NCBI GenBank assembly: GCA_964537315.1
Contig: CAZIAP010000002.1
Span: 43,237-107,236, forward strand
Origin: an uncultured Gammaproteobacteria bacterium
GTDB lineage: Bacteria; Patescibacteriota; Microgenomatia; Levybacterales; GWA1-39-11
DNA length: 64,000 bases
Direction of reading: 5' to 3'
The notes beneath the pieces are model-generated. The model saw nothing but the letters and a program-made list of their open reading frames with translations, did not search any database and was not told where the DNA came from. A program made the position numbers and the translations under genes. Positions 1-64,000 of this stretch are shown here, one piece after another. How positions within the stretch are numbered: position 1 is the first letter of the stretch; each line of letters opens with the position of its first letter.

Positions 1-397
1 CAACATCTTCATCCAAAATGCCCATATCAATCATGCTGTCCCCATTAACCTTGAGAGCATAATACGAATTGTTTGGTTTCAATTTAATATTGCTTGGAAC
101 TTGAATGGGTTCAGGATTTTCAATTGGTTCGATTGGTTCACCTGCTGCTATAAAACCCAACAAAGGAACTGTCCTTTTTTGCGTAATTGGTTCAATTCCA
201 CGATTTTTATGAGGATCTCTTTTTAGGTATCCCTTTTTTTCCAATTCCTCAATGTAGTATTGGGCTGTACTTAGGTTTTCTGTGTTCAAAAAACCTGCTG
301 TTTCACGCAATGAAGGAGAGAACCCATTTTCATGAACAAATGAATTGATAAAATCCAACACGCCTTTTTGTTTATCAGTTAATGGCTTGACTTGCAT
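1..397 (-). CDS. lexA: LexA repressor, partial (C-terminus cut by the window edge). Not in the ORF track.
   Basis: Reverse-strand translation from the ATG (complement of 395-397) gives MQVKPLTDKQKGVLDFINSFVHENGFSPSLRETAGFL...PLLGFIAAGEPIEPIENPEPIQVP...ALKVNGDSMIDMGILDEDV. This has a winged-helix N-domain, the AAGEP linker and the GDSM catalytic-serine motif of S24 peptidases. The ORF runs off the window start. Confidence 0.75.
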   Translation of the reverse strand, partial: MQVKPLTDKQKGVLDFINSFVHENGFSPSLRETAGFLNTENLSTAQYYIEELEKKGYLKRDPHKNRGIEPITQKRTVPLLGFIAAGEPIEPIENPEPIQVPSNIKLKPNNSYYALKVNGDSMIDMGILDEDV

Positions 398-416
398 AGT
401 GTATTATGATAACTTT

Positions 417-435
417 ATGACAAATTTATAGTCAT
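417..435. promoter_or_regulatory. Candidate operator palindrome ATGAC-N9-GTCAT in the lexA/DUF2188 divergent promoter
   Basis: An ATGAC (417-421) / GTCAT (431-435) inverted repeat lies between the lexA start and the divergent gene. A strong RBS AAGGAGGTGAGG follows at about 465-476. Its position fits an autoregulatory LexA box, but it is not a canonical known LexA consensus. Confidence 0.25.
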
Positions 436-480
436 GTCAAGCAATATAAATATATCAATCTATAAGGAGGTGAGGCAATA

Positions 481-711
481 ATGGCAAAATCACAACATGT
501 AGTACCATATGGCAAAGATTGGGCAGTTCGAGGTGCCGGAAATAGTCGTGTCACTTCAATACACAAAACACAATCATCAGCATATCAAGAGGCTAGGCAG
601 ATAGCAATCAATAACAAAGCGGAGGTGGTAATACACCGCCCAGACGGCAGAATAAGGGATAAAGATAGTTTTGGCAATGATCCTTTTCCTCCTAGGGATA
701 AAAGGTTTTAA
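481..711 (+). CDS. DUF2188-family small protein
   Basis: The 76-aa product MAKSQHVVPYGKDWAVRGAGNSRVTSIHKTQSSAYQEARQIAINNKAEVVIHRPDGRIRDKDSFGNDP matches the DUF2188 pattern (V-P-xx-GW-V...A-S-xH-TK-EA-A-R-A...-IH--DG-IR). An AAGGAGGTG RBS sits 8 nt upstream. Confidence 0.6.
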   Translation: MAKSQHVVPYGKDWAVRGAGNSRVTSIHKTQSSAYQEARQIAINNKAEVVIHRPDGRIRDKDSFGNDPFPPRDKRF

Positions 712-754
712 ATCTGTTGGATTATCATCATGCACACTTATTTTAAATGCGTAA

Positions 755-1270
755 ATGGAAGAAATTTTAGAGAATTTTGAGTTTGTTAGATTTGTCTTCG
801 TCCCATTTTTATCTTTTGTTGTGGGTTTTGCTTTAGCTGTATTTATTTATAGACACCCTCAAACAAAAAAATTTAAATTTGTCACTAAATTGTGGCACAT
901 TGAATCAGAAAAGTACCGCAATCTTACAAGAAATCATTACAACATCTCAGATTTGCAAATTGTGGATTCCAATAATAAACCTGTACGTCACCCATACACG
1001 CTTAATGATGGGAAAAATGTTTTTAAATGCATTGCCTCCTATACTGATGGCACGACTGAAAGTTATTCTCCATATTGGTTGTGTTGGGCAAAAGGAAGTG
1101 ATGATCCTTGGTGCGTTTTGGGTAAAAGTAGAAAAGATGAAGTATCTATTACTAGAGGCGAAAGACATGAGAGATATTCAGAATTGTCATGTTGGGTATT
1201 TCCACCTAAGAGGCAGTCAGAAACAGGGAATGTAGAAATACCGCATGTCTCAATCGGCTTTAAGTATTGA
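755..1270 (+). CDS. Hypothetical membrane-anchored protein (one N-terminal TM helix, Cys/Trp-rich C-domain)
   Basis: 171-aa ORF. The hydrophobic segment FVRFVFVPFLSFVVGFALAVFIY is followed by a Cys/Trp-rich domain. Its stop overlaps the next gene's start (ATGA-type overlap at 1267-1270). I recognise no family. Confidence 0.35.
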   Translation: MEEILENFEFVRFVFVPFLSFVVGFALAVFIYRHPQTKKFKFVTKLWHIESEKYRNLTRNHYNISDLQIVDSNNKPVRHPYTLNDGKNVFKCIASYTDGTTESYSPYWLCWAKGSDDPWCVLGKSRKDEVSITRGERHERYSELSCWVFPPKRQSETGNVEIPHVSIGFKY

Positions 1271-2700
1271 AAATTATGTACATACTAGAAAAAGAACACG
1301 CACTAAAACTGTCTGCTGCCCTTGCTAGCTCATATTACAAAGAACGAGTAAATTATCTTGAAAAAGTACTCCGAGCAACAAGAAGCAAGCGTCACAAGAA
1401 TAATAAAGAAATGTTGCTTGCAATGCAGTTCAACATAGCCAAATTTGAAACTAATATTTGGAACACTCTTAGCGAAGGCAGGAATCTAGCAAAACAGTTA
1501 AATTCAAAATCCAGTCTAACATCCGAAGAAGAGAAGGACTTAAAAGGAATAGAAGAACATATCCTTATACATGAACATCTAATCAGAATTTCTCGTACTA
1601 TTTGCGATGGAATTGCGTGGAGGAATTTGAATTACAATCGCACTTTCTTAAATTCCTCTGCTCGAGGATTTGGAGCAGGGAGAATTGATGTAAATAGTAA
1701 AGAGTTCAAGAGTGAGTTTATGTGGGCACACAGGATTTCAAAAAGATTAAATAGCTTGGTAATACTTAACGATTTAACTAGATTCTTGAGAATTGGTGAC
1801 TTAACAGAAATTAATGATGGCATAGCTTTTATTCATGAAATTAAGAAGTATGGAAAAGAAGTTAAAAATTTGTTCACACTAAAGAAAGTTACAGGCAATG
1901 CCAAAATAAGCAAACAGGCAATAAGATTACTAGAATTACAAAGAATTGCGTTTGCCAATAAAGCCAAAATTTACGGCATAGATGTAGAAACAAAAGAAGT
2001 TGAGTTAGATTTAAAAACCAACACAAATAAAGTCAAGAAATTATTTAGAGAATCAGAAAAGAAATTTGTTGTATCTGATGACATTGATGAGTGTATTAAT
2101 GTAGAAGTAACAAACTTCCATGCAATTCAAGAACATAAACAGAAAGTTGATATTGAAGAGTTGAAAAAAATATCTCCTAAAAAAAGAGTGACTGACTTAA
2201 TTCTTGTTCATAGCAATTGGGACACATTTTATAGTGATGAAAAGGGCAACTTTGTAAGATCCGCACCACCATACTCAATATTTCCCTTTTCAGCAAAGGA
2301 CTGTACTTTTCTAATGTCTGGTTATTATCTAGTTAAATGCTCATTGAATGTTACAAAACTAAAAGAAGTTCTACTACAAAACAATTGGATAATAGAGGAA
2401 CGAACAGAGAAAGATCTAGATAAACAGATCGCAGATTACGAAAAGGAGAAAGATACGATGTTTACAGTTAAAGAGGGTTTGTATGCACATGTTCCAAGTG
2501 ATGGTGGGCTCTTTACAGTCAAACGAGGGCCTTTCAGTGTATCGTTTGACGCAATGCTATATTGCAGGCTAACTATGGAATATCTATCTGTTGAGAGCAT
2601 TCTTAATATTTTGGAGCACATGTATAAGATCGCATCACAAAGACGAAAAGATGATATATATTTTCCTAGATTTAGGAATGAAAACGAATTTTGGAATTAG
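1267..2700 (+). CDS. Hypothetical 477-aa protein. A possible PD-(D/E)xK-like motif (RIGDLTEINDGIAFIHEIKK) is weak inference.
   Basis: Long ORF translationally coupled to the upstream gene. I recognise no domain. The D...ExK spacing in IGDLTEINDGIAFIHEIKK resembles a restriction-endonuclease-like core. No Walker A motif. Confidence 0.45.
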   Translation: MKIMYILEKEHALKLSAALASSYYKERVNYLEKVLRATRSKRHKNNKEMLLAMQFNIAKFETNIWNTLSEGRNLAKQLNSKSSLTSEEEKDLKGIEEHILIHEHLIRISRTICDGIAWRNLNYNRTFLNSSARGFGAGRIDVNSKEFKSEFMWAHRISKRLNSLVILNDLTRFLRIGDLTEINDGIAFIHEIKKYGKEVKNLFTLKKVTGNAKISKQAIRLLELQRIAFANKAKIYGIDVETKEVELDLKTNTNKVKKLFRESEKKFVVSDDIDECINVEVTNFHAIQEHKQKVDIEELKKISPKKRVTDLILVHSNWDTFYSDEKGNFVRSAPPYSIFPFSAKDCTFLMSGYYLVKCSLNVTKLKEVLLQNNWIIEERTEKDLDKQIADYEKEKDTMFTVKEGLYAHVPSDGGLFTVKRGPFSVSFDAMLYCRLTMEYLSVESILNILEHMYKIASQRRKDDIYFPRFRNENEFWN

Positions 2701-2733
2701 CTACATTGCAGGAGTAGGTAAAAGTGTCCAGTA

Positions 2734-3723
2734 TTGAAGTACACAAATATGAGTTACTACGAATTAGAGCAAGATAAAGTCATTAGACAATTTTTAAAGG
2801 ATTTTCCTGAACCAACAAAGGACAATCTTTTTATCTTATTTCATAGCCATTTCATACACCCAGATATAGAAACTGAATTTCTAAACAAAGTTGCAAAAAA
2901 TGTTATTGATGTAAGTTACGATTATTTTATTTCTCTCCCGAAAACAAAGAGATTTCACTTTTTACGAGCATTGGGTAAATTAATAGACTCTGCTCTGTCG
3001 TTAAAAATATGGGAATTCCAGCTCTCAAGAAATGATGCGACGTGGTATTGGAAAGATACCCCCACTTACTTTTTAGCATTAACACATTTAGTAGAACCTC
3101 TTGAGTCTTTAAGGCATGAAATGGGATTAGTCAGAAGAAAGCATTTGTATGAAAAAATTGTTTGTGTAGAGGGAGAAAGCGAGCTTAGTTTTATAAGGAC
3201 ATTGTATCTAACTGCAAAATATGCAAACTTTGACTTTCCTGTCTACAGCTATAAAGGGAAGGGTGAAATACAGAACTTAATACACTTTATTAAAGAAAAA
3301 AATAGGCAAGGAATAAGAGTTCTCTTATCGTACGATATGGACAGACAATCAGACTCATTTATTAAGAAGATTAAGAAAAAATGCACAATTGAAAAAACTT
3401 TTGGGTTCAGTCAGGATTTTGAAGGCTCATTTCCACCTGAAATATTAACGCGTGCTTTGGATGACTATATTAAAAAGTACACAAAATTAAAAATTTCGCT
3501 AGATGAAAAAGACATTGCTGGTTTATTATCTCAACATAAGCCATTCTTAAAAGTGTTCAGTCAAAAATACAACGTAAAAGTTAATAAAGTAAAATTAGGT
3601 GAGTTATTGGGGAAAATTATGGCTGGCGTACTGTATCAACACTGGAACGATGTTTTTAACAAACGCGTAAAAACACCATTTAACTCTGAAATATATAAGT
3701 TTTTGAAATATTTAGTTTCATAA
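2734..3723 (+). CDS. Hypothetical 329-aa protein with a TOPRIM-like motif (E...DxD, OLD/DUF4435-like)
   Basis: IVCVEGESELSFIRTL is followed about 44 aa later by RVLLSYDMDRQSD. This glutamate then DxD arrangement is characteristic of TOPRIM nuclease domains of OLD-family and DUF4435 proteins. The rest is unrecognised. Confidence 0.45.
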   Translation: MKYTNMSYYELEQDKVIRQFLKDFPEPTKDNLFILFHSHFIHPDIETEFLNKVAKNVIDVSYDYFISLPKTKRFHFLRALGKLIDSALSLKIWEFQLSRNDATWYWKDTPTYFLALTHLVEPLESLRHEMGLVRRKHLYEKIVCVEGESELSFIRTLYLTAKYANFDFPVYSYKGKGEIQNLIHFIKEKNRQGIRVLLSYDMDRQSDSFIKKIKKKCTIEKTFGFSQDFEGSFPPEILTRALDDYIKKYTKLKISLDEKDIAGLLSQHKPFLKVFSQKYNVKVNKVKLGELLGKIMAGVLYQHWNDVFNKRVKTPFNSEIYKFLKYLVS

Positions 3724-3727
3724 AGAC

Positions 3728-4378
3728 ATGATAACCTGGCTTCAAGAAAATTATGGGTGGGCGATTAGTCTGCTAATACAGAGCTTTATCGCTTACCATG
3801 TATTTTTCCTATCCCAAAGACTTTCCAACAGAGAACGCCTGAGACACAAAGAGTCAATCAAGAGAAAAGCAGATGAGTTATTGTCTGAAATTCGAAAGAG
3901 AAAGTTAAACAGCGAGGTGTATTTGGTAAACATTAATCGCTATTTCAAGGACTATCCTTCGAATAAAGAAAAGCGGTTCGAGGGCTATTCCCACATTAAA
4001 GCAGAGATTAAAACTACTAGATTTGATGGTATCGAATTCTTCGCAGAACCGCCAAAAGAGGTATATAGAAAAAAAGACAGCACTTTGTCATTTAAAGGTA
4101 ATAAAAAGGAACATGTGTTTAATGCGTTTCCAGTTGGCATTGTTCCTTATGAATGGATTGAGCACGTAGACGCGGTTGGTGATGAGTATGCCTATGTTCC
4201 ATTATTTTATTGCCATTTCAAAGGTAGGACACATTGGAAGTTTTGGAAGAGGTTGTTATTTTTTGGGTATCCATACAAAAACATGCTCTATTATCGTTTA
4301 AGCGATGTATATAATAAGCGAAACGATCCAATGGAGATGAAATACGCCTATATTGATGAGCCCATATCAAAGAACTAA
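3728..4378 (+). CDS. Hypothetical membrane-anchored protein (N-terminal TM)
   Basis: 216-aa ORF starting 5 nt after the previous stop. N-terminal hydrophobic helix WAISLLIQSFIAYHVFFL. No known domain. Confidence 0.4.
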   Translation: MITWLQENYGWAISLLIQSFIAYHVFFLSQRLSNRERLRHKESIKRKADELLSEIRKRKLNSEVYLVNINRYFKDYPSNKEKRFEGYSHIKAEIKTTRFDGIEFFAEPPKEVYRKKDSTLSFKGNKKEHVFNAFPVGIVPYEWIEHVDAVGDEYAYVPLFYCHFKGRTHWKFWKRLLFFGYPYKNMLYYRLSDVYNKRNDPMEMKYAYIDEPISKN

Positions 4379-4813
4379 ACACATGACTAATAAGAAAATC
4401 AACATAACAATTAAAACAAATCTAGATAACGCCACGCCAGAAGAATGGGAGCGATTTATGAAAAATCTAATAGAGGCACACAGAATACTATATAGACGAG
4501 TATTGGAACGAAAAACCAAAGAGATTCTTAGGTTGCCATAGCTACTGGCCGTACCTTATCCATATCTTCTTTTAGTTGGCTAATGAACCTAAAATCCTCA
4601 AACACTTTGAATATACGCACGAATTGACTGGTTATATTAACGTTACGATCCTCGAGCTACTGAAAAAGTCACCATTTGGTGGCTTTTTTTGTGGCTTCTT
4701 TAGAGTAGGCACTCCTTTAGTCTTGAGCTGGAAACGCGAAATCTTCAAAAGAAAACTAGTCGCAGAGCTACAAAACTAACATAAAAGATCATACGTATGT
4801 TAGAATAAATAAA

Positions 4814-5314
4814 ATGAGTAAACTAATTACATGCATCTGGTTTGTCAACAACGACGGAGAAGAGGCAGTAAAATACTATGTAGACACTTTTAACTCAGCC
4901 CCTGGGATTCATGAAGCAAAACTTGGAGATATCACAAAAGCACCTAAGGCAAGCGAAGAAGTTTCAGGTAGACCTGAAGGGTCAGTTCTGACAGCTGAGT
5001 GCGAGATTGATGGAATAAGCTTCATGGCTCTCAATGGTGGTCCTCTTGACCAATTCAAACTTAATGGGTCTACATCTTTTATTATTGAATGTGAAACACA
5101 AGAAGAAATAGATTTCTTCTGGGAAAAACTTTCAGCAGTTCCTGAGGCTGAACAATGCGGGTGGTGCACAGACAAATTCGGTGTCACATGGCAAGTAGTT
5201 CCAAGGATTTTGGATGAAATGATGAGAGATCCTCAAAAAGCTGAGGCAGTAACCGCTGCTTTTATGCCAATGAAGAAAATTGACCTTGAAACAATTAAAA
5301 AAGCAGGCGAATAA
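4814..5314 (+). CDS. PhnB-like / 3-demethylubiquinone-9 3-methyltransferase-domain protein (VOC superfamily)
   Basis: MSKLITCIWFVNNDGEEAVKYYVDTFNSA...CGWCTDKFGVTWQV matches the PF06983 pattern (I-P-LWF...A-EA---Y...CGW--D-FG-SWQ). Paralog of 9539-10027. Confidence 0.7.
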   Translation: MSKLITCIWFVNNDGEEAVKYYVDTFNSAPGIHEAKLGDITKAPKASEEVSGRPEGSVLTAECEIDGISFMALNGGPLDQFKLNGSTSFIIECETQEEIDFFWEKLSAVPEAEQCGWCTDKFGVTWQVVPRILDEMMRDPQKAEAVTAAFMPMKKIDLETIKKAGE

Positions 5315-5464
5315 AAGACTTATTTAGGCTATGCATTTGTAAAGAAGCATTCATAAAAATAGGTACCGACTTCGTCTTTCAGGTTGAGCGCAATAACATT
5401 GTATTTTACCCTCAAATTTCTTATAACCCAAGTCTTTAATTAGAGCCTTTGATATAATCATCCC

Positions 5465-5902
5465 ATGAAGATCGATTCTCATGCTCCACTAATTGCGAAA
5501 AAAAGAGAACTAATTAACGCTCCTATAAACCACGTTTGGAAAATTCAATCTGATATAAATAATTGGCCCAAATGGCAAAAAGAAATCTCAGACGCGAAGC
5601 TTCATGGAAAGTTAGCAAAAGGAACAACTTTTACTTGGAAAGCTATGGGTATGAACATCAACTCAAAGTTACAAGAGGTCATTGAAAATAAAGTAATTGG
5701 ATGGTCAGGAGAATCATTTGGAATGAACGCAATTCATATCTGGAAGTTTGAAAAACAAGGAAATAAAACATTAGTTACAACTGAGGAATCACTATCCGGT
5801 TGGTTCCCACGGTTAATCAAGCTGTTTAAAGCAGATTTTCTAGAACAATCACTTACAAAAGCATTACTGAACTTAAAAAATCAAGCAGAAAAAACAAAAT
5901 AA
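5465..5902 (+). CDS. SRPBCC (polyketide cyclase/START-like) domain protein
   Basis: 145-aa product (I-AP---VW---D---WP-W) typical of polyketide_cyc2/SRPBCC small proteins. Confidence 0.6.
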   Translation: MKIDSHAPLIAKKRELINAPINHVWKIQSDINNWPKWQKEISDAKLHGKLAKGTTFTWKAMGMNINSKLQEVIENKVIGWSGESFGMNAIHIWKFEKQGNKTLVTTEESLSGWFPRLIKLFKADFLEQSLTKALLNLKNQAEKTK

Positions 5903-5917
5903 TCTCATGTTTTATAC

Positions 5918-6304
5918 ATGTTAAAATTATTTATGGTAAGTAAAGATGATCTAAACAAAGTAGAATATAACCTTCCAGCAGACTGGCGTGGAGATGTAAT
6001 GACGCAAATCCGCATACTAATAAAGCAAGCAGACCCAGAGATAATAGAAGATGTTAAGTGGAAGACACCATCAAACCCTGACGGGGTTCTAGTTTGGTAT
6101 AAAGATGGAATGATTACTACCGGTGAAATTTACAAAAAACATATTAGACTAGCTTTTGCAAAAGGACCTGCTCTTAAAGACCATGACCCAAAAGGACTTA
6201 TCAACAGTTACCGCGCGATTATCATACATGAAGAAGACAAAATTAATGAACGTGCATTTAAAGATCTTATCCGAGCTGCAGTAGCACTAAATAGCAAAAA
6301 ATAG
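5918..6304 (+). CDS. DUF1801 (YdhG-like) domain protein
   Basis: ...IRILIKQADPEIIEDVKWKTPSNPDGVLVWYKDG... is characteristic of the DUF1801 family. Confidence 0.55.
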   Translation: MLKLFMVSKDDLNKVEYNLPADWRGDVMTQIRILIKQADPEIIEDVKWKTPSNPDGVLVWYKDGMITTGEIYKKHIRLAFAKGPALKDHDPKGLINSYRAIIIHEEDKINERAFKDLIRAAVALNSKK

Positions 6305-6553
6305 TAGAGAGTGGAGCCCAGACAAAGCACAACGATATATCACCCACATTTGTCCAAGTTCTTCAGTATAGTAAAGGTCCAGAATTAGACTGATACTACA
6401 TGATTATTACAGGAAAATCATACTACTTTATTAGATTTTTGTTACATTTGCTAATAAAGAAGCCTCCTAGAAGATATGAGTAGGCAAGTCAACTATAGCG
6501 ATACAGAATCATTATTTTTAATTATCCTTTCGACAAAGTAGGTGATGAACTAC

Positions 6554-6766
6554 ATGAAAGATGAGGCAAACATAGCAACACATTTAAGAGAGCACCAACA
6601 ATATCCCGCTACTAGAGAAGAGCTAATTGAGACATGCAACCAATTAGGTGACTTTTCAGATGAAGACAAGCAGACGTTCATGGATAAGCTTCCTGAAGGC
6701 ACATACAATACCGCTGAGGAAGTTATGATGGCTCTTGATATGGATACAGCACCAAGAACTGCATAA
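6554..6766 (+). CDS. DUF2795-like small protein
   Basis: ATREELIETCNQLGDFSDEDKQTFMDKLPEGTYNTAEEVMMAL resembles DUF2795 (P-t---l-----g-d-e-l--L--LP---Y----dV--A). The start is ambiguous (GTG 6542, ATG 6545 or ATG 6554); 6554 has the best spacing to the GGTG RBS. Confidence 0.45.
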   Translation: MKDEANIATHLREHQQYPATREELIETCNQLGDFSDEDKQTFMDKLPEGTYNTAEEVMMALDMDTAPRTA

Positions 6767-6870
6767 ACAACTTTTACTAACATACTTGAAAAATATTAGT
6801 TGTTCAAAGTGTTAAAGATCTGACACCTTACTTCGACCTAAATATTAGAACTTTCTGATAAAATATACTC

Positions 6871-7260
6871 ATGCAAAAATATAAGTCGTTGGAGGAATTT
6901 TTTGATGACCTTAAAGAACCCAGAAAATCTGAGGTTGAAGCATTAAGAAAGATAATTTTTGCTGCAGAAAACGATTTGAAGGAGCAAATTAAATGGAACG
7001 CTCCAAGCTACTCATTCAATCATGACGACAGGATAACTTTCAATTTATTCGACCCAAATTCTACGCGTTTAGTATTTCATGCAGGAGTAAAAACGAAGGA
7101 AGATAAGAAAGCTCCACCAATCTTTGATGATGAAACAGGATTATTAGAGTGGAATTCAAATATTAGAGCTACGGCTAGCTTTGAAAACTTAAAGCAAATT
7201 TCTGAAAGTAAAGAGGAATTAATAAAAGTAATTAAAAAATGGCTTGAAGTGTTTGATTAA
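6871..7260 (+). CDS. DUF1801-family protein
   Basis: ...EVEALRKIIFAAENDLKEQIKWNAPSYSFN... is the conserved DUF1801 core (IKW--P). Confidence 0.5.
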   Translation: MQKYKSLEEFFDDLKEPRKSEVEALRKIIFAAENDLKEQIKWNAPSYSFNHDDRITFNLFDPNSTRLVFHAGVKTKEDKKAPPIFDDETGLLEWNSNIRATASFENLKQISESKEELIKVIKKWLEVFD

Positions 7261-7288
7261 TAATCACTGTGTTATAAAACTTTAGATT

Positions 7289-7633
7289 ATGTTTAAACTG
7301 AAACGTATTTATGAAAAAGCTGATAAATCTGATGGGTTTAGAGTTTTGGTCGATAGACTATGGCCAAGAGGAGTATCGAAAGACAGAGCCCAACTTGACC
7401 TGTGGTTAAGAGAAGTTGCTCCCAGCACTAATCTTAGAACATGGTTTGGACACGATCCTAAAAGATGGGAAGAGTTTGAGAAAAGGTATCGACAAGAGTT
7501 AAAAGACAAAGACGAATATTTGCAAGAATTAATCTCACTTGAAAAAAAGCATAAAACCGTCACATTATTGTATTCGGCAAAAAATACCGAACAAAATCAA
7601 GCAGTACTACTAGCAAAAGTACTGAAACACTAG
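7289..7633 (+). CDS. DUF488 (YeaO-like) family protein
   Basis: MFKLKRIYEKADKSDGFRVLVDRLWPRGVSKDRAQLDLWLREVAPSTNLRTWFGHDPKRWEEFEKRY is the DUF488 signature (K-RIY-----DG-R-LVDRLWPRG--K-----D-W-K--APS--LR-WF-H-P-K-W--F---Y). Confidence 0.65.
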   Translation: MFKLKRIYEKADKSDGFRVLVDRLWPRGVSKDRAQLDLWLREVAPSTNLRTWFGHDPKRWEEFEKRYRQELKDKDEYLQELISLEKKHKTVTLLYSAKNTEQNQAVLLAKVLKH

Positions 7634-7682
7634 ATAAGATTTATTGACCAGATCCGAAAAAACTGCAAAATCACAACACAAC

Positions 7683-8486
7683 CTATACATAAGGCAATGA
7701 CCCTAGAGAAGAGTACTCTTCATTGAAACCATAAAGAGTATTCATATCTTCATCACTTATCTCAAAATCAAATACATTTATATTCTCTTCTATGTGATTT
7801 TTATGATTTGCTTTGGGAATTGGAACAGTTCCAAATTGCAAATTCCAACGAATTAAAATTTGTGCTGGTGACTTTTGATATTTACTTGCTATCTGTTGTA
7901 AAGCTGGTTCATCAAGTCTTTGGGTCCGAGTTAAAGGACTGTATGCTTGAATTAGAATATTTCTTGCATCACAGAATGCTTTAAATTCATTGCTATACCC
8001 AAATGGACTCCACTCAATCTGATTAACAGTAGGCGTTTCCTCTGTGTCTTCAATCAGCTTATCTATTAAATCAGCAGAATAGTTACTAACTCCTATATCA
8101 CGCACAAGTTTTTCATTTTTAGCTTTAATCAAACCTTCCCAAAGTTTTTCGCCTGCACCTGTTGGTGGTGGGCGATGAATAAGCATTAAATCAACATACT
8201 CCAACTTCAATTCTTCTAAATTAGATAATGTGCGTTTATAAGCATCATCCATTTCTTCAACTTTAGTTGTGATAAAAAGTTCTTCTCTGCTTACACCACT
8301 TTTTATTATTCCATCTCCAATTCCAGGTTGAGAACCATAATCACTTGATGTATCAATTAATCGATATCCCTTATTAATAGCAAAAGCAACTGTGTCTGCT
8401 GTTTGGTCCATTAATTGCCATGTTCCCAGTCCCATTACAGGCATTTTATTTCCCGTGTGAAGAGTAACAGTAGAGTCTTTATTCAT
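7683..8486 (-). CDS. Aldo/keto reductase (2,5-diketo-D-gluconate reductase-like)
   Basis: LHTGNKMPVMGLGTWQ...GYRLIDTSSDYGSQ...YVDLMLIHRP...IGVSNY...IEWSPF...IPKANHKNHIEENINVFDFEIS carries the AKR catalytic/NADPH motifs. Confidence 0.8.
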   Translation of the reverse strand: MNKDSTVTLHTGNKMPVMGLGTWQLMDQTADTVAFAINKGYRLIDTSSDYGSQPGIGDGIIKSGVSREELFITTKVEEMDDAYKRTLSNLEELKLEYVDLMLIHRPPPTGAGEKLWEGLIKAKNEKLVRDIGVSNYSADLIDKLIEDTEETPTVNQIEWSPFGYSNEFKAFCDARNILIQAYSPLTRTQRLDEPALQQIASKYQKSPAQILIRWNLQFGTVPIPKANHKNHIEENINVFDFEISDEDMNTLYGFNEEYSSLGSLPYV

Positions 8487-8577
8487 ACCTTCATACTACA
8501 ATACGTTTATCTGCACAATTTATATTGAAGTAAGAAAGGTGCAAGAACTTTAATTCAGTATTGACTTAATTAAGCTA

Positions 8578-8931
8578 ATGCTTTATTATCTAATCATGGA
8601 TATATTTTCAGCACTTGCAGATCCTACCAGACGCCAGATAGTGGAAATGCTGGCCAGTAAAGGAAAACTTCCAGCAACAACTATCTCAAAAAATTTTAAT
8701 GTTAGTCCTCCCGCTATTTCTCAACACCTAAAAGTACTCCGAGAAGCAAAAGTTGTAGATGTGGAGAAACGTGCACAACAACGACTTTACACCATAAATG
8801 CTGCTTCTATTAAAGATGTAGAGAAGTGGATTCAAGGAATCACTAAACAATGGGAAGAAAGATTTCTTAGGTTAGATAAATTATTTGAAGAAGAAAATCG
8901 TTTGAAAGGAGGTGAGCACAATGACAGATGA
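8578..8931 (+). CDS. ArsR/SmtB-family transcriptional regulator
   Basis: FSALADPTRRQIVEMLASKG...TTISKNFNVSPPAISQHLKVLREAKVV is an ArsR HTH. The start may be the internal Met at 8596. Confidence 0.7.
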   Translation: MLYYLIMDIFSALADPTRRQIVEMLASKGKLPATTISKNFNVSPPAISQHLKVLREAKVVDVEKRAQQRLYTINAASIKDVEKWIQGITKQWEERFLRLDKLFEEENRLKGGEHNDR

Positions 8932-9430
8932 ACAAGGAATTGTAATTGAAAGAGTGTTTGATGCCCCGCGCGATCTTGTGTGGAAAGCATGGACCGATCC
9001 TGAGATGATCAAAAAATGGTGGGGACCTGAAGGATTTTCTGCACCAAGCATAAAGAATGACCTCCGCGTAGATGGGAAATATATATTTGCTATGCAAGGA
9101 GAACCGGGATCTGAATGGGAAGGTGTAATGTATAGCGCTGGTGTATACAAAGAAATTGTTCCAAATGAGAAGATCGTAGTAACTGATTATTTTTCAGATG
9201 AGAGTGGTGAAAAAATGAACCCTGCTGATTTTGGCCAAGATGCAAATTTTCCATCTGAACAAACAGTGACAATTTTATTTGAAGATGTTGAGGAAGGAAA
9301 AACAAAACTCACCCTTAAATATCCAAAACCAGAAACAGAAGAGCAATACCAAGCAATGTTAAAAAGTGGTATGCAAGAAGGATGGCAATCAAGCCTTAAT
9401 AAACTTGAAAAACTCTTACAAGAAGCGTGA
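8921..9430 (+). CDS. AHSA1/SRPBCC (activator of Hsp90 ATPase homolog) domain protein, ArsR-associated
   Basis: IERVFDAPRDLVWKAWTDPEMIKKWWGPEGF...GGEW is an AHSA1-like domain. A GGAGGTG RBS lies 7 nt before ATG 8921 (the track's 8912 is a GTG). The usual ArsR + AHSA1 pairing is present. Confidence 0.7.
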   Translation: MTDEQGIVIERVFDAPRDLVWKAWTDPEMIKKWWGPEGFSAPSIKNDLRVDGKYIFAMQGEPGSEWEGVMYSAGVYKEIVPNEKIVVTDYFSDESGEKMNPADFGQDANFPSEQTVTILFEDVEEGKTKLTLKYPKPETEEQYQAMLKSGMQEGWQSSLNKLEKLLQEA

Positions 9431-9538
9431 TTTTATCATGCTAAAACTAATCCATTATTGTCCTGGAATTATTACCAGGACAATAATGGAATGATTACCA
9501 GTTGGCAGATTTATCTGATATAAAGGGGGTAAATATAT

Positions 9539-10027
9539 ATGACACAAAAAATAATACCAAATCTTTGGTTTAACAATAACGCGTCAGAGGCTGTAGATTT
9601 TTATCTTTCAGTGTTTAATGATGCGAAAATTTTAAATACGGACTACTACACTGAGATTGGAGAAAACATTACCGGACACAAAAAGGGAGACGTTTTAACA
9701 ATTGAGTTTGAACTGTTAGGAACTCGATTTATTGCAACTAATGCCGGTCCTGGATTTACTTTCAACCCTTCAGTATCTTTCATGGTGGAATGTAAAGACC
9801 AGGAAGAAATCGATTATTATTGGGAAAAGTTATCTGCAGTTCCTGAAGCTGAACAGTGTGGTTGGTTACAGGACAAATACGGAATATCTTGGCAAATTGT
9901 TCCGACTACCTTATTTCATATGTTAAAAGTTGGCACACCGGAGCAAAGAAAACGGGTAACAGAAGCTTTCATGCCCATGAAAAAGTTTGATATCAAGGAA
10001 TTGGAGAACGCTTTCGAAGGAGAATAG
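9539..10027 (+). CDS. PhnB-like VOC-family protein (paralog of 4814-5314)
   Basis: MTQKIIPNLWFNNNASEAVDFYLSVFNDAKI...AVPEAEQCGWLQDKYGISWQIVP shares long identical stretches with the 4814 ORF (EEIDxxWEKLSAVPEAEQCGW). Confidence 0.7.
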   Translation: MTQKIIPNLWFNNNASEAVDFYLSVFNDAKILNTDYYTEIGENITGHKKGDVLTIEFELLGTRFIATNAGPGFTFNPSVSFMVECKDQEEIDYYWEKLSAVPEAEQCGWLQDKYGISWQIVPTTLFHMLKVGTPEQRKRVTEAFMPMKKFDIKELENAFEGE

Positions 10028-10110
10028 AACAAACTAGTAGCCTCAGAAATAGCTTAGTCATTCAGTAAAACAATCAAAATGACAGTACTGTCTTCTGATA
10101 TAATTCTTGA

Positions 10111-11409
10111 GTGAAAACGTTTTATCAAGTACTGGCAAATACCTTAATTGTAGCTTTTACAAATAACTTTGTATGGTTTGCTCTCACATTTTGGATTTAT
10201 TTGGAAACAAAATCTGTTTTGGCAACAGCATATATAGCAGGTATTTATTTAGTTGCCACAGCATCATCTGGGTTCTGGCTAGGTTCAATAGTAGACCATA
10301 ACAAAAAGAAAACCGTAATGATGATTTCAAGCATCATTACTCTCATATGCTTTTCAGTAGGAATGTTACTTTTCTTATTAGCACCTGATGGAGCATTTAA
10401 AAGCATTTCAAGTACTTATCTATGGGTACTCGTGCTGTTTCTTATGCTAGGTGTAATTGCAGGAAATATTAGAAATATAGCACTTCCAACCATTGTTACG
10501 CTTCTAATTGATGAAGACTTCAGGGATAGAGCAAATGGAATGTCAGGAACTGTGATGGGTATATCCTTTGCTATTACTTCCGTAGCAAGCGGACTTATAC
10601 TTGCTCATGGAGGAATGAATTCTGTACTTGTAATTTCAATTGTCACTACTGCTATTGCCATCTTCCATATGATCCTTACAAATATTCCCGAGAAGAAGAT
10701 TGTTCATGCTCAAGACGCACCCAAGAAAATAGACATAAAAGGAACATACTTAGTAGTCAAAGCGATACCAGGACTATTAGCACTAATTCTATTTGCCACG
10801 ATAAACAACTTCTTAGGTGGAGTGTTTATGTCGCTAATGGACCCATATGGTCTTTCCCTCGTTTCTGTTCAAGAATGGGGCATTCTTTGGGGATTTCTAA
10901 GTCTTGGTTTTATATTAGGTGGACTTATTGTTGCAAAAAAAGGATTAGGAAAAAACCCTCTACGTACACTATTCCTAGCAAACATTGTTATGTGGACTGT
11001 GTCGATATTTTTCACAATCCAACCTTGGATAGCACTCCTTGCCGCAGGTATGTTTACTTGGATATGTTTAGTTCCATTCGCGGAAGCAGCTGAACAAACA
11101 ATCATTCAAAAAGTAGTACCAAAGGAACGTCAAGGAAGAGTGTTTGGATTCGCTCAAAGTGTAGAGCAAGCAGCATCACCACTTACGGCATTTCTAATCG
11201 GTCCCATTGCACAGTTTATCTTTATCCCTTATATGACTACCGGAAGTGGAGTACAGCTAATTGGACACTGGTTTGGAGTTGGGCAAGACAGAGGAATCGC
11301 TCTTGTATTTATTATTGCAGGAATCATAGGACTTACTATTACTCTTATAGCAATGCGTTCAAATGCTTACAAACTACTTAGTCAGAGGTATTTGCAGAAT
11401 AATTCTTAA
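10111..11409 (+). CDS. MFS transporter
   Basis: 432 aa with about 12 predicted TM helices and an MFS-like arrangement. The closest pattern is macrolide-efflux/EntS-like families. Confidence 0.65.
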   Translation: MKTFYQVLANTLIVAFTNNFVWFALTFWIYLETKSVLATAYIAGIYLVATASSGFWLGSIVDHNKKKTVMMISSIITLICFSVGMLLFLLAPDGAFKSISSTYLWVLVLFLMLGVIAGNIRNIALPTIVTLLIDEDFRDRANGMSGTVMGISFAITSVASGLILAHGGMNSVLVISIVTTAIAIFHMILTNIPEKKIVHAQDAPKKIDIKGTYLVVKAIPGLLALILFATINNFLGGVFMSLMDPYGLSLVSVQEWGILWGFLSLGFILGGLIVAKKGLGKNPLRTLFLANIVMWTVSIFFTIQPWIALLAAGMFTWICLVPFAEAAEQTIIQKVVPKERQGRVFGFAQSVEQAASPLTAFLIGPIAQFIFIPYMTTGSGVQLIGHWFGVGQDRGIALVFIIAGIIGLTITLIAMRSNAYKLLSQRYLQNNS

Positions 11410-11460
11410 GATTTTTCTAACTACGATCATACCATACCATCATCTAATTTATACTTTCGT

Positions 11461-11829
11461 ATGATAAGTTACTATTTAATGGACAAAATTAGATCTACAA
11501 AAGAAGTTTTTGAAAGCCACCTTTTATTACGAAAAGAAGGAAAAGTTGAAGAGGATATTCAGACCAATTACTCAGATGATATAGTAATTATTTCGAGTGT
11601 TAGCAAATTTTATGGTCATGATGGAGTAAGAAAATCAGCAAATGTGCTAGAAAATGACATAGGAGATAGTGAATTTATCTACGTTAAACAAGAAGTAGAG
11701 CAATCTATTGCATACTTGGTATGGAATGCTGAATCTAATAATAAGATAACCTCGGGTACAGACTCTTTTTTGATTAAAGATGGGAAGATAAAAATACAAA
11801 CTATCTATTATGAGGTGGAAAATAAGTAA
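11461..11829 (+). CDS. Hypothetical small protein (NTF2/SnoaL-like fold possible)
   Basis: 122-aa ORF with no strong motif. The size and alternating pattern fit an NTF2-like fold. Confidence 0.35.
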   Translation: MISYYLMDKIRSTKEVFESHLLLRKEGKVEEDIQTNYSDDIVIISSVSKFYGHDGVRKSANVLENDIGDSEFIYVKQEVEQSIAYLVWNAESNNKITSGTDSFLIKDGKIKIQTIYYEVENK

Positions 11830-12073
11830 CTTTCTTATTTCTTACACTATTTTTCTTTGTATTTTATCTTCAAGCAATAAAATGCTTGTATGAGAATATT
11901 TAGATCTTTCATCGCTGTTCTCTCAAGCACAGTTTACTAAATAAATACAGTTTCTAGCCTCTTTTACTAGAAACTCTTACTTAACTCTTCACATAAATTG
12001 TATCCGTAGTTTACATATATTCCGTATTGTGTATTAAATTCAAGAGCTTAACCTGAAAAAGGAGGCGATAAAA

Positions 12074-12343
12074 ATGAGTATAGTATTATGGATAATATTT
12101 GGAGCAATTGCAGGATTTATAGCTGATTTTCTTGATAAATCTGTAACTTTGAGCTGGATTGAAAGAATCGCCGTTGGAGTTGTGGGTGCTTTTATAGGAG
12201 GAACAATAGCAACACTGCTTACAACAGGACAGCTTGATTTTAGTGGAACCGCAGACTTTAATATAATTTCTCTTCTTGTTGCAGTTCTTGGAGCACTTCT
12301 TGCACTATTTGTATGGAAGAGAATGAAACCTGGTAGAGTATAG
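12074..12343 (+). CDS. GlsB/YeaQ/YmgE-family stress-response membrane protein
   Basis: MSIVLWIIFGAIAGFIADFL...GVVGAFIGGTIATLL is the transglycosylase-associated (GlsB/YeaQ/YmgE) signature. An AAAGGAGG RBS sits 8 nt upstream. Confidence 0.7.
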   Translation: MSIVLWIIFGAIAGFIADFLDKSVTLSWIERIAVGVVGAFIGGTIATLLTTGQLDFSGTADFNIISLLVAVLGALLALFVWKRMKPGRV

Positions 12344-12583
12344 TTGTTTTAATATTCATCATCTTAATATATATATTAGTAGTATTAGTAGGTGATGTTG
12401 ATAAGTGGAGTAAAGCATAAGCGCGTGCCTGAAAAAATGGGGAAAAGTGAGGTATATCTTTGTGCATTAAATGTTTATAAAGTTTTCTTAGTCTAATCTT
12501 TGGTGATAACATTAAGATAATTCACTGGTTGTAAACATTATTTCCCCAATTAACTAGTGATATTGATCCACATTGTTTCCACA

Positions 12584-13177
12584 TTAAATAAAGGGTTTAA
12601 GTGATTGCATATCCTCAATAAGAGTTTTTTTGCTTCTGCCTGAGTAAAGCGCTACTGCAGGGTGATAAAGAGGAATGATATGTATATCTCCATACGCGGC
12701 TTTAGCAGGAATGACTTTTCCGTGGAGAGTGCTAATTGAACCTGTCTGTTCAAGAAGGTTAAACTTTTCCAGTATATATTTCATAGAAAACCTTCCGAGT
12801 GTAGCTATAACTTTTGGTTGAATGATATTGATTTGTTTTTCCAGAAAAGGTGAGTAAAGAGCAATCTCGTGAGGTGAGGGGTCTCTGTTTTCTGGGGGTC
12901 TATCTTTAACAATATTGGTAATGTATACATTTTTTCGCTCAAGATTAATAGATGTAAGCATTTCATCTAATATTCTGCCTGCAGCTCCACAAAACGGTCG
13001 TGCTTGTTCAGCTTCGTTCTTACCTGGTGCTTCACCTGCAAACATTATCGTAGCATCATGGTTTCCTTCTCCAATTACAGGGTAATAATTATTTTTCTTT
13101 CTGTATTCATATAAAGGTGATTCTTTGAGGTTTAAAACTTCATCACGAATTTTTCTTAGTTCCTCTGTTTTATTCAT
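12584..13177 (-). CDS. Uracil-DNA glycosylase, family 4
   Basis: ATIMFAGEAPGKNEAEQARPFCGAAGRILDEML...YITNIVKDRPPENRDP...HPAVALY carries the family-4 UDG motifs (GEAPG, F-G-AG). Confidence 0.8.
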   Translation of the reverse strand: MNKTEELRKIRDEVLNLKESPLYEYRKKNNYYPVIGEGNHDATIMFAGEAPGKNEAEQARPFCGAAGRILDEMLTSINLERKNVYITNIVKDRPPENRDPSPHEIALYSPFLEKQINIIQPKVIATLGRFSMKYILEKFNLLEQTGSISTLHGKVIPAKAAYGDIHIIPLYHPAVALYSGRSKKTLIEDMQSLKPFI

Positions 13178-13217
13178 AATAAATATTATACCTTCTAAAG
13201 GGTTGTTTAGGAAACTT

Positions 13218-13850
13218 ATGTTTCTTATAATGAATAGTTCTATGATCGAAGTTTTTTTTGACGTTGAAACAAAAAAATTATTTCATGAAGTCGAAAATCG
13301 TGATGTTACAAAACTCGGTGTTTCGATTGTTTCTGTATATCAACGGGAGATTGACTCACAGTTTAGGGAAATTAAAGGACAGATGCGCAGCTATTGGGAA
13401 AAAGACTTTGCAGATCTCTGGAAAGTGCTTCATGATGCAGACAGAATAATTGGCTTTAATTCTATTAGTTTTGATAGTGCTGTTTTACAGCCATACGCAC
13501 CGTTTGCACTTAACAAACTTTCTCACTTTGACATGCTGGATGAGATTCGTAAAGTTCTTGGTCACAGACTGAGTCTTAATGCATTAGCATCTCAAACACT
13601 CGGTACTGCGAAAAGTGATGTGGGAACAAATGCTGTGGTGTACTTTGCAAAAGGTGATGCAGAAAGCCTGGCAAAACTTCAGTCCTACTGTGAAGCAGAT
13701 GTCCTTATTACGAGAGATCTATACGATTTCGGAGTGAGAAACAAACACTTAAAATATTTAGATAAATGGAATACTCTTCGAAAAGTAGAAATTGATTTCT
13801 CTTATCCTCAAGAGATATCTGAAGCAGGAAAACAAACGAGCTTATTTTAG
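13218..13850 (+). CDS. 3'-5' exonuclease (DEDD/RNase D-like)
   Basis: FFDVETKKLF...IGFNSISFDSAVL...YCEADVLITRDLY gives DEDD exonuclease motifs I-III. It is divergent from the UDG gene. The start is uncertain (13218, 13230 or 13242). The track's 13125 start overlaps UDG and is rejected. Confidence 0.6.
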   Translation: MFLIMNSSMIEVFFDVETKKLFHEVENRDVTKLGVSIVSVYQREIDSQFREIKGQMRSYWEKDFADLWKVLHDADRIIGFNSISFDSAVLQPYAPFALNKLSHFDMLDEIRKVLGHRLSLNALASQTLGTAKSDVGTNAVVYFAKGDAESLAKLQSYCEADVLITRDLYDFGVRNKHLKYLDKWNTLRKVEIDFSYPQEISEAGKQTSLF

Positions 13851-14106
13851 ACTATACATAACCCTTACATAATGTTGCTTTTCTTCACGTATCCAAGGTT
13901 TATAGTTGTATTATGGACTCGGTTTTAATAGCAACAATCTCAGTAGGACTTGTTATTTACATGAAAAATTCTCTATTATTATGAAATTTAAACTGTTTGC
14001 AAAACAAAAAGTAAATACAGAACTTAAGAAAGATAAGGTATTAAAACTTGGGAAAAAGCAAATTGAAAAACTGGTAAAGCAGGGAATTACTATTCAGTTT
14101 GTTCGT

Positions 14107-14871
14107 TCATAATTTTAAGCAGTCATCAAGCTTATATTCTCCAACTCTGGTTCTTTTAATAGCAAATGCTATTGCACAGCTTCCGACTGTCCTTCCCAAG
14201 TCATGCGCTAGGGTTCTCATATATGCTCCGTGAGACGATTTAACTCTTAAGGATATGAAGGGGTAGGTATTATTATTACTGTATAGTAAATCATTCCATG
14301 CTCTCAGAATCTTTTCTTGCCTGAAGTCTCCTTCTACTTGATTAATTTTTTGCTGAATGTCTTGTAACAGCTTTGATGCGGGCAAGGTTCTTGAGTCGAG
14401 TAATGTAATGTCGGTTATTTCAATTGGTTTAGATGGCACTTTAATTTCATTTATTTTGTCAATACGCGCCCAGTAAAACAAAGGTTTTCCATTAACTCTG
14501 GCTGAGGAGTAAGGAGGGTATGGTTGATCATATTTTCCTATAAATTTATGTAGTATTTTGCTAATATTTTTAATTTTTCCGATATCTATATCGCAAGTAT
14601 TAGTTACTAATCCAAGAGGATCATATGTGTCTGTCTCAAAACCAAATACTACACTCACCTCATATTCTTTAGATAGCATTTGGTGTTTTTCTCTTTTTTT
14701 GCACTCATCACCTGATAAAACTAATAATATTCCTTCTGCCATGGGATCGAGTCTTCCCGCATATGCTAATGGTACATTTTCCAGTTCCGGAACGGTCTTT
14801 TTTAAAAGATCCAATATTTGAAGAGGAGTACTGCCTACCGGTTTGTATACGGGAATAACAGAGGATTGCAT
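14107..14871 (-). CDS. truB: tRNA pseudouridine(55) synthase TruB
   Basis: IPVYKPVGSTPLQILDLLKK...LAYAGRLDPMAEGILLVLSG... includes the catalytic-Asp GRLD motif. Confidence 0.85.
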   Translation of the reverse strand: MQSSVIPVYKPVGSTPLQILDLLKKTVPELENVPLAYAGRLDPMAEGILLVLSGDECKKREKHQMLSKEYEVSVVFGFETDTYDPLGLVTNTCDIDIGKIKNISKILHKFIGKYDQPYPPYSSARVNGKPLFYWARIDKINEIKVPSKPIEITDITLLDSRTLPASKLLQDIQQKINQVEGDFRQEKILRAWNDLLYSNNNTYPFISLRVKSSHGAYMRTLAHDLGRTVGSCAIAFAIKRTRVGEYKLDDCLKL

Positions 14872-15476
14872 TAGGCGGACTCTTCGAAGCGACGAGAAAC
14901 TTCTTCCCAGTTAACAACTTTCCACCAAGCCTCAATATATTCAGGTCTGCGATTTTGATATTTAAGATAGTAAGCATGTTCCCAAACATCTAATCCCAAG
15001 AGTGGTGTTGTCTGACTCATAAGAGGACTGTCTTGATTTGGAGTAGTAACAATTTTAAGCTCTCCATTCTCAACTACTAGCCACGCCCATCCGCTTCCAA
15101 ATACTCCTGCAGCAGCTTCGTTAAATTTTGTTTTAAACGACTCTTCATCTCCAAATTTTGACTCTATTTTATCTTTCAGAGTATCAGACATACTGCTGCC
15201 TTCGTGAGGTGTCATAACTGTCCAGAAAAGAGTATGATTTGCGTGTCCACCTGCGTTATTTCTAACTTTTGTCCTAATATCTTCTGGGACCTGGTCAAGG
15301 TTTTGAATAAGTTCTTCAACTGGCATGGAAAGAAGATTCTCGTGATTGGAAAGGGCGTCATTGACGTTTTTTATGTAAGCTGCATGATGCTTGCCATGAT
15401 GAAGTCTCATGGTTTCTTCGTCAATTGCTTTTTCTAATGCATTGTAGTCATAAGGAAGGTCTGGAAGCGTATACAT
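14871..15476 (-). CDS. sodA: Fe/Mn superoxide dismutase
   Basis: MYTLPDLPYDYNALEKAIDEETMRLHHGKHHAAYIKNVN...DVWEHAYYLKYQNRRPEYI are canonical Fe/Mn-SOD motifs. Confidence 0.9.
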   Translation of the reverse strand: MYTLPDLPYDYNALEKAIDEETMRLHHGKHHAAYIKNVNDALSNHENLLSMPVEELIQNLDQVPEDIRTKVRNNAGGHANHTLFWTVMTPHEGSSMSDTLKDKIESKFGDEESFKTKFNEAAAGVFGSGWAWLVVENGELKIVTTPNQDSPLMSQTTPLLGLDVWEHAYYLKYQNRRPEYIEAWWKVVNWEEVSRRFEESA

Positions 15477-15564
15477 AATTTTACTATGACTATATTATAC
15501 AAAGCATTTTCAAGATATGGGTAAGATGTTTGTAAGATTACAATAGACATAAAGTATTATAATC

Positions 15565-16689
15565 TTATTCTCGCCACTTCAACGCCACCCATGCTGATAA
15601 GACTGTGGAAATAGGAACTGCTAGGACTAGACCGATACTACCAGCTAACGTTCTGATAACCTCTTCTACGATAACCTGACTGTTAAGTATGACCCAATAT
15701 GGTTGGTTTGATGGGTTTAGCACAAATAGAATAAACAGGCTAAGTGAAGCGCCAGCGTAGGCAAGCACCAATGTGTTTACGAGTGCTGCTATATGCTCTT
15801 TTCCGACTACATATCCACGCGTAACAAGATCCATAAACTCTAATTTTTTATTTGCTCGTGAAATTTCAAATACCGCTGCAGCTTGCGAGGTTGTTATGTC
15901 GTCAAGCACTCCCAGTGTACCGATAATAATTCCACCTAGAAGTAGACCCTTTAAGTTAATGCTGGTTGGTCCGAACTGAAGTAAATATGCATCTTCGGTT
16001 CCTACACCTGAAAGACTGGTTATCTCTACGAATAAAAAAGCAAGAATGCCCGTAATTAATAGTGATCCTGCGGTGGAGGCAAGAGCTACAGTAGTTCTCC
16101 TTGAAATACCATGAGCAAGATAGATTGTAATAACCATAATTGCAAGTGATCCAGCTATAGTGATAAGGAGTGGATCTTGTCCTCGAAGTATTTGAGGAAC
16201 AATGAACTGTAAAATAATTAGCACACTAACTATCATCCCCAGTATCGAACCAAGTCCTTTTTTTCCTGCAACAAAGATTACCAGCAGAAAGAATCCTGCA
16301 ACTATATAGAGGAGAGTGTCTATTCTGTAACGGTCTAACACTGTGTAGTTTGTTTTGTCAGGTAGAATTGTTTTGATCAATACCACAGTCTCACCAACTT
16401 TAAGCTTTTGGGACGAGTCGACTCTGACTACTCCGCCGTGGTCAATTGTGACACTTTTCCCTTTTTCAGGCCCATCTTCAATCTCAAGTTTTACAGTCTG
16501 AACATAATTGATAGATCCATCTACTTTCTTGTTTTCTTCTTTTATAACCTCAATCACCTGAGCTTTGTAGTAGTGTTCTTCAGGAGGTTCAGGAGGCAGT
16601 AGTTTCCCTTGTGCATGTGAAGTTGGTAGGAAAAGAAAAAATAAAATTAAAAAAATATTAATATAACGTAGCAGCTTATTCATTAACAT
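15565..16689 (-). CDS. YibE/F-family membrane protein
   Basis: Signal peptide, extracellular domain, then 7-8 TM helices (GILAFLFVEITSLSGVGTEDAYLLQFG; VLDDITTSQAA), as in the YibE/F family. Confidence 0.55.
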   Translation of the reverse strand: MLMNKLLRYINIFLILFFLFLPTSHAQGKLLPPEPPEEHYYKAQVIEVIKEENKKVDGSINYVQTVKLEIEDGPEKGKSVTIDHGGVVRVDSSQKLKVGETVVLIKTILPDKTNYTVLDRYRIDTLLYIVAGFFLLVIFVAGKKGLGSILGMIVSVLIILQFIVPQILRGQDPLLITIAGSLAIMVITIYLAHGISRRTTVALASTAGSLLITGILAFLFVEITSLSGVGTEDAYLLQFGPTSINLKGLLLGGIIIGTLGVLDDITTSQAAAVFEISRANKKLEFMDLVTRGYVVGKEHIAALVNTLVLAYAGASLSLFILFVLNPSNQPYWVILNSQVIVEEVIRTLAGSIGLVLAVPISTVLSAWVALKWRE

Positions 16690-16737
16690 AGTATTATATC
16701 AGCAGTATTCTGTCTGTTGTAGCTTGATTACCAGATA

Positions 16738-17757
16738 GTGTATAATCACAATCACTATAAGACTATGATAAATAAATCCTTTTTTAGGCACTTACTCAAT
16801 AACCAGATTATTGTAGCGTTAATTGTACTCGGATTTGCCTGGTTGGTTGTAGAGCTGATTAGTGTAGTAATAGCCGGTTTTGTTGCTTATATAATCATGG
16901 CCGCAATCTCGCCAATCGTCGAACGCTTGACGGGCTATGGTGTTCCAAAAGCTTTGGCTGCAGCAGGTGTTTACTTACTGATCGTAGTTATATTATTTGT
17001 CTTAATTTTTCCTTTAGTCCCGTTCTTAGTAAATCAAACGACTCAGCTATTCACAAAACTTCCTGCATATATTCAGAATGCAACTGAACTGATAGGTGTG
17101 AATATCAGTAGAGAAGAGTTGCAAGAAATAATAACTTCTCAGATTGGGGCAATAGGAAGTAATGCGCTTCAGGTTACGACAAGGGTGTTTGGAGGTGTGT
17201 TTAATATATTGACAATAATAGTTCTCAGCTTTTATCTTTTACTTGACCATACCCGTGTAAAAAACAGTGTGGCCTCTTTATTCTCAAACAGCACTAATAA
17301 AAAAGCGATTGAGGTACTTAGCAAGGTAGAGTACAAGCTTGGCGCATGGCTTAGAGGACAGATTTTTTTATCATTATTTATTGGTGTTTTTACTTGGGTG
17401 GGCCTATCATTAATTGGTCTGGAGTATGCTCTACCTTTGGCGCTTCTTGCAGGTATGCTTGAGATTGTGCCTACTCTTGGACCCATAATCGCAGCCATAC
17501 CGGCAATTTTAATTGCTTTAAGCGTATCTTTACCTATGGCGATCGTGGTTACAGGGTTTTATGTTTTAATTCAGATAATCGAGAATAATTTTCTTGTACC
17601 TCGAATAATGCAACGAGCAGTAGGCTTGCACCCGATAATCGTTATATTAGGAATAATTGTGGGTGGTAGGCTGCTTGGGATTATAGGAGCTTTGCTTGCT
17701 GTACCGTTTATTTCACTTATTGTCGTTGTTGCATCAGAAGTGCGCAAGCGAGCCTAA
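16738..17757 (+). CDS. AI-2E family transporter (PerM/UPF0118)
   Basis: 339 aa and polytopic. The ...LEIVPTLGPIIAAIPAILIAL... conserved block is typical of AI-2E/UPF0118. Confidence 0.7.
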   Translation: MYNHNHYKTMINKSFFRHLLNNQIIVALIVLGFAWLVVELISVVIAGFVAYIIMAAISPIVERLTGYGVPKALAAAGVYLLIVVILFVLIFPLVPFLVNQTTQLFTKLPAYIQNATELIGVNISREELQEIITSQIGAIGSNALQVTTRVFGGVFNILTIIVLSFYLLLDHTRVKNSVASLFSNSTNKKAIEVLSKVEYKLGAWLRGQIFLSLFIGVFTWVGLSLIGLEYALPLALLAGMLEIVPTLGPIIAAIPAILIALSVSLPMAIVVTGFYVLIQIIENNFLVPRIMQRAVGLHPIIVILGIIVGGRLLGIIGALLAVPFISLIVVVASEVRKRA

Positions 17758-17765
17758 TTCTCTCC

Positions 17766-19088
17766 ATGATTTCAAGTTTTGATCAAGCACTACAATACTT
17801 ATACTCTCACATTCCCAAAAGTACCGGCAGAATGTTTCCTGGCGAGGTTGGTCTTGCTCGTATGAATGCGCTTGTCACAGAGCTTGGTAATCCGCAGGAG
17901 AAGTATAAAACTGTTCATATTGCTGGAACATCAGGAAAAGGGTCGACTGCCACAATTGTAAGCCATCTTCTTAAGAGTCAGGGGTTTAAAGTTGGGCTTC
18001 AGCTTTCTCCACACGTATTGGATATTCGTGAACGCATTCAAATTAACAATAGTTTGTTGGATAAACACAAATTCCTCAAGTATTTAAATGAGATAGTTCC
18101 CGCTGTAGAAAAAATGTCTAAAGGAGACTTTGGACAAGTTACATATTTTGAAATTCTTGTGTCACTTGCTTACTACTCATTTTGGAAAGAAGGAGTAGCT
18201 TATGCTGTAATCGAAACAGGAATGGGAGGCTTGTATGATGGGACAAATATCATCAAAAATCCACAAAAATTAGCTGTAATAACGAGAATTGGGCATGATC
18301 ATATGTCCGTGCTTGGAAAAACATTGCCTCAGATAGCAAAACAAAAAGCAGGGATCATCCATAAAGGTAACATCGTTATAACTATTGAGCAGTCAAATGA
18401 TGTATTAAATGTAATTGAGTCAGAGAGCGATGTGAAGCAAGCAGAATTAGCTGTTATTAAATCTAAAGACTACTCAGTAGAAAGTATAAGTAAGACAGGA
18501 ACGAAGTTTTATGACGGTATAAGAAAGCAGAAACTTCATCTCGGATTAATAGGTTCGCATCAAGTAGAAAATGCCATGCTTGCATTGGAAGCAGTATCGA
18601 GAATAGCACAACGTGACAATTGGAACATGCAATCAAATAAAACAACAAAAGTACTACAAGAATTAAAATTTCCGGCACGAATGGATGTTGTTACCTATAA
18701 ACAAAAAACGTTGGTGATAGACGGTGCGCACAACTCCCAAAAAATGAGGGCGTTTCTTAAATCTTTGAGTGCTCTTTACCCAAGAGAAAAATTTGTTTTT
18801 CTTGTTGCATTTAAACACGGAAAAGACATTAAGCAGATGATGAGTCTTTTACAAAAATATGCAAAAGAGATTGTTGTCACAGACTTTTTTGTGGGAAATC
18901 AAGATATGCCAAACATATCAGAATCTGCAGATAGAGTGGCCTCATATGCAACTGTAATTCCTGTTCAAGCGATAAGTGGTGCTGATAAAGCATTAGAGTA
19001 CGCACTAAAGCAAGATGATAAAGTTATCGTTACGGGCTCCTTATATTTTGCTTCTGAAATATACTCATTATTAAAGGCAAAAAGTTAA
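17766..19088 (+). CDS. folC: Folylpolyglutamate synthase / dihydrofolate synthase FolC
   Basis: VHIAGTSGKGSTATIVSHLL P-loop, ...ETGMGGLYDGTNII..., ...VIDGAHN... are Mur-ligase/FolC motifs. Confidence 0.85.
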   Translation: MISSFDQALQYLYSHIPKSTGRMFPGEVGLARMNALVTELGNPQEKYKTVHIAGTSGKGSTATIVSHLLKSQGFKVGLQLSPHVLDIRERIQINNSLLDKHKFLKYLNEIVPAVEKMSKGDFGQVTYFEILVSLAYYSFWKEGVAYAVIETGMGGLYDGTNIIKNPQKLAVITRIGHDHMSVLGKTLPQIAKQKAGIIHKGNIVITIEQSNDVLNVIESESDVKQAELAVIKSKDYSVESISKTGTKFYDGIRKQKLHLGLIGSHQVENAMLALEAVSRIAQRDNWNMQSNKTTKVLQELKFPARMDVVTYKQKTLVIDGAHNSQKMRAFLKSLSALYPREKFVFLVAFKHGKDIKQMMSLLQKYAKEIVVTDFFVGNQDMPNISESADRVASYATVIPVQAISGADKALEYALKQDDKVIVTGSLYFASEIYSLLKAKS

Positions 19089-19135
19089 AAGCCTTTATCT
19101 TCAACTATGAAACATCAGGCTTTATTAGCAGTCTA

Positions 19136-19164
19136 TTGACATGACTGATAAAAACTACTAAAAT
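19136..19164 (+). promoter_or_regulatory. Sigma70-like promoter: TTGACA, 17 nt spacer, TAAAAT, abutting the clpB start
   Basis: TTGACA at 19136-19141, a 17-nt spacer, TAAAAT at 19159-19164. An ATG follows at 19165 and again at 19171, implying a leaderless or very short-leader transcript. Confidence 0.35.
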
Positions 19165-21333
19165 ATGTCTATGGATAACAATAAAGCAGTAGAAGAATTG
19201 TTAAAACCAGTGAGTCCGGAAGAGGCTCTAAAAAGATACACTATTAATTTCACTCAAATTGCTCGAGAAGGTAGGCTAGATCCTGTGATCGGACGCGAAA
19301 ATGAAATCCGCAGGATAATGCAAATTTTATCCCGTAGAACGAAAAATAACCCGGTTTTAATTGGCGATCCGGGTGTGGGTAAAACAGCTATTGTTGAGGG
19401 TTTGGCTCAAAAAATTGTTAATAACGAAGTGCCTACTACTTTAAAAGACAAAGAACTTCTTTCGCTTGATTTTGCCCAACTACTTGCTGGTGCAAAGTTT
19501 CGTGGAGAATTTGAAGAGAGGCTGAAGGCTGTAGTAAAAGGCATAGAGTCGGGAGAGGGTAAGTATATTGTGTTCATCGATGAATTACACACCATTGTTG
19601 GAGGAGGAGCATCAGAAGGAGCTGTTGATGCAGCCAACATTCTTAAGCCATCGCTTGCGCGAGGGTCGTTGCGTATGATAGGAGCGACTACTATCCAGGA
19701 GTACCGTAAGTATATTGAAAGAGATCAAGCTCTTGCACGTAGATTCCAACCGGTTCAGGTAGATGAGCCAAGTCAAGAAGACGCAGTATCTATCCTACGG
19801 GGAATAAAAGAGAAGTACGAGCTTCATCATGGGATACGTATTACAGATAATGCTTTGATCTCTGCAGTTAAACTGTCTGCCCAATACATTCCTCATAGAT
19901 TTCTACCAGATAAAGCAATTGATCTTATTGATGAAGCTGCATCGGGTATAAAAATTGAAACAGAGAGTATGCCAACTGAGCTGGAGGAGCTTAGGCGTAG
20001 AATAACTCAGATTGAGATTGAACAGGCAGCCTTAAAGAAAGAAAACACCCCAGTTGCAAAACAAAAACTTGACGACGGAAAAAAACAGCTTAAAGAGTTA
20101 AAAAAACAAGCGGACGAACTAGAAAAGTACTGGAACGAGCAGAAAGATATTATGCAACAGATGCAATCAGTTCGTGCTCAGAGAGATGCTTTGCGAATTG
20201 AAATGGATCGTGCTGAACGAGCTGTGGATCTTGAAAAAGCTGCAGAAATAAAGTACGGTAAACTTCCAGAAATTGAAAAGAAGCTAAGTGAACTACACTC
20301 GGAGTGGGGGAAAATTCCTCGTGAAAAAAGGATTTTAAGAGAGGAAGTAGATGAGGAAGATATTGCTAAAGTTGTAGCACGATGGACAGGAATTCCTGTG
20401 AGCTCAATACTGGAGTCAGAAACTGAAAAGCTAATACATTTAGAGGATAAGCTTCAGGAGCGAGTGGTTGGACAGAAAGAGTCTCTTACGGCAATCGCAA
20501 AAGCGATTAGACGTAATCGTTCAGGTATCTCTGACAGAACACGACCTATTGGAAGCTTCCTATTTTTAGGACCGACAGGTGTAGGGAAAACAGAGACTGC
20601 GAGAGCTTTAGCTCAGCTGCTTTTTAATGATGAGCACGCAATGGTTCGCATCGATATGTCCGAATACCAAGAGTCGCATACTGTGGCTCGTCTGATAGGA
20701 GCCCCTCCTGGATATGTGGGTTTCGATGAAGGAGGTCAACTTACAGAAGCTGTGAGAAGGAAGCCTTATTCCGTAATCTTGTTTGATGAGATTGAAAAAG
20801 CTCACCCCCAAGTTTTTAATCTATTTTTACAGATGCTCGATGACGGTAGGCTAACTGACAGCAAAGGAGTAACAGTTGATTTTCGCAATACTATAGTTAT
20901 AATGACCTCGAATCTTGGCAGTGAAATGATTTACGAGTATGCTGGCAAAAATGAAAAAGAACTTGAGTTGAAAATGTGGCAATTACTGCGCAATCATTTT
21001 AAACCAGAGTTTCTTAATAGGTTGGATAGAGTAATTATGTATCATCCACTGACGCGTGATGAGATCCTGCAGATCAGTAAGTTGCAGCTTGAGCGGGTAC
21101 AACGTCGACTTGCTGAAAATAATATTCATATAAAAATAACCGATGAGCTGATAGCTTATTTTGCAGCAGCAGGTTTTGACGAGACGTTTGGTGCACGACC
21201 TCTTAAAAGACTTGTCGATGAAAAACTGCTTGACGAATTGGCATTACAGATAATAGAAGGAAAGATTCTCCCAGGAGACTCAGTTACTCCACACTTAAAG
21301 AATGATCAGATAGAGTTCTCACTCCCTTCGTAA
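19165..21333 (+). CDS. clpB: ClpB-type AAA+ chaperone lacking the N-domain (two AAA modules plus a middle coiled-coil)
   Basis: [45 protein letters not shown] (AAA-1). A long coiled-coil middle region. [48 protein letters not shown] (AAA-2), C-terminal D2-small domain. At 722 aa it has no ClpB N-terminal domain. Confidence 0.85.
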
Positions 21334-21355
21334 AATTGGGACCCCCTCATCTTAA

Positions 21356-21376
21356 TCTTCTCCCAGAGGGAGAAGA
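21356..21376 (+). terminator. Stem-loop immediately after the clpB stop (9-bp perfect stem, 3-nt loop), no U-tract
   Basis: TCTTCTCCC (21356-21364), AGA, GGGAGAAGA (21368-21376). No T-run follows, so the intrinsic-terminator call is tentative. Confidence 0.3.
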
Positions 21377-21428
21377 ACAAATGTATAATACAAATTGTAA
21401 TAAAATCACTGATGGTATTGACATGTAG

Positions 21429-21457
21429 TTATCCACATTCGTATACTGTTATCCACA
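21429..21457 (+). promoter_or_regulatory. Two perfect DnaA boxes (TTATCCACA) upstream of dnaA
   Basis: TTATCCACA at 21429-21437 and 21449-21457, 12 nt before the dnaA ATG (21469), in an AT-rich stretch. Confidence 0.8.
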
Positions 21458-21468
21458 ATAGAAAACAT

Positions 21469-22809
21469 ATGGATGATCTGTGGAAATCTGTACTTGCTGA
21501 AATAGAAATAAACATTACTAAGCCTACATTTCACATGTTCTTTCGGGGTACCAATCTCGAAAGCCTTGAAAACAATGTAGCAACCATCTCTGCCCCTAAC
21601 ATTATGATCGCCGATTATATCGAAAAAAGGTATTACGGTGTAATAAAGCAAATTATTGATAAAAAAACCAACGGGAATGTAAGTCTGGTTTTTCTAACCA
21701 GTACCAGTGCAAAGAGAAGAGAAGAAGGAGGAAGTGCTGGTCCTCTCTTTTCTGAGGCTCCCACTGTTACGCGATCAAGGCCAAAGCGGATAAACAAGGA
21801 CTATACTTTTGAGTCATTTGCGGTGTCGGAAACCAATCAATTAGCTTATACAGCTGCACAAACTGTCGCAGCAAATCCTGGCGACAGATACAATCCTGTT
21901 TTTTTATACGGTACGGTAGGTGTGGGTAAAACCCATTTGATGCACGCTATTGCAAACTCTATTTTTGAAAAAAATAACGAAGTAAATGTGTTGTACCTTA
22001 CAACGGAAGAGTTTACCAATGAGGTGGTGGAGTCGATAAGGGGAAAGACTACAACTCAGATGAGAAAAAAATTTCGCAATGTAGACTTACTCTTGCTGGA
22101 TGATATCCAGTTCCTAAGCGGCAAAGAGAAGGTTCAGGAAGAGCTTTTTCATACCTTTAACAGCTTGATTGAAAAAGGAGGACAGATTGTATTCACCTCA
22201 GACCGTCCACCGTCAGAGATCCCTAAAATTGAAGCACGTCTAGCATCTCGTTTCGAAGGGGGTTTGACAGTGGATATTGAGCCTCCTGACTTTGAGTTGC
22301 GTACTGCAATTTTGCTTATGAAATCTGAAAAATATGATTTGGACTTCTCAATTGAGATGGCAAAAACGGTTGCTGAGCGCATCACAGACACACGCGCGCT
22401 TGAAGGATTTTTACTTCGCCTTTCTACATTGATGAGCGCCAACCCAGATAAGCATATCTCTGAGCAAGCTATACTTCGGTTACTTGGTAAGCGCGCAGAC
22501 AGACCACAAACGATTAAGCCTGATCAGATTATTGAAGCAATTTGTGATTACTACAATATTAAGCAGACTCAGTTAAAAGGGAAAAAACGGGATGCCTCTC
22601 TTGTTCGGCCTAGACATGTGTGTATGTACCTCTTAAAAGAAGAAGGAGGACTTACATTTTCTGATATCGGAAACTTATTAGGGGGTCGAGACCATACTAC
22701 GGTTATGCACGCTGTAGATAAAATTACTAAGCTGATGTCAGATTCGGATACAACCCAAGAAGAGGTTGGTTCTATCAAACAGAAAATGCGTGAAGACTAC
22801 TTACAGTAA
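21469..22809 (+). CDS. dnaA: Chromosomal replication initiator DnaA
   Basis: NPVFLYGTVGVGKTHLMHAIAN (Walker A), LLLLDDIQFL (Walker B), the ...FTSDRPP... sensor, and C-terminal DNA-binding LTFSDIGNLLGGRDHTTVMHA. Start taken at ATG 21469 (MDDLWKS...) rather than the upstream non-ATG extension. Confidence 0.9.
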   Translation: MDDLWKSVLAEIEINITKPTFHMFFRGTNLESLENNVATISAPNIMIADYIEKRYYGVIKQIIDKKTNGNVSLVFLTSTSAKRREEGGSAGPLFSEAPTVTRSRPKRINKDYTFESFAVSETNQLAYTAAQTVAANPGDRYNPVFLYGTVGVGKTHLMHAIANSIFEKNNEVNVLYLTTEEFTNEVVESIRGKTTTQMRKKFRNVDLLLLDDIQFLSGKEKVQEELFHTFNSLIEKGGQIVFTSDRPPSEIPKIEARLASRFEGGLTVDIEPPDFELRTAILLMKSEKYDLDFSIEMAKTVAERITDTRALEGFLLRLSTLMSANPDKHISEQAILRLLGKRADRPQTIKPDQIIEAICDYYNIKQTQLKGKKRDASLVRPRHVCMYLLKEEGGLTFSDIGNLLGGRDHTTVMHAVDKITKLMSDSDTTQEEVGSIKQKMREDYLQ

Positions 22810-22823
22810 CGTTTTCCTCGCTG

Positions 22824-22843
22824 TTATCCACAGTTTATCCACA
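22824..22843 (+). promoter_or_regulatory. Two perfect DnaA boxes (TTATCCACA) in the dnaA-dnaN intergenic region (oriC candidate)
   Basis: TTATCCACA at 22824-22832 and 22835-22843, followed by about 150 bp of very AT-rich sequence before dnaN. Confidence 0.75.
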
Positions 22844-22997
22844 AAAAAAGACGTTTAGTTAAGTAGCTTTTCCACATATTCAGATGACATACACAATGAG
22901 ATATGATACTATTGCTAGACTGTAAGATTGTTGTGTTAGTCAGTATTGTATTTTTTAAGTAATTTTAAGACACACAACCATTTAACTGTTTTATCAT

Positions 22998-24098
22998 ATG
23001 AAAGCGCAACTACTTGTTGAAAATATAGAGCCATACTTGTCGTCTCTTGCTAAAGCACTTCCGAATCACTCTCCTGTTCCTGTATTGTTAAACATATTAA
23101 TTGAAGCAACGCACTCTGGATTGTATATCTCGGCAACCGACTTAGAGCTGGGAATAAAAACAAAGATTCCAGGAAAGATTGATCAAGAGGGGGCGGTTAC
23201 TGTTCCTGGAAAACAGTTTATTGAAATTTTAAACTCTTTACCGAAAGGAAAAGTTACTTTAACTTACGAAAAAGAAGCAGTGACCATAGAGTCAGCAGGA
23301 GGAAATATCGTACTTCAAACTATACCTAAAGAAGAGTTTCCTAATCTGTTCGAAGAAAAAGGTGAAAAAGTTTATACATTTACGAAAACCGAACTGAAGG
23401 ACATTTTTACTAAGGTTATTTTTTCTTCATCAGTTGATGACTCACGTGCAGAGCTGAGCGGAGTATATATCGCGCAAAAAGAAGATCACGTAGATTTTGT
23501 AGCCACTGATGGATATAGATTATCTCTAAAGCGTGTGGATGGAAAAAAAATACTGGAAGCAGATAGCGGGATTATTGTCTCATCAAAATTTATTGCTGAA
23601 GCACTAACACTCAATAGCGAGTCATTGGATTTTTATGTTTATCAGCAGGGAAATCAAGTTTTGCTTGAGGCTGACAACACTGTCTTGGTAGGGCGGCTTA
23701 TTCAGGGCAACTTTCCCAATTATGAGCGAGTAATCCCGCAAGAAGGAGCAACAAAGGCAGTGATTGATGTAGATGAATTTGCAAAATCTATTAGGCTTGC
23801 GACTGTGTTCGCAAGAGAAAGCGCCAACATAGTAAGAGTCAAAATAGCAGACAAACAACTTAGGCTTTTTTCTCGATCTTCAGGTGTAGGTGAAGGAGAC
23901 ATACAAATTGCTGTAGATCAAACAGGAGAAGAAAACGAGATTGCATTTAATGTGAAATTTTTAGGAGAGTTATTAAGAACAGTTGATGAGAAGAGAATAA
24001 CACTTTCAATTAATGGTCCACTTGAGCCTGCATTATTTAAACTTGAAAAAGACACAAGCTTTCTCCATGTCATCATGCCTGTTAGGGTCCAGGAGTAG
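22998..24098 (+). CDS. dnaN: DNA polymerase III beta sliding clamp DnaN
   Basis: 366 aa with three-domain beta-clamp organisation: LLNILIEATHSGLYISATDLELGIK...GRLIQGNFPNYERVIP...LEPALF. Sits in the canonical position after dnaA. Confidence 0.85.
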   Translation: MKAQLLVENIEPYLSSLAKALPNHSPVPVLLNILIEATHSGLYISATDLELGIKTKIPGKIDQEGAVTVPGKQFIEILNSLPKGKVTLTYEKEAVTIESAGGNIVLQTIPKEEFPNLFEEKGEKVYTFTKTELKDIFTKVIFSSSVDDSRAELSGVYIAQKEDHVDFVATDGYRLSLKRVDGKKILEADSGIIVSSKFIAEALTLNSESLDFYVYQQGNQVLLEADNTVLVGRLIQGNFPNYERVIPQEGATKAVIDVDEFAKSIRLATVFARESANIVRVKIADKQLRLFSRSSGVGEGDIQIAVDQTGEENEIAFNVKFLGELLRTVDEKRITLSINGPLEPALFKLEKDTSFLHVIMPVRVQE

Positions 24099-24102
24099 AA
24101 GA

Positions 24103-24729
24103 CTAGTAGATGTGATCAGTATGATTCGAGTAATCTTTTAAATCCGATCCCCATTTTTCAATATAGCCGTCTACTGTTGTGGGTACAAATACTTGTATTT
24201 CCATAACTTCATCTTTAAACTCATTACCTCTTACTGCAAATCCTTGAGAAGCGTAAATATAAGTTTTAAGAAACTTACCAAACATTTCAGATCCAGTAAA
24301 CTCTCGTTCAGGTGTTCCTAAGTTGCTTACCAGTTCAGATAAACTTGGGTATTGCTCAGTTGGGTTAGCTGTTACGATTTTTTCATAGATCACAGTATCA
24401 CCATTAATAATGATTTGATTATCTCTTAATGAGCTTGCAGATTTATAATTATATTGTTTTCCTAGAGAAGTGTCTTCCACGCTTCTTGGTTGTCCTAGCT
24501 GAGCAATCACGTCGCTGGTTGTAACACCAGGGTTTGTTTTTTGCATTGGGATAATTTTATAATTTTGAGAGGTTCTTTCAGTATTGTTGACAGGTGGTTC
24601 GTTACCTACTTGGTTATTGTTGCGAAAATTGTACAAGATTATAACTCCCACAATAAGTGCAATAATACATCCAACTGTGATGATTAGAATCCACATTTTA
24701 TATCTATCAATTAATGCAATGATTTTCAT
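24103..24729 (-). CDS. Hypothetical membrane-anchored extracytoplasmic protein
   Basis: 208 aa. N-terminal TM (MWILIITVGCIIALIVGVIILY) then a soluble domain. First gene of the minus-strand block after dnaN. Confidence 0.4.
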   Translation of the reverse strand: MKIIALIDRYKMWILIITVGCIIALIVGVIILYNFRNNNQVGNEPPVNNTERTSQNYKIIPMQKTNPGVTTSDVIAQLGQPRSVEDTSLGKQYNYKSASSLRDNQIIINGDTVIYEKIVTANPTEQYPSLSELVSNLGTPEREFTGSEMFGKFLKTYIYASQGFAVRGNEFKDEVMEIQVFVPTTVDGYIEKWGSDLKDYSNHTDHIY

Positions 24730-24730
24730 A

Positions 24731-25420
24731 TCAATAGTCTCCTAATATTTTTCTTGCAGTTTCAAAGTGTTTAGGATATTTTCCATCAGCAAAAGGTACT
24801 ACACCGCGCAGTTCACATCCGGTTTGCTCCAGTACATTTCTATTTAAATAGTATGTTATCATTTCCGCGTAATCTTCAGTAATTGGAGGCGTTCCATAAC
24901 AACCTGAAGCACCATAACCTGTCATTCCGCCCTCTGAAACGAATGCATTTTCATGATCCGTAGTTGCTCTTTCTCCATCACCACACCAGTAAATAATATG
25001 ACCAAACTCATGAATCAAAACCACTTTGAATAGTGTTGCATCTCCTCGTGTAATGCCCAGCTCATCTCTTAAGAGAAATGTCTTACAACCTGTTTGTTCA
25101 GACATACCACTATGTGCTGTTACAACAGTTCCACGAACTAAATTGATAAAATTTGTATGTGATACATCCCAATATTTTTCCCACGCCCATTGAAGCTGTT
25201 CTTGGGTAAATCCATTCATTGTTATACCAAACTCATCTATAATTCCTTGCCTAATATCTTGTGGTGGAGGAGGGGCTTCACCACCTTGAGTAGGAGGTTG
25301 TGTTGTTGGATTTCCAACACGGGTTGTTACTTTTTCGCTTCTTGTTTGCGCATAAAGAGATAAACCAAACGAAAAGAATAAAACAAATATTGTAAAAATA
25401 ATAACGCTGCTTTTTTTCAT
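24731..25420 (-). CDS. Secreted protein with HExxH zinc-metallopeptidase motif
   Basis: Signal peptide MKKSSVIIFTIFVLFFSFGLSLYAQ, then VVLIHEFGHIIYW (HExxH) with a downstream Glu. Start placed at ATG 25420; the track's 25435 is a TTG. Confidence 0.45.
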   Translation of the reverse strand: MKKSSVIIFTIFVLFFSFGLSLYAQTRSEKVTTRVGNPTTQPPTQGGEAPPPPQDIRQGIIDEFGITMNGFTQEQLQWAWEKYWDVSHTNFINLVRGTVVTAHSGMSEQTGCKTFLLRDELGITRGDATLFKVVLIHEFGHIIYWCGDGERATTDHENAFVSEGGMTGYGASGCYGTPPITEDYAEMITYYLNRNVLEQTGCELRGVVPFADGKYPKHFETARKILGDY

Positions 25421-25428
25421 GTTTACAC

Positions 25429-25959
25429 TTAACAACCCAAGGGCATTGGGTTGAACTCTGTATTAGTATCTTTAACAGACTGAGACGTGAATGCGCTTAA
25501 GTAAAATACTAGCGGTAAGTAGCAAATATCATTTTGATTAATGCCTTCCTTATTCAAGTAATCTTGAACTTCTTCCTTTGCTTGATTGATGTCAGTAGTA
25601 AGAATTTCTGCCATGAACACATCAGGTGATGCAATATATTCCAATCTATATTTGGCAGTTTTGTGAACAATACCACTTGTATTATTCAGTCTACCAATTA
25701 TTGATTGTCTTGTAGATCTTCCTTGCTCAGATAATTCCTGACGGTTTTGAATAACATCAATCGTTTTTCTTTTGGCCTCAGTGTTATAGGAGACGTTTTC
25801 TCTAATTGCCTTTCCTTGAAATGTTGGGACTGGCGTGGGCTGAGTAGGTGAATCATCAGGCAAGTCCTGTTTACTTAAATTCATGTAAACAACAATTACT
25901 ATACAAGTAATAATAAATACTCCAATGATGGCAAATAATACAGTTACTTTCTTATTCAT
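25429..25959 (-). CDS. Hypothetical membrane-anchored protein
   Basis: 176 aa with an N-terminal TM and a GGGGAGGAAA RBS upstream. No known domain. Confidence 0.4.
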   Translation of the reverse strand: MNKKVTVLFAIIGVFIITCIVIVVYMNLSKQDLPDDSPTQPTPVPTFQGKAIRENVSYNTEAKRKTIDVIQNRQELSEQGRSTRQSIIGRLNNTSGIVHKTAKYRLEYIASPDVFMAEILTTDINQAKEEVQDYLNKEGINQNDICYLPLVFYLSAFTSQSVKDTNTEFNPMPLGC

Positions 25960-28640
25960 CTAGCGTTTCCTCCCCACAAATGATCAGCGCATGCCCAATA
26001 TTCCCACTGCCTTCCGATAGTGACCAAGTATTTATTATAGTTTATCGCGTTTGTTGTTTGTTTTCGCCAATCCACGTCGCCATGGTCAAACTCTCCGTTT
26101 CTACCTCTACCCATTTGGTAAAGACCCCATGCGCCAACTGGGTCAGGTGTCCCAATACTTTCATGAGACGCGTAAGTATTAGGATTATAACCTGGGGCTT
26201 CGCAAGGAATGATATTAAAGAACCACTCATCTGCATGTTGAGGGTCCAGATCCTTAAGTAAAGTATACAGCTTATCTTTATCGCTCGGACGTCTGTTTGT
26301 AAGTAATGAGCAGGATGGGTCTCCGAAGTTTGCTCCTGTGCCATCTTTGTGATAAGGATTATTAAGATCGTAATATCCTTCACAAGTCTCGCTATTTGCA
26401 GGTGTGTCGCCTCCGGAGTGTATAGGAGTACTAGCACCGACTTCTTCAGCCCAAGCTTGATTTTCGACATAAAAATCTGTATTTAAAGGACGAATAGTCA
26501 GGAAGAAAGTTTGAGATTTGACTTGCCCAGGTGAGCCACCATTAAAACTTCCTGTATAAGTTTCTGCTACTGCCTGCATTCTATTTGAAAATCTCTGTTG
26601 GTTGTCTCTGTAATAGCTCCCCCAACTTTCCATAGTGGCTCTCCAGTTGTCTTGCCTTGCAATATCTCCTGCAACTTCAAGGGCATTATTTATAGCGTTA
26701 ATCGCTGGGTCCATCAGAAGTATGGCTATTAGTTGTTGTGCTTGAGCTTCTGCAGCAGTGGTTGGTCGTTGAGTACCAGGTGTTCCAGGTCTTCCTGCTT
26801 GTTGGAGTATTTCTTCAATTGATTTTGCAGGAAATGTAGATGGATTTGTGATACCACCTTCATCAATTACTCTTTGTCCGACTCGTTGCACGGTTGCTGC
26901 ATCGACTGCGCCATAAACCGCCATGAAGTCTTCGGCAAGGTGGTCGACGACTTGTGCGACTTGAACCCCTCCTACTTGCCAATCTCCAGAGTTGAAGCCA
27001 CCTATACAACCTGCATTGATATTGTTACGGCTTAATTCTTGAATGTCATCGCAGTTCCATGAGTAAGGATTTGCTCTTGATCCTTCAATTGCCATAGTCC
27101 ATATTACTGCAAGAAACGGATCAACATATTTTGGATCGTTGTTAGGCGCTTTAGAGAGTATATATGTTTGGTATTGATTAATTAAACTCCCAAGACGGTT
27201 TGCGTTTGCAATATCTTCATTAGAATAAACTGCATCAGATTCTCCACTCGGAGGGAGTAGATTATACGGTGATTGAGTATATTTATTAATATCAATGGTT
27301 TCAGATGAGGGTCGTGGAAGTTCCGGACCAATTATTGCCTGGTTATCATTAAGCGACCATCTGATTCTCGTGACATTACCTAAAGAATTTTCATCTGGAG
27401 TATAGTTTCCGGATGCGCTTACGAACTCTGTGCCAGGCGGAATAGTGTCATAAATCATAACATTTCCAGTCCCGTTATAAGAGACGTTTATCGTGTACAT
27501 AATATCGTCGCCATTTGCAACTTGCGCGGGCGCAGATTTGCTTAAGGTAATTCTTTGAGACGCATCAGGTACAGAAGCAGGAGGTGGAGATGGTTGGGCA
27601 ATATAATAGTCATCGTAGTCAGATTGTCCAGTACTAGTTAAGATGAAAATGAAAAGAATAAGCAAAATAATTATCGCAACAACTACCCAGAACCATGGAC
27701 TTGCTGCAAGAGGAGCAACACGTGCAGCCATTGAGGCAAGTCGAATTCCTTTTCCCATTCTTTGTATACGAGAAAATCTCCCCAGAGAGTTCGCTCTTCT
27801 TCTGGCTTTAGCTCTAATGTTTCTTTGAATATGTTCTCTTGTAAGTCTAGGATCCATTCTTTGTCTAATTGGTGAGGTTGGCATGGAGGGTCGGCTAGGA
27901 TGCGGTGATTCAGATGGGAGAATTCTTTGTTTGACAGTATTGATGGTTTTGTCTACTGCTCTTTGTACAATATCTTGGATCAAACTAGAAGGATCATCAG
28001 TAGGATAGTTGCTAACCTTGTTATCTATTTCGTCCCAGGATGTTGGTTCTATTTCTTCTGGGGGCGTGAATAACGGATGGTTTTTGGCGTAAGGTATATA
28101 ATAGTCTGCTTTTTCAGGAAATGATTTGTTCTTAAAATCTGCAATTGTCTCTTTGTATCTTTGTTTAAGTGTGTCATTTTTTTCTTGTACTGAACCATAT
28201 GTACCTTTTTTAAGCCTTTCAATATGATCTTTTGCTTTCTTCCAATACCTAACTACAGTTGGATCTTTGTCAGGATTGGGTGTAAAGTGTCCTTGGCTTT
28301 TATCACCATGTATGCCTTTTTTAAGATACTTCTGGTAAACATCCGGATGATTTGCTCTCATCTGAGCCTCTGCTGCAAAGATTGCATGATCGTGGGTTCT
28401 TTGATCACGGATTTTCTGCAAACCCTGTAGTGTGGGAAGATTACTTTTGTTAGGAGCTTGTTGCTTAAACCGTTCTTTTTCGCTCGAATAGTACTTTAAA
28501 AATTGTGGATCTTCGTAGAGGTTTAGTGCTGGAAGTTGATAGTCATTTTTAAAGACATTAAGCAATTCCCCTTCAGGAATAGGGGATCCATTAACAAGTT
28601 TTTTCAAGCTCTCAGGTAGTATTGAACTCTCATTATCCAT
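25956..28640 (-). CDS. Large bitopic surface protein (894 aa) with a DUF11-like repeat
   Basis: About 300-aa basic N-region, TM (WFWVVVAIIILLILFIFIL), then a roughly 560-aa C-region containing DIMYTINVSYNGTGNVMIYDTIPPGTEFVSASGNYT (conserved-repeat/DUF11-like). Overlaps the virB4-like gene by 8 nt. Confidence 0.5.
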   Translation of the reverse strand: MDNESSILPESLKKLVNGSPIPEGELLNVFKNDYQLPALNLYEDPQFLKYYSSEKERFKQQAPNKSNLPTLQGLQKIRDQRTHDHAIFAAEAQMRANHPDVYQKYLKKGIHGDKSQGHFTPNPDKDPTVVRYWKKAKDHIERLKKGTYGSVQEKNDTLKQRYKETIADFKNKSFPEKADYYIPYAKNHPLFTPPEEIEPTSWDEIDNKVSNYPTDDPSSLIQDIVQRAVDKTINTVKQRILPSESPHPSRPSMPTSPIRQRMDPRLTREHIQRNIRAKARRRANSLGRFSRIQRMGKGIRLASMAARVAPLAASPWFWVVVAIIILLILFIFILTSTGQSDYDDYYIAQPSPPPASVPDASQRITLSKSAPAQVANGDDIMYTINVSYNGTGNVMIYDTIPPGTEFVSASGNYTPDENSLGNVTRIRWSLNDNQAIIGPELPRPSSETIDINKYTQSPYNLLPPSGESDAVYSNEDIANANRLGSLINQYQTYILSKAPNNDPKYVDPFLAVIWTMAIEGSRANPYSWNCDDIQELSRNNINAGCIGGFNSGDWQVGGVQVAQVVDHLAEDFMAVYGAVDAATVQRVGQRVIDEGGITNPSTFPAKSIEEILQQAGRPGTPGTQRPTTAAEAQAQQLIAILLMDPAINAINNALEVAGDIARQDNWRATMESWGSYYRDNQQRFSNRMQAVAETYTGSFNGGSPGQVKSQTFFLTIRPLNTDFYVENQAWAEEVGASTPIHSGGDTPANSETCEGYYDLNNPYHKDGTGANFGDPSCSLLTNRRPSDKDKLYTLLKDLDPQHADEWFFNIIPCEAPGYNPNTYASHESIGTPDPVGAWGLYQMGRGRNGEFDHGDVDWRKQTTNAINYNKYLVTIGRQWEYWACADHLWGGNAR

Positions 28641-31191
28641 GGTTTATCGATCCGGAGGGAGGCGGTGTTCCAGAAGGTTTCGGAGTCTGAGGGGTTGGTG
28701 GTGGTGCAGGATTCGGAAAATTAGACGCAGTTGGCATTTGTGAACGTGCCATATTCGCAGTGTGGTAGGTGGCTTGCCCTCCAGAGTTGTTCATAACGGG
28801 TGCAGCTTGTCCTGGAGCTTGTGGTTGAGGCGGCATAGGCTGTTGTGGTGGCGTATTTGGTTGTTGAGGCTGCTGAGTCTGTTGAGCGGGAATAGTGTTT
28901 GCATTAATAGATGACATGTCTGCAGGTGCCTGCTCTATAGTAGGTGGTTGTACGGTTGGTTGGGTGGGTGGAGTCGGGGCTTGGCTACCTGCAAAACCCA
29001 TAGGTCGGTCTATTGCAAGTTCAGGCGCAGCCTGTGGAGCTATTTGTTCGTGTGTTTCCTCTTGTGGGGTAGGAGTAGAGATATCAGGAATTGGTGCCTC
29101 TTGTCCTGAACCAGACGGATCAGGTGAAGCTGCGTCATTTTTTTCTTGCTGCTCTAAAAGATCCTGAGGTTTTGAAGTGATCAGATCGTACTCGAATTGG
29201 GAAGCGATAAACTGAGCAGAGATATGATTTTGTCCAGCAAAAAGCAACCCTTCTCCAACTTGCGCAGTTAGTAAAAATTGCTTCTCACCTTCTGAAAGGA
29301 AAAATGCTTTTGCGAGAGCCTCAACACCTGAGGTACCTTGTTTAAGTAATATCTGAATTGAGGAGTTAGAAACAATAGCTTTTCCATAATCATTATTCAA
29401 AAAATCTTCAATATCTTGTGTAAGAGTTGTCATACCCAGATAATATTTTCGAGCTCGTTTGGCGATTCCTTGTAAAAAGCTTGCTGAATCCGGATACTTC
29501 ATCATGTACCAAGCCTCATCAACGATGAGCAGTCGTTTTTTTAGCTTAGTACGAACACGACTCCAGATAAAGTCTAAGATGACGTGCATTGCAATCGGTC
29601 TTAAAGCATCTTCAAGTTGTTTAATAGAGAAAACAGTTAGCTGACTGCGAATGTCATAGTTAGTTTGAGCATTGAGAAGCCCTGCAAAACCTCCTTTGAC
29701 GAACTTTTCCAATCTAAATGCAAGTTCTTTTGCTTCTTGTTCTTCCATATTCAACAGAGTTTTGTACAAATCTTCTAAAATTGGTGGCTCTTTATCATAT
29801 GTAGCAGGGTCAGGAGTTATGCCTTTTTGTTTATATACAAGGACGAGCGACCTATCAAGGATGGCTTCCTGAGTAGGAGTCATCTCTCCAACCATGGTTT
29901 TAAGAAGTCCGTGTAATGAAAGAATTTTAATGCCAAGTTGAGCATCCGTTCGGTCTTCTGAAAGAAGAGCAAATGGATTGATTGCCACCTCTGAGTTTTT
30001 CGAAAAGTTAATATATTCTCCGCCAAGCGAAGCACACAGGGTTCTATACTCGTCTTCTGGGTCAATGATCAGGATCTCTGCGTCAAACATCATTTGTCGC
30101 AAGATCTCAAGTTTTACTAGGAAAGACTTACCCGAACCGGACTTACCGAAAACTACTTGGTTAGCATTCTCAAAAGAGAATCTATCGACGATAACCAGAG
30201 AATTATTTAATGTATTAACGCCATAAAGAATCCCATTTGGTTGTGATATTTCATATGATGTAAACGGAAAAGTGGATGCCACAGATGTAGTGTCCATATT
30301 TCGGGTGATGAACAACTTGTCTGACCCATAGGGCATAGTGGTTTTAAACCCTTCTTCCATTTGTAGAGTTGCTGATTTCATAAGCAACATGTTTGAGGCA
30401 AGCAGAGTCTGCAATTGTTTGGATTTTTCTTCCAGTTCGTTAGGATTGTCAGCGGTTATAGTTACATATAGTCCAAACTGATAAAAACGTTCTAGTCCTC
30501 GAGCTAATTCCTCGCGTAAAGCAATCGCGTCTTCAAGAGATGCCTGAACTTTGGGATCTGGTTCCAGACCTGCTTTGTAATCGGCATCTAGAGTTGCTTC
30601 CATTTCTGCTATCTTGCGTCTGAGATTTGAGAGTACATCTTTGCTTTCGACAGGGTAAATAAACATGGATATGTTCATAGTCTCTTTGTGATCTATAAGA
30701 ATTGAGAGCCAGTTTGGAGAAACTTCGCGTGGATAATCAGCCACAAAGAAAGTCCTAAAATACCTATCTCCAACCCGTACGTGCTTAAAGTCAACTTCTA
30801 CCGACGGAGGGGCAATTACATCAGCAAGCGAAACAGAGCCTTGTTTTAAAGCATCAAGCGTAGCTCTCTGAGCAGTTGCTGCTTGTTGGGGTGTGGTTCC
30901 ATTTGGCATGACTACAGCCTGTCCAATATTTGGAGCTTGTGGTTGAGTAGGAGTAGCAGGTGCTTGAGCAGGCGCTGGTGGAGGTGTATTAAGTACGGAT
31001 TGAGGCTGTGCGGGCATTGTAGGTTGTGCTTGAGGCATTCCTTGCCCTGAGACTTGTTGTGGTTGTTGTACCGGTATACTTCCAGCAGGTTGAGTTGGTA
31101 CACCATTAGGAAAAGCGGTACCACCTTGATTCACGGAAGGCGTAGCAGGTTGTTGAGATTGTTCTGATTTTTTATTAAATATGTTAAACAT
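28633..31191 (-). CDS. virB4: VirB4/TrbE/CagE-family type IV secretion ATPase with long P/Q-rich low-complexity N- and C-terminal extensions
   Basis: DFKHVRVGDRYFRTFFVADYPREVSPNWLSIL (CagE_TrbE_VirB N-domain). Walker A VVFGKSGSGKSFLVK. Walker B KKRLLIVDEAWYMM. About 120 aa N-terminal and about 200 aa C-terminal stretches are Pro/Gln/Thr/Ala-rich. Confidence 0.8.
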   Translation of the reverse strand: MFNIFNKKSEQSQQPATPSVNQGGTAFPNGVPTQPAGSIPVQQPQQVSGQGMPQAQPTMPAQPQSVLNTPPPAPAQAPATPTQPQAPNIGQAVVMPNGTTPQQAATAQRATLDALKQGSVSLADVIAPPSVEVDFKHVRVGDRYFRTFFVADYPREVSPNWLSILIDHKETMNISMFIYPVESKDVLSNLRRKIAEMEATLDADYKAGLEPDPKVQASLEDAIALREELARGLERFYQFGLYVTITADNPNELEEKSKQLQTLLASNMLLMKSATLQMEEGFKTTMPYGSDKLFITRNMDTTSVASTFPFTSYEISQPNGILYGVNTLNNSLVIVDRFSFENANQVVFGKSGSGKSFLVKLEILRQMMFDAEILIIDPEDEYRTLCASLGGEYINFSKNSEVAINPFALLSEDRTDAQLGIKILSLHGLLKTMVGEMTPTQEAILDRSLVLVYKQKGITPDPATYDKEPPILEDLYKTLLNMEEQEAKELAFRLEKFVKGGFAGLLNAQTNYDIRSQLTVFSIKQLEDALRPIAMHVILDFIWSRVRTKLKKRLLIVDEAWYMMKYPDSASFLQGIAKRARKYYLGMTTLTQDIEDFLNNDYGKAIVSNSSIQILLKQGTSGVEALAKAFFLSEGEKQFLLTAQVGEGLLFAGQNHISAQFIASQFEYDLITSKPQDLLEQQEKNDAASPDPSGSGQEAPIPDISTPTPQEETHEQIAPQAAPELAIDRPMGFAGSQAPTPPTQPTVQPPTIEQAPADMSSINANTIPAQQTQQPQQPNTPPQQPMPPQPQAPGQAAPVMNNSGGQATYHTANMARSQMPTASNFPNPAPPPTPQTPKPSGTPPPSGSINHG

Positions 31192-31203
31192 GGACAGGTA
31201 CCT

Positions 31204-31238
31204 TAATTTCTAATTAACCTAATTATTCTAATTTCTAA
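31204..31238. repeat. Two copies of the 10-mer TAATTTCTAA (TTAGAAATTA in gene sense), 25 bp apart, 15-50 bp upstream of the virB4-like start
   Basis: Plus-strand TAATTTCTAA at 31204-31213 and 31229-31238. The virB4 ATG is the complement of 31189-31191. Confidence 0.6.
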
Positions 31239-31266
31239 ACAATTTATAATTTCTCAAATGATCAAT

Positions 31267-31884
31267 TTATAATATTATATTTGTTATGTCATCTGACTGA
31301 AAATCTAGAGAAACTGTTTCCTGGTTATATAGTTCGTAGAGTACTTTTGCCACCTCGCTAGATTCAAGCGGTCGTGCAGATAGACCCATACGTTGAATCT
31401 GGCTTAAAACTCCGGCCTGCTTGCTATTCACTGCTTCTTTAATGCGGTCTTGCAGGGTCATCTTTTTGTTGGTAATTGGTCCAAGTTCAAGAGAAGAGAA
31501 GGGAATTACAACATAGATTTTTTTATCGAGCAAATTTTCACCTTTTACCAGCTCTTGGATGAATTGCTTGTACATAATAAGGTGCTCTGATAGATTTGGA
31601 TCCTGAGTTTTCTCTATTTTTGATTCTAGCATAGATAGATACTCGGTCATGTCAACTTTTTTAGAAACGATAAAAATCTGGATAGCAGATGAAAGTGAGT
31701 TCAGAAATGACATGAATCCGTATATTCGCGCATTCTGTTCCTCTGTTGAAAGTAGGAAAAAATTGACAGATGATACTTCAAGAATTGAAGCCGCATTGTT
31801 CCCTTTTAAGAACAAGATACCGTCTTTAATATCTTCTACTTCTGTAAATCCTTGTGTTGTTGATTGTATTTTTGCTTTAGCCAT
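31267..31884 (-). CDS. Hypothetical soluble protein (205 aa) in the T4SS-like locus
   Basis: ORF with no TM and no recognisable motif. Confidence 0.4.
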   Translation of the reverse strand: MAKAKIQSTTQGFTEVEDIKDGILFLKGNNAASILEVSSVNFFLLSTEEQNARIYGFMSFLNSLSSAIQIFIVSKKVDMTEYLSMLESKIEKTQDPNLSEHLIMYKQFIQELVKGENLLDKKIYVVIPFSSLELGPITNKKMTLQDRIKEAVNSKQAGVLSQIQRMGLSARPLESSEVAKVLYELYNQETVSLDFQSDDITNIIL

Positions 31885-31917
31885 AAACCTAATAAATTCT
31901 TAAGTACCTTAGCATAT

Positions 31918-33234
31918 CTATGCAGCAGGCATAGTTGGACTAGGTGTTGGAATTGGTGTATTTCCAAATAATTCTCTGCGTAATTTTTCCCGTTGATCAA
32001 TTGATATAATCTCAAGCGGGTTGAATATTTCGCCTTTCATTTCTATTTGAACATTCTCAAACTCATGTTTTTTTCCTGGATCGTCAAAGTACATCTTGTA
32101 TGTTCCGTTAGGGAGTGGAGTGGCAGAGATAAACTGTCCAAGAGCGTTTGTCTTGAATGCACGGACAGGGATTTCATTGCTGTCTACGACCTCTACTAAT
32201 ATGTTTTGTAAAACTTTTCCACGAGGGTCTTTAACTATTCCTAGAACTATATTAGGTATATCCGGCAAAGTTGGGAAACCCGAGCTTAAGTTAGATTGAG
32301 GAGTGACACTTTTTACTGTAGCTGCTTTTGGAGCCTCTTTCTCTACAGGAGTGACAGCTGGACGTTGTGATACTTGTTTTGCTTGCTGCATAACCTGCTT
32401 TTTTTGAAATGTAGCCGTTTGACCAAGTGCTTCTGCCAACTTTTGTTCTAGATCTCGAATTTTTGCTTCCAAGTCTGCTGTCTTTCCAACACTTTGTTCT
32501 GCAACTCTAATATCTTGAATTTCTTTTTTAATTTCTGCTATGTCATCCGCTGGCTTAGGTTGTGGGGCAGGAGCAGGCTTTACTACATCTGTAGGTAAAG
32601 AGTTTTTCTGCACTATTTTTTCTGGTACAGCTGGCATAACCGGTTTTACAGCCTCTCTTTTAATAATTTTTGGTTGAGAAGGTGGAGGAGTTACTCGTCT
32701 GGTTTCATTTGCGAGAGGATTAGGTGTAGATACAGACATATCTGGATTATCAAAAGAAGCTTTTAGATTAGAAAAGTACTGCATTTCCCGGTCGTCAGGT
32801 CGGAAATAAGAGCTGCGGAGCGCGCTAGCGAGCGCTTTTCTATTTGCCTCATTTTTTGATTGTTGAGGAACTGGTTGTTGAGTGGCTGAAGCCTGTACTG
32901 CTTTTGCAGGTTGTAAGAACTGATACTTTGTGAGGTCAATGCCCTGTTTACGATATACGTACTGATTTTCTTTTGGTATGGAGCGCGCAAAATATATCAG
33001 CATTTTATCTAGAGGTCTACCACCTACAGGTACAAAGGCCAGTGCCACTCCTGCTGCTGCAAAAATACCCATCAATGGAACCATCAAAAACGGGTGACTT
33101 TTATTCATGGCGACAAAAGTAAGCGTGCAAAAAATTCCAGCTACAACTACATATCCAAATTGTTTAACGGTCATGGAGCCGATTATCTTGAATTTAAAGC
33201 CTGTAATGTCCTGAGGAATTGGATGGTTTTCCAT
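31918..33234 (-). CDS. Membrane protein with two N-terminal TM helices, a Pro-rich linker and a C-terminal carboxypeptidase-regulatory-like beta-sandwich
   Basis: TM pair (GYVVVAGIFCTLTFVA; LMVPLMGIFAAAGVALAFV), a P/A/Q-rich coiled region, then a C-terminal VLGIVKDPRGKVLQNILVEVVD...NALGQFISATPLPNGTYKMYF (CarboxypepD_reg-like). Start taken at ATG 33234; the track's 33279 is a TTG. Confidence 0.45.
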   Translation of the reverse strand: MENHPIPQDITGFKFKIIGSMTVKQFGYVVVAGIFCTLTFVAMNKSHPFLMVPLMGIFAAAGVALAFVPVGGRPLDKMLIYFARSIPKENQYVYRKQGIDLTKYQFLQPAKAVQASATQQPVPQQSKNEANRKALASALRSSYFRPDDREMQYFSNLKASFDNPDMSVSTPNPLANETRRVTPPPSQPKIIKREAVKPVMPAVPEKIVQKNSLPTDVVKPAPAPQPKPADDIAEIKKEIQDIRVAEQSVGKTADLEAKIRDLEQKLAEALGQTATFQKKQVMQQAKQVSQRPAVTPVEKEAPKAATVKSVTPQSNLSSGFPTLPDIPNIVLGIVKDPRGKVLQNILVEVVDSNEIPVRAFKTNALGQFISATPLPNGTYKMYFDDPGKKHEFENVQIEMKGEIFNPLEIISIDQREKLRRELFGNTPIPTPSPTMPAA

Positions 33235-33394
33235 ATAATCAAGCGTATAACGTGAAAATTTTATATTCAAGCATCTCAAACTAGGTCAAAGAGTCACAAA
33301 AATTGTGAAAATAAGACTTTATAAGCGATTAAAAGTTAAAAATGCATTAATAGTTGCTACATTATTGACACGATTCTATACTTAAGTTAGATAC

Positions 33395-34099
33395 ATGGAG
33401 GAATATATTTGGTTAATTCTAATTTCTGAGCTGGTTTTTCTTTTTTTTACTTCACGCTATATCTCCAAAGCTTTATTTTCTCTTAGTTATAAGGTATTTA
33501 GGAAGCAGAGCATTGCAATACGATTTGTAGCATTAATTTTCTTTCCCGGTACAGTAATTCATGAACTTGCACATTACTTGATGGCAAAGATGCTTTTTGT
33601 CAGAACAGGTAAGGTAGAGTTGACCCCCGAGTTGCATGGTAACGGTTTAAAACTGGGAAGTGTGCAAGTTGCTAAATCAGATATTCTTAGACAATTTTTG
33701 ATCGGTGTTGCACCTTTACTATTTGGATCAGCTTTGTTAGTACTTGGAACTTACTATTCTTTGCCGAAGATAATAAACTTTTCATTAGATACCTCATACC
33801 TTATACTTGCTACTTTATACCTATATGTTATTTTCGTAATCACCAACACGATGTTCTCAAGTAAAAAAGATATGGAAGGAGCGTTGGGGTTATTTATTTT
33901 TATTGCTTTTGTTACTTCAGTAATATTTGTTGCCGGGAGAGAAGAGTGGTTAATCGAACCTGTTCGGTTTATAAATGGGAATTTAATGGTACAGCTTTAT
34001 AGCAAGCAAGCAGCTCAATTATTACTAATTCCGGTTGGCATTAACTTTACAATTTTACTTCTTAATAATCTTGTGAGATTTCTTAGAAAAAATAATTAG
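33395..34099 (+). CDS. Polytopic membrane protein with an intramembrane HExxH (M50B/DUF3267-like putative metalloprotease)
   Basis: FFPGTVIHELAHYLMAK sits inside a TM helix, with about 6 TM segments. It is the only plus-strand gene inside the minus-strand T4SS block, next to the pilin-like genes. Confidence 0.4.
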   Translation: MEEYIWLILISELVFLFFTSRYISKALFSLSYKVFRKQSIAIRFVALIFFPGTVIHELAHYLMAKMLFVRTGKVELTPELHGNGLKLGSVQVAKSDILRQFLIGVAPLLFGSALLVLGTYYSLPKIINFSLDTSYLILATLYLYVIFVITNTMFSSKKDMEGALGLFIFIAFVTSVIFVAGREEWLIEPVRFINGNLMVQLYSKQAAQLLLIPVGINFTILLLNNLVRFLRKNN

Positions 34100-34114
34100 A
34101 AGTTAAGAGGACAA

Positions 34115-34459
34115 CTAGTTTGTCTCAGTATCAGGAACAATGACGTTTTGATCTACACCTAAAAGGCCGAAAAATCCATTAAATAACGCAAATGATACCG
34201 CAATAAATACAAAACCGATAATTGCAAAAGTTAAAGTTTTTTTAGCACCAGAAATCTTTTCAGGGTCACCATTAGCCGTGATTAGCTGAATACCGCTCCA
34301 TATAATGAAAATTAATGCAACTGCACTTGATAAAACAATTGCTGCATTAATGATGTTGGAGAAAAGCGGCCATATACAGGATAGAGTTGCAACCTGAGTA
34401 CCGGAAGCAGTTTCATGTAAGCACCCAGATTCATCCCAGGGACGAGTAAATAAAGCCAT
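34115..34459 (-). CDS. VirB2/TrbC-like pilin-family small membrane protein (paralog 1)
   Basis: 114 aa: AAIVLSSAVALIFIIWSGIQLITANGDPEKISGAKKTLTFAIIGFVFIAVSFAL. This is a two-helix hairpin with a charged loop, shared with the next three genes. Confidence 0.5.
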   Translation of the reverse strand: MALFTRPWDESGCLHETASGTQVATLSCIWPLFSNIINAAIVLSSAVALIFIIWSGIQLITANGDPEKISGAKKTLTFAIIGFVFIAVSFALFNGFFGLLGVDQNVIVPDTETN

Positions 34460-34517
34460 ATATTGTTTATAACAAAATCAGAAGATGAAAACTAGTAGTT
34501 TGGATTAAAGAATGAAT

Positions 34518-34979
34518 TTATTGACCTGAGAGCCTAGCGTTCTCACATTCACTTAATGCTTGACCTTCTCTTAGGTTAAGATAACACTCAAGCGTTGGAA
34601 TGTTAGGATTTAATATATCTCCAGCTCCGAGTAGTCCCATTACAAAATTAAGAATAACTACTGCTAACAGCAACACTACAAGACCTATAATTGCTGCAAT
34701 TATATGGCCTCTAGCTTCAGAAACCTTTTCCTTATCTCCGCCAGAAATGATCCATTTAATAGCTCCCCAGAGTAGAAAAATTAGTGCTGCAATAATACCA
34801 ATTGCAATTAATATAATAATTATCCAACGAACAACAGTGTTAACTGTAGCAACAGGACCTGGGTCGACAAGTGGAACGTCACCTGGAACGATATCGTTCT
34901 GCGCAAATACTTGAAATGAAGTAAATAGATAAAGTGCTGTTGCAGATAATATAGCTGTTGATTTTTTTAGAAATTTCAT
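34518..34979 (-). CDS. VirB2/TrbC-like pilin-family protein with signal peptide (paralog 2)
   Basis: Signal peptide MKFLKKSTAILSATALYLFTSFQVFAQ. Then VVRWIIIILIAIGIIAALIFLLWGAIKWIISGGDKEKVSEARGHIIAAIIGLVVLLLAVVILNF. Start placed at ATG 34979; the longer track ORF overlaps the neighbour. Confidence 0.5.
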   Translation of the reverse strand: MKFLKKSTAILSATALYLFTSFQVFAQNDIVPGDVPLVDPGPVATVNTVVRWIIIILIAIGIIAALIFLLWGAIKWIISGGDKEKVSEARGHIIAAIIGLVVLLLAVVILNFVMGLLGAGDILNPNIPTLECYLNLREGQALSECENARLSGQ

Positions 34980-35025
34980 ATCTAACTGATTATGGACATA
35001 TATGGAATTAGTTGTCAAGAGGTAA

Positions 35026-35394
35026 TTAAACGGGTGATAGCTCTCCGCCACCGCCACCTGGTCTGGACGCTGACTGAAACACATTTATCCCTAATAGTCC
35101 TCCTATGAAATTCATAATGACAAGAGAGAGTATAATAACAACGAGTCCAATAATAGAATATATGATTGTTCTGCGAGCGCTATCAAGTTTTTCTTTATCT
35201 CCCCCTGATGTGATCCATTTTATAGCACCAATAATAAGAAAGATAAGTGCAGCAATAATTCCCACACTAGTTAAAATAATAATTACCCAGGAAATTATGC
35301 CAGCTAATCCACCCTCACCAGTTGTGGGTACACCTTCAGGGGGTACGACTTCTTGTCCACCGGGTAGAGTCAGAGAAAGTAGTTTTTCCTTCAT
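35026..35394 (-). CDS. VirB2/TrbC-like pilin-family protein (paralog 3)
   Basis: IISWVIIILTSVGIIAALIFLIIGAIKWITSGGDKEKLDSARRTIIYSIIGLVVIILSLVIMNF is near-identical in motif to paralog 2 (AIKWI[IT]SGGDKEK). Confidence 0.5.
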   Translation of the reverse strand: MKEKLLSLTLPGGQEVVPPEGVPTTGEGGLAGIISWVIIILTSVGIIAALIFLIIGAIKWITSGGDKEKLDSARRTIIYSIIGLVVIILSLVIMNFIGGLLGINVFQSASRPGGGGGELSPV

Positions 35395-35486
35395 AATATT
35401 AAGTTAAGCTTTGTTTGGGGAAAAAGTCAATATTGATGGGTGTAGGCGCCCGCTTTTTGAGCAGGCGCCAAGTAAACTAAATACGA

Positions 35487-36098
35487 CTAGTAGGAGCTAG
35501 CTAAGGTCAAAGAGATCTTCTCGAAGTCATCGAGGTAATCTTCAAACCACGCAGGTCGAGCGCTGAGTTCCAATCTCACCATGTAAGGAGATCCATCGAA
35601 ACTGGTTGTCGGGAAGAATACAAGAACATGTTTTGTTATCCCGTTTGACCAAGATTTGTCATAGGAGAATTTCCAAGCAATACCTTCCTGCGGATTAAAC
35701 GCTCCATGACTTATGACGTTACTTAGAGTATCAAACCCTGCAAATGTTTGGTGATAGCAGTCAGCAAACTCTGGTAGAGATGTGTCTGAATTCCAGACAC
35801 AGTGGTCCCAGACAAGTTTGCTGCAATAGATGCTAACATTGTCTTCAAGTTCCCCAGCAGGAACTATCAAGTTCCCTTCGCTGTTTACGATTGACCAAGC
35901 CGATGGATATCTCACTGTCGCTAGGTTGCTACAGTTGATACGACCGTCCAGAGTCAGATCTGGAGATGATTGAGAACTCTGTTGAGCAGGCTTTGATGTC
36001 TGAACATCGCTGTTCTCATTCTCAGAAGCACTGCTATCGTTTCCGCAAGCTGCGAGCAATAAACCGGCGGCTAGAACAATCAATACGAACAGTTTCAT
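35487..36098 (-). CDS. Hypothetical lipoprotein
   Basis: MKLFVLIVLAAGLLLAACGNDSS gives a lipobox (LLAAC). A GGAAGG RBS lies before ATG 36098. No known domain. Confidence 0.45.
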   Translation of the reverse strand: MKLFVLIVLAAGLLLAACGNDSSASENENSDVQTSKPAQQSSQSSPDLTLDGRINCSNLATVRYPSAWSIVNSEGNLIVPAGELEDNVSIYCSKLVWDHCVWNSDTSLPEFADCYHQTFAGFDTLSNVISHGAFNPQEGIAWKFSYDKSWSNGITKHVLVFFPTTSFDGSPYMVRLELSARPAWFEDYLDDFEKISLTLASSY

Positions 36099-36293
36099 GG
36101 TTCCCAGCCTTCCTGATAGCAAGCGATGCTTAGAAAGATTTGCGCCTGCAGAAAGAAATAATAGAGCAGAATCCTTTCTAGTCGTGTTAAAGTACTGATG
36201 ATTCTGATTACATACAACAGTAACAGTTACATCTTAACCGGGAATTATAGCATAAAAAAGCGCTAAAATCAATACTATGGGACTTATTGATTG

Positions 36294-38036
36294 CTAAGAA
36301 CCTCGCTCAAATCCAGGTATCTGTAAGATGTCAATACCTATAATTTCAAGAATAGCAATGGACAAAATCAAAAAGATGAGCCCGGTAACTGATGAAGTTA
36401 TTAGTTCACGAGAACGACTAATCTTTTCTTTATCTCCTCTTGAAGTAAGAATTATATATCCTGCATAAAGAATGCGTGCAAACGCAGCCATAATACCTAT
36501 TGTTAATAAGAAAGATCCTGCATCGCGTATGAACTCTAAAGGGTTAGTTGAGAATGCAAAAATTGCAGTTTCATATTTCCCGCACTGGAATCGAGTTGGA
36601 TCTGTCTCATCAACATCTTCTCCCTTTGCATTCACCCATTGGGCGCAGGGTAGGCCGGAGTCAAGCTGTTGCTGATTAATTGCATGTTGTAGTTCTGACA
36701 TATTTGGATCTGCTTCTATCCATCTTGTGTCAACGTATGCATTGCCTTCACTATCGATATTGATGGGAATTTCATATAAAGTGAACCCACCCTGACAGAG
36801 GTCAAGATGACGGTATCGATTCGCAAAGCCAGTATCGTTAATTTGCTCGTTAATTTTTAGAATATACTTTCCTGTTGGAAAAGCGCTATTTCCATTACGT
36901 TCATCTGCAATTGTTTCTGTTACTCCATCTTCACCTATAACAACACATCTTTCTCCTGTACTGTTATGAATGAAACCAGATTTGTAGTCGTTATCAACCC
37001 CCTCAAGTACAATTTGATAATTATTGCGTTTTTCTCCTCCTGCTGTTTGTCGTCCAGAAAGAGTAACTGTGATTGGGTTAGATATTTCCACAACTCCTGG
37101 GGGTTTATCAGAATTTTTAAAGAGAATTCTACTAGTGGATCCTGTGTCTTTATTGAATCCGAACTCCAGACCTTCATGAATAGTTACGTCAGGATAATAG
37201 TGATGTACATAAAACTCAGCTAAAGCAACTAGGACAGGTGCTTCATTTTTTACAATATAAGCTCCAATTCGGTAAATGCTTCCGGCATGAAACCAGTCTC
37301 CGCTATCACATTCTGTTTTTAATTTTTTATCTTTGTTACCGCATACTGTTATATCGTCGTTATTTGAAATTCCAGCTTCTTCTCGACTGATTAGTAACTT
37401 TCCATTTCCTTTTAGCACATTGTTTTCGCATTCTTGTTGATCAGAAAGAAGGCAGAACTTGGCACCATCAGGTAAATTATTAAAACGAATCTTTACATTT
37501 TCCTCGTTGCTATCAATGAGGCCATCAGGGCTTATTATCTCTGCTGAAGGTGATTCTCCAGATATAGTGCTGTTTGTGTTGTTTTCTGAGGAAGAACCAT
37601 CATTAGAATCTTGTTCATTGTTTTGCGGGGCGGAAATAGTGATAGAAAGATTCCCTGAAGCTTCACATAGTGTGTTTTCCTCCGTGCCACTAACACGAAC
37701 AGATGCATTAGTACCGGGCTCAATCGGAGGAACAACAAGATTGTAATTTCTCTGTGATGTATTATAAGTACTTGCTGTTCCTAGTGAGTTTCCAGAGCTG
37801 TCGATGAACTCGAAATAGTAACCAGTACCTGATTGGACTTCTGCATTCGGATCTATGGTTGCTCCAACTCCCATTGTTTGTCCTGAAATAACAGGGGTAC
37901 TGTCCAACCTATTTAATGAAATTGTTGGAAGTTTTGTACATGCAGCAGCTGAAACTTGGGGAATATCTCTAAATAAGAAAGCTAGAATAATGAGTGAAAT
38001 AACTCCTAGAGAAGCAAAAATAACAACTTTTCTCAT
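36294..38036 (-). CDS. Large surface protein (about 580 aa) whose C-terminus is the same VirB2/TrbC-like membrane hairpin (paralog 4, pilin-domain fusion)
   Basis: N-terminal signal/TM (VVIFASLGVISLIILAFLF) and a roughly 500-aa Ser/Asn/Gly-rich extracellular region. C-terminus FLLTIGIMAAFARILYAGYIILTSRGDKEKISRSRELITSSVTGLIFLILSIAILEIIG. The start (ATG 38036 vs TTG 38072) is uncertain. Confidence 0.5.
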   Translation of the reverse strand: MRKVVIFASLGVISLIILAFLFRDIPQVSAAACTKLPTISLNRLDSTPVISGQTMGVGATIDPNAEVQSGTGYYFEFIDSSGNSLGTASTYNTSQRNYNLVVPPIEPGTNASVRVSGTEENTLCEASGNLSITISAPQNNEQDSNDGSSSENNTNSTISGESPSAEIISPDGLIDSNEENVKIRFNNLPDGAKFCLLSDQQECENNVLKGNGKLLISREEAGISNNDDITVCGNKDKKLKTECDSGDWFHAGSIYRIGAYIVKNEAPVLVALAEFYVHHYYPDVTIHEGLEFGFNKDTGSTSRILFKNSDKPPGVVEISNPITVTLSGRQTAGGEKRNNYQIVLEGVDNDYKSGFIHNSTGERCVVIGEDGVTETIADERNGNSAFPTGKYILKINEQINDTGFANRYRHLDLCQGGFTLYEIPINIDSEGNAYVDTRWIEADPNMSELQHAINQQQLDSGLPCAQWVNAKGEDVDETDPTRFQCGKYETAIFAFSTNPLEFIRDAGSFLLTIGIMAAFARILYAGYIILTSRGDKEKISRSRELITSSVTGLIFLILSIAILEIIGIDILQIPGFERGS

Positions 38037-38080
38037 ATATTCATCATATCCATACACGTATAATGAAAGCAAGTTGAAAT

Positions 38081-39388
38081 TTATTCTGAGAACTTAAGCC
38101 CTTTGCCTTTTACTGTGAGGATGTATTGTGGATTATTTGGGTCTGATTCTATTTTTTTACGCAGCCTATAAACTATCTGATCTAGAGCTTGGTCAGTAAC
38201 ACCTTCTTGAGTCTTTGAGTCAGTCCATACTGCGTTTATAATGCCTTCTTTTTCTACAGTTTTACCTTTATTAACTAACAAATGTTTAAGTAAGCGAAAT
38301 TCAGATGGTGTAAGGTTATCAGAAATATCGACATCACCTTTATATATCTCGTTAAGCTCTTCATTATGTGTAAATTCTTCTTTTTTTTCTTTAATGGTCG
38401 ATAAAAAAGTCTCAAAAATAGGAATGGATATTTTTCCATTGTTTAGTAGTCCAACCAACTCAAGAAACTTTGCTTCGTCTGTATGATTCTTAAGATTTTT
38501 TACGATATGTTGTTCTTCAGTCGTGAGGTAATTCCAGATCTCTGTTAAAGCACCTCTCATTTGCCTGTGGTTGAGTAGGTGAGCTTCAAGATCTTTAGGA
38601 GTTTCGTTTTCTGATAAAAATGCCTCATATGCAATTTTCACTAGCTTACCGTGTCCGCCTGTTAGCTCCATGAGCTTTTCACGAGCATCTTCATTTTTTT
38701 TGCCTGCAACTTGCTCGATGTAGTTGAGCCTAAAGTCAGGCTCATCAGGATGAGACATCTTCATAAATATTGAGTTGCCGATTAAAAATTCATAAAACTC
38801 AGCGAGAGTAGAGGTGTCAATCAGTAAATCGATAGGTCGAGATAGGGCGAATACACAAGAAAATTTATATTTTGCCCGATTGCGCAGAATCTTTAGATTA
38901 ACGAAAAATTGATCTGTTAAATCTTGTGAATATTGTTCAAGCCGATCGATTAAAAAGACTACAGACATATCTTTTTCAAGTGCCAGATAGTCAATAGATT
39001 TTTTTAAAGCCTGGAAAAGTACTAGCTCATCGTTAAACTCAATGGCTTCTTTTAAGAAGGCATTTATTTGAGTACTTTCAGTAGTCATTCCGCGCTCACT
39101 AAGTGAATATCCAAGAGAGATGAGTATAAATTTTGTGACGTCAGATAGAGGTCTGCTCCTAACCTCAGAAAAATCCATATATACAAAATGATATTTTTCT
39201 TGATTTTCTAAATGGTATTCACGTACTTTGCGGTTGTAAGCCAGCAACCTCAAAAGTCGACTTTTTCCAACTCCCGGCAATCCTAATACTTGGCTTGATG
39301 CACCTTTTTTTACGAAGCCAATAACTTTTGAAATTTCTTCATGCAATGAATTTTCAGGGTAAAGTGATTCGAAATATTTGGGTTCCAT
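38081..39388 (-). CDS. P-loop NTPase (AAA/STAND-like) fused to a C-terminal OmpR/PhoB-type winged-helix DNA-binding domain
   Basis: Walker A VLGLPGVGKSRLLRLL, Walker B MSVVFLIDRLE. C-terminus LTPSEFRLLKHLLVNKGKTVEKEGIINAVWTDSKTQEGVTDQALDQIVYRLRKKIESDPNNPQYILTVKGKGLKF matches trans_reg_C (LTPKEFxLL...R--L---VWG------R-VDVHI-RLRKKLE-DP--P-YI-TVRG-GY-F). Confidence 0.6.
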   Translation of the reverse strand: MEPKYFESLYPENSLHEEISKVIGFVKKGASSQVLGLPGVGKSRLLRLLAYNRKVREYHLENQEKYHFVYMDFSEVRSRPLSDVTKFILISLGYSLSERGMTTESTQINAFLKEAIEFNDELVLFQALKKSIDYLALEKDMSVVFLIDRLEQYSQDLTDQFFVNLKILRNRAKYKFSCVFALSRPIDLLIDTSTLAEFYEFLIGNSIFMKMSHPDEPDFRLNYIEQVAGKKNEDAREKLMELTGGHGKLVKIAYEAFLSENETPKDLEAHLLNHRQMRGALTEIWNYLTTEEQHIVKNLKNHTDEAKFLELVGLLNNGKISIPIFETFLSTIKEKKEEFTHNEELNEIYKGDVDISDNLTPSEFRLLKHLLVNKGKTVEKEGIINAVWTDSKTQEGVTDQALDQIVYRLRKKIESDPNNPQYILTVKGKGLKFSE

Positions 39389-39400
39389 AGGTAAAATTAC

Positions 39401-39410
39401 TAATTTCTAA
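39401..39410. repeat. TAATTTCTAA 10-mer copy, 13-22 bp upstream of the NTPase-wHTH gene start
   Basis: Plus-strand TAATTTCTAA at 39401-39410 (gene-sense TTAGAAATTAG). Flanked by ATTACTAAT near-repeats. Confidence 0.55.
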
Positions 39411-39424
39411 TTACTAATAACAAA

Positions 39425-39790
39425 TTAAAGCTGCTTATCATTTTTATTAGCTGTATGAATTATAGCATTGAAGATCAGGTTGAGCTCTTTTGCTTCTTGG
39501 ATAATTTTTTCGGCGTCACTTGCTAAATCTGGAGAAGCATGTTTGATCATAAGTAGCCAGTGAATTGTTTCTTTTGATTCTTTCTTACATATTCCAAGTT
39601 TATGCTTGAAATCTAGTCGACTTTCAGCATTATCAGCTTCGCAATAGTTTGCACCAACGCTAGTAGAGGACCTAACTAATTGGGATATGAGAGGGAGAGT
39701 AATAGCAGTTCGTGGAACTGTTTTACAGAATGCAATTGTGTTTTCCCCAAACTTGCGTGTTCTTTCTTCAAGATCATATTTTCTGATCAT
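39425..39790 (-). CDS. Four-helix-bundle protein (TIGR02436; formerly '23S rRNA intervening-sequence protein' family)
   Basis: MIRKYDLEERTRKFGENTIAFCKTVPRTAITLPLISQLVRSSTSVGANYCEADNAESRLDFKHKLGICKKESKETIHWLLMI matches the family hallmark (Y-L-ERT--F---I--------------QL-RS-TSIGANY-EA----S--DF--K--I--KE--ET-YWL-L). Confidence 0.65.
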   Translation of the reverse strand: MIRKYDLEERTRKFGENTIAFCKTVPRTAITLPLISQLVRSSTSVGANYCEADNAESRLDFKHKLGICKKESKETIHWLLMIKHASPDLASDAEKIIQEAKELNLIFNAIIHTANKNDKQL

Positions 39791-39805
39791 ATTACATTAT
39801 ATCAA

Positions 39806-39836
39806 TTAGAAATTAGATATTAGTTATTAGAAATTA
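39806..39836. repeat. Two copies of TTAGAAATTA, 21 bp apart, in the divergent region upstream of the 1395-aa ORF, oriented toward that ORF
   Basis: TTAGAAATTA at 39806-39815 and 39827-39836. They lie between the four-helix-bundle gene start (39790) and the ATG at 39918. Confidence 0.55.
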
Positions 39837-39917
39837 AATTTGAAGATGATTTTTATAAGGAAGTTGTGAGGATCATATCAAGGTAAAAGCAAATACCTGA
39901 TTTACAATAGCTTCACT

Positions 39918-42900
39918 ATGAAAGAACAATTGACACGCTCACCGAATCTAACGTACTCTAATAGTATGGAAGATAGTGGAGAAAAAAATATTTATCACGC
40001 GGAAGATAAAATTCAAGATAAGTCACCGAAAGTATCAAAGATTTCAAGAATAACTCAGCAAGAAGAAAAAGATAGGATTGATAAAATTATTAGTGGTGCT
40101 CCTGCATTACATCAAGAACCCTTACGGCAATCTCTTTACGAAGCATATTTTACAGCTTCATCCACCGAAGCAGAAGACTCTTCTCGTATAGACGAAATAA
40201 GAAAAGAACTTGATGAGACAGTTTCAGATTCCGACGAGAACAATGAAGATATTATGGAAAGATTGGGAAGAGCTGAACAAGAATTAGGGAGAAATCTTAA
40301 TGCTCAAGAAAAAGCAGCCATAATTGCAGCTCATAATGTGGGCGAAAATGAGCAGGGAAAAGACGGATCAGAGGCAGGAATAAATAACTATACATTTTCT
40401 CAGTTGAGAGAAAAAGCAAAAATTCTTAAAGGGGATGACGAGCAGAAAGGTTTTTCTAAAGAGGAAAGACGTAAATTGATGGAAGCAGGTATTGTGGGAG
40501 AGGAGAGAGATAAACAGGATTTGCGTAGTACACCTGAAAGGTTAGTTGAGTTAAGTGAAGCTCAACTTCGTGAGCAAGAAGCTATTAGAAAAAATACTGA
40601 TACTATGGTTCAGCAGCTAAGCGAATTACTAAGCATATCTGCAGAAGAACGAGATATACTGCGTAAACTTAGTGATGAACAAATGGAAAGGCTTATTCAA
40701 TCAATTGAGTTTAGCAAGACAACCTTTGAAGAATATATTGAAAAGTCAATTCGACAAGGACTTGACGATCCTAAAGAAAGAAAAACTAATGAAGTTGTAA
40801 TGGAAGCGATTAGTAAAGTAAGTGCAGAGGAGTATGAGACTTATCGTAATGCAGAATCAAAAGTAAGATCTGAGAGAAATCGTGTAATATTCTCATATGC
40901 CAATGCAGTGAAAGATAATTTTAAAGGAGGAGAATACCTAGAAGATGATGAATGGAGCGGAACTGTGGAAGAGTATATCAGGAGGGAAGTCGATCGGGTA
41001 GGAGAAGTACTAGATGATTTAGAAGATAAATTTATTAGTGGTGATTTAAACGATCTAGAAGTACAAAGAGAACTAAGGAATATTTCAAAAGATAGTGAGC
41101 GTATCCAAAACGAAGCAAATATTTTAGCAGGAATAGACCCTCAAGAAAGAAGAGGTAGAGGAAAAGCTGTTAAAAATATTGAAGAATTAATGAAATTTAT
41201 AATGGAGCTTCATCCGGATTACTCAGAAGAGGGTAACTATCCATTAATATACCCTCCTGAACATGAACAAGCAGGAGAAATTAATCAAGGAAATTTTATT
41301 CAGTGGATTCGCGACCAGTTGTCGCATTATCATAACCAAGACGCTGATAACCCACAGGTAAACTTTTTCGGTAATATCAGTGTGGAAGTTGAATCCCAAG
41401 GCTATACGAGAACTGTTAATGTTTTACAGATGATCAATAATCCCGGCGTATTTTTTAAGAGCAAAAACGGACATGTCTTGAATGGTTTGAGAGATGAAGT
41501 TGAGCGCACGATATGGCAATACTCAACAAATCGCAATAATAGAATTGCATATTTTCAGTCAATGCCTCTTGACACCAAAATTGCTGATGTTGTTGCGGCA
41601 ATCAACTCAAATAATGCACTCACAAAGCCTGCATATGAAGGCAAAAGTCCTCTCTACTGGAATTTGACTCAATCTGAAAGATATGAAAACGAGACTCGTT
41701 TGGATGCACGGGTAGGAGAGGGTATAGTTGCTGGAACGATGATTTATTATGACATTACTGATTACGAAGCTCTTAAAAAACGTTGTGCACCAATCAAAGA
41801 TGCTGAAGGAAAAGACGATGTTTCCCCTCTTTTTGATTTAAATAAAATAAAAGCAGCAGCACAGAGTATTTTGATCTCTAATAAAAGACCGGATTATGAT
41901 AAATACTTTACAGAAGACACCTGGGCTGAGATTAGTAGTTGGTTTGATGACAACGGAGTGTTAAAAGATGGAAGTGGAGATAAGTGGATCAAGTTTTTTA
42001 ATCCTTATGAACCACAACAAGACACAAGGAAGCTCGAATTACTTCGCGCATTAATTGCTGAAGAGATCTCTAGAAGAACCGGTCTGAATAGTAATGCCGC
42101 AAAATATGCCGAGCAGTGGGCACAGTTTCAAATTGATTTCATGTTGATATCAGCTCGAGGTGGTGTAGGAGCTGCTGCGTATAACGGGGCTGAAAAAGGA
42201 CTTCGAATGCTTGAATATTATGAGCGTGCATGGAGTGATACTAAACCAGGTTTGGGTAACCCAAAAGCTTTAGGTTTACTTGTTGCGCCTGGAGTTGATT
42301 TTCTCATCGGCACTCAAGTTAGATCTTCAGAGTTTAAATTAGCGGAGGTAAGTAAGGCAACAGATTCTAAAGGAAACTTTAACAAAGTCAATATTGTAGA
42401 ATTTGATGAAAAGGGTGAACCGGTTAAGGTAAGCCATACACTTAAAGATAACCAAGAGGTACTTTACGTAGGTAGTAAAATTATTTCGAGCAAAACAAAA
42501 GGGGAGATAATCAGCTTCGAGGAACGAGAAAAAATTGCGGCATTTACCTTATTGGACGACAAAGAAGAAATTTTAGAAAATGCTGAAGTAAAAGAAAATG
42601 CTAATACTGGAGAGTTCACAGTATTCGTGAATGGTCAAGAATATAAATCGTACAAACCAAGCGAAGAAGATGGAAAATATACAAATCATTACGAATTGGT
42701 TGGGGAAAGAAAATATAAGATTACGAAACGTGAATGGCATTTTGATGATGCGCTTGGACTCAATACTAAGGATAAAAGAGTGGTTGTAGAAGTTGATGAG
42801 CAAGGAAACAGACGTTACTTAGGAGAGTTAAAAGAAAATGAGAGGGTAGATCTAGGAGGAAATACACTTAAGTCAATGCAAGAGGTGAGGGTACGGGAGA

Positions 42901-44105
42901 AAGTTTTTATTGGAGGACAGTTAGCCTACACACTTAAAGATGGAGAAAGCACAGAGCAATCTGGAGATCAAATATGGATTATAAAAGACGGAAAAGTAAT
43001 TAAAAAGTTATGGGCAAGGATTAATAAAGATGGAAATTCTTATAAAAGAGAAATTCAACATGTTGACGTACGATATACTACCGTGAACGGTGAAGAAACA
43101 GCGGTGGAAGGTGCAATCCAAACGCATAAAACAACTAATTTAGATAACTCAGAGATTAAAATTAAGAAAGAAAGAGTGATTGAAGAGTGGCGTGAGCATC
43201 AGCTTTCTACCTATGATGTATTACAACATATGGACGAAACTCGATCGGAGTGGCAAGAACGTATTAATCAAGCAACCACGAAGGAGGAAAAGGATCGTCT
43301 TAGAAAGGAAGCGGATGATAAAGTTCAATATTGGGCATTAAAGCTTGAGTGGGGGTCAGATGAACAACGTCAGTTTGCGCAAAATCAGTTTGGTCGGGCA
43401 ATGCAACTTTTTCATGAGTATGGGCAAAAATTTGTAATCGATCCTAGAAGCCTATATAGCTACGATGAAAAAAAGGGGTTTGTATTTGATCAAGGAAAGC
43501 TCCAAGAAGAGATTGGTGAAAAGCTTATAAAACCTAGACGTTATGCATTTAGAACATGGCCTCATCTTGACATGAGTAGGATTGTCAGAGCTCCAGATCC
43601 AGAAAACAAATTTGAATATAGAGAGATGTTTTTGGCTGAAGCAATTTTCGGCAGACAAGTCCTTGAAACATTTCGTAGAAAAGACGGTACGATTGACTTT
43701 GAATTTTTAAGTAGTAGAGACGGAATAAAAGAGTTGATAAAAACTGAGGCATTACTTAGGTTGGCTGCAGATGAAATGTATTTTGAAGATCTCGACATGC
43801 TTACACCAAGGCTCGGCTTACAGGCTAAGTTAGCATACCGTAAAGGTATATTTACTCTTTCTGATGGAATTTCGATTGACTATAGAAACGTAAAGAACAA
43901 TAAGGTGAGTAATGGGTTTTTCGGAGCCCGTAAAATTTCTTTTAATGAATATGGACCTTCATTTGAGCAGGTTTATAACAAAGCTACTGGAGCTTCACCA
44001 CTCTCCATAATACGAAAAGAAACACAAAATGCAGTGCTTTTTCAGGGGTTCAGAGGAGTTTTTGATGCTGTAAAGGAAGTAGTCGGATCAGCATTTAAAT
44101 CATAA
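39918..44105 (+). CDS. Giant hypothetical protein (1395 aa), highly charged (E/K/D/R-rich), coiled-coil-prone N-half. No TM, no recognisable catalytic motif.
   Basis: Single uninterrupted 4.2-kb ORF. The N-terminal 450 aa are dominated by E/K/R/D heptad-like stretches. I see no Walker motifs or HUH relaxase motif. Confidence 0.6.
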   Translation: MKEQLTRSPNLTYSNSMEDSGEKNIYHAEDKIQDKSPKVSKISRITQQEEKDRIDKIISGAPALHQEPLRQSLYEAYFTASSTEAEDSSRIDEIRKELDETVSDSDENNEDIMERLGRAEQELGRNLNAQEKAAIIAAHNVGENEQGKDGSEAGINNYTFSQLREKAKILKGDDEQKGFSKEERRKLMEAGIVGEERDKQDLRSTPERLVELSEAQLREQEAIRKNTDTMVQQLSELLSISAEERDILRKLSDEQMERLIQSIEFSKTTFEEYIEKSIRQGLDDPKERKTNEVVMEAISKVSAEEYETYRNAESKVRSERNRVIFSYANAVKDNFKGGEYLEDDEWSGTVEEYIRREVDRVGEVLDDLEDKFISGDLNDLEVQRELRNISKDSERIQNEANILAGIDPQERRGRGKAVKNIEELMKFIMELHPDYSEEGNYPLIYPPEHEQAGEINQGNFIQWIRDQLSHYHNQDADNPQVNFFGNISVEVESQGYTRTVNVLQMINNPGVFFKSKNGHVLNGLRDEVERTIWQYSTNRNNRIAYFQSMPLDTKIADVVAAINSNNALTKPAYEGKSPLYWNLTQSERYENETRLDARVGEGIVAGTMIYYDITDYEALKKRCAPIKDAEGKDDVSPLFDLNKIKAAAQSILISNKRPDYDKYFTEDTWAEISSWFDDNGVLKDGSGDKWIKFFNPYEPQQDTRKLELLRALIAEEISRRTGLNSNAAKYAEQWAQFQIDFMLISARGGVGAAAYNGAEKGLRMLEYYERAWSDTKPGLGNPKALGLLVAPGVDFLIGTQVRSSEFKLAEVSKATDSKGNFNKVNIVEFDEKGEPVKVSHTLKDNQEVLYVGSKIISSKTKGEIISFEEREKIAAFTLLDDKEEILENAEVKENANTGEFTVFVNGQEYKSYKPSEEDGKYTNHYELVGERKYKITKREWHFDDALGLNTKDKRVVVEVDEQGNRRYLGELKENERVDLGGNTLKSMQEVRVREKVFIGGQLAYTLKDGESTEQSGDQIWIIKDGKVIKKLWARINKDGNSYKREIQHVDVRYTTVNGEETAVEGAIQTHKTTNLDNSEIKIKKERVIEEWREHQLSTYDVLQHMDETRSEWQERINQATTKEEKDRLRKEADDKVQYWALKLEWGSDEQRQFAQNQFGRAMQLFHEYGQKFVIDPRSLYSYDEKKGFVFDQGKLQEEIGEKLIKPRRYAFRTWPHLDMSRIVRAPDPENKFEYREMFLAEAIFGRQVLETFRRKDGTIDFEFLSSRDGIKELIKTEALLRLAADEMYFEDLDMLTPRLGLQAKLAYRKGIFTLSDGISIDYRNVKNNKVSNGFFGARKISFNEYGPSFEQVYNKATGASPLSIIRKETQNAVLFQGFRGVFDAVKEVVGSAFKS

Positions 44106-44140
44106 TTATAAATGAACTTCTTATTCTGACCATTTCTTCT

Positions 44141-45844
44141 CTAACTATTTTCTTGACCCTGATTAGTTTCTCGTTGTCGTCTTGCTCTTTGTTCTGCATT
44201 GTATTGTGCTTCTAACCGTTGAGCCTCAATTCTCTCTTGTGCATCTCTTCTCATCTGTCCAATTTTTCCTCCAACGGGTCCGCGAGACCAGAACTGCTCT
44301 AAGCGAGGACGAACATTCCCTCTCCATATAATTGCGCCCGTTCCTTTTGGATTACCATTTGCATCAGTTTCAAAAAGCTTGCTACCAACCTTTTTAGGTA
44401 TAGCAGAAGCTGCAGATGAACCAACTCCGAATGCTGCTCCAACAGCTCGTTGGTACGAAACGGTTGGAGCTTTAAGCGTATCTTTAACCATATTTACAAC
44501 TTCTGTAGTCATTAACAAAACAGCAATGCCTATTAATGCGCTAAAATATTTAGGATTAATTGCTCCACCAATAAAAGGAGGAGTGAAGTGATCAGCTCCT
44601 CCTCCGCTGAACATCTGTGCAAACACAGAACCGAGCAGGAACATAAAAAGTGTTACCGGAAAAACTGCAATATAGGCAAAAATATGCTTAAACCAAGACC
44701 CTGCATTGAGAGGTGAACCAGGGATAAGACTGCCAGCAATCCAAATGGGGGCAACAACTGTATCAATAAGTATAAATAAGTATGCTTTTAACAATAAGAA
44801 CCAGAGTCTTAACAATGCATAGAGAAGTGCAAAAGTTATAATGAAAAATGCTATTGTACCTCCTAATACGCCAATTAGATCATATGGTGAAAAAGATCTA
44901 TATATCGGTACATCAATTCCGGTAACTCTCTCTATCGCATAAAATGGCGCTGTAGCAGGGTTTAGCAAATTAAAAGCATCGGTAAATATTTGTCCAAAAA
45001 ATGTTTCAGCTACGCTTCCCTCAAGAATGCTGGTAATTATATGTCCAATTTCAAATGATGCGTTTTTAACAATATCAAAACCTCCAAAAAATCCTAGAAC
45101 TCCAAAGGGAGTTTGACCCTGTATTTTTGTCGGATCTAAGCTAGAAAGATTCGCTCCAGTTCCAAGCATAATTTGATAAAAAAGATACATAAAAAGATAC
45201 ATAATATCTATTAAAAATCCTGATATGGCGTATGAAAATGTAATTAAAATTAATACAATTACTGCTTTTGGAATCGCGTTCTGAATTGTCATTACGGACC
45301 TTGGATCAATATTAAATCTGAAAATTATTCCGATCCCCATAATCATGAAAATGATTACAAACAATACATAAATTATGTTTCTAAATGCTGTCCACGTGGC
45401 AAGAAGTGGATTTAATGCTCTAAAGCCATGTCCTTCTTGTGCATATGTTGATTTTATGACCCCGAAGTTGGAAGCAGTGTGTTGAATGTATTGACCGGTA
45501 TTAATAGGTACATCAAAAGTCCAAGCAATCATACTACCTACAGCTCCAATCGCACCTCCTCCATTTTCCACAAATCCGATTTGTCCTGACTTTGGATCAA
45601 CTCCCAGACATTTAGTCGATGGGTTTACCGGATCGACACCTGTTAGCTGGCAGGAAATTGCCGCCATTACTTCAATCAGAACCATCTGTGTATGAGTACC
45701 GTAATTTTGAGGAACGTCGCTGTTTACACGCCCAGGTAAAGCACTAGAAGTGGCTGTAGTAGCTGGTGCTTGAGCAAAAATTACCGGGGCTGAAAAGTTC
45801 AGGAAAAAAGCGACGAAAAACAGCACGGCGAGCAGGCGTTTCAT
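44141..45844 (-). CDS. VirB6/TrbL-like polytopic membrane protein
   Basis: Signal peptide (MKRLLAVLFFVAFFLNFSAPVIFA), an extracytoplasmic segment, at least 6 TM helices (IIYVLFVIIFMIMGIGIIF; IVLILITFSYAISGFLIDIMYLF...), and a C-terminal cytoplasmic charged tail (QRARRQRETNQGQENS). This architecture and its locus context fit VirB6/TrbL. Start at ATG 45844; the track's 45898 is a TTG. Confidence 0.5.
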   Translation of the reverse strand: MKRLLAVLFFVAFFLNFSAPVIFAQAPATTATSSALPGRVNSDVPQNYGTHTQMVLIEVMAAISCQLTGVDPVNPSTKCLGVDPKSGQIGFVENGGGAIGAVGSMIAWTFDVPINTGQYIQHTASNFGVIKSTYAQEGHGFRALNPLLATWTAFRNIIYVLFVIIFMIMGIGIIFRFNIDPRSVMTIQNAIPKAVIVLILITFSYAISGFLIDIMYLFMYLFYQIMLGTGANLSSLDPTKIQGQTPFGVLGFFGGFDIVKNASFEIGHIITSILEGSVAETFFGQIFTDAFNLLNPATAPFYAIERVTGIDVPIYRSFSPYDLIGVLGGTIAFFIITFALLYALLRLWFLLLKAYLFILIDTVVAPIWIAGSLIPGSPLNAGSWFKHIFAYIAVFPVTLFMFLLGSVFAQMFSGGGADHFTPPFIGGAINPKYFSALIGIAVLLMTTEVVNMVKDTLKAPTVSYQRAVGAAFGVGSSAASAIPKKVGSKLFETDANGNPKGTGAIIWRGNVRPRLEQFWSRGPVGGKIGQMRRDAQERIEAQRLEAQYNAEQRARRQRETNQGQENS

Positions 45845-45906
45845 ATATATACAGTATGGGGGAATATTTGATACAAAGTCAACTTTTTTAAGCTTCAAAT
45901 TAGCTG

Positions 45907-46539
45907 TTGATGTCTATCTTATTGACAACTTTTAGATGGATAGGTATGATTAGGCAAATTAATATAAGGAATATGAACCGTTATTTAGTAATTATTTTGT
46001 TCGCCATATTCCATTTTTCTGCTGCCCCTTTTTTTGCCCAAACTATTACCATTACGGCAACCGATAGCGCTAAAGCCTCAACTCCTCCCGCCCAAATTCA
46101 GTACGAACTACCTTATCCGGGAATATTGCCTGATCATCCATTGTATTTTCTTAAAGTCGCTCGTGACAGAATCGTTGGATTTTTAATCAACGATCCTGTG
46201 AAAAAAGCAGAGTTTAATTTACTTCAGTCGGATAAAAAGCTATTTGCTGCTCGGATGCTTTTTGATGACGATAAAGACAAGTTGGGTTTTGAAACTCTCT
46301 CGAAAAGTAACAACTATATGCATCATGCAATATCTGAGGCAAATCGTGCAAAAGAAATGAACCGTAATACAGATGGAGTAGTGCAAAAAATGGGCGCTTC
46401 ACTAGCAAAGCATAGAGAGGCAATAAGAGAGATTATACGGACAGACACTCAGTATAAAAAACAACTAGAAGGAGAAGAAAAAAGGTTGAACGAAATAAGG
46501 GCTCTTTACCTGCAATATTTTTCTCAACAAGGGAACTAA
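45907..46539 (+). CDS. Hypothetical secreted/membrane-anchored protein
   Basis: N-terminal hydrophobic segment (YLVIILFAIFHFSAAPFFAQ), then a soluble domain ending in coiled-coil-like sequence. The true start may be the internal Met. Confidence 0.4.
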   Translation: MMSILLTTFRWIGMIRQINIRNMNRYLVIILFAIFHFSAAPFFAQTITITATDSAKASTPPAQIQYELPYPGILPDHPLYFLKVARDRIVGFLINDPVKKAEFNLLQSDKKLFAARMLFDDDKDKLGFETLSKSNNYMHHAISEANRAKEMNRNTDGVVQKMGASLAKHREAIREIIRTDTQYKKQLEGEEKRLNEIRALYLQYFSQQGN

Positions 46540-46862
46540 TTTTCTGATTTTTCACAGATAATTTTTTACTTTATTTTTTCTTACAAATCGTGTTGAGGCT
46601 ACACTATGTTCCTATAGTAAGTTGATATAGTTTGATCAATTGACAGGGGGAGATTTAGTGGGCTATATTGATTACTGACACTACATGTGGAAAAGCTCAA
46701 AACTTAAAAATAAATCTCGAAAGTTTTGAATTGCACATTAAATAAAGTTAAAAATTAAAAGTGAGAAATCAAGTTCACAAGTTAGAACTGAGAAGTTTTA
46801 TGCAGTTTTGACTTTTGAGTTGTATTTTTGAATTTTTGTATTTTAACTTTTAAATTTTCTTT

Positions 46863-47318
46863 ATGCACTGTCCGTACTGTAATCATACCGGTTCTGAAGT
46901 CGTAGAAACTCGGGTAGGAGAGGAAGGGTCCAATATCCGGAGAAGGCGGTTATGTTCTGAGTGCAATAAACGGTTCACTACCTATGAGCGGATTGAAGGG
47001 GTTACTCTAATTGTTCGCAAGCGGGATGGTAAACGTGAGCAATTTAGTAGAGAAAAATTAAAAATAGGACTTATTAAATCCTGTGAAAAAACCACAGTGT
47101 CTCTGCAGGAAATAGAAGAAGTAGTCGCAAGTATTGAACGAGAGTTGAGATGCGGCGACTCACTGGAAGTAGAGAGTCAGCAGATTGGTAGAATGGTAGC
47201 AGATCAGCTGAAGAAAAAGAATAAGCTGGCATATATAAGATTCGCCAGCGTGTTTAAGAATTTTGTAGATATTGATGATTTTGCACAAGAATTGAAAATT
47301 TTAGATAAAAGCAATTAA
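46863..47318 (+). CDS. nrdR: Transcriptional repressor NrdR
   Basis: MHCPYCNHTGSEVVETRVGEEGSNIRRRRLCSECNKRFTTYERIE is the zinc ribbon. The ATP-cone follows (RDGKREQFSREKLKIGLIKSC). Confidence 0.9.
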   Translation: MHCPYCNHTGSEVVETRVGEEGSNIRRRRLCSECNKRFTTYERIEGVTLIVRKRDGKREQFSREKLKIGLIKSCEKTTVSLQEIEEVVASIERELRCGDSLEVESQQIGRMVADQLKKKNKLAYIRFASVFKNFVDIDDFAQELKILDKSN

Positions 47319-47324
47319 ACAAAT

Positions 47325-49775
47325 ATGAAATTAGACGGAATCAGACAAAAAGTATTTTTAGACCGCTACGCTTTAAAAGATAAAGACGGTAGTCTGCTTG
47401 AGCATACTCCTGAAGAGATGTGGAAGCGCGTCGCGCGAGGGGTCTCCCAAACCGAGGACAAAAATGTTAGATCTCATTGGAGAAAAGAGTTCTATCGGGT
47501 AATGGAAGATTTCAAGTTTGTTCCTGCAGGACGTATTTTGTCAGGAGCGGGTACAGGTTACCAGGTAACTTACTTTAATTGTTTTGTCATTCCTTCCCCA
47601 CAAGACTCTCGTCACGGTATTTTGGAAGCACTCGGGCAATTAGTAGAAATTCAAGCTCGCTCAGGAGGAGTTGGATTAAATCTCTCATCACTTCGTCCAA
47701 AAGGTGCGCGTGTTAAAAAAGTAAATGGAACTTCATCAGGTCCTGTGAACTGGGCGACTCTTTTCTCAGTTGCGACGCACGATATTGTTCAGCAAGGCGG
47801 AAGCCGTCGAGGTGCAACAATGCTTATGCTGTGGGATTGGCATCCAGATGTGGAAGAGTTCATCACAGTAAAACAAGACCTTACCAAAATAAACGGAGCA
47901 AATCTTTCAGTATGTATCTCAGATGCCTTTATGGAAGCTGTTAAAAATGATGCTGATTGGGAGCTAGTGTATCCTGACCTCGATGACCCTAAATATGACT
48001 CACATTGGAATGGCGATATCGTTGAGTGGCGCAAGCTCGGTGGAAAAGTAAATCTACACAAGACAGTAAAAGCACGCGAGCTATGGAATTTGATCTGTGA
48101 AGCTGCTTGGAGAAGCGCTGAGCCAGGACTTCATTTTATGGACAGATCAAACAAACGGTCAAACACTTGGTATTTTGAGCGACTTATTGCTACAAATCCT
48201 TGTGGAGAGCAGCCACTGGGAGGTTGGGCTGTGTGTAACTTAGGTGCGATGAATTTGTCAGCTTACGTTACCGGGTATGACGCGGATAATCCTGGAAAAT
48301 TTGACTACAAATCATTTGCGGCAGATGTAAAAGTTGCAATGAGGTTGCTTGATAACGTAATCGATCAGACGTACTACTTTTTCCCCGAAAATGAGAAATG
48401 CGCAAAAGAAATTCGCAGAACAGGTTTGGGAATTATGGGACTTGGTGATGCGCTGATAAAAATGAATCTTGCTTATGGTTCTGAAGAATCACTTCCGATA
48501 ATTGAAAAAATATTCAAGACGCTTCGTGACAGCGCGTACGATGCTTCAAGTGATATCGCAAAAGAAAAAGGATCCTTCCCTAAGTTTGAGAAAGAACAAT
48601 ATCTCAAAGGATATCACATCAAAGAGCTACCTAAAGAACTACAAAAGAAAATAGAAAAACAAGGTATTCGTAATGCTGTCCTCTTGACTATTGCCCCAAC
48701 AGGTACGACATCATTAGTGTCAGGAGTTAGTTCTGGAGTAGAGCCGGTTTATGAGTTTGCTTTCAAAAGACGATGGAGAGGCGGAGAGGACATGATGTAT
48801 CATCCTCTCTATGAAGAATGGCTCAAAGCTCATCCGGGAGAAGAAAAACCAAAATATTTTGTGTCTGCAAACGATCTGACACCTGAAGAACATGTAAAAG
48901 TACAGGCCGTTGCCCAAAAATATATTGACTCCTCAATTTCAAAGACTGTAAATGCTCCAAAAACACATAGTGTCGAAGATGTTAAAAAGCTATATATGAT
49001 GGCATATGACCATGGTCTTAAAGGCATTACTTATATGAGAGACGGGTCAAGACAAGGAGTATTGGAACGAGTAGAGGAAAAGAAAGAAGAACAGAAGGAG
49101 CAGCCGGTTATGACACTGCGAAAAAGACCTCCTGTGATGGTCGGTTCGACTTACGAAACGGAAACACCTTTCGGTCACTCATTCATAACAATCAATTCTG
49201 ATAAAGAAGGGAATCCATTTGAGGTATTCATCAATTCAGGTAAATCAGGATCAGACGTTATGGCAATGTCTGAGGCGTTAGGACGAATTATCTCAATGGT
49301 GCTTCGCATGCAAAGTCCGATTGCTCATAGAGAAAGAATACGACAAATTGTTGGTCAACTATCAGGAATTGGTGGAGCTCGAACTGTAGGCTTTGGTATT
49401 AACAGAGTAAGATCTATGCCTGATGCTTTGGCAAAGGTACTTGCAGAACACTTTAGCTTTAAAGTCAATGGAAAAGTAGTTGACGCCGCACTTCGCCAAG
49501 GCTCCGAGGGGCAAGTAGTTAAACATCCAGAACAAGAGAAATCTGATGTAAAAGGTAATGGATCTAATGGAAACGGACATGGTTTGTCACTTAACGGACA
49601 CTCCGCACCAGTTCAAGCAGATGCTGTACCTCAAACGACTGTGATGCAGCAAATGACACTTCCTCAAGACGACACAAGACAACTATTTGATATCTGCCCT
49701 GAATGTGGTGGAGCATCTCTTGCAAGAGAAGAAGGCTGCAAGAAATGTTATGCCTGTGGGTACGCAGAGTGTTAA
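47325..49775 (+). CDS. nrdJ: Class II (adenosylcobalamin-dependent) ribonucleotide reductase NrdJ with a C-terminal zinc ribbon
   Basis: ...RLIATNPCGEQPLGGWAVCNLGAMNL... is the class II active-site cysteine motif. Length 816 aa. C-terminal CPECGG...CKKCYACGYAEC. Confidence 0.9.
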   Translation: MKLDGIRQKVFLDRYALKDKDGSLLEHTPEEMWKRVARGVSQTEDKNVRSHWRKEFYRVMEDFKFVPAGRILSGAGTGYQVTYFNCFVIPSPQDSRHGILEALGQLVEIQARSGGVGLNLSSLRPKGARVKKVNGTSSGPVNWATLFSVATHDIVQQGGSRRGATMLMLWDWHPDVEEFITVKQDLTKINGANLSVCISDAFMEAVKNDADWELVYPDLDDPKYDSHWNGDIVEWRKLGGKVNLHKTVKARELWNLICEAAWRSAEPGLHFMDRSNKRSNTWYFERLIATNPCGEQPLGGWAVCNLGAMNLSAYVTGYDADNPGKFDYKSFAADVKVAMRLLDNVIDQTYYFFPENEKCAKEIRRTGLGIMGLGDALIKMNLAYGSEESLPIIEKIFKTLRDSAYDASSDIAKEKGSFPKFEKEQYLKGYHIKELPKELQKKIEKQGIRNAVLLTIAPTGTTSLVSGVSSGVEPVYEFAFKRRWRGGEDMMYHPLYEEWLKAHPGEEKPKYFVSANDLTPEEHVKVQAVAQKYIDSSISKTVNAPKTHSVEDVKKLYMMAYDHGLKGITYMRDGSRQGVLERVEEKKEEQKEQPVMTLRKRPPVMVGSTYETETPFGHSFITINSDKEGNPFEVFINSGKSGSDVMAMSEALGRIISMVLRMQSPIAHRERIRQIVGQLSGIGGARTVGFGINRVRSMPDALAKVLAEHFSFKVNGKVVDAALRQGSEGQVVKHPEQEKSDVKGNGSNGNGHGLSLNGHSAPVQADAVPQTTVMQQMTLPQDDTRQLFDICPECGGASLAREEGCKKCYACGYAEC

Positions 49776-49819
49776 GCTAGCAAGTGGCATATAGCATATA
49801 GCTAATAGTCATGGTAAAA

Positions 49820-49950
49820 ATTAAAGTATTGTATAGGTAAGAAGGGTGAAAGTCCCTCTCAGAGCCGCTACTGTAAAGACAGAAAACTATACATTATTAC
49901 TCCTTCCCGAGCTTGGAAAAACCAATAATCTCGAGAAGCATTTTAAATTA
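49820..49950 (+). promoter_or_regulatory. Candidate cobalamin (B12) riboswitch in the 5' leader of the adenosyltransferase operon
   Basis: AAGAAGGGTGAAAGTCCCTCTCAGAGCCGCTACTGTAAAG at 49840-49880 matches the conserved riboswitch core (AAxxGGGAA..GGTGAAAxTCC....C.G.CCCGCCACTGTAA). The 190-nt leader and the downstream B12-metabolism gene are consistent with it. The boundaries are approximate. Confidence 0.5.
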
Positions 49951-49967
49951 AAAGGTTTAAGTCTATC

Positions 49968-50519
49968 ATGCCGATCTATACAAAAACAGGAGATAGAGGT
50001 AAAACGTCATTACGTACGGGTAGCCGCATTTGGAAAGATTCTATACGAGTTGAAGCGTATGGAAGCATTGATGAGCTGAATTCATATATAGGAGTAGTTA
50101 TTTCAACGCTCGGAGAGCCAAAGCGTGGATGGAAAAAGTACCTACAAACACAGTTACTATCAATTCAAGGTGACTTGTTATTTATAGGATCATCACTTGC
50201 TAAAAGCGAAGTGATGCTGGATAGGCTTGATCCTAATACTAAAAAATTTGAGGAACAAATTGATACGATGACAGAAAAACTCCCAGAATTGAGTAATTTT
50301 ATTCTTCCAGGCGGAAATCCTGTTGGGTCACATCTGCAATATGCCCGAACACTGGTCAGAAGAGCAGAAAGGAGAGTAGTTACTCTTGCAAAAACTGAAA
50401 AAGTAGATGATTCACTAATACGTTACATTAATAGGTTATCAGATCTATTTTTTACCATGTCGCGGTTTGCAAATTTTAAGGAAAAGAAAAGTGAAGTAGT
50501 TTGGGCCCCCTTTAAGTAG
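49968..50519 (+). CDS. pduO: Cob(I)alamin adenosyltransferase, PduO/MMAB type
   Basis: MPIYTKTGDRGKTSLRTGSRIWKDSIRVEAYGSIDELNSYIGVV...ILPGGNPVGSHLQYARTLVRRAERRVV is the canonical PduO-type ATR N-terminal signature. Confidence 0.85.
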   Translation: MPIYTKTGDRGKTSLRTGSRIWKDSIRVEAYGSIDELNSYIGVVISTLGEPKRGWKKYLQTQLLSIQGDLLFIGSSLAKSEVMLDRLDPNTKKFEEQIDTMTEKLPELSNFILPGGNPVGSHLQYARTLVRRAERRVVTLAKTEKVDDSLIRYINRLSDLFFTMSRFANFKEKKSEVVWAPFK

Positions 50520-50524
50520 GACAT

Positions 50525-51763
50525 ATGGAAAACAGAGCATACATACCCCAAGAGGCGTATCAAAATTATCTACAAGGTGTTCCAGCTGAGCAGAGGGACA
50601 ATTTATATTCAATAGAGCCGAGGGTAGAAAAGTCTATAAAAGTAGTGCAGTACGAGCTAGACTTTGATAGACAGCAAGCAAGGGAAATCTTAAGGAGTAG
50701 GGGAGATGAAGATTTTGAGAGCAGAGTAGAGAACTTTAAATCTTTTACTGAAATGCAGTTACTTACGGCTTTAGGGGAAAGATTTAATAGAGGACTAAGT
50801 CGCTACTCATACCGTACGGAAGATGGAGTTTTGTATGGTGAACATAGTGATGAACCTTTTCTTGATGTTTTAGAAAGGGGTAGAGCATACCGGGAAATAT
50901 ATGGAAATCCTGTTGATCATTCCCGTGAAGAGGCAGAAGTAAGAGGTTTTAAAAAAATCCAGGATGTTTTGGGTAACCCAGATACTCCTCCTGGTACTAT
51001 TGCGGTCTCAGTGTCACCTCCAGGGGGTGAGGGGTCTATATATAAACATAACTTTTATGACGGTTTTCAAAAAAAGGAAGACGGGAGTATTGAAGTGGTT
51101 CGGTTTAGTAACGCATTAAGTGCAGAAGAAACAATTGATAGACTAAAAGAGCTGGATCCTCAAATCAACACTCCAGAACAACTAACAGATGTTAATTTGC
51201 TTTCAAACCCTATTATCCTATCTAAAGAGATTGGACAAGAATTGACCTTAGATAAAATACATACTCATCTTCACAAAGATCATGACGTAATGAGTGAAAA
51301 AGATTTTGCAGTAGTACAGGAGATGTGTGCTTTTCTTATGGTAAGTTACATAAACTCTCTTTTGGAAGATCCTGAGGATTATAATAAACATGCCAGGTTA
51401 TATAACGCTTTACTAAATAAGGCGGATGAAGTTTCCGACTCTCTAAAAGAGAGTAGAGATATTGCGGTAATTAAGTCATCTGCTGATATGACAGAACAAG
51501 AGATATATTATCTTGGCAATCAATCTGTTAGATCAGTAGATACAGGGTGCGGATATTCAGGAGGAGCAGAAATCATGAACGGAGGAGAAACCGCACTAGG
51601 TGTTTATTCAGTCATGTCGTTTGGAGGAGTAGAAGATAAGTACGGTTCATTAAAGTTTAAGTGTCCTCATTGTAACTATGAAAATACTCGCCCTTACGGA
51701 AAGCTGATTGAAAGGTGTGGGGATGGTCAATCAAGTGGATGTAAAAAAAGCGTTCGTTGCTAA
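50525..51763 (+). CDS. Hypothetical 412-aa protein with a C-terminal zinc ribbon, co-operonic with pduO
   Basis: Starts 5 nt after the pduO stop. Ends ...KFKCPHCNYENTRPYGKLIERCGDGQSSGCKKSVRC. No recognised domain. Confidence 0.45.
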   Translation: MENRAYIPQEAYQNYLQGVPAEQRDNLYSIEPRVEKSIKVVQYELDFDRQQAREILRSRGDEDFESRVENFKSFTEMQLLTALGERFNRGLSRYSYRTEDGVLYGEHSDEPFLDVLERGRAYREIYGNPVDHSREEAEVRGFKKIQDVLGNPDTPPGTIAVSVSPPGGEGSIYKHNFYDGFQKKEDGSIEVVRFSNALSAEETIDRLKELDPQINTPEQLTDVNLLSNPIILSKEIGQELTLDKIHTHLHKDHDVMSEKDFAVVQEMCAFLMVSYINSLLEDPEDYNKHARLYNALLNKADEVSDSLKESRDIAVIKSSADMTEQEIYYLGNQSVRSVDTGCGYSGGAEIMNGGETALGVYSVMSFGGVEDKYGSLKFKCPHCNYENTRPYGKLIERCGDGQSSGCKKSVRC

Positions 51764-51769
51764 GCGGAT

Positions 51770-51928
51770 ATGAAAAATTTAAATGATTCAAATAAAAATT
51801 GTGATGATTGTTTTAAAATTATTTGCAAATTATGCAATTGGGAACCCGATGATAATGAAGTAGAGGCTATACAGAGTGGAGTACTTCAAAATTGTCCTGA
51901 CTGCGGATGGAGTCCTAGAGTATCGTGA
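51770..51928 (+). CDS. Small Cys-rich zinc-ribbon protein (52 aa), below the ORF-track size cutoff
   Basis: MKNLNDSNKNCDDCFKIICKLCNWEPDDNEVEAIQSGVLQNCPDCGWSPRVS has CxxC...CxxC pairs. It starts 7 nt after the previous stop. Confidence 0.3.
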   Translation: MKNLNDSNKNCDDCFKIICKLCNWEPDDNEVEAIQSGVLQNCPDCGWSPRVS

Positions 51929-52055
51929 AATAATGTGGATAACTTTTCACAGCAGTAACTATATCAAACTGATACATGGGTATCAAACTATATCATTTAG
52001 CCTCGAAAAACTGAGTATTGAAAAAAAATCGAAACTCTGTATACACTAGAGATAC

Positions 52056-52787
52056 ATGTGGAAAACTCTGGTAAACCTCATCTTTCCTAAGTACTGTGTG
52101 CAGTGTAAGCGAATAGGAAATTACATTTGTGATAACTGTTTTTCTTACATTCGCTTTGATCCTACTCCGATTTGTCCCAAGTGTAATAAGCAATCGATTG
52201 AGGGCGCGACCCATCCAAGGTGTCGTACTCTTTATAGTATTGATGGGCTCGTCTCAGCAGTTGTATATACCGGAGTGATAAAGCGACTTGTGCATCAATA
52301 TAAATATAATCCGTATGTATCTGACCTTAGAGATGACATTGGAAGATTAATGTGTGAGAGCTTGGAACAAAATGAAATATTTTTTAACTTTCTCAAAGAC
52401 AAACCAGTGCTTATACCTGTTCCACTCCATCCGATGAGACTTTCTAGAAGGGGATATAATCACTCATGGCTTCTCTGCTCTTATGTCGCACAATATTTCA
52501 AGCAAGAAGTAAATAATGATGTGTTAGTAAGAACACGCAACACAAAACCACAGTTTAAGCTCTCAAAAAATGATCGATACTCTAATGTCAAAGATGCATT
52601 TAAAATTCAAGAGAGTCAGAAGAAGACTGTTAAAGGAAGAACAATATTAATAATAGACGATATTGCGACTACCTGCTCTACTCTGGGAGAAATCGCTAAA
52701 GTACTAAAACGCAATGGTGCAAAAAGTGTTTGGGGGGTAGTCTTTGCAAGAGAAGAATTAACGAGGACAAAAGTAGGACGGGTTTAG
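52056..52787 (+). CDS. comF: ComF-family phosphoribosyltransferase-domain protein
   Basis: N-terminal Cys4 zinc finger (CVQCKR...CDNC...CPKCNK). C-terminal PRTase motif RTILIIDDIATTCSTL. Confidence 0.7.
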   Translation: MWKTLVNLIFPKYCVQCKRIGNYICDNCFSYIRFDPTPICPKCNKQSIEGATHPRCRTLYSIDGLVSAVVYTGVIKRLVHQYKYNPYVSDLRDDIGRLMCESLEQNEIFFNFLKDKPVLIPVPLHPMRLSRRGYNHSWLLCSYVAQYFKQEVNNDVLVRTRNTKPQFKLSKNDRYSNVKDAFKIQESQKKTVKGRTILIIDDIATTCSTLGEIAKVLKRNGAKSVWGVVFAREELTRTKVGRV

Positions 52788-52817
52788 GGTGTAGATTAAA
52801 TCAGGTATAATGAGTTC

Positions 52818-53258
52818 ATGAGAATTGTTAATAAACAACTAAATCGAAATTATGCCGTTATCGAAAGGATAGAGAGCGGTATTGCCTTATTGGGATCAGA
52901 AGTAAAGGCTGTGCGTACGAATCATGCAAGCCTCGACGGCTCTCATGTGCGTATTTTAGATGGACAAGCATACCTAGTCAATGCAAAAATCTTTCCATAT
53001 AAGTTCTCGCGTACAGAGAACTATAATGAATCGAGAAGCCGAAAGTTATTATTACATAGAAAGGAACTAACAGCGCTCAAATCTCGGCTCGATCAAGGTA
53101 ACTTTACACTTGTACCTGTTGCACTCTACCTTAAAAACAATCGGATTAAACTAGAAATCGCGTTAGTAAAAGGGAAGGCACAACACGAAAAACGCCGTGA
53201 ATTACGCAAGAAAGCAATTGACCGTGATATAGAGCGAGAATTGAAAAAATGGTCATAA
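52818..53258 (+). CDS. smpB: SsrA-binding protein SmpB
   Basis: NRNYAVIERIESGIALLGSEVKAVR...LLLHRKELTALKSRLDQGNFTLVPVALYLKNNRIKLEIALVKGK is canonical SmpB. Confidence 0.9.
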   Translation: MRIVNKQLNRNYAVIERIESGIALLGSEVKAVRTNHASLDGSHVRILDGQAYLVNAKIFPYKFSRTENYNESRSRKLLLHRKELTALKSRLDQGNFTLVPVALYLKNNRIKLEIALVKGKAQHEKRRELRKKAIDRDIERELKKWS

Positions 53259-53281
53259 TTTGCTATAATATAGGATATCTT

Positions 53282-53695
53282 GGGGATGTATTGTATCGAC
53301 AAGAATAGTACATTAAAAACTGCAAGCCGGCTTTGAATCGTAGCCGTAAAACAGGTTCAAACCTTACATGCTGATGGAACAACCATCCGCCGCAAGGTTC
53401 AGCGGTTCGCTGCTGACCTTATGCCGTCAACAGGACTTCGTCCTGCGATGGCATTCGCTGCTTAATAAGCGCGAGCTGTCTGTAATGTCTTTTCTCAACG
53501 GGGCGTCTCAGGCAAAAACTTAGTTGAGAAAAAGGTAAAGAGGCTGGTCTTCTTTTTATCATTTTTTTGACCTTAGTTATATCTTCGGATGTCGGTTTTC
53601 GTTCGGATATGATGAATTTCAATAATCGACTACGCTTGTAGATGTTTTTAACGCACCTTCTTTGGACGAGGGTTCATTACCCTCCATCTCCACCA
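53282..53695 (+). ncRNA. ssrA: tmRNA (ssrA), one-piece, directly downstream of smpB
   Basis: 5' GGGGAUG pairs with 3' CAUCUCC-A-CCA, with a G3.U wobble (the Ala identity element). T-arm GAGGGTTCATTACCCTCC. The internal tag frame ...GCT GCT GAC CTT ATG CCG TCA ACA GGA CTT CGT CCT GCG ATG GCA TTC GCT GCT TAA TAA encodes (A)ADLMPSTGLRPAMAFAA ending in a double stop. The minus-strand ORF 53419-53622 inside it is spurious. Confidence 0.85.
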
Positions 53696-53698
53696 ATT

Positions 53699-55555
53699 TT
53701 AAAATGTAAATGAGTGTAAAGCCTCCGGGGTGGCAATATAAATTGTCTTTGACGCTTCATCTGCTGAGAAGTCTACAGCCTTACCTATGATGTCCCAACT
53801 ATACTCTTGTTTTACCTCACCGTTCTTTGAAGTAATAAGTACGCGTTGGTTAGTCCTGTCCAAAATATACACATAAGTGTAGTCTTGTGCGCTATATACC
53901 AAAGAGTTTTTACTTATATTTCCCTGAGTACCTGTTACGTTATAGGTGTCATCAACTCCTCGGGTGAATTTTTGTACTTTTCCGTTATCAATTACCGTAT
54001 ATATGGATCCGTCAATACCCATTGAAACAGGTGTGTTTTGAAGAGGAGAATCTAAATATTCAGTAACCTTATATGCGCTTGGTGAGTATTTCTCGACAGT
54101 TTTATTTGCTGAGTTCAGCAAGTATATATTACTTCCGAAAACATCGATTGCAGTGCGTGCTTTATCAATCTTAAAAAGTTCGGTATTATTGCCGTTGCTG
54201 AGATTAACACGTATTACCCCACTATTGCTAAGGACGTATGCAGAATCGCTATCAGCTGTTATATCCATAATAGTTGTAGTATCAAGGTCGTACGTTTCAT
54301 CGACTTCTCCAGAACTATCTATAGTTACAAGCTTATTTGCTTTATCTGTTACCATAAGTGATCCTCCTTTGATAGTTACAGTTTGTATCTGATCGAGTTT
54401 GAGGTCTTGTGCTGAAGTAATCTCTTGTCCGTTTTCAACTCTTTTGCCCGATGAAAGCTGAGAGAGTTTACTATCAACTTTTGCAAGCAGGGCGTTTACT
54501 TCTCCTAGATTATTATCATTCGGATACTTGGCTTTAGTTTGTGTCAGTAAGTCTTTGGCTTTAGTATATTTATCCAGTGCAAGTGGTCGATTAAGAGGTT
54601 CAATAGCTTCTCCTTCATCATACTCGGTTTGGGCAGACTGTAGGGCTTGGCTAATAGCTTGAGTATTATCTGCTGCTTTTTCCTGTTGGGTACGGATTAG
54701 AATACTGCCAATGAGAAATAATAAAAGCACGATGATCGAAATACCGATAACGAATCTTTTTTTATTTTTAATGGCACGAATTCGAGTGATCACTTTAGAT
54801 ATAAGATCAGGTATTCCTCCTATTGGAATAGGGAATTTTTTTTCGTGTGGTTTCTCATCGCTAAGCAACTCTGTAATTGACTCATCAGAGTAGTCATCAG
54901 CATCCGGTAAATTTTCTTCAGTGACATTATCTTCGTCTGGCTGTTCTTCTACTGTATTAGAAATATTTTCAGGGTTTATGTATTGAAGTAATACTATTGC
55001 TTCTGCTCCGGTTGGGTTGTCGTGTAACAACGGAGCAATACCTTCAGAAATTTCGGTGAGATTATCAGTCTGCAGATGAGGGTTAAGAATCAAAGGACTC
55101 AGTTTATGAGCAAAAGCATCAGTTTGAATAAGAATAATATCGTTATGTTGCAAAGGACCGGTAAATGATAATACTTTGTCGGGGTGACCCTCCGCTACAA
55201 TCCCAAGTTTTTCGTTACGCTTGATAGAGACTATTCCTTCTTCTGCGGTAATAATATAAAGTGTATTTTCGTTGTTGGTTACCAAGACAAGTGAATATCT
55301 AGCTGATTTTTCAACAGTGTTAACTGTATTTTCAACTGCTTTTTTTATACTCTCGATTGTTTTTTCATCAAGGGAAAAATATTCACGCTGAAGGCGTTCC
55401 AGAAGCTCTTTTCCTATTTGTGCTACAGGTTTGTCCCCCTCTTCATCAATAGACACGCTTAGCACAACATAAAAATTTAGTGTTGAGTATGCTTGAGACC
55501 AAGCTGTACTAGTTGCGTTTGCTGCAAGTTTTGCAATAAGAAATTGTGGGTTCAT
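53699..55555 (-). CDS. Hypothetical bitopic membrane protein (618 aa)
   Basis: About 270-aa cytoplasmic N-region, TM (FVIGISIIVLLLFLIGSILI), then an extracellular C-region with repeated beta-strand-like segments. No known domain. Confidence 0.45.
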   Translation of the reverse strand: MNPQFLIAKLAANATSTAWSQAYSTLNFYVVLSVSIDEEGDKPVAQIGKELLERLQREYFSLDEKTIESIKKAVENTVNTVEKSARYSLVLVTNNENTLYIITAEEGIVSIKRNEKLGIVAEGHPDKVLSFTGPLQHNDIILIQTDAFAHKLSPLILNPHLQTDNLTEISEGIAPLLHDNPTGAEAIVLLQYINPENISNTVEEQPDEDNVTEENLPDADDYSDESITELLSDEKPHEKKFPIPIGGIPDLISKVITRIRAIKNKKRFVIGISIIVLLLFLIGSILIRTQQEKAADNTQAISQALQSAQTEYDEGEAIEPLNRPLALDKYTKAKDLLTQTKAKYPNDNNLGEVNALLAKVDSKLSQLSSGKRVENGQEITSAQDLKLDQIQTVTIKGGSLMVTDKANKLVTIDSSGEVDETYDLDTTTIMDITADSDSAYVLSNSGVIRVNLSNGNNTELFKIDKARTAIDVFGSNIYLLNSANKTVEKYSPSAYKVTEYLDSPLQNTPVSMGIDGSIYTVIDNGKVQKFTRGVDDTYNVTGTQGNISKNSLVYSAQDYTYVYILDRTNQRVLITSKNGEVKQEYSWDIIGKAVDFSADEASKTIYIATPEALHSFTF

Positions 55556-55797
55556 AATACGAGGCTAAGTATAGTATAACCAATAACAAATACTGACGCT
55601 ACTATGTTACCTATTGCAACAAATCGCAAGACAGGAGAAAAGGACGTTTGATCTACATAGCGAATCAAAGAGGTGATTTGAACATATAAAATAACTGAAA
55701 AAATACTATATAAAGTAGCAAATATTAAGAGAATAAACTGATATAAAAAGTCTTGGCCTGATACGATACTACTTACTAAGTCTGTAAACTCCATCAT
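55552..55797 (-). CDS. Small two-TM membrane protein
   Basis: 81-aa hydrophobic product in an overlapping operon arrangement with its neighbours. Confidence 0.3.
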   Translation of the reverse strand: MMEFTDLVSSIVSGQDFLYQFILLIFATLYSIFSVILYVQITSLIRYVDQTSFSPVLRFVAIGNIVASVFVIGYTILSLVL

Positions 55798-56477
55798 AAA
55801 TTTCCTTTCTTATTACTCTGAGCAAGTTGATTAATCATCTCTGCCACCTGTGATGGATGTGGTACTTTATCATACTCAAAATTTTGTTGAACTGCCTCAG
55901 TTTGAATCACAACATTTCCGTATTTAAATACTGACTGAAGAAAACCAGTTTGAGTATATGTCACATCTACTACTGCGCTCAGTTGAGTTTCAGCCACGTT
56001 TTTTGAAAGAATATTCAACATATCGATATCGAGTAGGCGCTTATTAGTAATTAACCCTACGTGAAAATACCACTCAGCAAACTTAAGCAACGCGTATCCA
56101 AAAAGCCCTAAATAGTACAAAGATCCTGCTATAAAGATCGTTGAAGGAGAGAATGAGACAAACGGAACTTGAGATATCAGTGGAATTAGAAGAAATGGTA
56201 CGAATATTAAAGCAACAATAATCATAAACCATGGAATATTTGTAATATGATGTCTTCTAACCAAGATGTGTATGTCTTCTTCAGGCAGCTGACTATGAGT
56301 AGTTACCTTCGAAGGGTCTAGACAAAGAGAAGAGTAAAAATGCAAAGATTCTTTATTTATATTAGGGAAAAACGAATGAGCGTGATTAGTATGAAGTGTT
56401 TTTTCTGTACGACTCGACTTTGAAGCAGAAGTCTTATTATCTTGTAGAATGAACTCTCCAGATAGTTGATTACTCAT
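55794..56477 (-). CDS. Membrane protein with bacterial PH (bPH_2/YdbS-like) domain
   Basis: Two TM helices (WFMIIVALIFVPFLLIPLI; IFIAGSLYYLGLFGYALLKFAEWYF) followed by HVGLITNKRLLDIDMLNI...VDVTYTQTGFLQSVFKYGNVVIQT, typical of PF03703. Confidence 0.5.
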   Translation of the reverse strand: MSNQLSGEFILQDNKTSASKSSRTEKTLHTNHAHSFFPNINKESLHFYSSLCLDPSKVTTHSQLPEEDIHILVRRHHITNIPWFMIIVALIFVPFLLIPLISQVPFVSFSPSTIFIAGSLYYLGLFGYALLKFAEWYFHVGLITNKRLLDIDMLNILSKNVAETQLSAVVDVTYTQTGFLQSVFKYGNVVIQTEAVQQNFEYDKVPHPSQVAEMINQLAQSNKKGNL

Positions 56478-56480
56478 AGA

Positions 56481-58178
56481 TTACTTTTTCTCAATATTAA
56501 AGAAAGAAAAGCCTGTTTGTGGAATACGCACGTAACCCGGTGCGCGCAGATTGAAGGCTTTTTTAAATTCGTCTGCGCTCATTCTAATTCCATTGATAGT
56601 GACAGAGCTGGTAGAACCATTGCCTTGACTTACGCTTACACTAGTAGCTGCGCTTATTCCTCCGTGTGGAGAAGCTTTTTCTCTAAGCTCTGAATGACTA
56701 TAAGGATTTCCTCCCCAGCAGCTAGTAGTTACAGGCGTTACTCTTTCTGCGTCAGATGAGCTACCTCTAGTGATAACTAAATGAGCATTGACTATATCTG
56801 CCATTTCTTCAGGTGATAGCCAAGGATTAGATCTACCACAAGTCGCACCTGAGTTGCTGTAGTGTTGTCTCCACCAAGCTTTATATAACCACGGTGATCC
56901 GCCTTGTTTTTCCCATGCACGGTCAATAAAAGTAGGTCCTCCGCTTCCGTCTGTAGTATCCCAACCAATAGGAGACGCAAATCCTCCGTGAGTAGAGGCA
57001 TAATAAGTAACAACATCTTCTAATACCATTCCTTTGGTATCATTTACTGCATTTTTCCAGGATTCCGGAGCGTTGTCTGATTTACTTTTATTAAACACCT
57101 GGCATGCTTCAGTCGTACAGATTTCCTTTCCTTCTGCTTTGTATCTGTATGCATAAGTACGGGCAGCGACAGCTTGGGCTTTTAGAGCTTCCGGATGCCA
57201 GCTTGAAGGCATCTCAGCAATTCCATAAAGATATGTTGTTTCAAAATCTATTTCTCCGTATCCCGCAACTTTTATTCCTCCTTCGGTACCTTTACTGACA
57301 GGCTCTTTTCCGTAATACGCACGAAGAATTGTCTTATAATCCTGACCAGCCTGTGCTCTGCCTCTTGCTCCATATTGACTCATACCCTTTCTATGGGTAT
57401 ACCCCCCAAACGAGAATACAGCAAAATAACCGCTGGGTGCCGATTCCTGAAATCCTTTAGCTGATGATAAATACTCATCTGCAAGTTCTCCACTTCCTAG
57501 AGTGAAAGTAAAGCTTCCGGATCTGGCATTAATAATCTCCTGTTGCTTGGCAGATAACTCAGCAATTTGTCCAGATAGAGAAGCTTGGTAGCTTTTTGCA
57601 CCTGCGACAACTTTTTCAATCTCTGCTTTATCTTTTGCAAGTCTTGCTTTCAGGCCTGAGAGCTGAGACTCTTGTTTTTCAAGTTTTGATTTAATATTCT
57701 CTAGCTCTGTAAGCTTCAGCGCAGTACTGGTTATAACTGCTTTATCCTGGCTTGCATCTTTTTGCTTATAAGTTAGGAGGCGGGTTATAGACGCAGCGTC
57801 TGCACTTGATAAGAATATAAGTAACGGTGAGAATAGTGAGTTTTTCATATAGTATTCGCGTACGGTTTTATTAAACACGTCCTTTTGTCCCTCCAGATCT
57901 TTATAACCTTTTGCAATATAATCTTTTTTTGTCTCTATATCTTGCTCGATAGATCTTATTTGATACTCGACACTATCTAGTTGCTTTTTCATGCTTGATA
58001 CCTGTGACTCTAAGGGAGTTGTGGCTTTTCTCGATGCTTCCAGTGCTGCTTGTAGCTCGTTAATTTCTTTGGTTAAAGTGTCTAACTCATCAGAGTATAC
58101 GGGAGAAGAATGCATCGATACTGAGGTGATGAAAACAATACATAAAATAAAGAGGGCAAGGAACTTCTTCATATGCAT
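56481..58178 (-). CDS. SpoIID/LytB-domain protein with N-terminal signal peptide and long coiled-coil
   Basis: C-terminal ...GMSQYGARGRAQAGQDYKTILRAYY...SWHPEALKAQAVAARTYAYRY... carries SpoIID/LytB signature blocks. The N-terminal 200 aa are coiled-coil (architecture like PcsB-type wall hydrolase regulators). Confidence 0.7.
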   Translation of the reverse strand: MHMKKFLALFILCIVFITSVSMHSSPVYSDELDTLTKEINELQAALEASRKATTPLESQVSSMKKQLDSVEYQIRSIEQDIETKKDYIAKGYKDLEGQKDVFNKTVREYYMKNSLFSPLLIFLSSADAASITRLLTYKQKDASQDKAVITSTALKLTELENIKSKLEKQESQLSGLKARLAKDKAEIEKVVAGAKSYQASLSGQIAELSAKQQEIINARSGSFTFTLGSGELADEYLSSAKGFQESAPSGYFAVFSFGGYTHRKGMSQYGARGRAQAGQDYKTILRAYYGKEPVSKGTEGGIKVAGYGEIDFETTYLYGIAEMPSSWHPEALKAQAVAARTYAYRYKAEGKEICTTEACQVFNKSKSDNAPESWKNAVNDTKGMVLEDVVTYYASTHGGFASPIGWDTTDGSGGPTFIDRAWEKQGGSPWLYKAWWRQHYSNSGATCGRSNPWLSPEEMADIVNAHLVITRGSSSDAERVTPVTTSCWGGNPYSHSELREKASPHGGISAATSVSVSQGNGSTSSVTINGIRMSADEFKKAFNLRAPGYVRIPQTGFSFFNIEKK

Positions 58179-58303
58179 GGTTTATTATAACAAAAGATGA
58201 AAAGAAGTCGAAATGAATAGCTTCAATGTTTCTTACGGAATTTTTAGTAGATATTTATACTGGATATATATCATCTGTAAGATAAATGAGAGGTGATAAT
58301 CTT

Positions 58304-58384
58304 ATGCCATATATTGTAGCTTGGTTATTATTAGTCCCTGCAGCAGTGCTTCTACTAATCTGGATCGCAACTCAAATTTTGTAG
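58304..58384 (+). CDS. Tiny hydrophobic peptide ORF (26 aa) with strong RBS, speculative
   Basis: GAGAGGTGATAAtcttATG, then MPYIVAWLLLVPAAVLLLIWIATQIL* as a single TM-like helix. Confidence 0.2.
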   Translation: MPYIVAWLLLVPAAVLLLIWIATQIL

Positions 58385-58672
58385 TTAGAAAGAAATTCTA
58401 CCTCTGAACTTGGAAACCGCAATACGAAATGGTGTGGCAGGAACAATTGGGATGAATGCTGCAATGAAAGATATTATACGGTCAATCATATCTAACTGTG
58501 GACCAAAAATCATTTTTCCTTTGATACCTTCATACAAGCTGATTGCGTCACCAATTCCATACGGACCCAGTCCAAAAGGAATTGACTCAACCAAAGTCCT
58601 TAAAACAATAACACTATTCGACATTTTTTCATACGGATTATACGAAAGTTGTTTTAGGTCAGCTGTTTTCAT
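58385..58672 (-). CDS. Hypothetical small protein (95 aa). Strand assignment is uncertain because the plus-strand ORF 58410-58676 overlaps it.
   Basis: The minus frame (MKTADLKQLSYNPYEKMS...DAISLYEGIKGKMIFGPQ...) looks more protein-like than the plus frame. No homology recognised. Confidence 0.25.
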   Translation of the reverse strand: MKTADLKQLSYNPYEKMSNSVIVLRTLVESIPFGLGPYGIGDAISLYEGIKGKMIFGPQLDMIDRIISFIAAFIPIVPATPFRIAVSKFRGRISF

Positions 58673-58737
58673 CTAAGTATTAATAAAATTAAAAATTAGT
58701 ATAGGCAAGAGATATGACAATTATGTAAGAATGTGGG

Positions 58738-58811
58738 GGTGCGCCTGCTTGGGATCGAACCAAGGACATCTACTTTATAAGAGTAGTGCTCTACCACTGA
58801 GCTACAGGCGC
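58738..58811 (-). tRNA. tRNA-Ile with anticodon UAU (reads AUA)
   Basis: Reverse complement GCGCCUG-UA-GCUC-AGUGGUA-GAGC-A-CUACU-CUUAUAA-AGUAG-AUGUC-CUUGG-UUCGAUC-CCAAG-CAGGCGC-A-CC gives a full cloverleaf. The anticodon loop CUUAUAA places UAU at positions 34-36. CC is encoded. Confidence 0.8.
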
Positions 58812-58857
58812 TGAGTTGAGCTTTATTATACACAAATATTAATTTAGGAGAAAGGCG

Positions 58858-61260
58858 CTAGATATTTTTCTTTAATTGAGATTCAGAGCCTGTATCTCCG
58901 ATATCACCTAGTACCTCAAAAAGCCTAGATCTTTTAGCAATTTCTGCTTCAACTAGTTCTACAGGACGACCATATTTTAGCCTGGACAACTCTCTAACGA
59001 GTTCTGTTACACGTGGGTTTTCAAGCTTTTTCTCAGCCTCAATATCGCGGGTCAAGTTGAGTGAAAATGGAGGAACAGGTTCTTCATTAATCTGAGTTTT
59101 TACATAGGCGTGGTAGCGTTCTACGTTAATTAAATCACCTTCAGTTATGTTAGGCTGGAACTCGTGTTGTAGATAGTTTGCGTCGGTAACACCTACACGG
59201 AAAGATACTATTGTTCCGACATTACCAAATATCGCATTTTTTATATCCTCGTCCATCTGTCCAATAAACTGGTTCGCTACCGTTAAGTTAAGCCTGTATT
59301 TTCTGGCTTCTGACAGAATGGTCGCAAAATCCGGTGTGGCAAAATTCTGAAACTCATCTACGTACAGGTAAAAGTCTTTTCTCTGTTCTTGAGGGATATC
59401 TTGGCGACTCATGGCTGCACTCAGAAGTTTTGGAACTAATAAAAGACCTAAGAAAGCAGAGTTTTCTTCACCAATCTTTCCTTTGGCAAGTGATACGAAT
59501 AAGATTTTTTTGTTATCCATTACATCTCGGAAATTAAATGCGCTTTCGCTTTGTCCGATCATATTTCTCATCATCTTATTAGTAACGAAGCGGCCGAATT
59601 TAGAAACAATGTAATCCAACACTTCAGACTTATGGAAGTCAGAAGTTTGCGCAATTTGATCAGTCCAGTAGCGGCGAACCATTGGGTCGTTTACTTTCGG
59701 CAATAGCTCTTGTACAAATGACGGGTCGGTCAGAACGCGCACAACTTCAATAAAGGTATTTCCTTTTTCTGCCATAACTGTTAGCATTGCATTCCTAACC
59801 GCGTGTTCAAAACGAGGTCCTATGATACCGGTTTGGTGAGGATCAAAAAGTTTTCCCATCAGTCCGATGACGGAGGCAACAATAAAGTGTTTTTGCTCTT
59901 CAGTTGATGCCTCAAGCATATTCAACCCCATAGGGCGTATAGTATCTGAAGGGTCAAAGATTATGACATCTTCTGCTCTCTCAGGTGGAATTAATGGTAG
60001 TATCTGATCAATTGTATCGTGCGGATCTATGAAACAAACACCTTCACCGTTACGAATATCTTGCAATATCATATCTTTAAGAAACTCAGATTTTCCAACA
60101 CCTGTTTTACCGATAATATACATGTGACGTCTACGGTCAGTTTGCTGAAGATAAATAGGTTTTGTTATTCCTCGATAAATACTTTTACCGATATATAGAC
60201 CTGTGGTTGGTACGTTGGCAGGAGCAGGTGCGAGACGTGCTCTCATCCAATTAATAGCTGGAGAGTCAACGCTTTTATTAGGGAAATGAAAAATTGTTGC
60301 AAGCTCCTGCGTGTTAAGAACTGAACCGGATCCCCAGAGTGGCAAATGACGATAAATAAAATCAACCATGAAGAAACTTTTTGTCCAGCGCATCTTATCT
60401 TTTGTAAATGAGTTATAGCCTGAAAACTGAGTAAAAGCACTGACAATATTACCAAGATGTGCGTCAGCTGATTCCTCAGTTGAGGATACTGCTACGAGTC
60501 GGATATAAGTAGTAAAAGCTGCTTTGGTCATTTTTTGGTCAACAGCCTCTAGCTCTTTTTGATCAACGGAATATTTTGCTGTTTCAGGATCTGCTTCTTG
60601 TTTTTTAGTTGACGAGATAAATGCTCTCCCGCCAGACTTCCATACAGAGTCAGCCGGAGTGATAATAAGCTGGATAGCAGCTGCTTCACCATCTTGCATT
60701 TTTCCTAGTGTGCTGGCAAAAGTTGATAAAGGATCAACGGGCAAATCTTGGTATGTGCGAATAGGTTTGTAGTCAGGTTCATCTAGTTTTAAAGATGCAT
60801 ATGCAACCTTTCCGTCAGGGTTATCAAAAATGTTATATTCTTCTACCTGTTCAATTTGTGCATCAGGGTAGGATCCGTGAATTTGTTTTTCAACCATATC
60901 TAAAAGCTTTTTCGGTACACTCACGTAAAACCTAATATCTTGAGGTCTCGCTACGATCTCAAATGTAATTGAATCGGGAATTTTGAAAAACTTAAACTTA
61001 CCTTTTGCCGACTTAATACTGGCAAAGCTTGCAAACATTTGCTCTGCAGCATCAATTTTTATCTCATTATCCCGCGGAAGCTTGATCTCAAGATGTGCCA
61101 TGTTTAATGCTTTTTCATGTCTGGTTTTATTTTTGCGCCAAAGACCATATAGAAACGCCAGACCGGAACAAAAAGCAACGATTGTCGAAACGATTATAAA
61201 GGCCAAGATTAGAGAAATCAGAGTATCAACTGCAGAATTAATCATAGTGTCAGGCTGCAT
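58858..61260 (-). CDS. Type IV coupling protein-like ATPase (TraG/TraD/VirD4 / FtsK-HerA superfamily) with N-terminal membrane anchor
   Basis: N-terminal TM hairpin (LISLILAFIIVSTIVAFCSGLAFLYGLW). Walker A MYIIGKTGVGKSEFLK, Walker B DFYLYVDEFQNFAT, followed by ...LNLTVANQFIGQ... Start taken at ATG 61260, preceded by AAAGGAGGAAA at 9-nt spacing. The track's 61281 is a TTG. Confidence 0.55.
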   Translation of the reverse strand: MQPDTMINSAVDTLISLILAFIIVSTIVAFCSGLAFLYGLWRKNKTRHEKALNMAHLEIKLPRDNEIKIDAAEQMFASFASIKSAKGKFKFFKIPDSITFEIVARPQDIRFYVSVPKKLLDMVEKQIHGSYPDAQIEQVEEYNIFDNPDGKVAYASLKLDEPDYKPIRTYQDLPVDPLSTFASTLGKMQDGEAAAIQLIITPADSVWKSGGRAFISSTKKQEADPETAKYSVDQKELEAVDQKMTKAAFTTYIRLVAVSSTEESADAHLGNIVSAFTQFSGYNSFTKDKMRWTKSFFMVDFIYRHLPLWGSGSVLNTQELATIFHFPNKSVDSPAINWMRARLAPAPANVPTTGLYIGKSIYRGITKPIYLQQTDRRRHMYIIGKTGVGKSEFLKDMILQDIRNGEGVCFIDPHDTIDQILPLIPPERAEDVIIFDPSDTIRPMGLNMLEASTEEQKHFIVASVIGLMGKLFDPHQTGIIGPRFEHAVRNAMLTVMAEKGNTFIEVVRVLTDPSFVQELLPKVNDPMVRRYWTDQIAQTSDFHKSEVLDYIVSKFGRFVTNKMMRNMIGQSESAFNFRDVMDNKKILFVSLAKGKIGEENSAFLGLLLVPKLLSAAMSRQDIPQEQRKDFYLYVDEFQNFATPDFATILSEARKYRLNLTVANQFIGQMDEDIKNAIFGNVGTIVSFRVGVTDANYLQHEFQPNITEGDLINVERYHAYVKTQINEEPVPPFSLNLTRDIEAEKKLENPRVTELVRELSRLKYGRPVELVEAEIAKRSRLFEVLGDIGDTGSESQLKKNI

Positions 61261-61792
61261 TCGGTATTTCCTCCTTTTCAATTGGTGTGTTCCTTAATTT
61301 TTCATCATTATTGGTAGAGATATTACTGTTCATATGAGGATGATAGTCCACGTGCTTTTTCAGCGGAAGAGAAGACACTTCTTCGTGTCCGACAAATTTG
61401 TCAGGGGATGACGTGCTACCATACTCTCTATCTATTAATACGCTTTTGACCACATTTTTAAACGCATCAAATATTGGTTCAATCGAAAGATGGTAAACCC
61501 CTTTTGGGTGGTTCTCAATCGGGTCAACATGTGAGTGCGGGTGTGGATGTAGATGCCCGTTAACTTGTTCCTCGCTTCGTGGATCTGGATTATCGGAGAC
61601 CCCCAAATCTTCCGGATCGCATGCAACTTCGTGTTCGTAGCCTGGGTGAGCTTCAGCCAATGCTTTTTTAATCCCTTCCAATTGGTCTTGATGGTCTACA
61701 GTATCGAATCCGGCATTTATAACTTCGGGATCTAGTCGAGGAAACTTGTTATATTGTCCTGAATTGTCTAAAAAATCTTTAACTTCGCTCAT
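61250..61792 (-). CDS. Hypothetical His-rich acidic protein
   Basis: 180 aa with HLHPHPHSHVDPIENHPKG and many His/Asp/Glu residues. The 11-nt overlap with the downstream ATPase gene suggests co-transcription. Confidence 0.4.
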   Translation of the reverse strand: MSEVKDFLDNSGQYNKFPRLDPEVINAGFDTVDHQDQLEGIKKALAEAHPGYEHEVACDPEDLGVSDNPDPRSEEQVNGHLHPHPHSHVDPIENHPKGVYHLSIEPIFDAFKNVVKSVLIDREYGSTSSPDKFVGHEEVSSLPLKKHVDYHPHMNSNISTNNDEKLRNTPIEKEEIPNAA

Positions 61793-61906
61793 ACATCAAT
61801 GATAACATACATAGGCACTTGAATAGCTATATTAAGCTCACAAAATCTTCACAGGTAGTTCAATTGCGTGAGCTATGTATTTTGAGTATAATTAGGTACG
61901 TAAATT

Positions 61907-61994
61907 GGAGGAGTCGCATAGCACGGTCCATTGCGGGGGATTGCTAATCCCCTGAGCCGCAAGGCTCGCGCAGGTTCGAATCCTGTCTCCTCCG
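61907..61994 (+). tRNA. tRNA-Ser (anticodon GCU), class II with long variable arm
   Basis: GGAGGAG-UC-GCA-UAGCACGGUCCAU-UGC-G-GGGGA-UUGCUAA-UCCCC-UGAGCCGCAAGGCUCGC-GCAGG-UUCGAAU-CCUGU-CUCCUCC-G. It has a 3-bp D-stem, a 17-nt variable arm and anticodon GCU. CCA is not encoded. Confidence 0.85.
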
Positions 61995-62030
61995 CAGCAT
62001 TTTCACCCCTCATATATAATAAGTAGTATC

Positions 62031-62708
62031 TTGACTGCATTTCAGATAAAACTCATTGCAATTATTACAATGACGATAGACCATGTAGGGTTGTTTCTTT
62101 TTCCTGATGTTTCAGCATTTCGCATCATAGGTAGGCTCTCGTTCCCTCTTTTTGCTTGGCTTATTGCAAACGGAGCGTATCACACAAAAAACATTAAGGC
62201 GTACTTATTGCGTTTATTAATATTTGCCGGACTATCGCAAATCCCTTTCTACCTTGCTTTCAGTTTGATTAACCCAATAGATGTAGGGTCAAACATCTTT
62301 GTTACATTATTTCTTGGGTTGCTTGCGATATACGCAATTCAGAAAATTTCAAATAAGTTTTTGTGGGCAATGGCCGTCATTATATGTGCAATAACAGCAC
62401 TCATTTTAGGATCAGACTACGGCGCTGCAGGGGTATTCTCCATAGTCGGGTTTTATCTTTTCTTTAAGAGGATGAAGACTCTGATTATATACCAAGCACT
62501 TATTTATTTACTTTTTTTCACTATTCCTGCTTTGATACAGTACAGTGAAACAGGGTATATGAGCGTGATAGGACTATTTCAACCAGCAGGGTTAGTTTCT
62601 CTGTTATTTATTTGGATGTATAACCAAAAAGAGGGAACAAAAGCAAAATTTCTTTTTTATGCTTTCTACCCTCTTCACTTGCTTGTGCTTTATTTAACGC
62701 AAAGGTAA
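62031..62708 (+). CDS. TraX-family membrane protein
   Basis: MTAFQIKLIAIITMTIDHVGLFLFP... is the TraX (PF05857) N-terminal signature (LK-IA---M-IDH-G). About 6 TM helices. Confidence 0.6.
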   Translation: MTAFQIKLIAIITMTIDHVGLFLFPDVSAFRIIGRLSFPLFAWLIANGAYHTKNIKAYLLRLLIFAGLSQIPFYLAFSLINPIDVGSNIFVTLFLGLLAIYAIQKISNKFLWAMAVIICAITALILGSDYGAAGVFSIVGFYLFFKRMKTLIIYQALIYLLFFTIPALIQYSETGYMSVIGLFQPAGLVSLLFIWMYNQKEGTKAKFLFYAFYPLHLLVLYLTQR

Positions 62709-62712
62709 TCAC

Positions 62713-63141
62713 TTAGTCTTCAGTTAGGCCAGTAACTTCTTGTCTCACCTCTTCAGGTTTCTTAGACTTTACATAACTGTAAACTAAAGCTGCTAAGATG
62801 ACTGCCTGAATGGCAAAATCTATAAAATAAGTCCAGTTGATCTGTGAGCGATACAAGATCTCGATAAACATAAATGCAACGGGAGAGAACACGGCGAGAA
62901 ATAAAACAGGGGGTGTTTTTTCTTGTCTCAAAGAGAGCAGCAAAGCTCCTGCAATAACAATAATGAGTGCAGAGGTCATGTGCAGTAGAAATATATCATC
63001 TTTAGGTCCTGTTACTGTCTCAAAACTTCGCAGATGTAGGAACGGCCAAAGTCCCGTAATTAAATAATAAGTTCCTTGAATTCCAAGTACCCATTCAAAT
63101 AATGATAGTTGTTTAATCATGAGATCAATATACTTTTCCAA
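62713..63141 (-). CDS. Hypothetical 4-TM membrane protein
   Basis: 142-aa hydrophobic protein. No family recognised. Confidence 0.4.
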   Translation of the reverse strand: MEKYIDLMIKQLSLFEWVLGIQGTYYLITGLWPFLHLRSFETVTGPKDDIFLLHMTSALIIVIAGALLLSLRQEKTPPVLFLAVFSPVAFMFIEILYRSQINWTYFIDFAIQAVILAALVYSYVKSKKPEEVRQEVTGLTED

Positions 63142-63187
63142 GATATGAAAAATGTGATAAAACAGTGTGTATAATAAATAGCTTGGT

Positions 63188-64000
63188 ATGAAATCATTTT
63201 TAACAAATATCTATCTTTTTAGATTTCTTGATAATCTAATGCTTATATTTCCGCTTTATGCGGTGATGTTCGAAGACAGTGGGTTAACTGTGTTTCAGAT
63301 CTCTTTACTATTCATCGTGTGGTCTGCTGCAACCTTTATCTTAGAAGTTCCTTCAGGTGTTTTGGCAGATAAGTATTCACGTATAAATATACTAGCAGCA
63401 GGGCAAATTTTTAAAATAATTGGGTTTTTATTCTGGATTATTATGCCCAATTTTATAGGATTTTTAATAGGATTTATTTTTTGGGGAGTCAAAAGCGCAT
63501 TGCATTCAGGAACGTTTGAGGCATTACTATATGACGAGCTAAAAAAGTTTAAACAAGAAAGTCATTATACGAAAATATTAGGCAGAGTCGAGAGCGTGTC
63601 GCATGTTGGCGTTGTGGGAGCATCTATTGGCGCATCGCTTCTTATCTCGTCTGGTTACTCAGCGGTTATCGTGGCAAGTATTATATTCATTATACTTTCG
63701 TTTATTCCGCTCTATTTGTTGCCAAAGGCGAAGATTGCTGAATCAACACACGAAAAAGAGTACTTCAAGCTTTTAAAACAGGGGATACTGGTGGTGAAGA
63801 ATACACCTGTGTTATTGCGTCTGATTATATTTTTAGCAATTGCAATAGGAATAGATGCTGTCATAGATGAATATTATAACCCTTTCGCACGAGAGCTGGG
63901 ACTTGAGACGCAGATGCTTGGATACTTTTTTGCTGTGGTTATTTTTGTTGACATCCTAGGATCTCTTGTCGCGTATAAGTTTAAAGAATATTCTAACGGC
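63188..64000 (+). CDS. MFS transporter, partial (runs off the window end). Not in the ORF track.
   Basis: Translation from ATG 63188 gives MKSFLTNIYLFRFLDNLMLIFPLYAVMFEDSGLTVFQISLLFIVWSAATFILEVPSGVLADKYSRINILAAG... This MFS N-half motif (G-LADK-SR) stays open to position 64000. Confidence 0.55.
   Translation, partial: MKSFLTNIYLFRFLDNLMLIFPLYAVMFEDSGLTVFQISLLFIVWSAATFILEVPSGVLADKYSRINILAAGQIFKIIGFLFWIIMPNFIGFLIGFIFWGVKSALHSGTFEALLYDELKKFKQESHYTKILGRVESVSHVGVVGASIGASLLISSGYSAVIVASIIFIILSFIPLYLLPKAKIAESTHEKEYFKLLKQGILVVKNTPVLLRLIIFLAIAIGIDAVIDEYYNPFARELGLETQMLGYFFAVVIFVDILGSLVAYKFKEYSNG

Follow-up and report, generated by a model that had tools for sequence, protein, structure and literature searches.

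The four adjacent genes at positions 755-4378 of the window, by which we mean the whole 64-kb stretch of DNA analyzed here, most probably (roughly 60%) are accessory genes that were inherited independently of one another and came to be stacked in a variable, defence-island-like part of the chromosome of a Microgenomates (candidate phyla radiation) bacterium. Each of the genes, termed g1 to g4, occurs elsewhere alone or with other partners. In gene-dense genomes such as this one, close packing by itself is poor evidence that genes form a system, and it was synteny across genomes that separated what appear to be four independent cassettes. Bacteria of the candidate phyla radiation have tiny genomes and, to our knowledge, their immunity has been little studied.

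Gene order and left flank

ORF translation of the window yielded four ORFs at 755-4378, all on the plus strand and packed as an earlier sequence-only reading had described them. The features of the locus are the following.

1-399, minus strand: first 133 codons of a gene for a LexA-like repressor (full product 198 aa), from frame translation
481-711, plus strand: DUF2188 small protein of 76 aa, with which the run of plus-strand genes begins (Pfam PF09954, E 3.4e-22)
755-1270, plus strand: g1, 171 aa
1267-2700, plus strand: g2 as the longest ORF (477-aa reading)
1276-2700, plus strand: g2 from the homologue-based start, 474 aa
2734-3723, plus strand: g3 as the longest ORF (329-aa reading)
2749-3723, plus strand: g3 from the homologue-based start, 324 aa
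3728-4378, plus strand: g4, 216 aa
4383-4541, plus strand: small conserved ORF of 52 aa after g4, called in assembly L026
4543-4660, no strand assigned: non-coding element of ~115 nt at the right edge of the g3-g4 unit, from blastn

The gene extents reported earlier were those of the longest ORFs, with TTG starts. However, g2 starts at ATG 1276 in all of its homologues and in the public gene call P0025 (474 aa, 100% identical), and g3 starts at ATG 2749 in 22 of 22 aligned homologues, resulting in a protein of 324 aa. The intergenic gaps are therefore likely 5 nt (g1-g2), 48 nt (g2-g3) and 4 nt (g3-g4); the 4-nt overlap described at 1267-1270 is probably an artefact, and the gap before g3 is 48 nt instead of the 33 nt given before. 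Because an intergenic scan detected no terminator-like site between the genes, co-transcription of g1-g4 in the window genome is plausible, and they would probably share one transcript behind the DUF2188 gene. With this tight spacing and no detectable terminator, a functional coupling of g1-g4 confined to this lineage is conceivable, which counts against the reading of independent genes.

A divergent lexA/DUF2188 pair does adjoin the block, as had been claimed: the small protein matches DUF2188, and the LexA-like 198-aa protein, complete in L026, contains LexA_DNA_bind and Peptidase_S24 domains. An AGGAGG ribosome-binding site lies upstream of the DUF2188 gene, and the intergenic region shared by the pair harbors an inverted repeat (418-430/445-457). 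The remainder of the LexA-like gene is located left of the window and has 4 nt in common with the gene for a type II DNA methyltransferase; this methyltransferase has its own convergent REase_II gene (E 2e-54), completing a type II restriction-modification system immediately left of the window. The island would extend leftwards over this system and the LexA-like gene.

Inheritance of the four genes

The sequence-only reading had interpreted g1-g4 as one candidate undescribed defence system, in which a TOPRIM protein would act with a large partner and a pair of membrane proteins; we now consider this very improbable. The tight one-strand spacing, the lack of an internal terminator and the defence-like surroundings would fit such a system. 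However, the search for four-gene synteny in other genomes, which that reading had itself proposed as a check, found none conserved, a result it had named as counting against it: the g1-g2-g3-g4 block was present only in L026 and L027, the window organism's own assemblies, and elsewhere each gene has independent contexts. The comparison covered ~12 informative g3 loci, 16 other g2 loci (15 from reference genomes and L064) and two contexts each for g4 and g1. All 16 g2 loci lacked g1, g3 and g4, and no g1 homologue was found in any g2, g3 or g4 locus. In the closest relative (g3 89% identical), g2 has decayed to its last 102 codons, while g3 and g4 are intact. At the DNA level, homology between the window and L013 or L016 is confined to the g2 ORF and ends at its borders, and homology to L003 begins at the g3 start codon; a 265-aa left flank gene is common to the window genome and L003, with different intervening content. 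Homology that stops at gene borders is as expected of cassettes. Hidden relatives were sought as well: BLAST revealed no relation of the genes upstream of g3 in other loci to g2 or g1, or of the genes downstream of g2 (178 and 215 aa) to g4. No shared recombination site was found at the cassette junctions, and only L013, L015, L016 and L019 have a short leader in common.

One alternative would pair g3, as an ATPase-less TOPRIM nuclease, with g4 as its membrane-anchored partner and leave g1 and g2 as unrelated neighbours; we regard this as unlikely. Indeed, g4 directly follows g3 in the window, L003, L004 and L005 (gaps of -1 to 11 nt), a single stretch of shared DNA homology takes in g3 and g4 together with the 52-aa ORF and the 115-nt element, and homologues of g3 (P0003) and g4 (P0075) are each listed on a contig of 9,809 bp, which may be one and the same. 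Yet g4 is missing at about nine g3 loci with enough downstream sequence (L001, L006, L008, L010, L037, L039, L040, L044 and L051), and its family, which is widespread in Patescibacteria, is about nine times larger than that of g3 (217 versus 24 clusters), with members that, in the absence of g3, come after an HTH_3 gene or after a gene of 243 aa located beside SIR2-HerA. Between the window and L003, moreover, g4 is 83% and g3 66% identical, and the two have therefore diverged to different extents. A quite improbable reading makes g2 and g3 interchangeable effectors of a modular system, the window holding two orphaned ones. It builds on a nearly identical three-gene block of 2.5 kb (206/381/254 aa; 90-94% amino-acid identity and 88% DNA identity, the latter for L003 versus L013); the next gene, 26-39 nt after the block, is g3 in L003 and g2 in L013, L016 and L019. 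This supposed constant part does not occur in the 64-kb window and is missing at most g2 and g3 loci. The block also behaves as a cassette, its flanks being unrelated on either side, so that its adjacency to g2 or g3 may only reflect a shared insertion hotspot; in addition, g2 pairs with AlbA_2 genes in L011 and L064. Finally, g1-g4 could be SOS/repair-related or surface housekeeping genes under the neighbouring LexA, in keeping with the divergent LexA-like gene, the inverted repeat and the widespread, well-conserved g4. Replication and repair are also among the processes in which TOPRIM nucleases act. One OLD-family ATPase from archaea is described as functioning in cell-cycle progression and not in defence (PMC12796447). 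We consider the housekeeping reading improbable, as housekeeping genes do not show a patchy distribution, a remnant in the closest relative or borders like those of cassettes; the LexA-like gene, for its part, shares its operon with the restriction-modification methyltransferase, and no other g2 or g3 locus has it.

The TOPRIM protein g3

As judged from predicted domains and residues, g3 carries an OLD-family catalytic core, i.e., a TOPRIM domain followed by a helical domain. Residues 1-133 of the 324-aa protein are helical, ~134-225 form the TOPRIM domain and ~226-324 are again helical. The motifs IVCVEGESE and YDMDRQSD, on which the sequence-only reading had relied, are both present (residues 142 and 200 of the 329-aa reading), although the distance from the Glu to the DxD is 55 residues instead of the ~44 aa stated before. 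The assignment to the OLD type was also supported: 22 of 22 g3 members match PF20469, with the window protein scoring 17.8 bits, below the Pfam curated threshold of 23.2 bits, and the OLD metal-ligand residues are invariant, as are all predicted catalytic residues in 22/22 sequences.

3169-3588, plus strand: predicted catalytic residues of g3, with codons E141 3169-3171, E145 3181-3183, D196 3334-3336, D198 3340-3342, E225 3421-3423 and K280 3586-3588

The closest known protein is the Class 2 OLD nuclease of Burkholderia pseudomallei (PDB 6NK8; PMC6755086), via its C-terminal catalytic region, with 154 residues of g3, including helical parts, aligning to 6nk8_B. Its metal ligands are E400/E404 and D455/D457 (PMC6755086), and the E/E and D/D spacings in g3 are the same. 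In the Burkholderia protein, the helical domain after TOPRIM contributes E508, a metal-B ligand, and the catalytic lysine K562 (PMC6755086), to which we infer that E225 and K280 of g3 correspond. By contrast, the suggested likeness to DUF4435 could not be reproduced, as a DUF4435 search of g3 gave no match. Among the PADLOC models, HEC-01B matched at E 0.0038 and 15 bits only, and a PDB profile search with the g3 alignment returned nothing significant. Matches of g3 to DUF3226 (Pfam PF11536) all fell below the curated cut-off, and g3 differs from it by additional N- and C-terminal helical domains. We know of no function for DUF3226.

The absence of the usual ABC ATPase partner, in turn, was borne out. 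OLD-family proteins possess an N-terminal ABC ATPase with a Walker A motif, whereas g3 has a 133-residue domain that is all-helical in the model, matches no ATPase family and has no detectable relatives; a Walker A motif is also lacking in g1, g2 and g4. PARIS AriB (DUF4435), HEC-01B and MADS mad4 are TOPRIM proteins encoded beside an ABC ATPase (PMC11464382; bioRxiv 10.1101/2024.01.29.577857), whereas no such partner of g3 recurred in ~12 informative neighbourhoods. Only in L003 was an AAA_15/AAA_21 gene present, located 3 kb upstream and paired with HNH (Septu-like).

We propose that g3 would cut nucleic acid by two-metal catalysis via E141, E145, D196, D198, E225 and K280, and that its helical domain (1-133) would take over the regulatory or sensing role of the ABC ATPase, making g3 a putative new variant of a known nuclease type. 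It is conceivable, if rather doubtful, that g3 founds an OLD-type class controlled by a small helical domain and acts as a single-gene immune nuclease or g3-g4 pair in bacteria of the candidate phyla radiation, with g2 drawn from the same pool of cassettes as another single-gene nuclease of new structure. In OLD, Gabija, PARIS, Wadjet, HEC-01 and HEC-04, the TOPRIM effector is either fused to an ABC ATPase or paired with one, and this ATPase is thought to be the infection sensor; a conserved OLD-type core in which the ATPase is swapped for a small helical domain would, if true, represent another mode of nuclease control.

Predicted membrane proteins, defence-like context and g2

Both g1 and g4 had been described as membrane-anchored. 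This holds for g1, whose N-terminal segment is strongly hydrophobic (Kyte-Doolittle 2.67 over 19 residues) and which combines a transmembrane helix at the N-terminus with a ~115-aa domain at the C-terminus, while g4 is borderline (1.59), with an N-terminal helix that is conserved and moderately hydrophobic in the alignment. The reported Cys/Trp richness of g1 amounts to a mild enrichment (9/171 residues). Matches to g1 fall into 25 representative clusters, some with other N-termini, including HNH, and in the two contexts available the neighbours of g1 homologues differ from those in the window. In the proposed picture, g1 and g4 would be membrane-associated proteins. Because g4 is the last, tightly coupled gene in three different small operons, it may cooperate with whichever gene precedes it. 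Downstream of g4, the 52-aa ORF has a 49% identical homologue after g4 in L003 and relatives in L013 and L019. The ~115-nt element occurs once in the window, whereas in L003 and L004 it is present as two copies in direct orientation on either side of inserts of 2-3 kb; it has no Rfam match, and an Rfam scan of window positions 1-10000 gave chance-level matches only.

In agreement with the defence-island-like surroundings noted earlier, a type II restriction-modification system adjoins the window and neighbours of the relatives are often defence genes. Those of g3 relatives include restriction-modification methyltransferases, the Septu-like AAA_15 and HNH pair, nSTAND3, an MmeI-like enzyme, SNF2-Mrr, BrnT and HicAB; SIR2-HerA, beside the 243-aa gene that g4 follows elsewhere, also belongs to the defence genes near g1-g4 relatives. 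The case for a putative defence role of g1-g4 comes from their neighbourhoods, and PADLOC matched none of the four above noise. A viral origin of g2, g3 and g4 was considered as well, and viral contigs (IMG/VR) contained no relatives of the three, which speaks neither for nor against defence.

The statement that the products belong to no named family applies to g1, g2 and g4 (Pfam, NCBIfam, PADLOC and PHROGs). Across the loci compared, g2 behaves as a solo cassette gene. Its family comprises ~50 clusters, mostly from Microgenomates, and neither these databases (above noise) nor the PDB, also when searched with a profile from the g2 alignment, provided a match. The structure model is nevertheless confident (pLDDT 89, pTM 0.90). 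The possible PD-(D/E)xK-like segment pointed out earlier, RIGDLTEINDGIAFIHEIKK, is present at residue 175 of the 477-aa reading.

1798-1845, plus strand: candidate PD-(D/E)xK motif of g2, D175 ... E188-x-K190 (474-aa numbering), from alignment and model

Across 21 sequences, down to 22% identity, D175 is invariant, and at least 90% of the sequences retain E188 and K190. In the model, D175 immediately precedes strand 176-180 and the ExK ends strand 183-190; helices 142-157 and 213-227 flank these strands, placing the motif on a helix-strand-strand-strand-helix-strand segment. A conserved D...ExK on such a segment is what g2 has in common with PD-(D/E)xK nucleases, among them type II restriction enzymes; in sequence and fold, it matches no known member. 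We consider that g2 may be a second nuclease with a PD-(D/E)xK-like site (D175/E188/K190), a weaker proposal than that for g3. It is not the restriction enzyme of the nearby methyltransferase, which has its bona fide REase_II gene. Moreover, tblastn with this and two other methyltransferases detected no homologue of these in Microgenomates g2 loci, and a Pfam scan of g2 neighbours (one gene per locus and two from L011; L011, L014, L015, L018 and L020-L023) revealed no methyltransferase. TATAAT-like boxes lie 8-12 nt upstream of the g2 ATG in several loci and suggest that g2 has its own promoter there. With a confident model that matches no solved structure, g2 is a reasonable target for structural and functional work. 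Separately, we observed that distant g2-like genes adjoin type III Mod methyltransferases.

Gene layout and conservation at 755-4378

Four plus-strand ORFs, here g1 to g4, are present at 755-4378, beside a DUF2188 gene (481-711) and the start of a LexA-like gene (1-399, minus strand). Because the starts of g2 (ATG 1276, 474 aa) and g3 (ATG 2749, 324 aa) are fixed by homologues and by public gene calls on an identical genome segment, the spacings g1/g2, g2/g3 and g3/g4 are 5, 48 and 4 nt, and the 4-nt overlap between g1 and g2 claimed by the sequence-only reading is therefore unlikely. No terminator-like site was found between the four genes. The motifs quoted in that reading are present, and Walker A is indeed absent from the proteins (0/4). 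From the named matches of g2 and g4, the organism belongs to the Microgenomates/Patescibacteria group; GC is 33-35% in the first 4 kb vs 34-42% across the window.

The four genes had been proposed to form one undescribed defence-type system. Our data contradict this: the cross-genome synteny check failed, with g1, g3 and g4 missing from all 15 reference-genome loci carrying g2 as well as from the closest g2 relative. Neighbours of g2 vary and include AlbA_2/Schlafen, DUF5677 and DUF4238 genes, serine recombinases, a trypsin-like peptidase and a three-gene cassette named by its protein lengths, the 206/381/254 block. The related sequences are mostly metagenome-assembled genomes, in which mis-binning may occur. 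We read 755-4378 best as part of a variable island, a mosaic of accessory modules of one or two genes each, within which g3 would be an OLD-type nuclease variant and g2 a candidate new nuclease.

Features at compared loci (locus:positions)
L026:972-3433, complete type II restriction-modification system of the same genome, adjoining window position 1 on the left
L004:7632-7946 and L005:2-346, g2 remnant, a 104-aa ORF matching the last 102 residues of g2 at 81% identity
L003:5432-7961; L013:3837-6348; L016:116-2648; L019:3549-6974, 206/381/254 block
L003:9820-9932 and 11959-12073; L004:9648-9760 and 12588-12701, copies of the ~115-nt element
L011:5826-6995; L064:5830-6999; L025:4817-6274, Schlafen/AlbA_2-domain genes
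L024:237-1568 and L025:6764-8095, distant g2-like genes
L040:6957-9272 and L042:2219-2923, branch with TOPRIM/nSTAND3 overlap

Cassette borders and alternative groupings

In the closest g3 relative (89% identity), only the last 102 codons of g2 lie upstream of intact g3 and g4, apparently the remnant of a deletion. The window genome shares DNA homology with L013 and L016, two g2 loci, in the g2 ORF only. A 265-aa gene at the island's left edge is common to the g3-g4 locus L003 (58% identity), and the content between it and g3 is wholly different in the two genomes. The 2.5-kb 206/381/254 block shares 88% DNA identity between L003 and L013 amid unrelated flanks; its proteins match no Pfam family above threshold, and the 381-aa protein matches phrog_17982 (E 6e-43).

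Three other readings are less probable. Homology to L003 runs from the g3 start through g4, a 52-aa ORF and the ~115-nt element, as a g3-g4 pair would predict, but in the few contexts sampled the g4 family (217 clusters) is also preceded by an HTH_3 gene, with a serine recombinase nearby, or by a 243-aa gene that has SIR2-HerA and AlbA_2 as neighbours, and g3 is directly followed by g4 only in the clade whose g3 identity is 65% or more. Alternatively, g2 and g3 might be interchangeable effectors of the 206/381/254 block, which precedes g3 in L003 and g2 in L013, L016 and L019. The region could also comprise LexA-controlled, non-defence genes.

The ~115-nt element, without an Rfam match, is single-copy in the window genome (4543-4660). 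Two related genomes each have two direct copies of it, with 2-3 kb of additional genes in between (MarR and RibD_C, or PNPOx, dCMP deaminase and DUF3284). This layout resembles an attachment or recombination hotspot. The overlapping ORF at 4576-4779 is probably not a gene.

The g3 and g2 protein families

By its sequence, g3 belongs with the OLD-type TOPRIM proteins but lacks an ATPase. The TOPRIM-like assignment held: all 22 aligned family members match Pfam OLD-like_TOPRIM (best E 1.8e-5) and 17 of the 22 match DUF3226, the window protein itself giving sub-threshold matches to both. The AlphaFold model, built from this 22-sequence alignment, has a mean pLDDT of 84. Invariant residues are E141, E145, D196, D198, E225 and K280. 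Burkholderia OLD binds metal A through E400, D455 and D457 and metal B through E404, T506 and E508, and requires K562 for processive cleavage (PMC6755086); the g3 E/E and D/D spacings are identical to those of this enzyme. We infer that E225 and K280 are counterparts of its helical-domain residues. Residues 1-133 are all-helical, and no recognisable relatives of this part were found. Among 5.8 billion proteins this small family has 24 clusters (90% identity); a metagenome scan recovered relatives of 320-434 aa down to about 21% identity, and in all but one of these Walker A is missing from the same ORF. A branch with about 39% identity to g3 has a 771-aa nSTAND3 NTPase gene that lies downstream of the TOPRIM gene and overlaps it, possibly a lineage-specific NTPase partner.

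The g2 family comprises about 50 clusters, for the most part from Microgenomates, and was recognised by none of the profile libraries searched. D111, G112, W115, R116, N165, D166, T168 and D175 are invariant in its alignment and H187, E188 and K190 nearly so; a further conserved block lies at about residues 314-337. In the model, a confident one (pLDDT 89, pTM 0.90), D175 stands just ahead of a strand and E188-x-K190 ends the next, with helices on both sides, the element order of PD-(D/E)xK cores. The PD-(D/E)xK-like segment noticed earlier is conserved, and g2 is a plausible candidate nuclease.

At four g2 loci (L014, L017, L018 and L022), TATAAT-like boxes 8-12 nt 5' of the ATG nearly abut the start codon, suggesting that g2 is transcribed there as a separate unit from a promoter of its own, possibly without a leader. 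In two Microgenomates loci g2 is directly preceded (gap 1-5 nt) by a Schlafen/AlbA_2-domain gene, and one also lies near a distant g2-like gene; such a gene may be a recurrent partner. The distant g2-like proteins (443 aa) are 23-24% identical to g2. One from a Gaiella MAG and one from a Brocadiaceae MAG share 90% identity, whereas the adjoining type III Mod methyltransferases are only 58% identical, which suggests recent inter-phylum transfer or mis-binning.

Surroundings, g1 and g4

The restriction-modification system left of the window has two convergent genes, one for a 296-aa type II restriction enzyme (PADLOC REase_II, E 2e-54) and one for a 334-aa type II N6/N4 methyltransferase; the methyltransferase ORF overlaps the LexA-like gene (LexA_DNA_bind and Peptidase_S24) by 4 nt. 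To our knowledge, a LexA-type repressor co-transcribed with a restriction-modification methyltransferase is an unusual controller arrangement. Defence-type neighbours of g3 relatives include restriction-modification methyltransferases, Septu-like AAA_15 with HNH, an nSTAND3 NTPase, an MmeI-like enzyme, SNF2-Mrr, BrnT and HicAB; those of the distant g2-like genes are a type III Mod methyltransferase and a DrmD-like helicase. The families were not found on viral contigs. The defence-island context stands, and it is this neighbourhood that suggests a possible defence role for g1-g4.

An inverted repeat, TGACAAATTTATA / TATAAATATATCA (85% complementary, 418-457), lies between the LexA-like and DUF2188 genes and is a candidate operator.

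Of the two membrane anchors described earlier, that of g1 is a clear N-terminal transmembrane helix; that of g4 is borderline. Both are best read as membrane-associated proteins. The g1 C-terminal domain (residues about 55-171) occurs in about 20 clusters with varied N-termini, one of them an HNH endonuclease domain; proteins with this domain include P0201, P0199, P0203 and P0210. At two full-length g1 homologues the neighbouring genes are unrelated. Weak repeated matches to the domain also occur inside large surface proteins with Big_4, Rib or BACON domains. At three g4 loci (L031-L033), an AlbA_2 gene lies two genes upstream of g4.

Follow-up and report, generated by a model that had tools for sequence, protein, structure and literature searches.

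A pilin-bearing, probably non-conjugative type IV secretion locus next to dnaA-dnaN in a Levybacteria genome

Gene content of the locus

The region from 24103 to 46539 of the 64-kb window (the whole stretch of DNA that was analysed) comprises 18 genes, all of which were found as open reading frames (Table 1). A separate gene calling on the same contig concurs, except for later start codons in four genes. The host belongs to the Levybacteria (class Microgenomatia, Patescibacteria/CPR), and the 80 closest virB4 loci all stem from Levybacteria or Patescibacteria genomes (80/80), many of the records being titled generically "uncultured Gammaproteobacteria". Judged by sequence families, the core components of a type IV secretion system (T4SS) are identified: VirB4, TrsD, PrgI, pilins and a coupling protein (T4CP). 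A preliminary description of the region had left more than half of the genes without a family; this was overstated, as about 4 of the 18 are unassigned.

Table 1. Genes of the locus and the separate T4CP gene, with positions in the window
Gene	Position	Strand	Product	Basis
g01	24103..24729	-	208-aa bitopic membrane protein, TM 14-32, external domain of ~150 aa	no family
g02	24731..25435	-	secreted HExxH zincin, 234 aa, signal peptide	invariant motif
g03	25429..25959	-	176-aa bitopic protein, conserved Cys pair	pCF10 gene-order parallel with PrgL
g04	25956..28640	-	894-aa bitopic protein, TM 317-335, DUF11 repeat and C-terminal lysozyme-like domain	TIGR01451
g05	28633..31191	-	VirB4 ATPase core	NF045971, P-loop_TraG
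g06	31267..31884	-	TrsD-like, separately encoded VirB4 N-terminal domain	NF041427, VirB4 models
g07	31918..33279	-	PrgI/VirB3-like two-TM protein with CarboxypepD_reg-like beta-sandwich	PF12666
g08	33395..34099	+	six-TM membrane HExxH protein, site-2-protease-like	invariant motifs
g09	34115..34459	-	VirB2-like T4SS pilin	PF18895 3.9e-10; lineage pilin HMM 3.8e-32
g10	34518..35084	-	VirB2-like pilin with Sec signal peptide	PF18895 7e-10; TrbC 3e-4
g11	35026..35394	-	VirB2-like pilin, g10 paralogue	PF18895 9e-9
g12	35487..36122	-	acidic lipoprotein, 211 aa	lipobox LLAAC
g13	36294..38072	-	592 aa, signal/anchor, Cys-rich ectodomain, C-terminal pilin hairpin	lineage pilin HMM
g14	38081..39388	-	P-loop (AAA_35/STAND-like) NTPase with OmpR/PhoB-type winged helix	Pfam
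g15	39425..39790	-	23S_rRNA_IVP/Avd-like four-helix bundle	PF05635 3.7e-13
g16	39918..44105	+	1395-aa acidic cytoplasmic protein, unannotated family	locus linkage
g17	44141..45898	-	polytopic, signal peptide and ~6 TM, VirB6/TrbL-like by transitivity	homologues' TrbL matches
g18	45907..46539	+	DUF5667 protein, N-terminal signal/anchor	PF18915 9.8e-9
T4CP	58858..61281	-	VirD4-like T4CP, 807 aa, N-terminal TM	Pfam over gathering scores

The product of g05 matches the NCBIfam model NF045971 ("VirB4-like conjugal transfer ATPase, CD1110 family") with 408 bits at a cutoff of 325, the alignment covering model positions 174-732, and Pfam P-loop_TraG with 8e-33. Together with its Walker A (GKSGSGKS) and Walker B (LLIVDEAW) motifs this bears out the VirB4-like ATPase of the preliminary description. 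Both termini carry P/Q-rich low-complexity extensions. That the ATPase might instead be of FtsK/HerA type, surrounded by unrelated membrane proteins that form no T4SS, can draw on a match to DUF87, the HerA central domain (2.9e-10). This reading has next to no probability: the DUF87 match reaches 41 bits against 408 for the VirB4 equivalog, the CedB (2e-11) and FtsK models likewise score far under VirB4, and PrgI, TrsD and T4SS_pilin genes are adjacent. The FtsK/HerA identity, a point on which the preliminary description had wanted a check, is refuted by the VirB4 model scores.

Directly upstream of virB4, here and in 78 of the 80 related loci, lies g06, which aligns to positions 11-181 of the CD1110 VirB4 model (5e-8), to positions 112-283 of VirB4_plasma (2e-10) and to TrsD (9.5e-10), all three matches being under the curated cutoffs. 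In g07 a basic P/Q-rich linker joins the PrgI part (7e-10, over the gathering score) to the CarboxypepD_reg-like domain, which was seen before and is matched at 5e-6, under the gathering score; a homologue is present in 77 of the 80 loci, with the C-terminal domain conserved. The polytopic g17 has no direct Pfam match and nearly all of its 322 homologues are without annotation. Pfam TrbL is matched by 2 of the 30 aligned homologues (best 1.4e-7), and one homologue of 41% identity has a precomputed PF04610 assignment. For the AF2 model of g17 (pLDDT 71) the top Foldseek match is R388 TrwI/VirB6 (7o3v_F, E 0.12, TM 0.16/0.26), which is not significant. By transitivity and weak fold match g17 would be VirB6-like, an indirect assignment that agrees with the VirB6/TrbL-like protein proposed earlier. 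The inner-membrane translocon is made up of PrgI/VirB3, a VirB4 encoded in two pieces (TrsD and the ATPase core) and, as the probable channel protein, the divergent VirB6-like g17. Homologues of VirB5 and VirB7-VirB11 are not present in the locus, nor is an outer-membrane core. Neither g01 nor g03 matched a PDB sequence in profile searches or PrgL in hhalign, and no VirB8-like protein was identified; g01 also lacks Pfam and NCBIfam matches. Homologues of g01 adjoin dnaN in 10 related loci, and 15 homologues of g03 occur in related loci.

All four VirB2/TrbC-like hairpin proteins noted before were recovered: three pass the gathering score of Pfam PF18895, and the fourth is the C-terminus of g13, whose residues 510-579 match a lineage-specific pilin HMM at 1.5e-19 (Pfam weak, E 0.02). 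The paralogues g10 and g11 have a 101-nt direct repeat of 75% identity in common, and the true start of g10 is probably at 34979, giving 153 aa as in the separate gene call. The ectodomain of g13 (about 480-500 aa) is variable, and profile searches with g13 gave no PDB match; the gene stands at the head of the pilin array in 30 loci. We regard g13 as a candidate pilus-associated adhesin. Related loci carry about 4.5 pilin segments each.

Several genes encode putative wall-active, proteolytic or anchored proteins. The DUF11 repeat of g04, reported previously for a surface protein, passes its model with 28.3 bits (cutoff 24). Used as a profile, the last 155 aa retrieved solely C-type lysozymes among the 60 PDB matches listed (best E 0.0096); the invariant E814 aligns with the lysozyme catalytic Glu, and a G-L-F/Y-Q-M motif is conserved, making g04 a candidate cell-wall hydrolase of the VirB1/PrgK type. 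The membrane protein g08, which adjoins the pilin array in 6 loci, shows the invariant motifs PG..HE..H and NTMFSSxKDxEG, and its best PDB profile match is the M. jannaschii S2P (3b4r, E 0.026) with the HExxH aligned. The lysozyme-like and S2P-like assignments are thus made at E ~0.01-0.03. In the secreted g02, H142, E143, H146 and E187 are invariant across 12 homologues; its sole PDB similarity, to Zmp1/Pro-Pro endopeptidase, is not significant (E 0.7), with HExxH and an E..AE motif aligned. The secreted and the membrane HExxH protein of the preliminary description therefore both have invariant motifs in their homologues. Also confirmed is the lipoprotein signal of g12: all family matches of this protein are N-terminal lipoprotein signals, and no homologue was found among the 80 related loci.

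The regulator expected from a P-loop and a winged helix was recovered in g14 (Trans_reg_C 4e-19, AAA_35 1.7e-5). The gene keeps the same position in 24 related and 4 metagenome loci, and its product is a locus-linked, dedicated STAND-wHTH regulator. The neighboring g15 is flanked by a 26-nt inverted repeat (39401-39426 and 39811-39836), has homologues at differing positions in other loci and is probably an inserted cassette and not a part of the machine. A few conserved components are left unexplained, the most interesting being the locus-specific g16. This protein, whose acidity was noted before (pI 5.1; 1379 aa in the separate gene call), has many invariant Arg, Lys and Tyr residues. In a set of 1.84 billion proteins its family counts 132 cluster representatives, and no match was found in Pfam, NCBIfam, PADLOC or PDB sequences. 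The AF2 model of aa 400-1395 is confident (pLDDT 81.6, pTM 0.75), and Foldseek returned no significant fold for it (best E 0.21 against PDB, 0.085 against the viral BFVD). The gene adjoins VirB6 in all five metagenome loci with flank (5/5) and in five related loci (L047, L057, L022, L034, L037); on its other side the STAND-wHTH gene is found wherever the flank reaches (4 metagenome loci). In locus L082 g18 has the same placement relative to VirB6 and nrdR.

Chromosomal position and mobile-element genes

The locus is bounded by dnaA-dnaN, with DnaA boxes clustering at dnaA, and by nrdR. A ribonucleotide reductase gene, with nrdR, is also a neighbor. Considering loci with at least 8 kb of flank, dnaN adjoins virB4 in 53 of 53 related Levybacteria contigs. 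From dnaA-dnaN onward the genes follow one another in a conserved order: variable genes, virB4-trsD-prgI, pilins, the pilin fusion, the regulator, g16, virB6, DUF5667 and nrdR. Identity values of VirB4 correlate with those of DnaA (rho 0.70) and of DnaN (rho 0.72). Since VirB4 divergence tracks that of DnaA and DnaN, the system is inherited vertically and is not part of a mobile element. The GC content has neither a shift nor an island signature, and no tRNA-flanked island structure was found round the locus.

A VirD4-like T4CP, overlooked before along with PrgI/VirB3, TrsD and the lysozyme-like domain, is encoded 12 kb from the locus. It passes the Pfam gathering scores of T4SS-DNA_transf, TrwB_AAD_bind and TraG-D_C, matches the NCBIfam models SXT_TraD (5e-15) and CD1115 (9e-10) and has Walker A (GKTGVGKS) and Walker B (LYVDEF) motifs. 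Its gene is flanked by two tRNA genes. In four related loci (L070, L078-L080) the orthologue is directly beside prgI. With the gene 12 kb away, coupling of nucleic acids or effectors to the system is conceivable.

No relaxase or integrase was recognised by Pfam or NCBIfam among all ORFs of at least 110 aa in the window, as the preliminary description had stated for the locus, nor was an excisionase or replication gene found in the 64 kb. This search covers 64 kb and recognised families; a relaxase may lie outside or belong to an unrecognised family. The window further contains a gene of the TraX family, to which the F-pilin acetylase belongs.

An origin as a conventional integrative conjugative element, or as what is left of an integrated plasmid, could account for VirB4, T4CP and the TraX-family gene occurring together, for the tRNA genes flanking the T4CP gene and for conjugative plasmids being the best plasmid matches. 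However, the nearest plasmid relatives of g05, CD1110-family genes of Firmicutes and Actinobacteria, share just 28-37% identity, the genes for excision, integration, replication and DNA processing named above were not found, and the locus sits at the same dnaN-nrdR place in every relative inspected, co-diverging with DnaA and DnaN and showing no GC shift. We therefore hold such an origin to be very improbable, and within the 64-kb window it is refuted.

Comparison with known systems

Taken together, the locus is very probably a chromosomal, non-conjugative Patescibacteria T4SS with pilin genes, derived from MPF_FATA, fixed at oriC and vertically inherited. The same kind of system is already known from these ultrasmall episymbiotic bacteria, and the present locus is a good example. 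The Patescibacteria T4SS clade described in 2023-2025 (PMC12102498, PMC10633639) is MPF_FATA-derived, origin-proximal and without relaxase, with pilin arrays; the prototype is SEML1_0006-0019 of Ca. Southlakia epibionticum ML1 (Wang et al. 2023, PMC10633639). Shared features are the MPF_FATA-affine VirB4, TrsD beside virB4, PrgI/VirB3, a VirB6-like protein and a divergent VirB2-like pilin array, as well as lysozyme and peptidase genes downstream of virB4, the dnaA/dnaN adjacency, the missing relaxase and a T4CP gene apart from virB4. Because of this match the earlier reading of the locus is supported but not new. Differences concern PrgI, which is fused here to a CarboxypepD_reg-like domain, and one pilin domain, which is fused to a 500-aa ectodomain. 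The STAND-wHTH regulator and the ~1,400-aa protein are conserved here and not described in the available parts of the two papers. For Microgenomatia a survey found VirB6 homologues to be scarce and just a minority of the VirB3 homologues (22.6%) to lie near virB4 (Quinonero-Coronel et al. 2025, PMC12102498), whereas in this locus both are clearly present and linked.

The Prg/Pcf system of E. faecalis pCF10 (MPF_FATA) has a VirB4 of the same CD1110 family and likewise a monoderm architecture without VirB7/9/10. Its order PrgH-I-J-K-L is paralleled here: PrgI, VirB4, a bitopic wall hydrolase of ~870-890 aa and a small bitopic protein follow each other, with g04 in the position of PrgK and g03 in that of PrgL (VirB8-like). 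By hhalign no sequence-level similarity was detected for g04, g03 and g17 to PrgK, PrgL and PrgH. pCF10 carries the relaxase PcfG, MobC, oriT and LPXTG adhesins, has its T4CP gene adjacent and lacks VirB2-like pilins; the present locus, by contrast, has pilins and a split VirB4, and DNA-processing genes were not found in the window. A small VirB4-N-terminal homologue just upstream of the ATPase is also known from the staphylococcal Trs systems of pGO1/pSK41 (TrsD/TraD), which differ in being plasmid-borne, conjugative and without pilins. Hairpin pilins of VirB2/TrbC type in which the loop is conserved also occur in VirB/D4 and F-type systems of Gram-negative bacteria (VirB2/TraA pili, TraX), and the TraX-family gene in the window is a further resemblance. 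Unlike those systems, the locus lacks VirB5, VirB7-VirB11 and an outer-membrane core, and its pilins fall into a separate Pfam family, PF18895.

Proposed role of the system

We propose that the machine builds a pilus or tube which contacts a host bacterium and may have g13, the ectodomain-pilin fusion, at its tip or along its surface. The membrane-anchored, lysozyme-like g04 would open the cell wall, and the S2P-like protease g08 beside the pilins may process them. Macromolecules would be moved, either effectors outward or host material inward; conjugation is not expected of a locus that comes without relaxase, oriT and integrase. The secretion or cell-contact role favored in the preliminary description thereby gains support as a functional inference; it is also the published view (PMC12102498, PMC12857230, PMC10633639). 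The T4SS of S. epibionticum is essential and without relaxase (PMC10633639, PMC12857230). At a parasite-host interface tubular structures have been reported which may be T4SS pili (bioRxiv 10.64898/2026.06.21.733656). Between virB4 and dnaN, the small anchored proteins and the secreted zincin may make up a variable zone of accessory or effector genes.

Trafficking of nucleic acids could be the function instead, either as uptake of host DNA or RNA, like H. pylori ComB or archaeal Ced systems, or as relaxase-independent DNA export, with the VirD4-like ATPase and the 1,400-aa protein as substrate handlers. A VirD4-like T4CP is typical of DNA-transferring systems and lies inside the locus in some relatives; nrdR and ribonucleotide reductase are neighbors, and nucleotide acquisition via T4SS has been proposed (PMC11665869). 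The conserved, cytoplasmic g16 with its invariant Arg, Lys and Tyr residues and the weak similarity of VirB4 to CedB would also fit. We consider this function rather unlikely, since the CedB similarity is far weaker than that to conjugative VirB4, Pfam recognised in the locus neither a DNA-binding nor a nuclease domain and none of ComEC-like or relaxase type, the nrdR adjacency may be coincidental and the t4cp homologue of S. epibionticum, unlike other T4SS genes, is not essential according to PMC12102498.

Likewise, the VirB2-like fibres might serve host attachment only, with no substrate being translocated. The four pilin-domain genes, the number of pilin segments in related loci, the hypervariable ectodomain-pilin fusion and a T4CP gene outside the locus are in line with this, and pilin arrays have been read as host-range adaptation (PMC12102498). 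But Patescibacteria already own type IV pili for adhesion (PMC10633639), the T4CP is kept in the genome and lies beside prgI in relatives, and secreted hydrolases are conserved beside virB4; pure adhesion is therefore improbable.

Identity of the locus and its two-piece VirB4 ATPase

The T4SS locus comprises 18 tightly packed ORFs (g01–g18), 15 of which lie on the minus strand and 3 on the plus strand. An independent gene prediction for this contig (Logan SRR7082968 and also a 173-kb NCBI contig) agrees with these ORFs except for later starts of g10 (153 aa), g16 (1379 aa), g17 (567 aa) and g18 (188 aa). In a scan for promoters and terminators the counts equalled the shuffled expectation. For comparison we scanned one genome per species, which yielded at least 170 stretches encoding VirB4 relatives, and used the best 80 of them. 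All of these 80 loci stem from Levybacteria or Patescibacteria MAGs and their VirB4 proteins share 52–81% identity with that of the window.

The 852-aa ATPase g05, considered VirB4-like in the preliminary description, reaches 408 bits against the NCBIfam model NF045971 (“VirB4-like conjugal transfer ATPase, CD1110 family”; cutoff 325) and matches Pfam P-loop_TraG at 8e-33. Both the Walker A (GKSGSGKS) and the Walker B motif (LLIVDEAW) are intact in the sequence. A grouping with FtsK or HerA had been named as a possible refutation; the HerA/DUF87 model scores 41 bits compared with 408 bits for VirB4, CedB and TrbE score about 43 bits and FtsK_SpoIIIE gives no match, and we therefore rejected an FtsK/HerA-type ATPase. 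The best plasmid relatives of g05 are CD1110-family genes of Firmicutes and Actinobacteria with 28–37% identity. This and the Levybacteria or Patescibacteria origin of the best 80 loci are indirect signs that g05 may fall in the Patescibacteria VirB4 clade within MPF_FATA. The protein also has P/Q-rich low-complexity extensions, an N-terminal one of about 110 aa and a C-terminal one of about 190 aa. Plasmid VirB4s do not carry them, and their matches span only residues ~113–738 (mostly ~113–690).

The 205-aa product of g06, located upstream of g05, is colinear with positions 11–181 of the CD1110 VirB4 model, while g05 covers positions 174–732. It also matches TrsD/TraD at 9.5e-10; both its TrsD and its CD1110 match lie under the curated cutoffs. 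Since the two proteins cover successive parts of one model, VirB4 is encoded here as two pieces, similar to pGO1-type systems. A split VirB4 has been reported for most Patescibacteria (PMC12102498). In the best 80 of at least 170 related loci TrsD was found 78 times and PrgI 77 times; pilins were present in 46 and the STAND-wHTH regulator g14 in 24, the counts for such distant genes being limited by flanks of 10 kb.

The locus is thus a further example of the T4SS already described in Patescibacteria and categorically nothing new. Quinonero-Coronel et al. (2025) described the system from 3,035 genomes of Patescibacteria: its VirB4 proteins form a monophyletic clade within MPF_FATA and are accompanied by TrsD, PrgI, VirB6 and arrays of 2–11 divergent VirB2-like pilins; relaxases were almost absent, the VirD4-like coupling protein (T4CP) was usually encoded elsewhere, and proximity to dnaA/dnaN was found especially in Paceibacteria and Microgenomatia (PMC12102498). 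In S. epibionticum, the one species tested, Wang et al. (2023) showed the homologous cluster to be essential and put forward a non-conjugative role such as protein export (PMC10633639). A review from 2025 lists the system as a new T4SS type (PMC12857230), and its function has been termed “completely unknown” (PMC11665869). The preliminary description had seen a T4SS-like locus serving cell contact or secretion rather than conjugation. The feature is real, and as the same non-conjugative reading is already in print (PMC12102498, PMC10633639) this interpretation is supported and not new. We consider it unlikely that the unexplained conserved parts of the locus define something new.

The Patescibacteria T4SS is the foremost candidate for the mechanism by which these ultrasmall episymbionts exploit their hosts. 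The present locus is a clean, fully syntenic case from the Microgenomatia, a class in which the survey found VirB6 homologues to be scarce and VirB3 homologues to lie close to virB4 in only a minority of cases (PMC12102498). Its conserved accessory parts (the STAND-wHTH regulator, an ectodomain-pilin fusion, an S2P-like protease and a ~1,400-aa protein whose fold could not be recognised) become testable once Microgenomatia are cultivated.

Coordinates of the T4SS locus and of further features in the window
Feature	Position	Size or composition	Remarks
Edge ORFs	755-4378	171, 477, 329 and 216 aa	four consecutive plus-strand ORFs; no Pfam or NCBIfam match
dnaA	21412-22809		left flank
DnaA-box cluster, likely oriC	21429-22876		dnaA start and dnaA-dnaN spacer
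dnaN	22998-24098		left flank; end 4 bp from the locus
T4SS locus	24103-46539	18 ORFs
g05 (VirB4)	28633-31191	852 aa	P/Q-rich terminal extensions
g15 cassette	39401-39836	26-nt inverted repeat, 88% complementary	repeat brackets g15
g16	39918-44105	~1,400 aa	cytoplasmic, acidic; locus-specific, conserved
DUF5667 gene-nrdR spacer	46545-46771	32-nt inverted repeat, 84% complementary	arms 163 nt apart
AdoCbl-II riboswitch	49818-49897		38.1 bits, just over the gathering score
tmRNA	53282-53695		Rfam 118 bits; beside smpB
T4CP cluster	58738-62708	tRNA-Ile, T4CP, 180-aa acidic His-rich ORF, tRNA-Ser, TraX-family protein	in this order
VirD4-like T4CP	58858-61281	807 aa	12 kb right of the locus; Walker A and B present

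Chromosomal setting and the question of mobility

The locus lies between dnaN and the genes for NrdR and ribonucleotide reductase. The window contains five perfect DnaA boxes (TTATCCACA), of which four form a cluster where dnaA begins and in the spacer behind it, accompanied by one further box with a single mismatch. This cluster is probably oriC and lies some 1.2 kb away from the T4SS locus. The cumulative GC skew does not change sign at the cluster, and GC content shows no island signature. The neighborhood of dnaN is fixed: in all 53 loci with a flank of at least 8 kb (among the best 80 of at least 170) dnaN is convergent and located 0.04–6.6 kb downstream of virB4. Furthermore, VirB4 identity correlates with the identity of DnaA (rho 0.70) and DnaN (rho 0.72). 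This fixed arrangement together with the co-divergence of the three proteins indicates that the locus is a vertically inherited chromosomal fixture. The genes in the interval between virB4 and dnaN are variable and include, in the locus L002, M23-like and other secreted proteins.

A conventional ICE was considered as an alternative, and a type IV coupling protein, as carried by conjugative elements, is encoded in the window. Its matches to T4SS-DNA_transf, TrwB_AAD_bind and TraG-D_C all lie above the Pfam gathering scores. Its orthologue directly adjoins prgI in four related loci (L070, L078–L080), which ties the distal T4CP to the secretion system. However, among ORFs of at least 110 aa in the 64-kb window no relaxase, integrase or replication initiator other than DnaA was matched in Pfam or NCBIfam, and the earlier remark that neither relaxase nor integrase is evident thus holds. 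No long direct repeats bracket the locus. We know of no oriT consensus for this lineage; the inverted repeats found in the window lie around the g15 cassette or upstream of nrdR, and none is tied to nicking. With relaxase and integrase not found in the window, a fixed site beside oriC and co-divergence with DnaA and DnaN, we rejected the conventional ICE.

Several further elements were noticed outside of the locus. The inverted repeat in the spacer between the DUF5667 gene g18 and nrdR has no match in Rfam. An AdoCbl-II riboswitch is located downstream of a ribonucleotide reductase with a TSCPD domain and upstream of a cobalamin adenosyltransferase gene, and the tmRNA detected with Rfam was missed by ARAGORN. 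The cluster around the T4CP gene ends with a member of TraX, the family of the F-pilin acetylase, whose product might conceivably modify the VirB2-like pilins.

Within the locus, g15 codes for an Avd-like/23S_rRNA_IVP four-helix bundle. The gene is bracketed by an inverted repeat and its homologues occupy varying positions in related loci; it is probably a small inserted, mobile-looking cassette that stands outside of the T4SS machine. An Avd-like gene could also belong to a diversity-generating retroelement (DGR), which we rejected as the window contains neither a reverse transcriptase nor a TR/VR repeat pair. A defence system was likewise rejected: PADLOC gave no significant match for the regulator, g15, g16 or the four consecutive ORFs at the left edge of the window. 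The latter may represent an uncharacterised defence-like or accessory island.

Membrane and secreted components

Next to virB4, the 453-aa protein g07 had been described as CarboxypepD_reg-like. A C-terminal beta-sandwich is present, and the protein as such is PrgI/VirB3 (PF12666, 39.7 bits; gathering score 27). The PrgI part is followed by a basic P/Q-rich linker and the beta-sandwich, which would be cytoplasmic according to the positive-inside rule.

Four VirB2-like hairpins had been counted, and all four were recovered. For three pilin genes (g09–g11) the match to PF18895 exceeds the gathering score. The fourth hairpin forms the C-terminal end of g13 (592 aa), where residues 510–579 are matched at 1.5e-19 by an HMM that we derived from 206 pilin segments in related loci. 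Thus g13 combines a pilin with a variable, Cys-rich ectodomain of about 480 aa. Such a fusion heads the pilin array in 30 of the best 80 loci (of at least 170). A PDB search with the ectodomain gave no match.

The 585-aa polytopic protein g17 itself has no match in Pfam. Among 30 aligned homologues, two match TrbL/VirB6 (best 1.4e-7), and one homologue with 41% identity carries PF04610. In the AF2 model (pLDDT 71) the top Foldseek match is R388 TrwI/VirB6, which is not significant (E 0.12), and hhalign against PrgH of pCF10 found no match. We propose this large family (322 matches, almost unannotated) as a candidate for the VirB6 slot.

The order PrgH-PrgI-PrgJ-PrgK (871 aa)-PrgL (208 aa) of pCF10 parallels g07-g06-g05-g04 (894 aa)-g03 (176 aa) in the window. 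The protein g04, previously labeled DUF11-like, is bitopic with a TM segment at 317–335. For the profile of its conserved C-terminal 155 aa the PDB matches listed are C-type lysozymes only (best E 0.0096), and the catalytic Glu of lysozyme aligns to the invariant E814. Pfam SLT and CHAP gave no match and hhalign against PrgK of pCF10 was negative. Judged from this alignment, g04 would be a weak but coherent candidate for a cell-wall hydrolase analogous to VirB1/PrgK. As VirB8 candidates we considered the small bitopic proteins g01 and g03. PDB profile searches with both returned TM-segment noise alone (ATP synthase b, DotF), and hhalign against PrgL of pCF10 gave no match. VirB8 was rarely found in the published Patescibacteria survey as well (PMC12102498).

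Two HExxH proteins are encoded in addition. In the membrane protein g08 the motifs PG..HE..H and NTMFSSxKDxEG are invariant among homologues, and the best PDB match is the site-2 protease of M. jannaschii (E 0.026). In the secreted protein g02 residues H142, E143, H146 and E187 are invariant among homologues; the sole PDB similarity, to Pro-Pro endopeptidase, is non-significant.

The g16 protein family

The most interesting leftover of the locus is g16, for which an effector, a scaffold or a substrate-processing enzyme are candidate roles. Its family comprises 132 cluster representatives among 1.84 billion proteins. We found no match for g16 in Pfam, NCBIfam, PADLOC or the PDB, sequence and profile searches of the latter returning only low-complexity and coiled-coil noise. 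When 30 family members were scanned against Pfam, the only matches were sporadic ones to SHOCT and GvpG. The AF2 model of residues 400–1395 is confident (pLDDT 81.6, pTM 0.75, two modules above 93), and Foldseek found nothing significant for it in the PDB and BFVD.

Using a narrower alignment of the g16 family we retrieved metagenome contigs with homologues. In five independent contigs the homologue adjoins VirB6, and wherever the flank reaches far enough (four contigs) the STAND-wHTH regulator is located on its other side. Locus L082 continues with DUF5667-nrdR-RNR, exactly matching the order in the window. At the strongest motif of the family g16 itself has diverged, from RWTGAAARNDT to ISARGGVGAAA.

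These data could be taken to mean that g16 founds an undescribed family with a new fold as core partner of the Levybacteria T4SS which, together with g13 as VirB5-like tip adhesin, would make up a distinct Microgenomatia variant; we regard this as improbable. In such a variant g16 might serve as the main effector to be translocated or as the missing substrate-processing enzyme, in the latter case replacing a relaxase or handling nucleic acids.

A different large protein was noticed in L002, the closest relative among the best 80 of at least 170 loci. At positions 3470-7590 of this locus, the S2P-like gene and prgI are separated by an insertion coding for three proteins that the window lacks: a coiled-coil protein of 938 aa, an acidic tail-anchored one of 309 aa and a third of 120 aa. 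The coiled-coil protein is not detectably a member of the g16 family. A gap of about 5 kb at the same site was also observed in several other loci.

Follow-up and report, generated by a model that had tools for sequence, protein, structure and literature searches.

Four genes on the minus strand of the window (the whole 64-kb stretch of DNA that was analysed) encode proteins that carry a common C-terminal module of helix, loop, and helix, as an earlier note had proposed and as the list of open reading frames (ORFs) and an alignment confirm. They belong to a Gram-positive-type type IV secretion system (T4SS) cluster (PrgI/VirB3, TrsD, VirB4) that lies beside dnaN and dnaA, and the nearness to VirB4 that the note had pointed to amounts to 2.9 kb. 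The features are as follows, with the short pilins numbered by position:

25956-28640, minus strand: 894-aa protein with a single transmembrane (TM) segment and a DUF11 repeat, downstream of VirB4, synteny conserved
28633-31191, minus strand: VirB4-type ATPase (TraG P-loop, 114 bits; AAA_10, 57.7 bits)
31267-31884, minus strand: TrsD-like protein (NCBIfam TrsD, E 9.5e-10, under the cut-off), syntenic
31918-33279, minus strand: PrgI/VirB3-like protein with a C-terminal CarboxypepD_reg-like domain (PF12666, 39.7 bits), syntenic in related loci
33395-34099, plus strand: six-TM HExxH membrane protein, a putative M50-like intramembrane metalloprotease, divergent from the pilin genes
34115-34459, minus strand: short pilin P3, 114 aa (PF18895, 40.1 bits)
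34518-34979, minus strand: short pilin P2, 153 aa (PF18895, 39.9 bits; PF04956, 21.8 bits, E 2e-4)
35026-35394, minus strand: short pilin P1, 122 aa (PF18895, 35.7 bits; module HMM, E 2.9e-35)
35487-36122, minus strand: ORF for a 211-aa lipoprotein-like, non-pilin protein with lipobox LLAAC, between the long and short pilins
36294-38036, minus strand: ORF for the long pilin, 580 aa (window-module HMM, E 6.5e-32)
36294-36542, minus strand: pilin module of the long pilin, residues 499-580 (helix, TSRGDKEKISRSRE loop, helix, IPGF tail)
36543-37559, minus strand: conserved Cys-rich stalk of the long pilin, residues 160-498, tandem FN3/Ig-like beta-sandwiches
37617-37934, minus strand: distal N-terminal beta-sandwich of the long pilin, residues ~35-140, with strands at 39-134 in the model
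38081-39388, minus strand: AAA/STAND ATPase with an OmpR-type winged-helix domain (Trans_reg_C, 68.8 bits)

The long ORF as listed begins with TTG at 38072 (592 aa), and the NCBI record holds a 587-aa version. Most likely the gene starts with the ATG at 38036 (MRKVVIFASLG..., 580 aa), which is preferred because it gives a predicted signal peptide with a VSA-A site (residues 1 to about 30) and agrees with the starts of homologues.

Each module consists of a hydrophobic helix, a loop of the form (S/N)GGD(K/P)EK..(A/S)(R/K), and a second hydrophobic helix. In the alignment of the four window proteins, the loop residues G, D, E, and K are invariant, as is a G in the second helix; the core common to long and short modules is S.GD...AR...GL. 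By hydropathy, every protein has two TM segments, and the net charge of the loop is +1 to +2. When an HMM built from the four modules was run against the 552 six-frame ORFs of the window, it found these four (E 6e-41 to 6e-32) and no further copy, the next match having E = 0.2. Since the HMM matches four ORFs only, the module is not explained by chance, and it is not a two-TM anchor of general use in this genome, the possibility that the earlier note had set against its own reading. A profile of the module retrieves 3638 relatives, some of them named 'pilin' in Patescibacteria/Levybacteria, and NCBI gives a 606-aa homologue the same name. Some source databases misname relatives of the module as transporters, and hydrophobic hairpins yield weak spurious Pfam matches (MatE, TctB, Cyt_bd_oxida_II).

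All three short proteins score above the gathering threshold (26.6 bits) of the Pfam family PF18895, T4SS_pilin. The long protein on its own falls under that cut-off (15.4 bits), but of 40 proteins sampled from its family, 39 match PF18895 at E<=0.01, and no other domain recurs among them. The TrbC/VirB2 family, PF04956 (threshold 27.9 bits), is approached by P2 and, with 14.2 bits, by P1, both under threshold; the Pfam scan gave no PF04956 match for the 114-aa and long proteins. Relatives match PF04956 at E<=0.01 in 10 of 55 cases (best 9.1e-7). A profile of 55 sequences aligned by hhalign with VirB2 of A. fabrum C58 gave a probability of 0.2 and E 0.3, which is not significant, and a profile search of PDB sequences found no solved pilin. 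NCBIfam models of pilin-like proteins from Mycoplasma integrative and conjugative elements (ICE) match the window pilins at E 2e-9 to 5e-3, all under their cut-offs. To judge from these matches, the module is a T4SS pilin module of a known family, PF18895, and is VirB2/TrbC-like. The note's description of a VirB2/TrbC-like pilin is supported by way of PF18895 for the three short proteins; direct resemblance to classical VirB2 is weak.

The short pilins differ at their ends. P1 has no signal peptide, and its N-terminus, MKEKLLSLTLPG, fits the motif MK.L.L..PG of the position-1 orthologues inspected. P2, for which an identical 153-aa protein exists in the database, has a Sec-type signal peptide (VFA-Q) and a longer C-terminal tail; a signal peptide with an AxA site is found also in the position-2 orthologues inspected. 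P3 has no signal peptide and had been thought to lack any N-terminal portion, but it carries a tail of ~30 aa with a pair of Cys, a pair present in 16 of the 16 position-3 orthologues scored. Within the window, P1 and P2 are 56% identical, with 75% DNA identity over 101 nt.

The long pilin is evidently not a one-off but a member of a large family with a common architecture: signal peptide, hypervariable distal domain, conserved Cys-rich FN3/Ig-like stalk, and C-terminal pilin module. A phmmer search with it finds 62 clusters of homologues at E<=1e-30 and 935 at E<=1e-10, proteins of 400-680 aa that align over stalk and module jointly; alignments to close homologues start around residue 140-175. 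Among 223 long relatives, similarity is detectable in the module for 221, in the stalk for 143, and in the distal domain for 1, and identity in the module reaches 71%. Of 78 long ORFs in related loci, 72 have a signal-peptide-like N-terminus, 66 have the module at the C-terminus or within 15 residues of it, and most have at least 6 Cys in the ectodomain. The AlphaFold model of the long pilin shows a beta-sandwich, then a beta-rich stalk, and then two helices of 33-35 residues (499-531 and 536-570), the hairpin topology that had been anticipated. Its mean pLDDT is 79.7 over the full length and 83.9 when the stalk (residues 160-500) is modelled by itself, so the ~500-aa region, formerly characterised only as rich in Ser, Asn, Gly, and Asp, is predicted to be a folded beta-sandwich stalk. 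Relatives of the model in fold are FN3/Ig stalks, including that of a Gram-positive pilus adhesin.

Related loci repeat the same order: regulator, long pilin, proteins of ~110, ~144, and ~108 aa, PrgI, TrsD, VirB4 ... dnaN, dnaA. The pilin part of it (regulator, long pilin, three short pilins) is fixed in 38 related loci, and PrgI, TrsD, and VirB4 are invariably linked to the pilin genes. Arrays with the long gene first make up 51 of 59, a frequency biased upward because the pattern used to fetch the loci was derived from modules of the long type. The best match of a short pilin in another locus is the gene in the same position in 39 of 39 cases for P1, 39 of 39 for P2, and 38 of 39 for P3, and conserved features at the termini distinguish each short class. 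On this evidence the four paralogues are ancient, position-specific orthologous classes. The earlier idea of a common assembly module bearing variable exposed domains fits the gradient of conservation along the long protein; the free mixing of modules that it implied does not fit paralogues that are positional classes.

The arrangement, which the earlier note did not know for classical VirB2 pilins, has precedents. According to three publications (PMC12102498; PMC10633639; review PMC12857230), tandem arrays of 2-11 VirB2-like pilin genes adjoin virB4 in Patescibacteria, especially Microgenomatia. The array itself is therefore not new, having been published in such a setting in 2023 and 2025. 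PMC12102498 counts as an array two or more pilin genes near virB4 that either follow one another directly or have a single non-pilin gene between them; the window has four module genes at 34115-38036, one interposed gene, and VirB4 at 28633-31191. The arrays of Wang et al. 2023 (PMC10633639) and Quinonero-Coronel et al. 2025 (PMC12102498) resemble the window in family, in tandem layout (one interposed non-pilin gene being allowed), in their PrgI/VirB3, TrsD, and VirB4 neighbours, in position by dnaA/dnaN, and in enrichment in Microgenomatia. The two papers present them as series of small divergent pilins, and a long member with an ectodomain, a fixed order of four classes, and positional orthology are not described in the parts of them consulted. 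What this analysis adds is the long family with its ectodomain, the fixed order of regulator, long, and three short genes, and the short pilins as positional orthologues. The Southlakia array (SEML1_0014-0019) is reported to have short members only, each pilin gene being individually required by Tn-seq (PMC10633639). The long subunit is not universal, since it is missing from the cultivated Saccharibacterium whose pilin array is essential.

Classical VirB2, TrbC, and TraA (T-pilus, RP4, and F-pilus) share with the window proteins two hydrophobic helices with a short charged loop, termini predicted to be outside, and genes beside VirB3 and VirB4; one class of the window, P2, also shares a cleavable signal peptide. 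The window differs in its monoderm host, in four classes instead of one major pilin, and in a member with an N-terminal ectodomain of ~470 aa. We know of no classical VirB2 with such an ectodomain. Solved structures of conjugative pili place the two termini on the outside and the loop in the lumen, and the model of PrgF (ter Beek et al. 2025 preprint, 10.64898/2025.12.18.695078) likewise has the lumen lined by the loop and the termini outside. PrgF, compared by description, is a small VirB2-like two-TM pilin of a monoderm MPF-FATA-type machine, as in the window, but Gram-positive plasmids seemingly have one pilus-forming protein and the window four classes; long fusions would escape the screen behind that work because it was limited to 50-150 aa (10.64898/2025.12.18.695078). 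Mycoplasma ICE combine short hairpin proteins (NF045849, Mbov_0395) with a longer one (NF045848/NF045889, ~300 aa) in a monoderm T4SS, like the window, but there the extension is C-terminal to the hairpin, and in the long pilin it is N-terminal. VirB5 (T4SS), FimH (chaperone-usher), GspK and other minor pilins (T2SS/T4P), and RrgA/SpaC (sortase pili) are tip or minor subunits of pili that also pair an assembly domain with an adhesin. They have no sequence homology to the window proteins, and their assembly modules are a helical bundle (VirB5), an Ig pilin domain, or a type IV pilin, not the VirB2-type hairpin of the long pilin. Neither the long protein nor any cluster protein scanned gave a Pfam match of the VirB5 type, so the long protein is not placed in the VirB5/TrbJ family, and the claim is that it may work like VirB5. 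In the Gram-positive model system pCF10, a VirB5-like tip protein was not found.

On balance, the four genes probably make up the full pilin set of one T4SS, four classes forming a heteromeric structure with the long subunit at its tip or surface. The T4SS would be a chromosomal one of Gram-positive type (MPF-FATA-like), in a Patescibacterium like Microgenomatia/Levybacteria. Each pilin would form a hairpin of two helices in the membrane, its ends exposed outside and its charged GGDKEK..AR loop facing the cytoplasm. With VirB2 and PrgF as the analogy, we infer pilus formation: a VirB4-driven machine would extract the hairpins and polymerise them into a tube resembling a pilus, in which the loop would line the lumen and the termini would face the outer surface. 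P1, P2, and P3 would occupy shaft or minor positions and would not be interchangeable. The long subunit would add to the same assembly hairpin an outward N-terminal rod of disulfide-stabilised FN3/Ig-like domains with a hypervariable distal end, and it would be too bulky for a stoichiometric shaft. Most likely it is present in low copy at the tip or on the surface, where we infer contact with a host cell, and its function would correspond to that of VirB5 or of FimH and similar two-domain adhesins. To our knowledge, no subunit with this function has been identified in monoderm T4SSs.

A bolder proposal, with rather less than an even chance of being right, is that the long protein is a previously undescribed T4SS pilus subunit and a tip or surface adhesin that sets which host cell the T4SS of a Levybacteria-type epibiont is attached to, with the three short classes as obligatory, non-redundant shaft or minor pilins. 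If this is true, the long pilin fills the role of the 'missing VirB5' in monoderm T4SSs and offers a determinant of host specificity readable from sequence in uncultivated Patescibacteria, and the pilus would be a heteromeric one of conjugative type, as against the single major pilin of classical conjugative pili.

Perhaps there is no extracellular pilus, the hairpins being parts of the T4SS channel or of a short cell-wall conduit and the long protein a surface protein that a pilin-like two-TM anchor ties to the machine. No pilus built by a T4SS of Patescibacteria has been seen so far, nor has a filament of any monoderm T4SS ever been visualised; the Gram-positive PrgF 'pilus' has been proposed to be short, and the ~300-aa membrane proteins of Mycoplasma ICE embed a pilin-like hairpin (sub-threshold NF045848 and NF045889). 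This reading is nonetheless rather unlikely. The module is the most conserved part of the long protein, and its invariant core is that of the short pilins, which exceeds what a plain anchor would require. Four distinct classes also seem too many for a static membrane ring. Since stalk and hypervariable tip imply outward display either way, the difference from a pilus lies mainly in how far the structure reaches.

Or perhaps each paralogue is a major pilin that could replace any other, the set being a repertoire for varying antigens or host range, with the long one as another variant. The 2025 survey (PMC12102498) suggested as much from a comparison with Bartonella and Anaplasma and their VirB2 paralogues, citing high divergence within arrays (mean identity 25%) and proposing adaptation to different host strains; array size does vary from 2 to 11 genes, and P1 resembles P2 in protein and DNA. 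One would then expect lineage-specific duplication and turnover, however, and orthology is strictly positional over 38 loci, class-specific terminal features are conserved, gene number and order are fixed in the lineage, and the Southlakia pilin genes are each required, which together make a repertoire quite improbable. Fixed order and positional orthology with class features therefore favour one heteromeric filament of specialised subunits over interchangeable variants. A last reading, for which the spurious Pfam matches and transporter names might speak, denies the motif any link to type IV secretion and takes it for an all-purpose two-TM anchor or an accident of composition; it is scarcely credible and in effect refuted by the match to a curated Pfam family above threshold, the limit of four copies in 64 kb (E<=6e-32 against 0.2), and the linkage to T4SS genes.

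The pilin genes have other neighbours of note. The HExxH protein, which the earlier note had considered as a protease that processes the pilins, appears to be a putative intramembrane metalloprotease with a distant likeness to M50 (site-2 protease). Alone it has no Pfam match at E<=0.1, its score against M50 being 12.2 bits (cut-off 27.2), but 9 of 18 homologues match M50 at E<1 and 3 of 18 match M50B (best 1.9e-6), and a search with the family profile finds the S2P structure of MJ0392 (E 0.0038), the match being confined to the HExxH region. H56, E57, H60, and D159 are invariant in the family, with HELAH inside a predicted TM segment. The protein is present in from 21 of 80 to about half of related loci, and its absence from about half means that it cannot be an obligatory pilin-processing enzyme. 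The 211-aa lipoprotein-like gene has no homologue in 80 related loci at E<=1e-5, and the NCBIfam matches of its product are confined to the N-terminal lipoprotein signal. A polytopic VirB6-like platform was not recognised within the cluster. The TrsD-like protein resembles a split N-terminal part of VirB4. The AAA/STAND-OmpR gene lies directly upstream of the long pilin in most related loci, and its product is a candidate regulator of the array.

Four genes on the minus strand end in the same way: the last 80-90 residues of each protein align as a hydrophobic helix, a loop of the form S/N-G-G-D-K/P-E-K-x-x-x-A/S-R/K, and a second hydrophobic helix. The genes and their common C-terminal hairpin had been picked out from the sequence in the earlier note, and both are real. 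When all 552 six-frame ORFs in the window were searched with an HMM built from the four modules, only these genes came up (E from 6e-41 to 6e-32), the next-best match having E = 0.2. Since nothing else in the window matches, the shared motif can be put down neither to chance nor to a generic anchor of this genome. The array lies within a Gram-positive-type type IV secretion system (T4SS) described for Patescibacteria. P1, P2, and P3 denote the short pilins in the first, second, and third positions after the long one.

Genes of the pilin array and the surrounding T4SS cluster
21412-24098: dnaN and dnaA, at the end of the cluster
25956-28640, minus strand: 894-aa protein after VirB4, with a single TM segment and a DUF11 repeat; after it, on the same strand, three small single-TM proteins
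28633-31191, minus strand: VirB4
31267-31884, minus strand: TrsD-like gene
31918-33279, minus strand: PrgI/VirB3-like gene, after the pilins on the same strand
33395-34099, plus strand: HExxH membrane protein with six predicted TM segments
34115-34459, minus strand: P3 short pilin, ORF of 114 aa
34518-34979, minus strand: P2 short pilin, ORF of 153 aa
35026-35394, minus strand: P1 short pilin, ORF of 122 aa
35487-36122, minus strand: lipoprotein-like gene, ORF of 211 aa, between the long pilin and P1
36294-38072, minus strand: long pilin, 592 aa as the listed ORF
38081-39388, minus strand: AAA/STAND ATPase fused to an OmpR-type winged helix (Trans_reg_C), directly upstream of the long pilin

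The most plausible start of the long pilin is the ATG at 38036, which gives a hydrophobic signal sequence (MRKVVIFASLG...) with a VSA|A site; its homologs begin at the equivalent position. The 211-aa lipoprotein-like gene has no homolog in any of 80 related loci and so appears to be specific to this genome. A near-consensus sigma-70-like site (TTGACA, 18 nt, CATAAT; 11 of 12 matches) at 34989-35018 on the minus strand ends 10 nt before the start codon of P2, in a region whose promoter-like sites do not exceed shuffle background. Promoter and terminator signals scanned across the array are at or below that background, so they permit no judgment as to which pilin is the major one.

The earlier note read the hairpins as VirB2/TrbC-like, and as regards pilin identity the reading holds up, but the array is published and the proteins have a Pfam family of their own. 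A search with the profile of all four modules gave 3638 proteins; those ranking in the first 120 are all 100-155 aa long and all carry PF18895, and several, from Patescibacteria or Levybacteria, are named 'pilin'. The comparison with the TrbC/VirB2 Pfam model gave a match of the 153-aa protein to PF04956 (21.8 bits, E 2e-4) but below threshold, and TrbC was matched by 10 of 55 relatives at E<=0.01. In NCBIfam there were sub-threshold matches to the 'pilin-like conjugal transfer protein' of Mycoplasma ICEs. Alignment of the family profile with authentic A. fabrum VirB2 by hhalign was not significant (E 0.3), a sequence profile search of the PDB found no solved pilin, and none of 72,556 plasmids was matched by the 153-aa pilin in tblastn. 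The likeness to classical pilins is weak.

The earlier note did not know the arrangement for classical VirB2 pilins; T4SS arrays of this type have been published, so the tandem array itself is already known. Quinonero-Coronel et al. 2025 describe 441 VirB2 arrays of 2-11 genes, in tandem or split by one non-pilin gene, commonest in Microgenomatia and Saccharimonadia, and place Patescibacteria T4SSs often near dnaA (PMC12102498). Wang et al. 2023 found that epibiotic growth of Southlakia requires the T4SS and its pilin series (PMC10633639), and a 2025 nomenclature review points to the same array (PMC12857230). Two points are new: the fusion of an ectodomain to a pilin in the long protein represents a large, conserved family whose tip is hypervariable, and the genes of the array make up a fixed set, with four orthologous classes. 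No description of either turned up in the papers that were searched.

The fixed set emerges from a scan of one genome per species, which gave 80 loci, nearly all from Levyibacteriota, other Microgenomates, or unclassified Patescibacteria. (Many MAG records titled 'uncultured Gammaproteobacteria' or 'Pseudomonadales', among them loci L002, L005, L006, and L010, bear the same cluster with the same synteny; these titles look taxonomically wrong.) The recurrent order is regulator, long pilin, three short pilins, an optional HExxH gene on the other strand, PrgI, TrsD, VirB4 ... dnaN, dnaA. Long-first arrays account for 51 of 59, an overestimate of their prevalence because a peptide pattern drawn from the long-type module was used to find the loci. 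The long pilin runs from 200 to 741 aa in related loci, and the short ones have median lengths, by position, of 110, 144, and 108 aa. Among the long ORFs, 66 of 78 have the module no more than 15 residues from the C-terminus, the N-terminus resembles a signal peptide in 72 of 78, and most ectodomains have at least 6 Cys.

When the short pilins of the 38 'long plus three' loci and the window were compared, the best cross-locus match lay at the same position in 39/39 cases for P1, 39/39 for P2, and 38/39 for P3. Each class has its own marks: P1 an N-terminus of the form MK.L.L..PG without a signal peptide, P2 an AxA signal peptide and an IP(S/T)L tail, and P3 a Cys pair immediately preceding its first helix (16/16 orthologs scored). 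It has been suggested in print that pilin paralogs serve as an interchangeable repertoire. Orthology by position counts against this, as does the requirement in Southlakia for every pilin gene individually (PMC10633639), and we consider such a repertoire improbable here. A fixed four-class set suggests a heteromeric filament rather than the repertoire of variation proposed so far.

The long protein might have passed for an orphan, as a word-indexed search gave only itself, but an exhaustive phmmer search overturned that with 5581 matches, each a cluster at 50% identity, of which 935 have E<=1e-10 and 62 have E<=1e-30. Among the best 150, the majority are 400-680 aa long, and their alignments start near residue 150 and reach the C-terminus, spanning ectodomain and pilin module together. 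An alignment of 40 sequences shows invariant and near-invariant cysteines and the motifs VCGDG, DYFH.G..YR, RNNYQ.VLEG, LKINEQ.N, C.GGFTYY.IP, and DPN, followed by GY..MTSRGDKEKI..ARE.ITSAI.GLIFIILS..ILEIIGVDIL.IPGF. PF18895 is matched by 39 of the 40 and no other Pfam domain recurs; one 606-aa member of the family is already called 'pilin' by NCBI. The AlphaFold model of the long pilin has a mean pLDDT of 79.7.

Regions of the long pilin (AlphaFold model, or detection among 223 long relatives)
N-terminal: signal helix (model)
Residues 24-140: distal domain, detectable in 1/223, best identity 30%
Residues 39-134: beta-sandwich (model)
Between 39-134 and 164-496: disordered linker (model)
Residues 160-500: stalk, detectable in 143/223, best identity 41%
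Residues 164-496: beta-rich region (model)
Residues 499-531 and 536-570: two long helices (model)
Residues 500-580: pilin module, detectable in 221/223, best identity 71%

Conservation thus drops from the membrane outward. Such a pattern, with assembly module and stalk conserved and the tip hypervariable, is expected of a surface protein that binds a receptor.

Judged by hydropathy and charge, the hairpins have their two termini outside and their loop, which is net-positive, inside, a topology that the extracytoplasmic Cys pairs fit. Every conjugative pilus solved so far has the loop facing its lumen and the two termini on its exterior, and the same orientation was inferred experimentally for Gram-positive PrgF, in a study whose screen, confined to proteins of 50-150 aa, gave no VirB5-like tip protein (10.64898/2025.12.18.695078). 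A stalk attached to the N-terminus of a VirB2-type hairpin would therefore point away from whatever filament it is part of. By pilus geometry, an ectodomain of ~50 kDa cannot fit on every shaft subunit. The best explanation, and one we hold to be modestly probable, is that four non-redundant subunit classes would form one heteromeric pilus-like structure, in which the long subunit would be a low-copy, outward-facing adhesin, with VirB5 and FimH as its proposed counterparts in role by analogy. We infer pilus formation, co-assembly of the classes, and host binding by the long subunit. To our knowledge, the T4SS of Patescibacteria is the only one shown to be essential for the growth of its owner, on a host bacterium; monoderm T4SSs have, so far as we are aware, long been held to lack pili, and we know of no tip adhesin identified for them. 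A pilin assembly module, an outward stalk, and a hypervariable tip within one conserved subunit make a concrete candidate for the host-contact element. If this is confirmed, the distal domain could be a marker from which to predict host range in uncultivated lineages; if not, the locus is still a well-annotated instance of a gene array known from print.

The AAA/STAND-Trans_reg_C gene is kept directly upstream of the long pilin in most related loci, and its product is probably a dedicated regulator of the pilin/T4SS operon. Beside it (39425-39790, minus strand) lies a gene for a PF05635 '23S rRNA intervening sequence protein', homologs of which recur next to or inside the pilin arrays of other loci (L020, L059, L062, L065, L066, L070). 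PF05635 is a four-helix-bundle family that includes the Avd proteins of diversity-generating retroelements (DGRs). This Avd-like neighbor suggested a DGR as the source of the hypervariable tip, an idea rejected on repeat and reverse-transcriptase evidence: the long gene contains no TR/VR-type repeat, a DGR template/variable repeat was not found anywhere in the window, and none of the ORFs scanned against Pfam carries a reverse-transcriptase domain. Long direct repeats in the window are limited to the P1/P2 paralogy and two VOC-family paralogs without an adenine-specific mismatch pattern.

The HExxH protein by itself has no Pfam match at E<=0.1. Its family profile matches the structure of the site-2 protease MJ0392 (E 0.0038), H56, E57, H60, and D159 are invariant across its homologs, and among 18 of these Pfam M50 is found in 9 at E<1 and M50B in 3 (best 1.9e-6). 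It is plausibly a distant M50-like intramembrane metalloprotease. The earlier note looked to it for processing of the pilins, for which no sites could be defined. The gene sits beside the pilin array in just 21 of the 80 loci and is missing from about half of those covering the interval, so its product cannot be obligatory for pilin maturation.

No polytopic VirB6-like platform was recognized in the T4SS cluster. A 1395-aa Glu/Lys-rich protein (39918-44105, plus strand), which has no Pfam domain and no TM segment, is encoded divergently on the upstream side of the regulator, a position conserved in many related loci, where it measures about 870-1730 aa; beyond its gene is that of a 585-aa protein with ~9 TM segments and without a Pfam match (44141-45898, minus strand). 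A VirD4/TraG-type coupling protein, with T4SS-DNA_transf, TrwB_AAD_bind, and TraG-D_C all above cut-offs, is encoded apart from the main cluster (58858-61281, minus strand); no relaxase domain was found among the subset of the window's ORFs scanned against Pfam. Adjoining the coupling-protein gene, ~24 kb from the pilin array, is one for a TraX-family protein (62031-62708, plus strand; PF05857, 132.6 bits). TraX of the F plasmid acetylates the N-terminus of F-pilin, and the protein here may be a pilin-modifying enzyme. Also beside the coupling-protein gene, ARAGORN finds a tRNA-Ile with anticodon TAT (UAU) at 58738-58811 (minus strand); in most bacteria AUA is read instead by a lysidine-modified CAU tRNA. 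Elsewhere, 46863-50519 (plus strand) holds, in order, NrdR, a class II-type ribonucleotide reductase with a TSCPD domain, an AdoCbl-II riboswitch (49818-49897, 38.1 bits), and a cobalamin adenosyltransferase.
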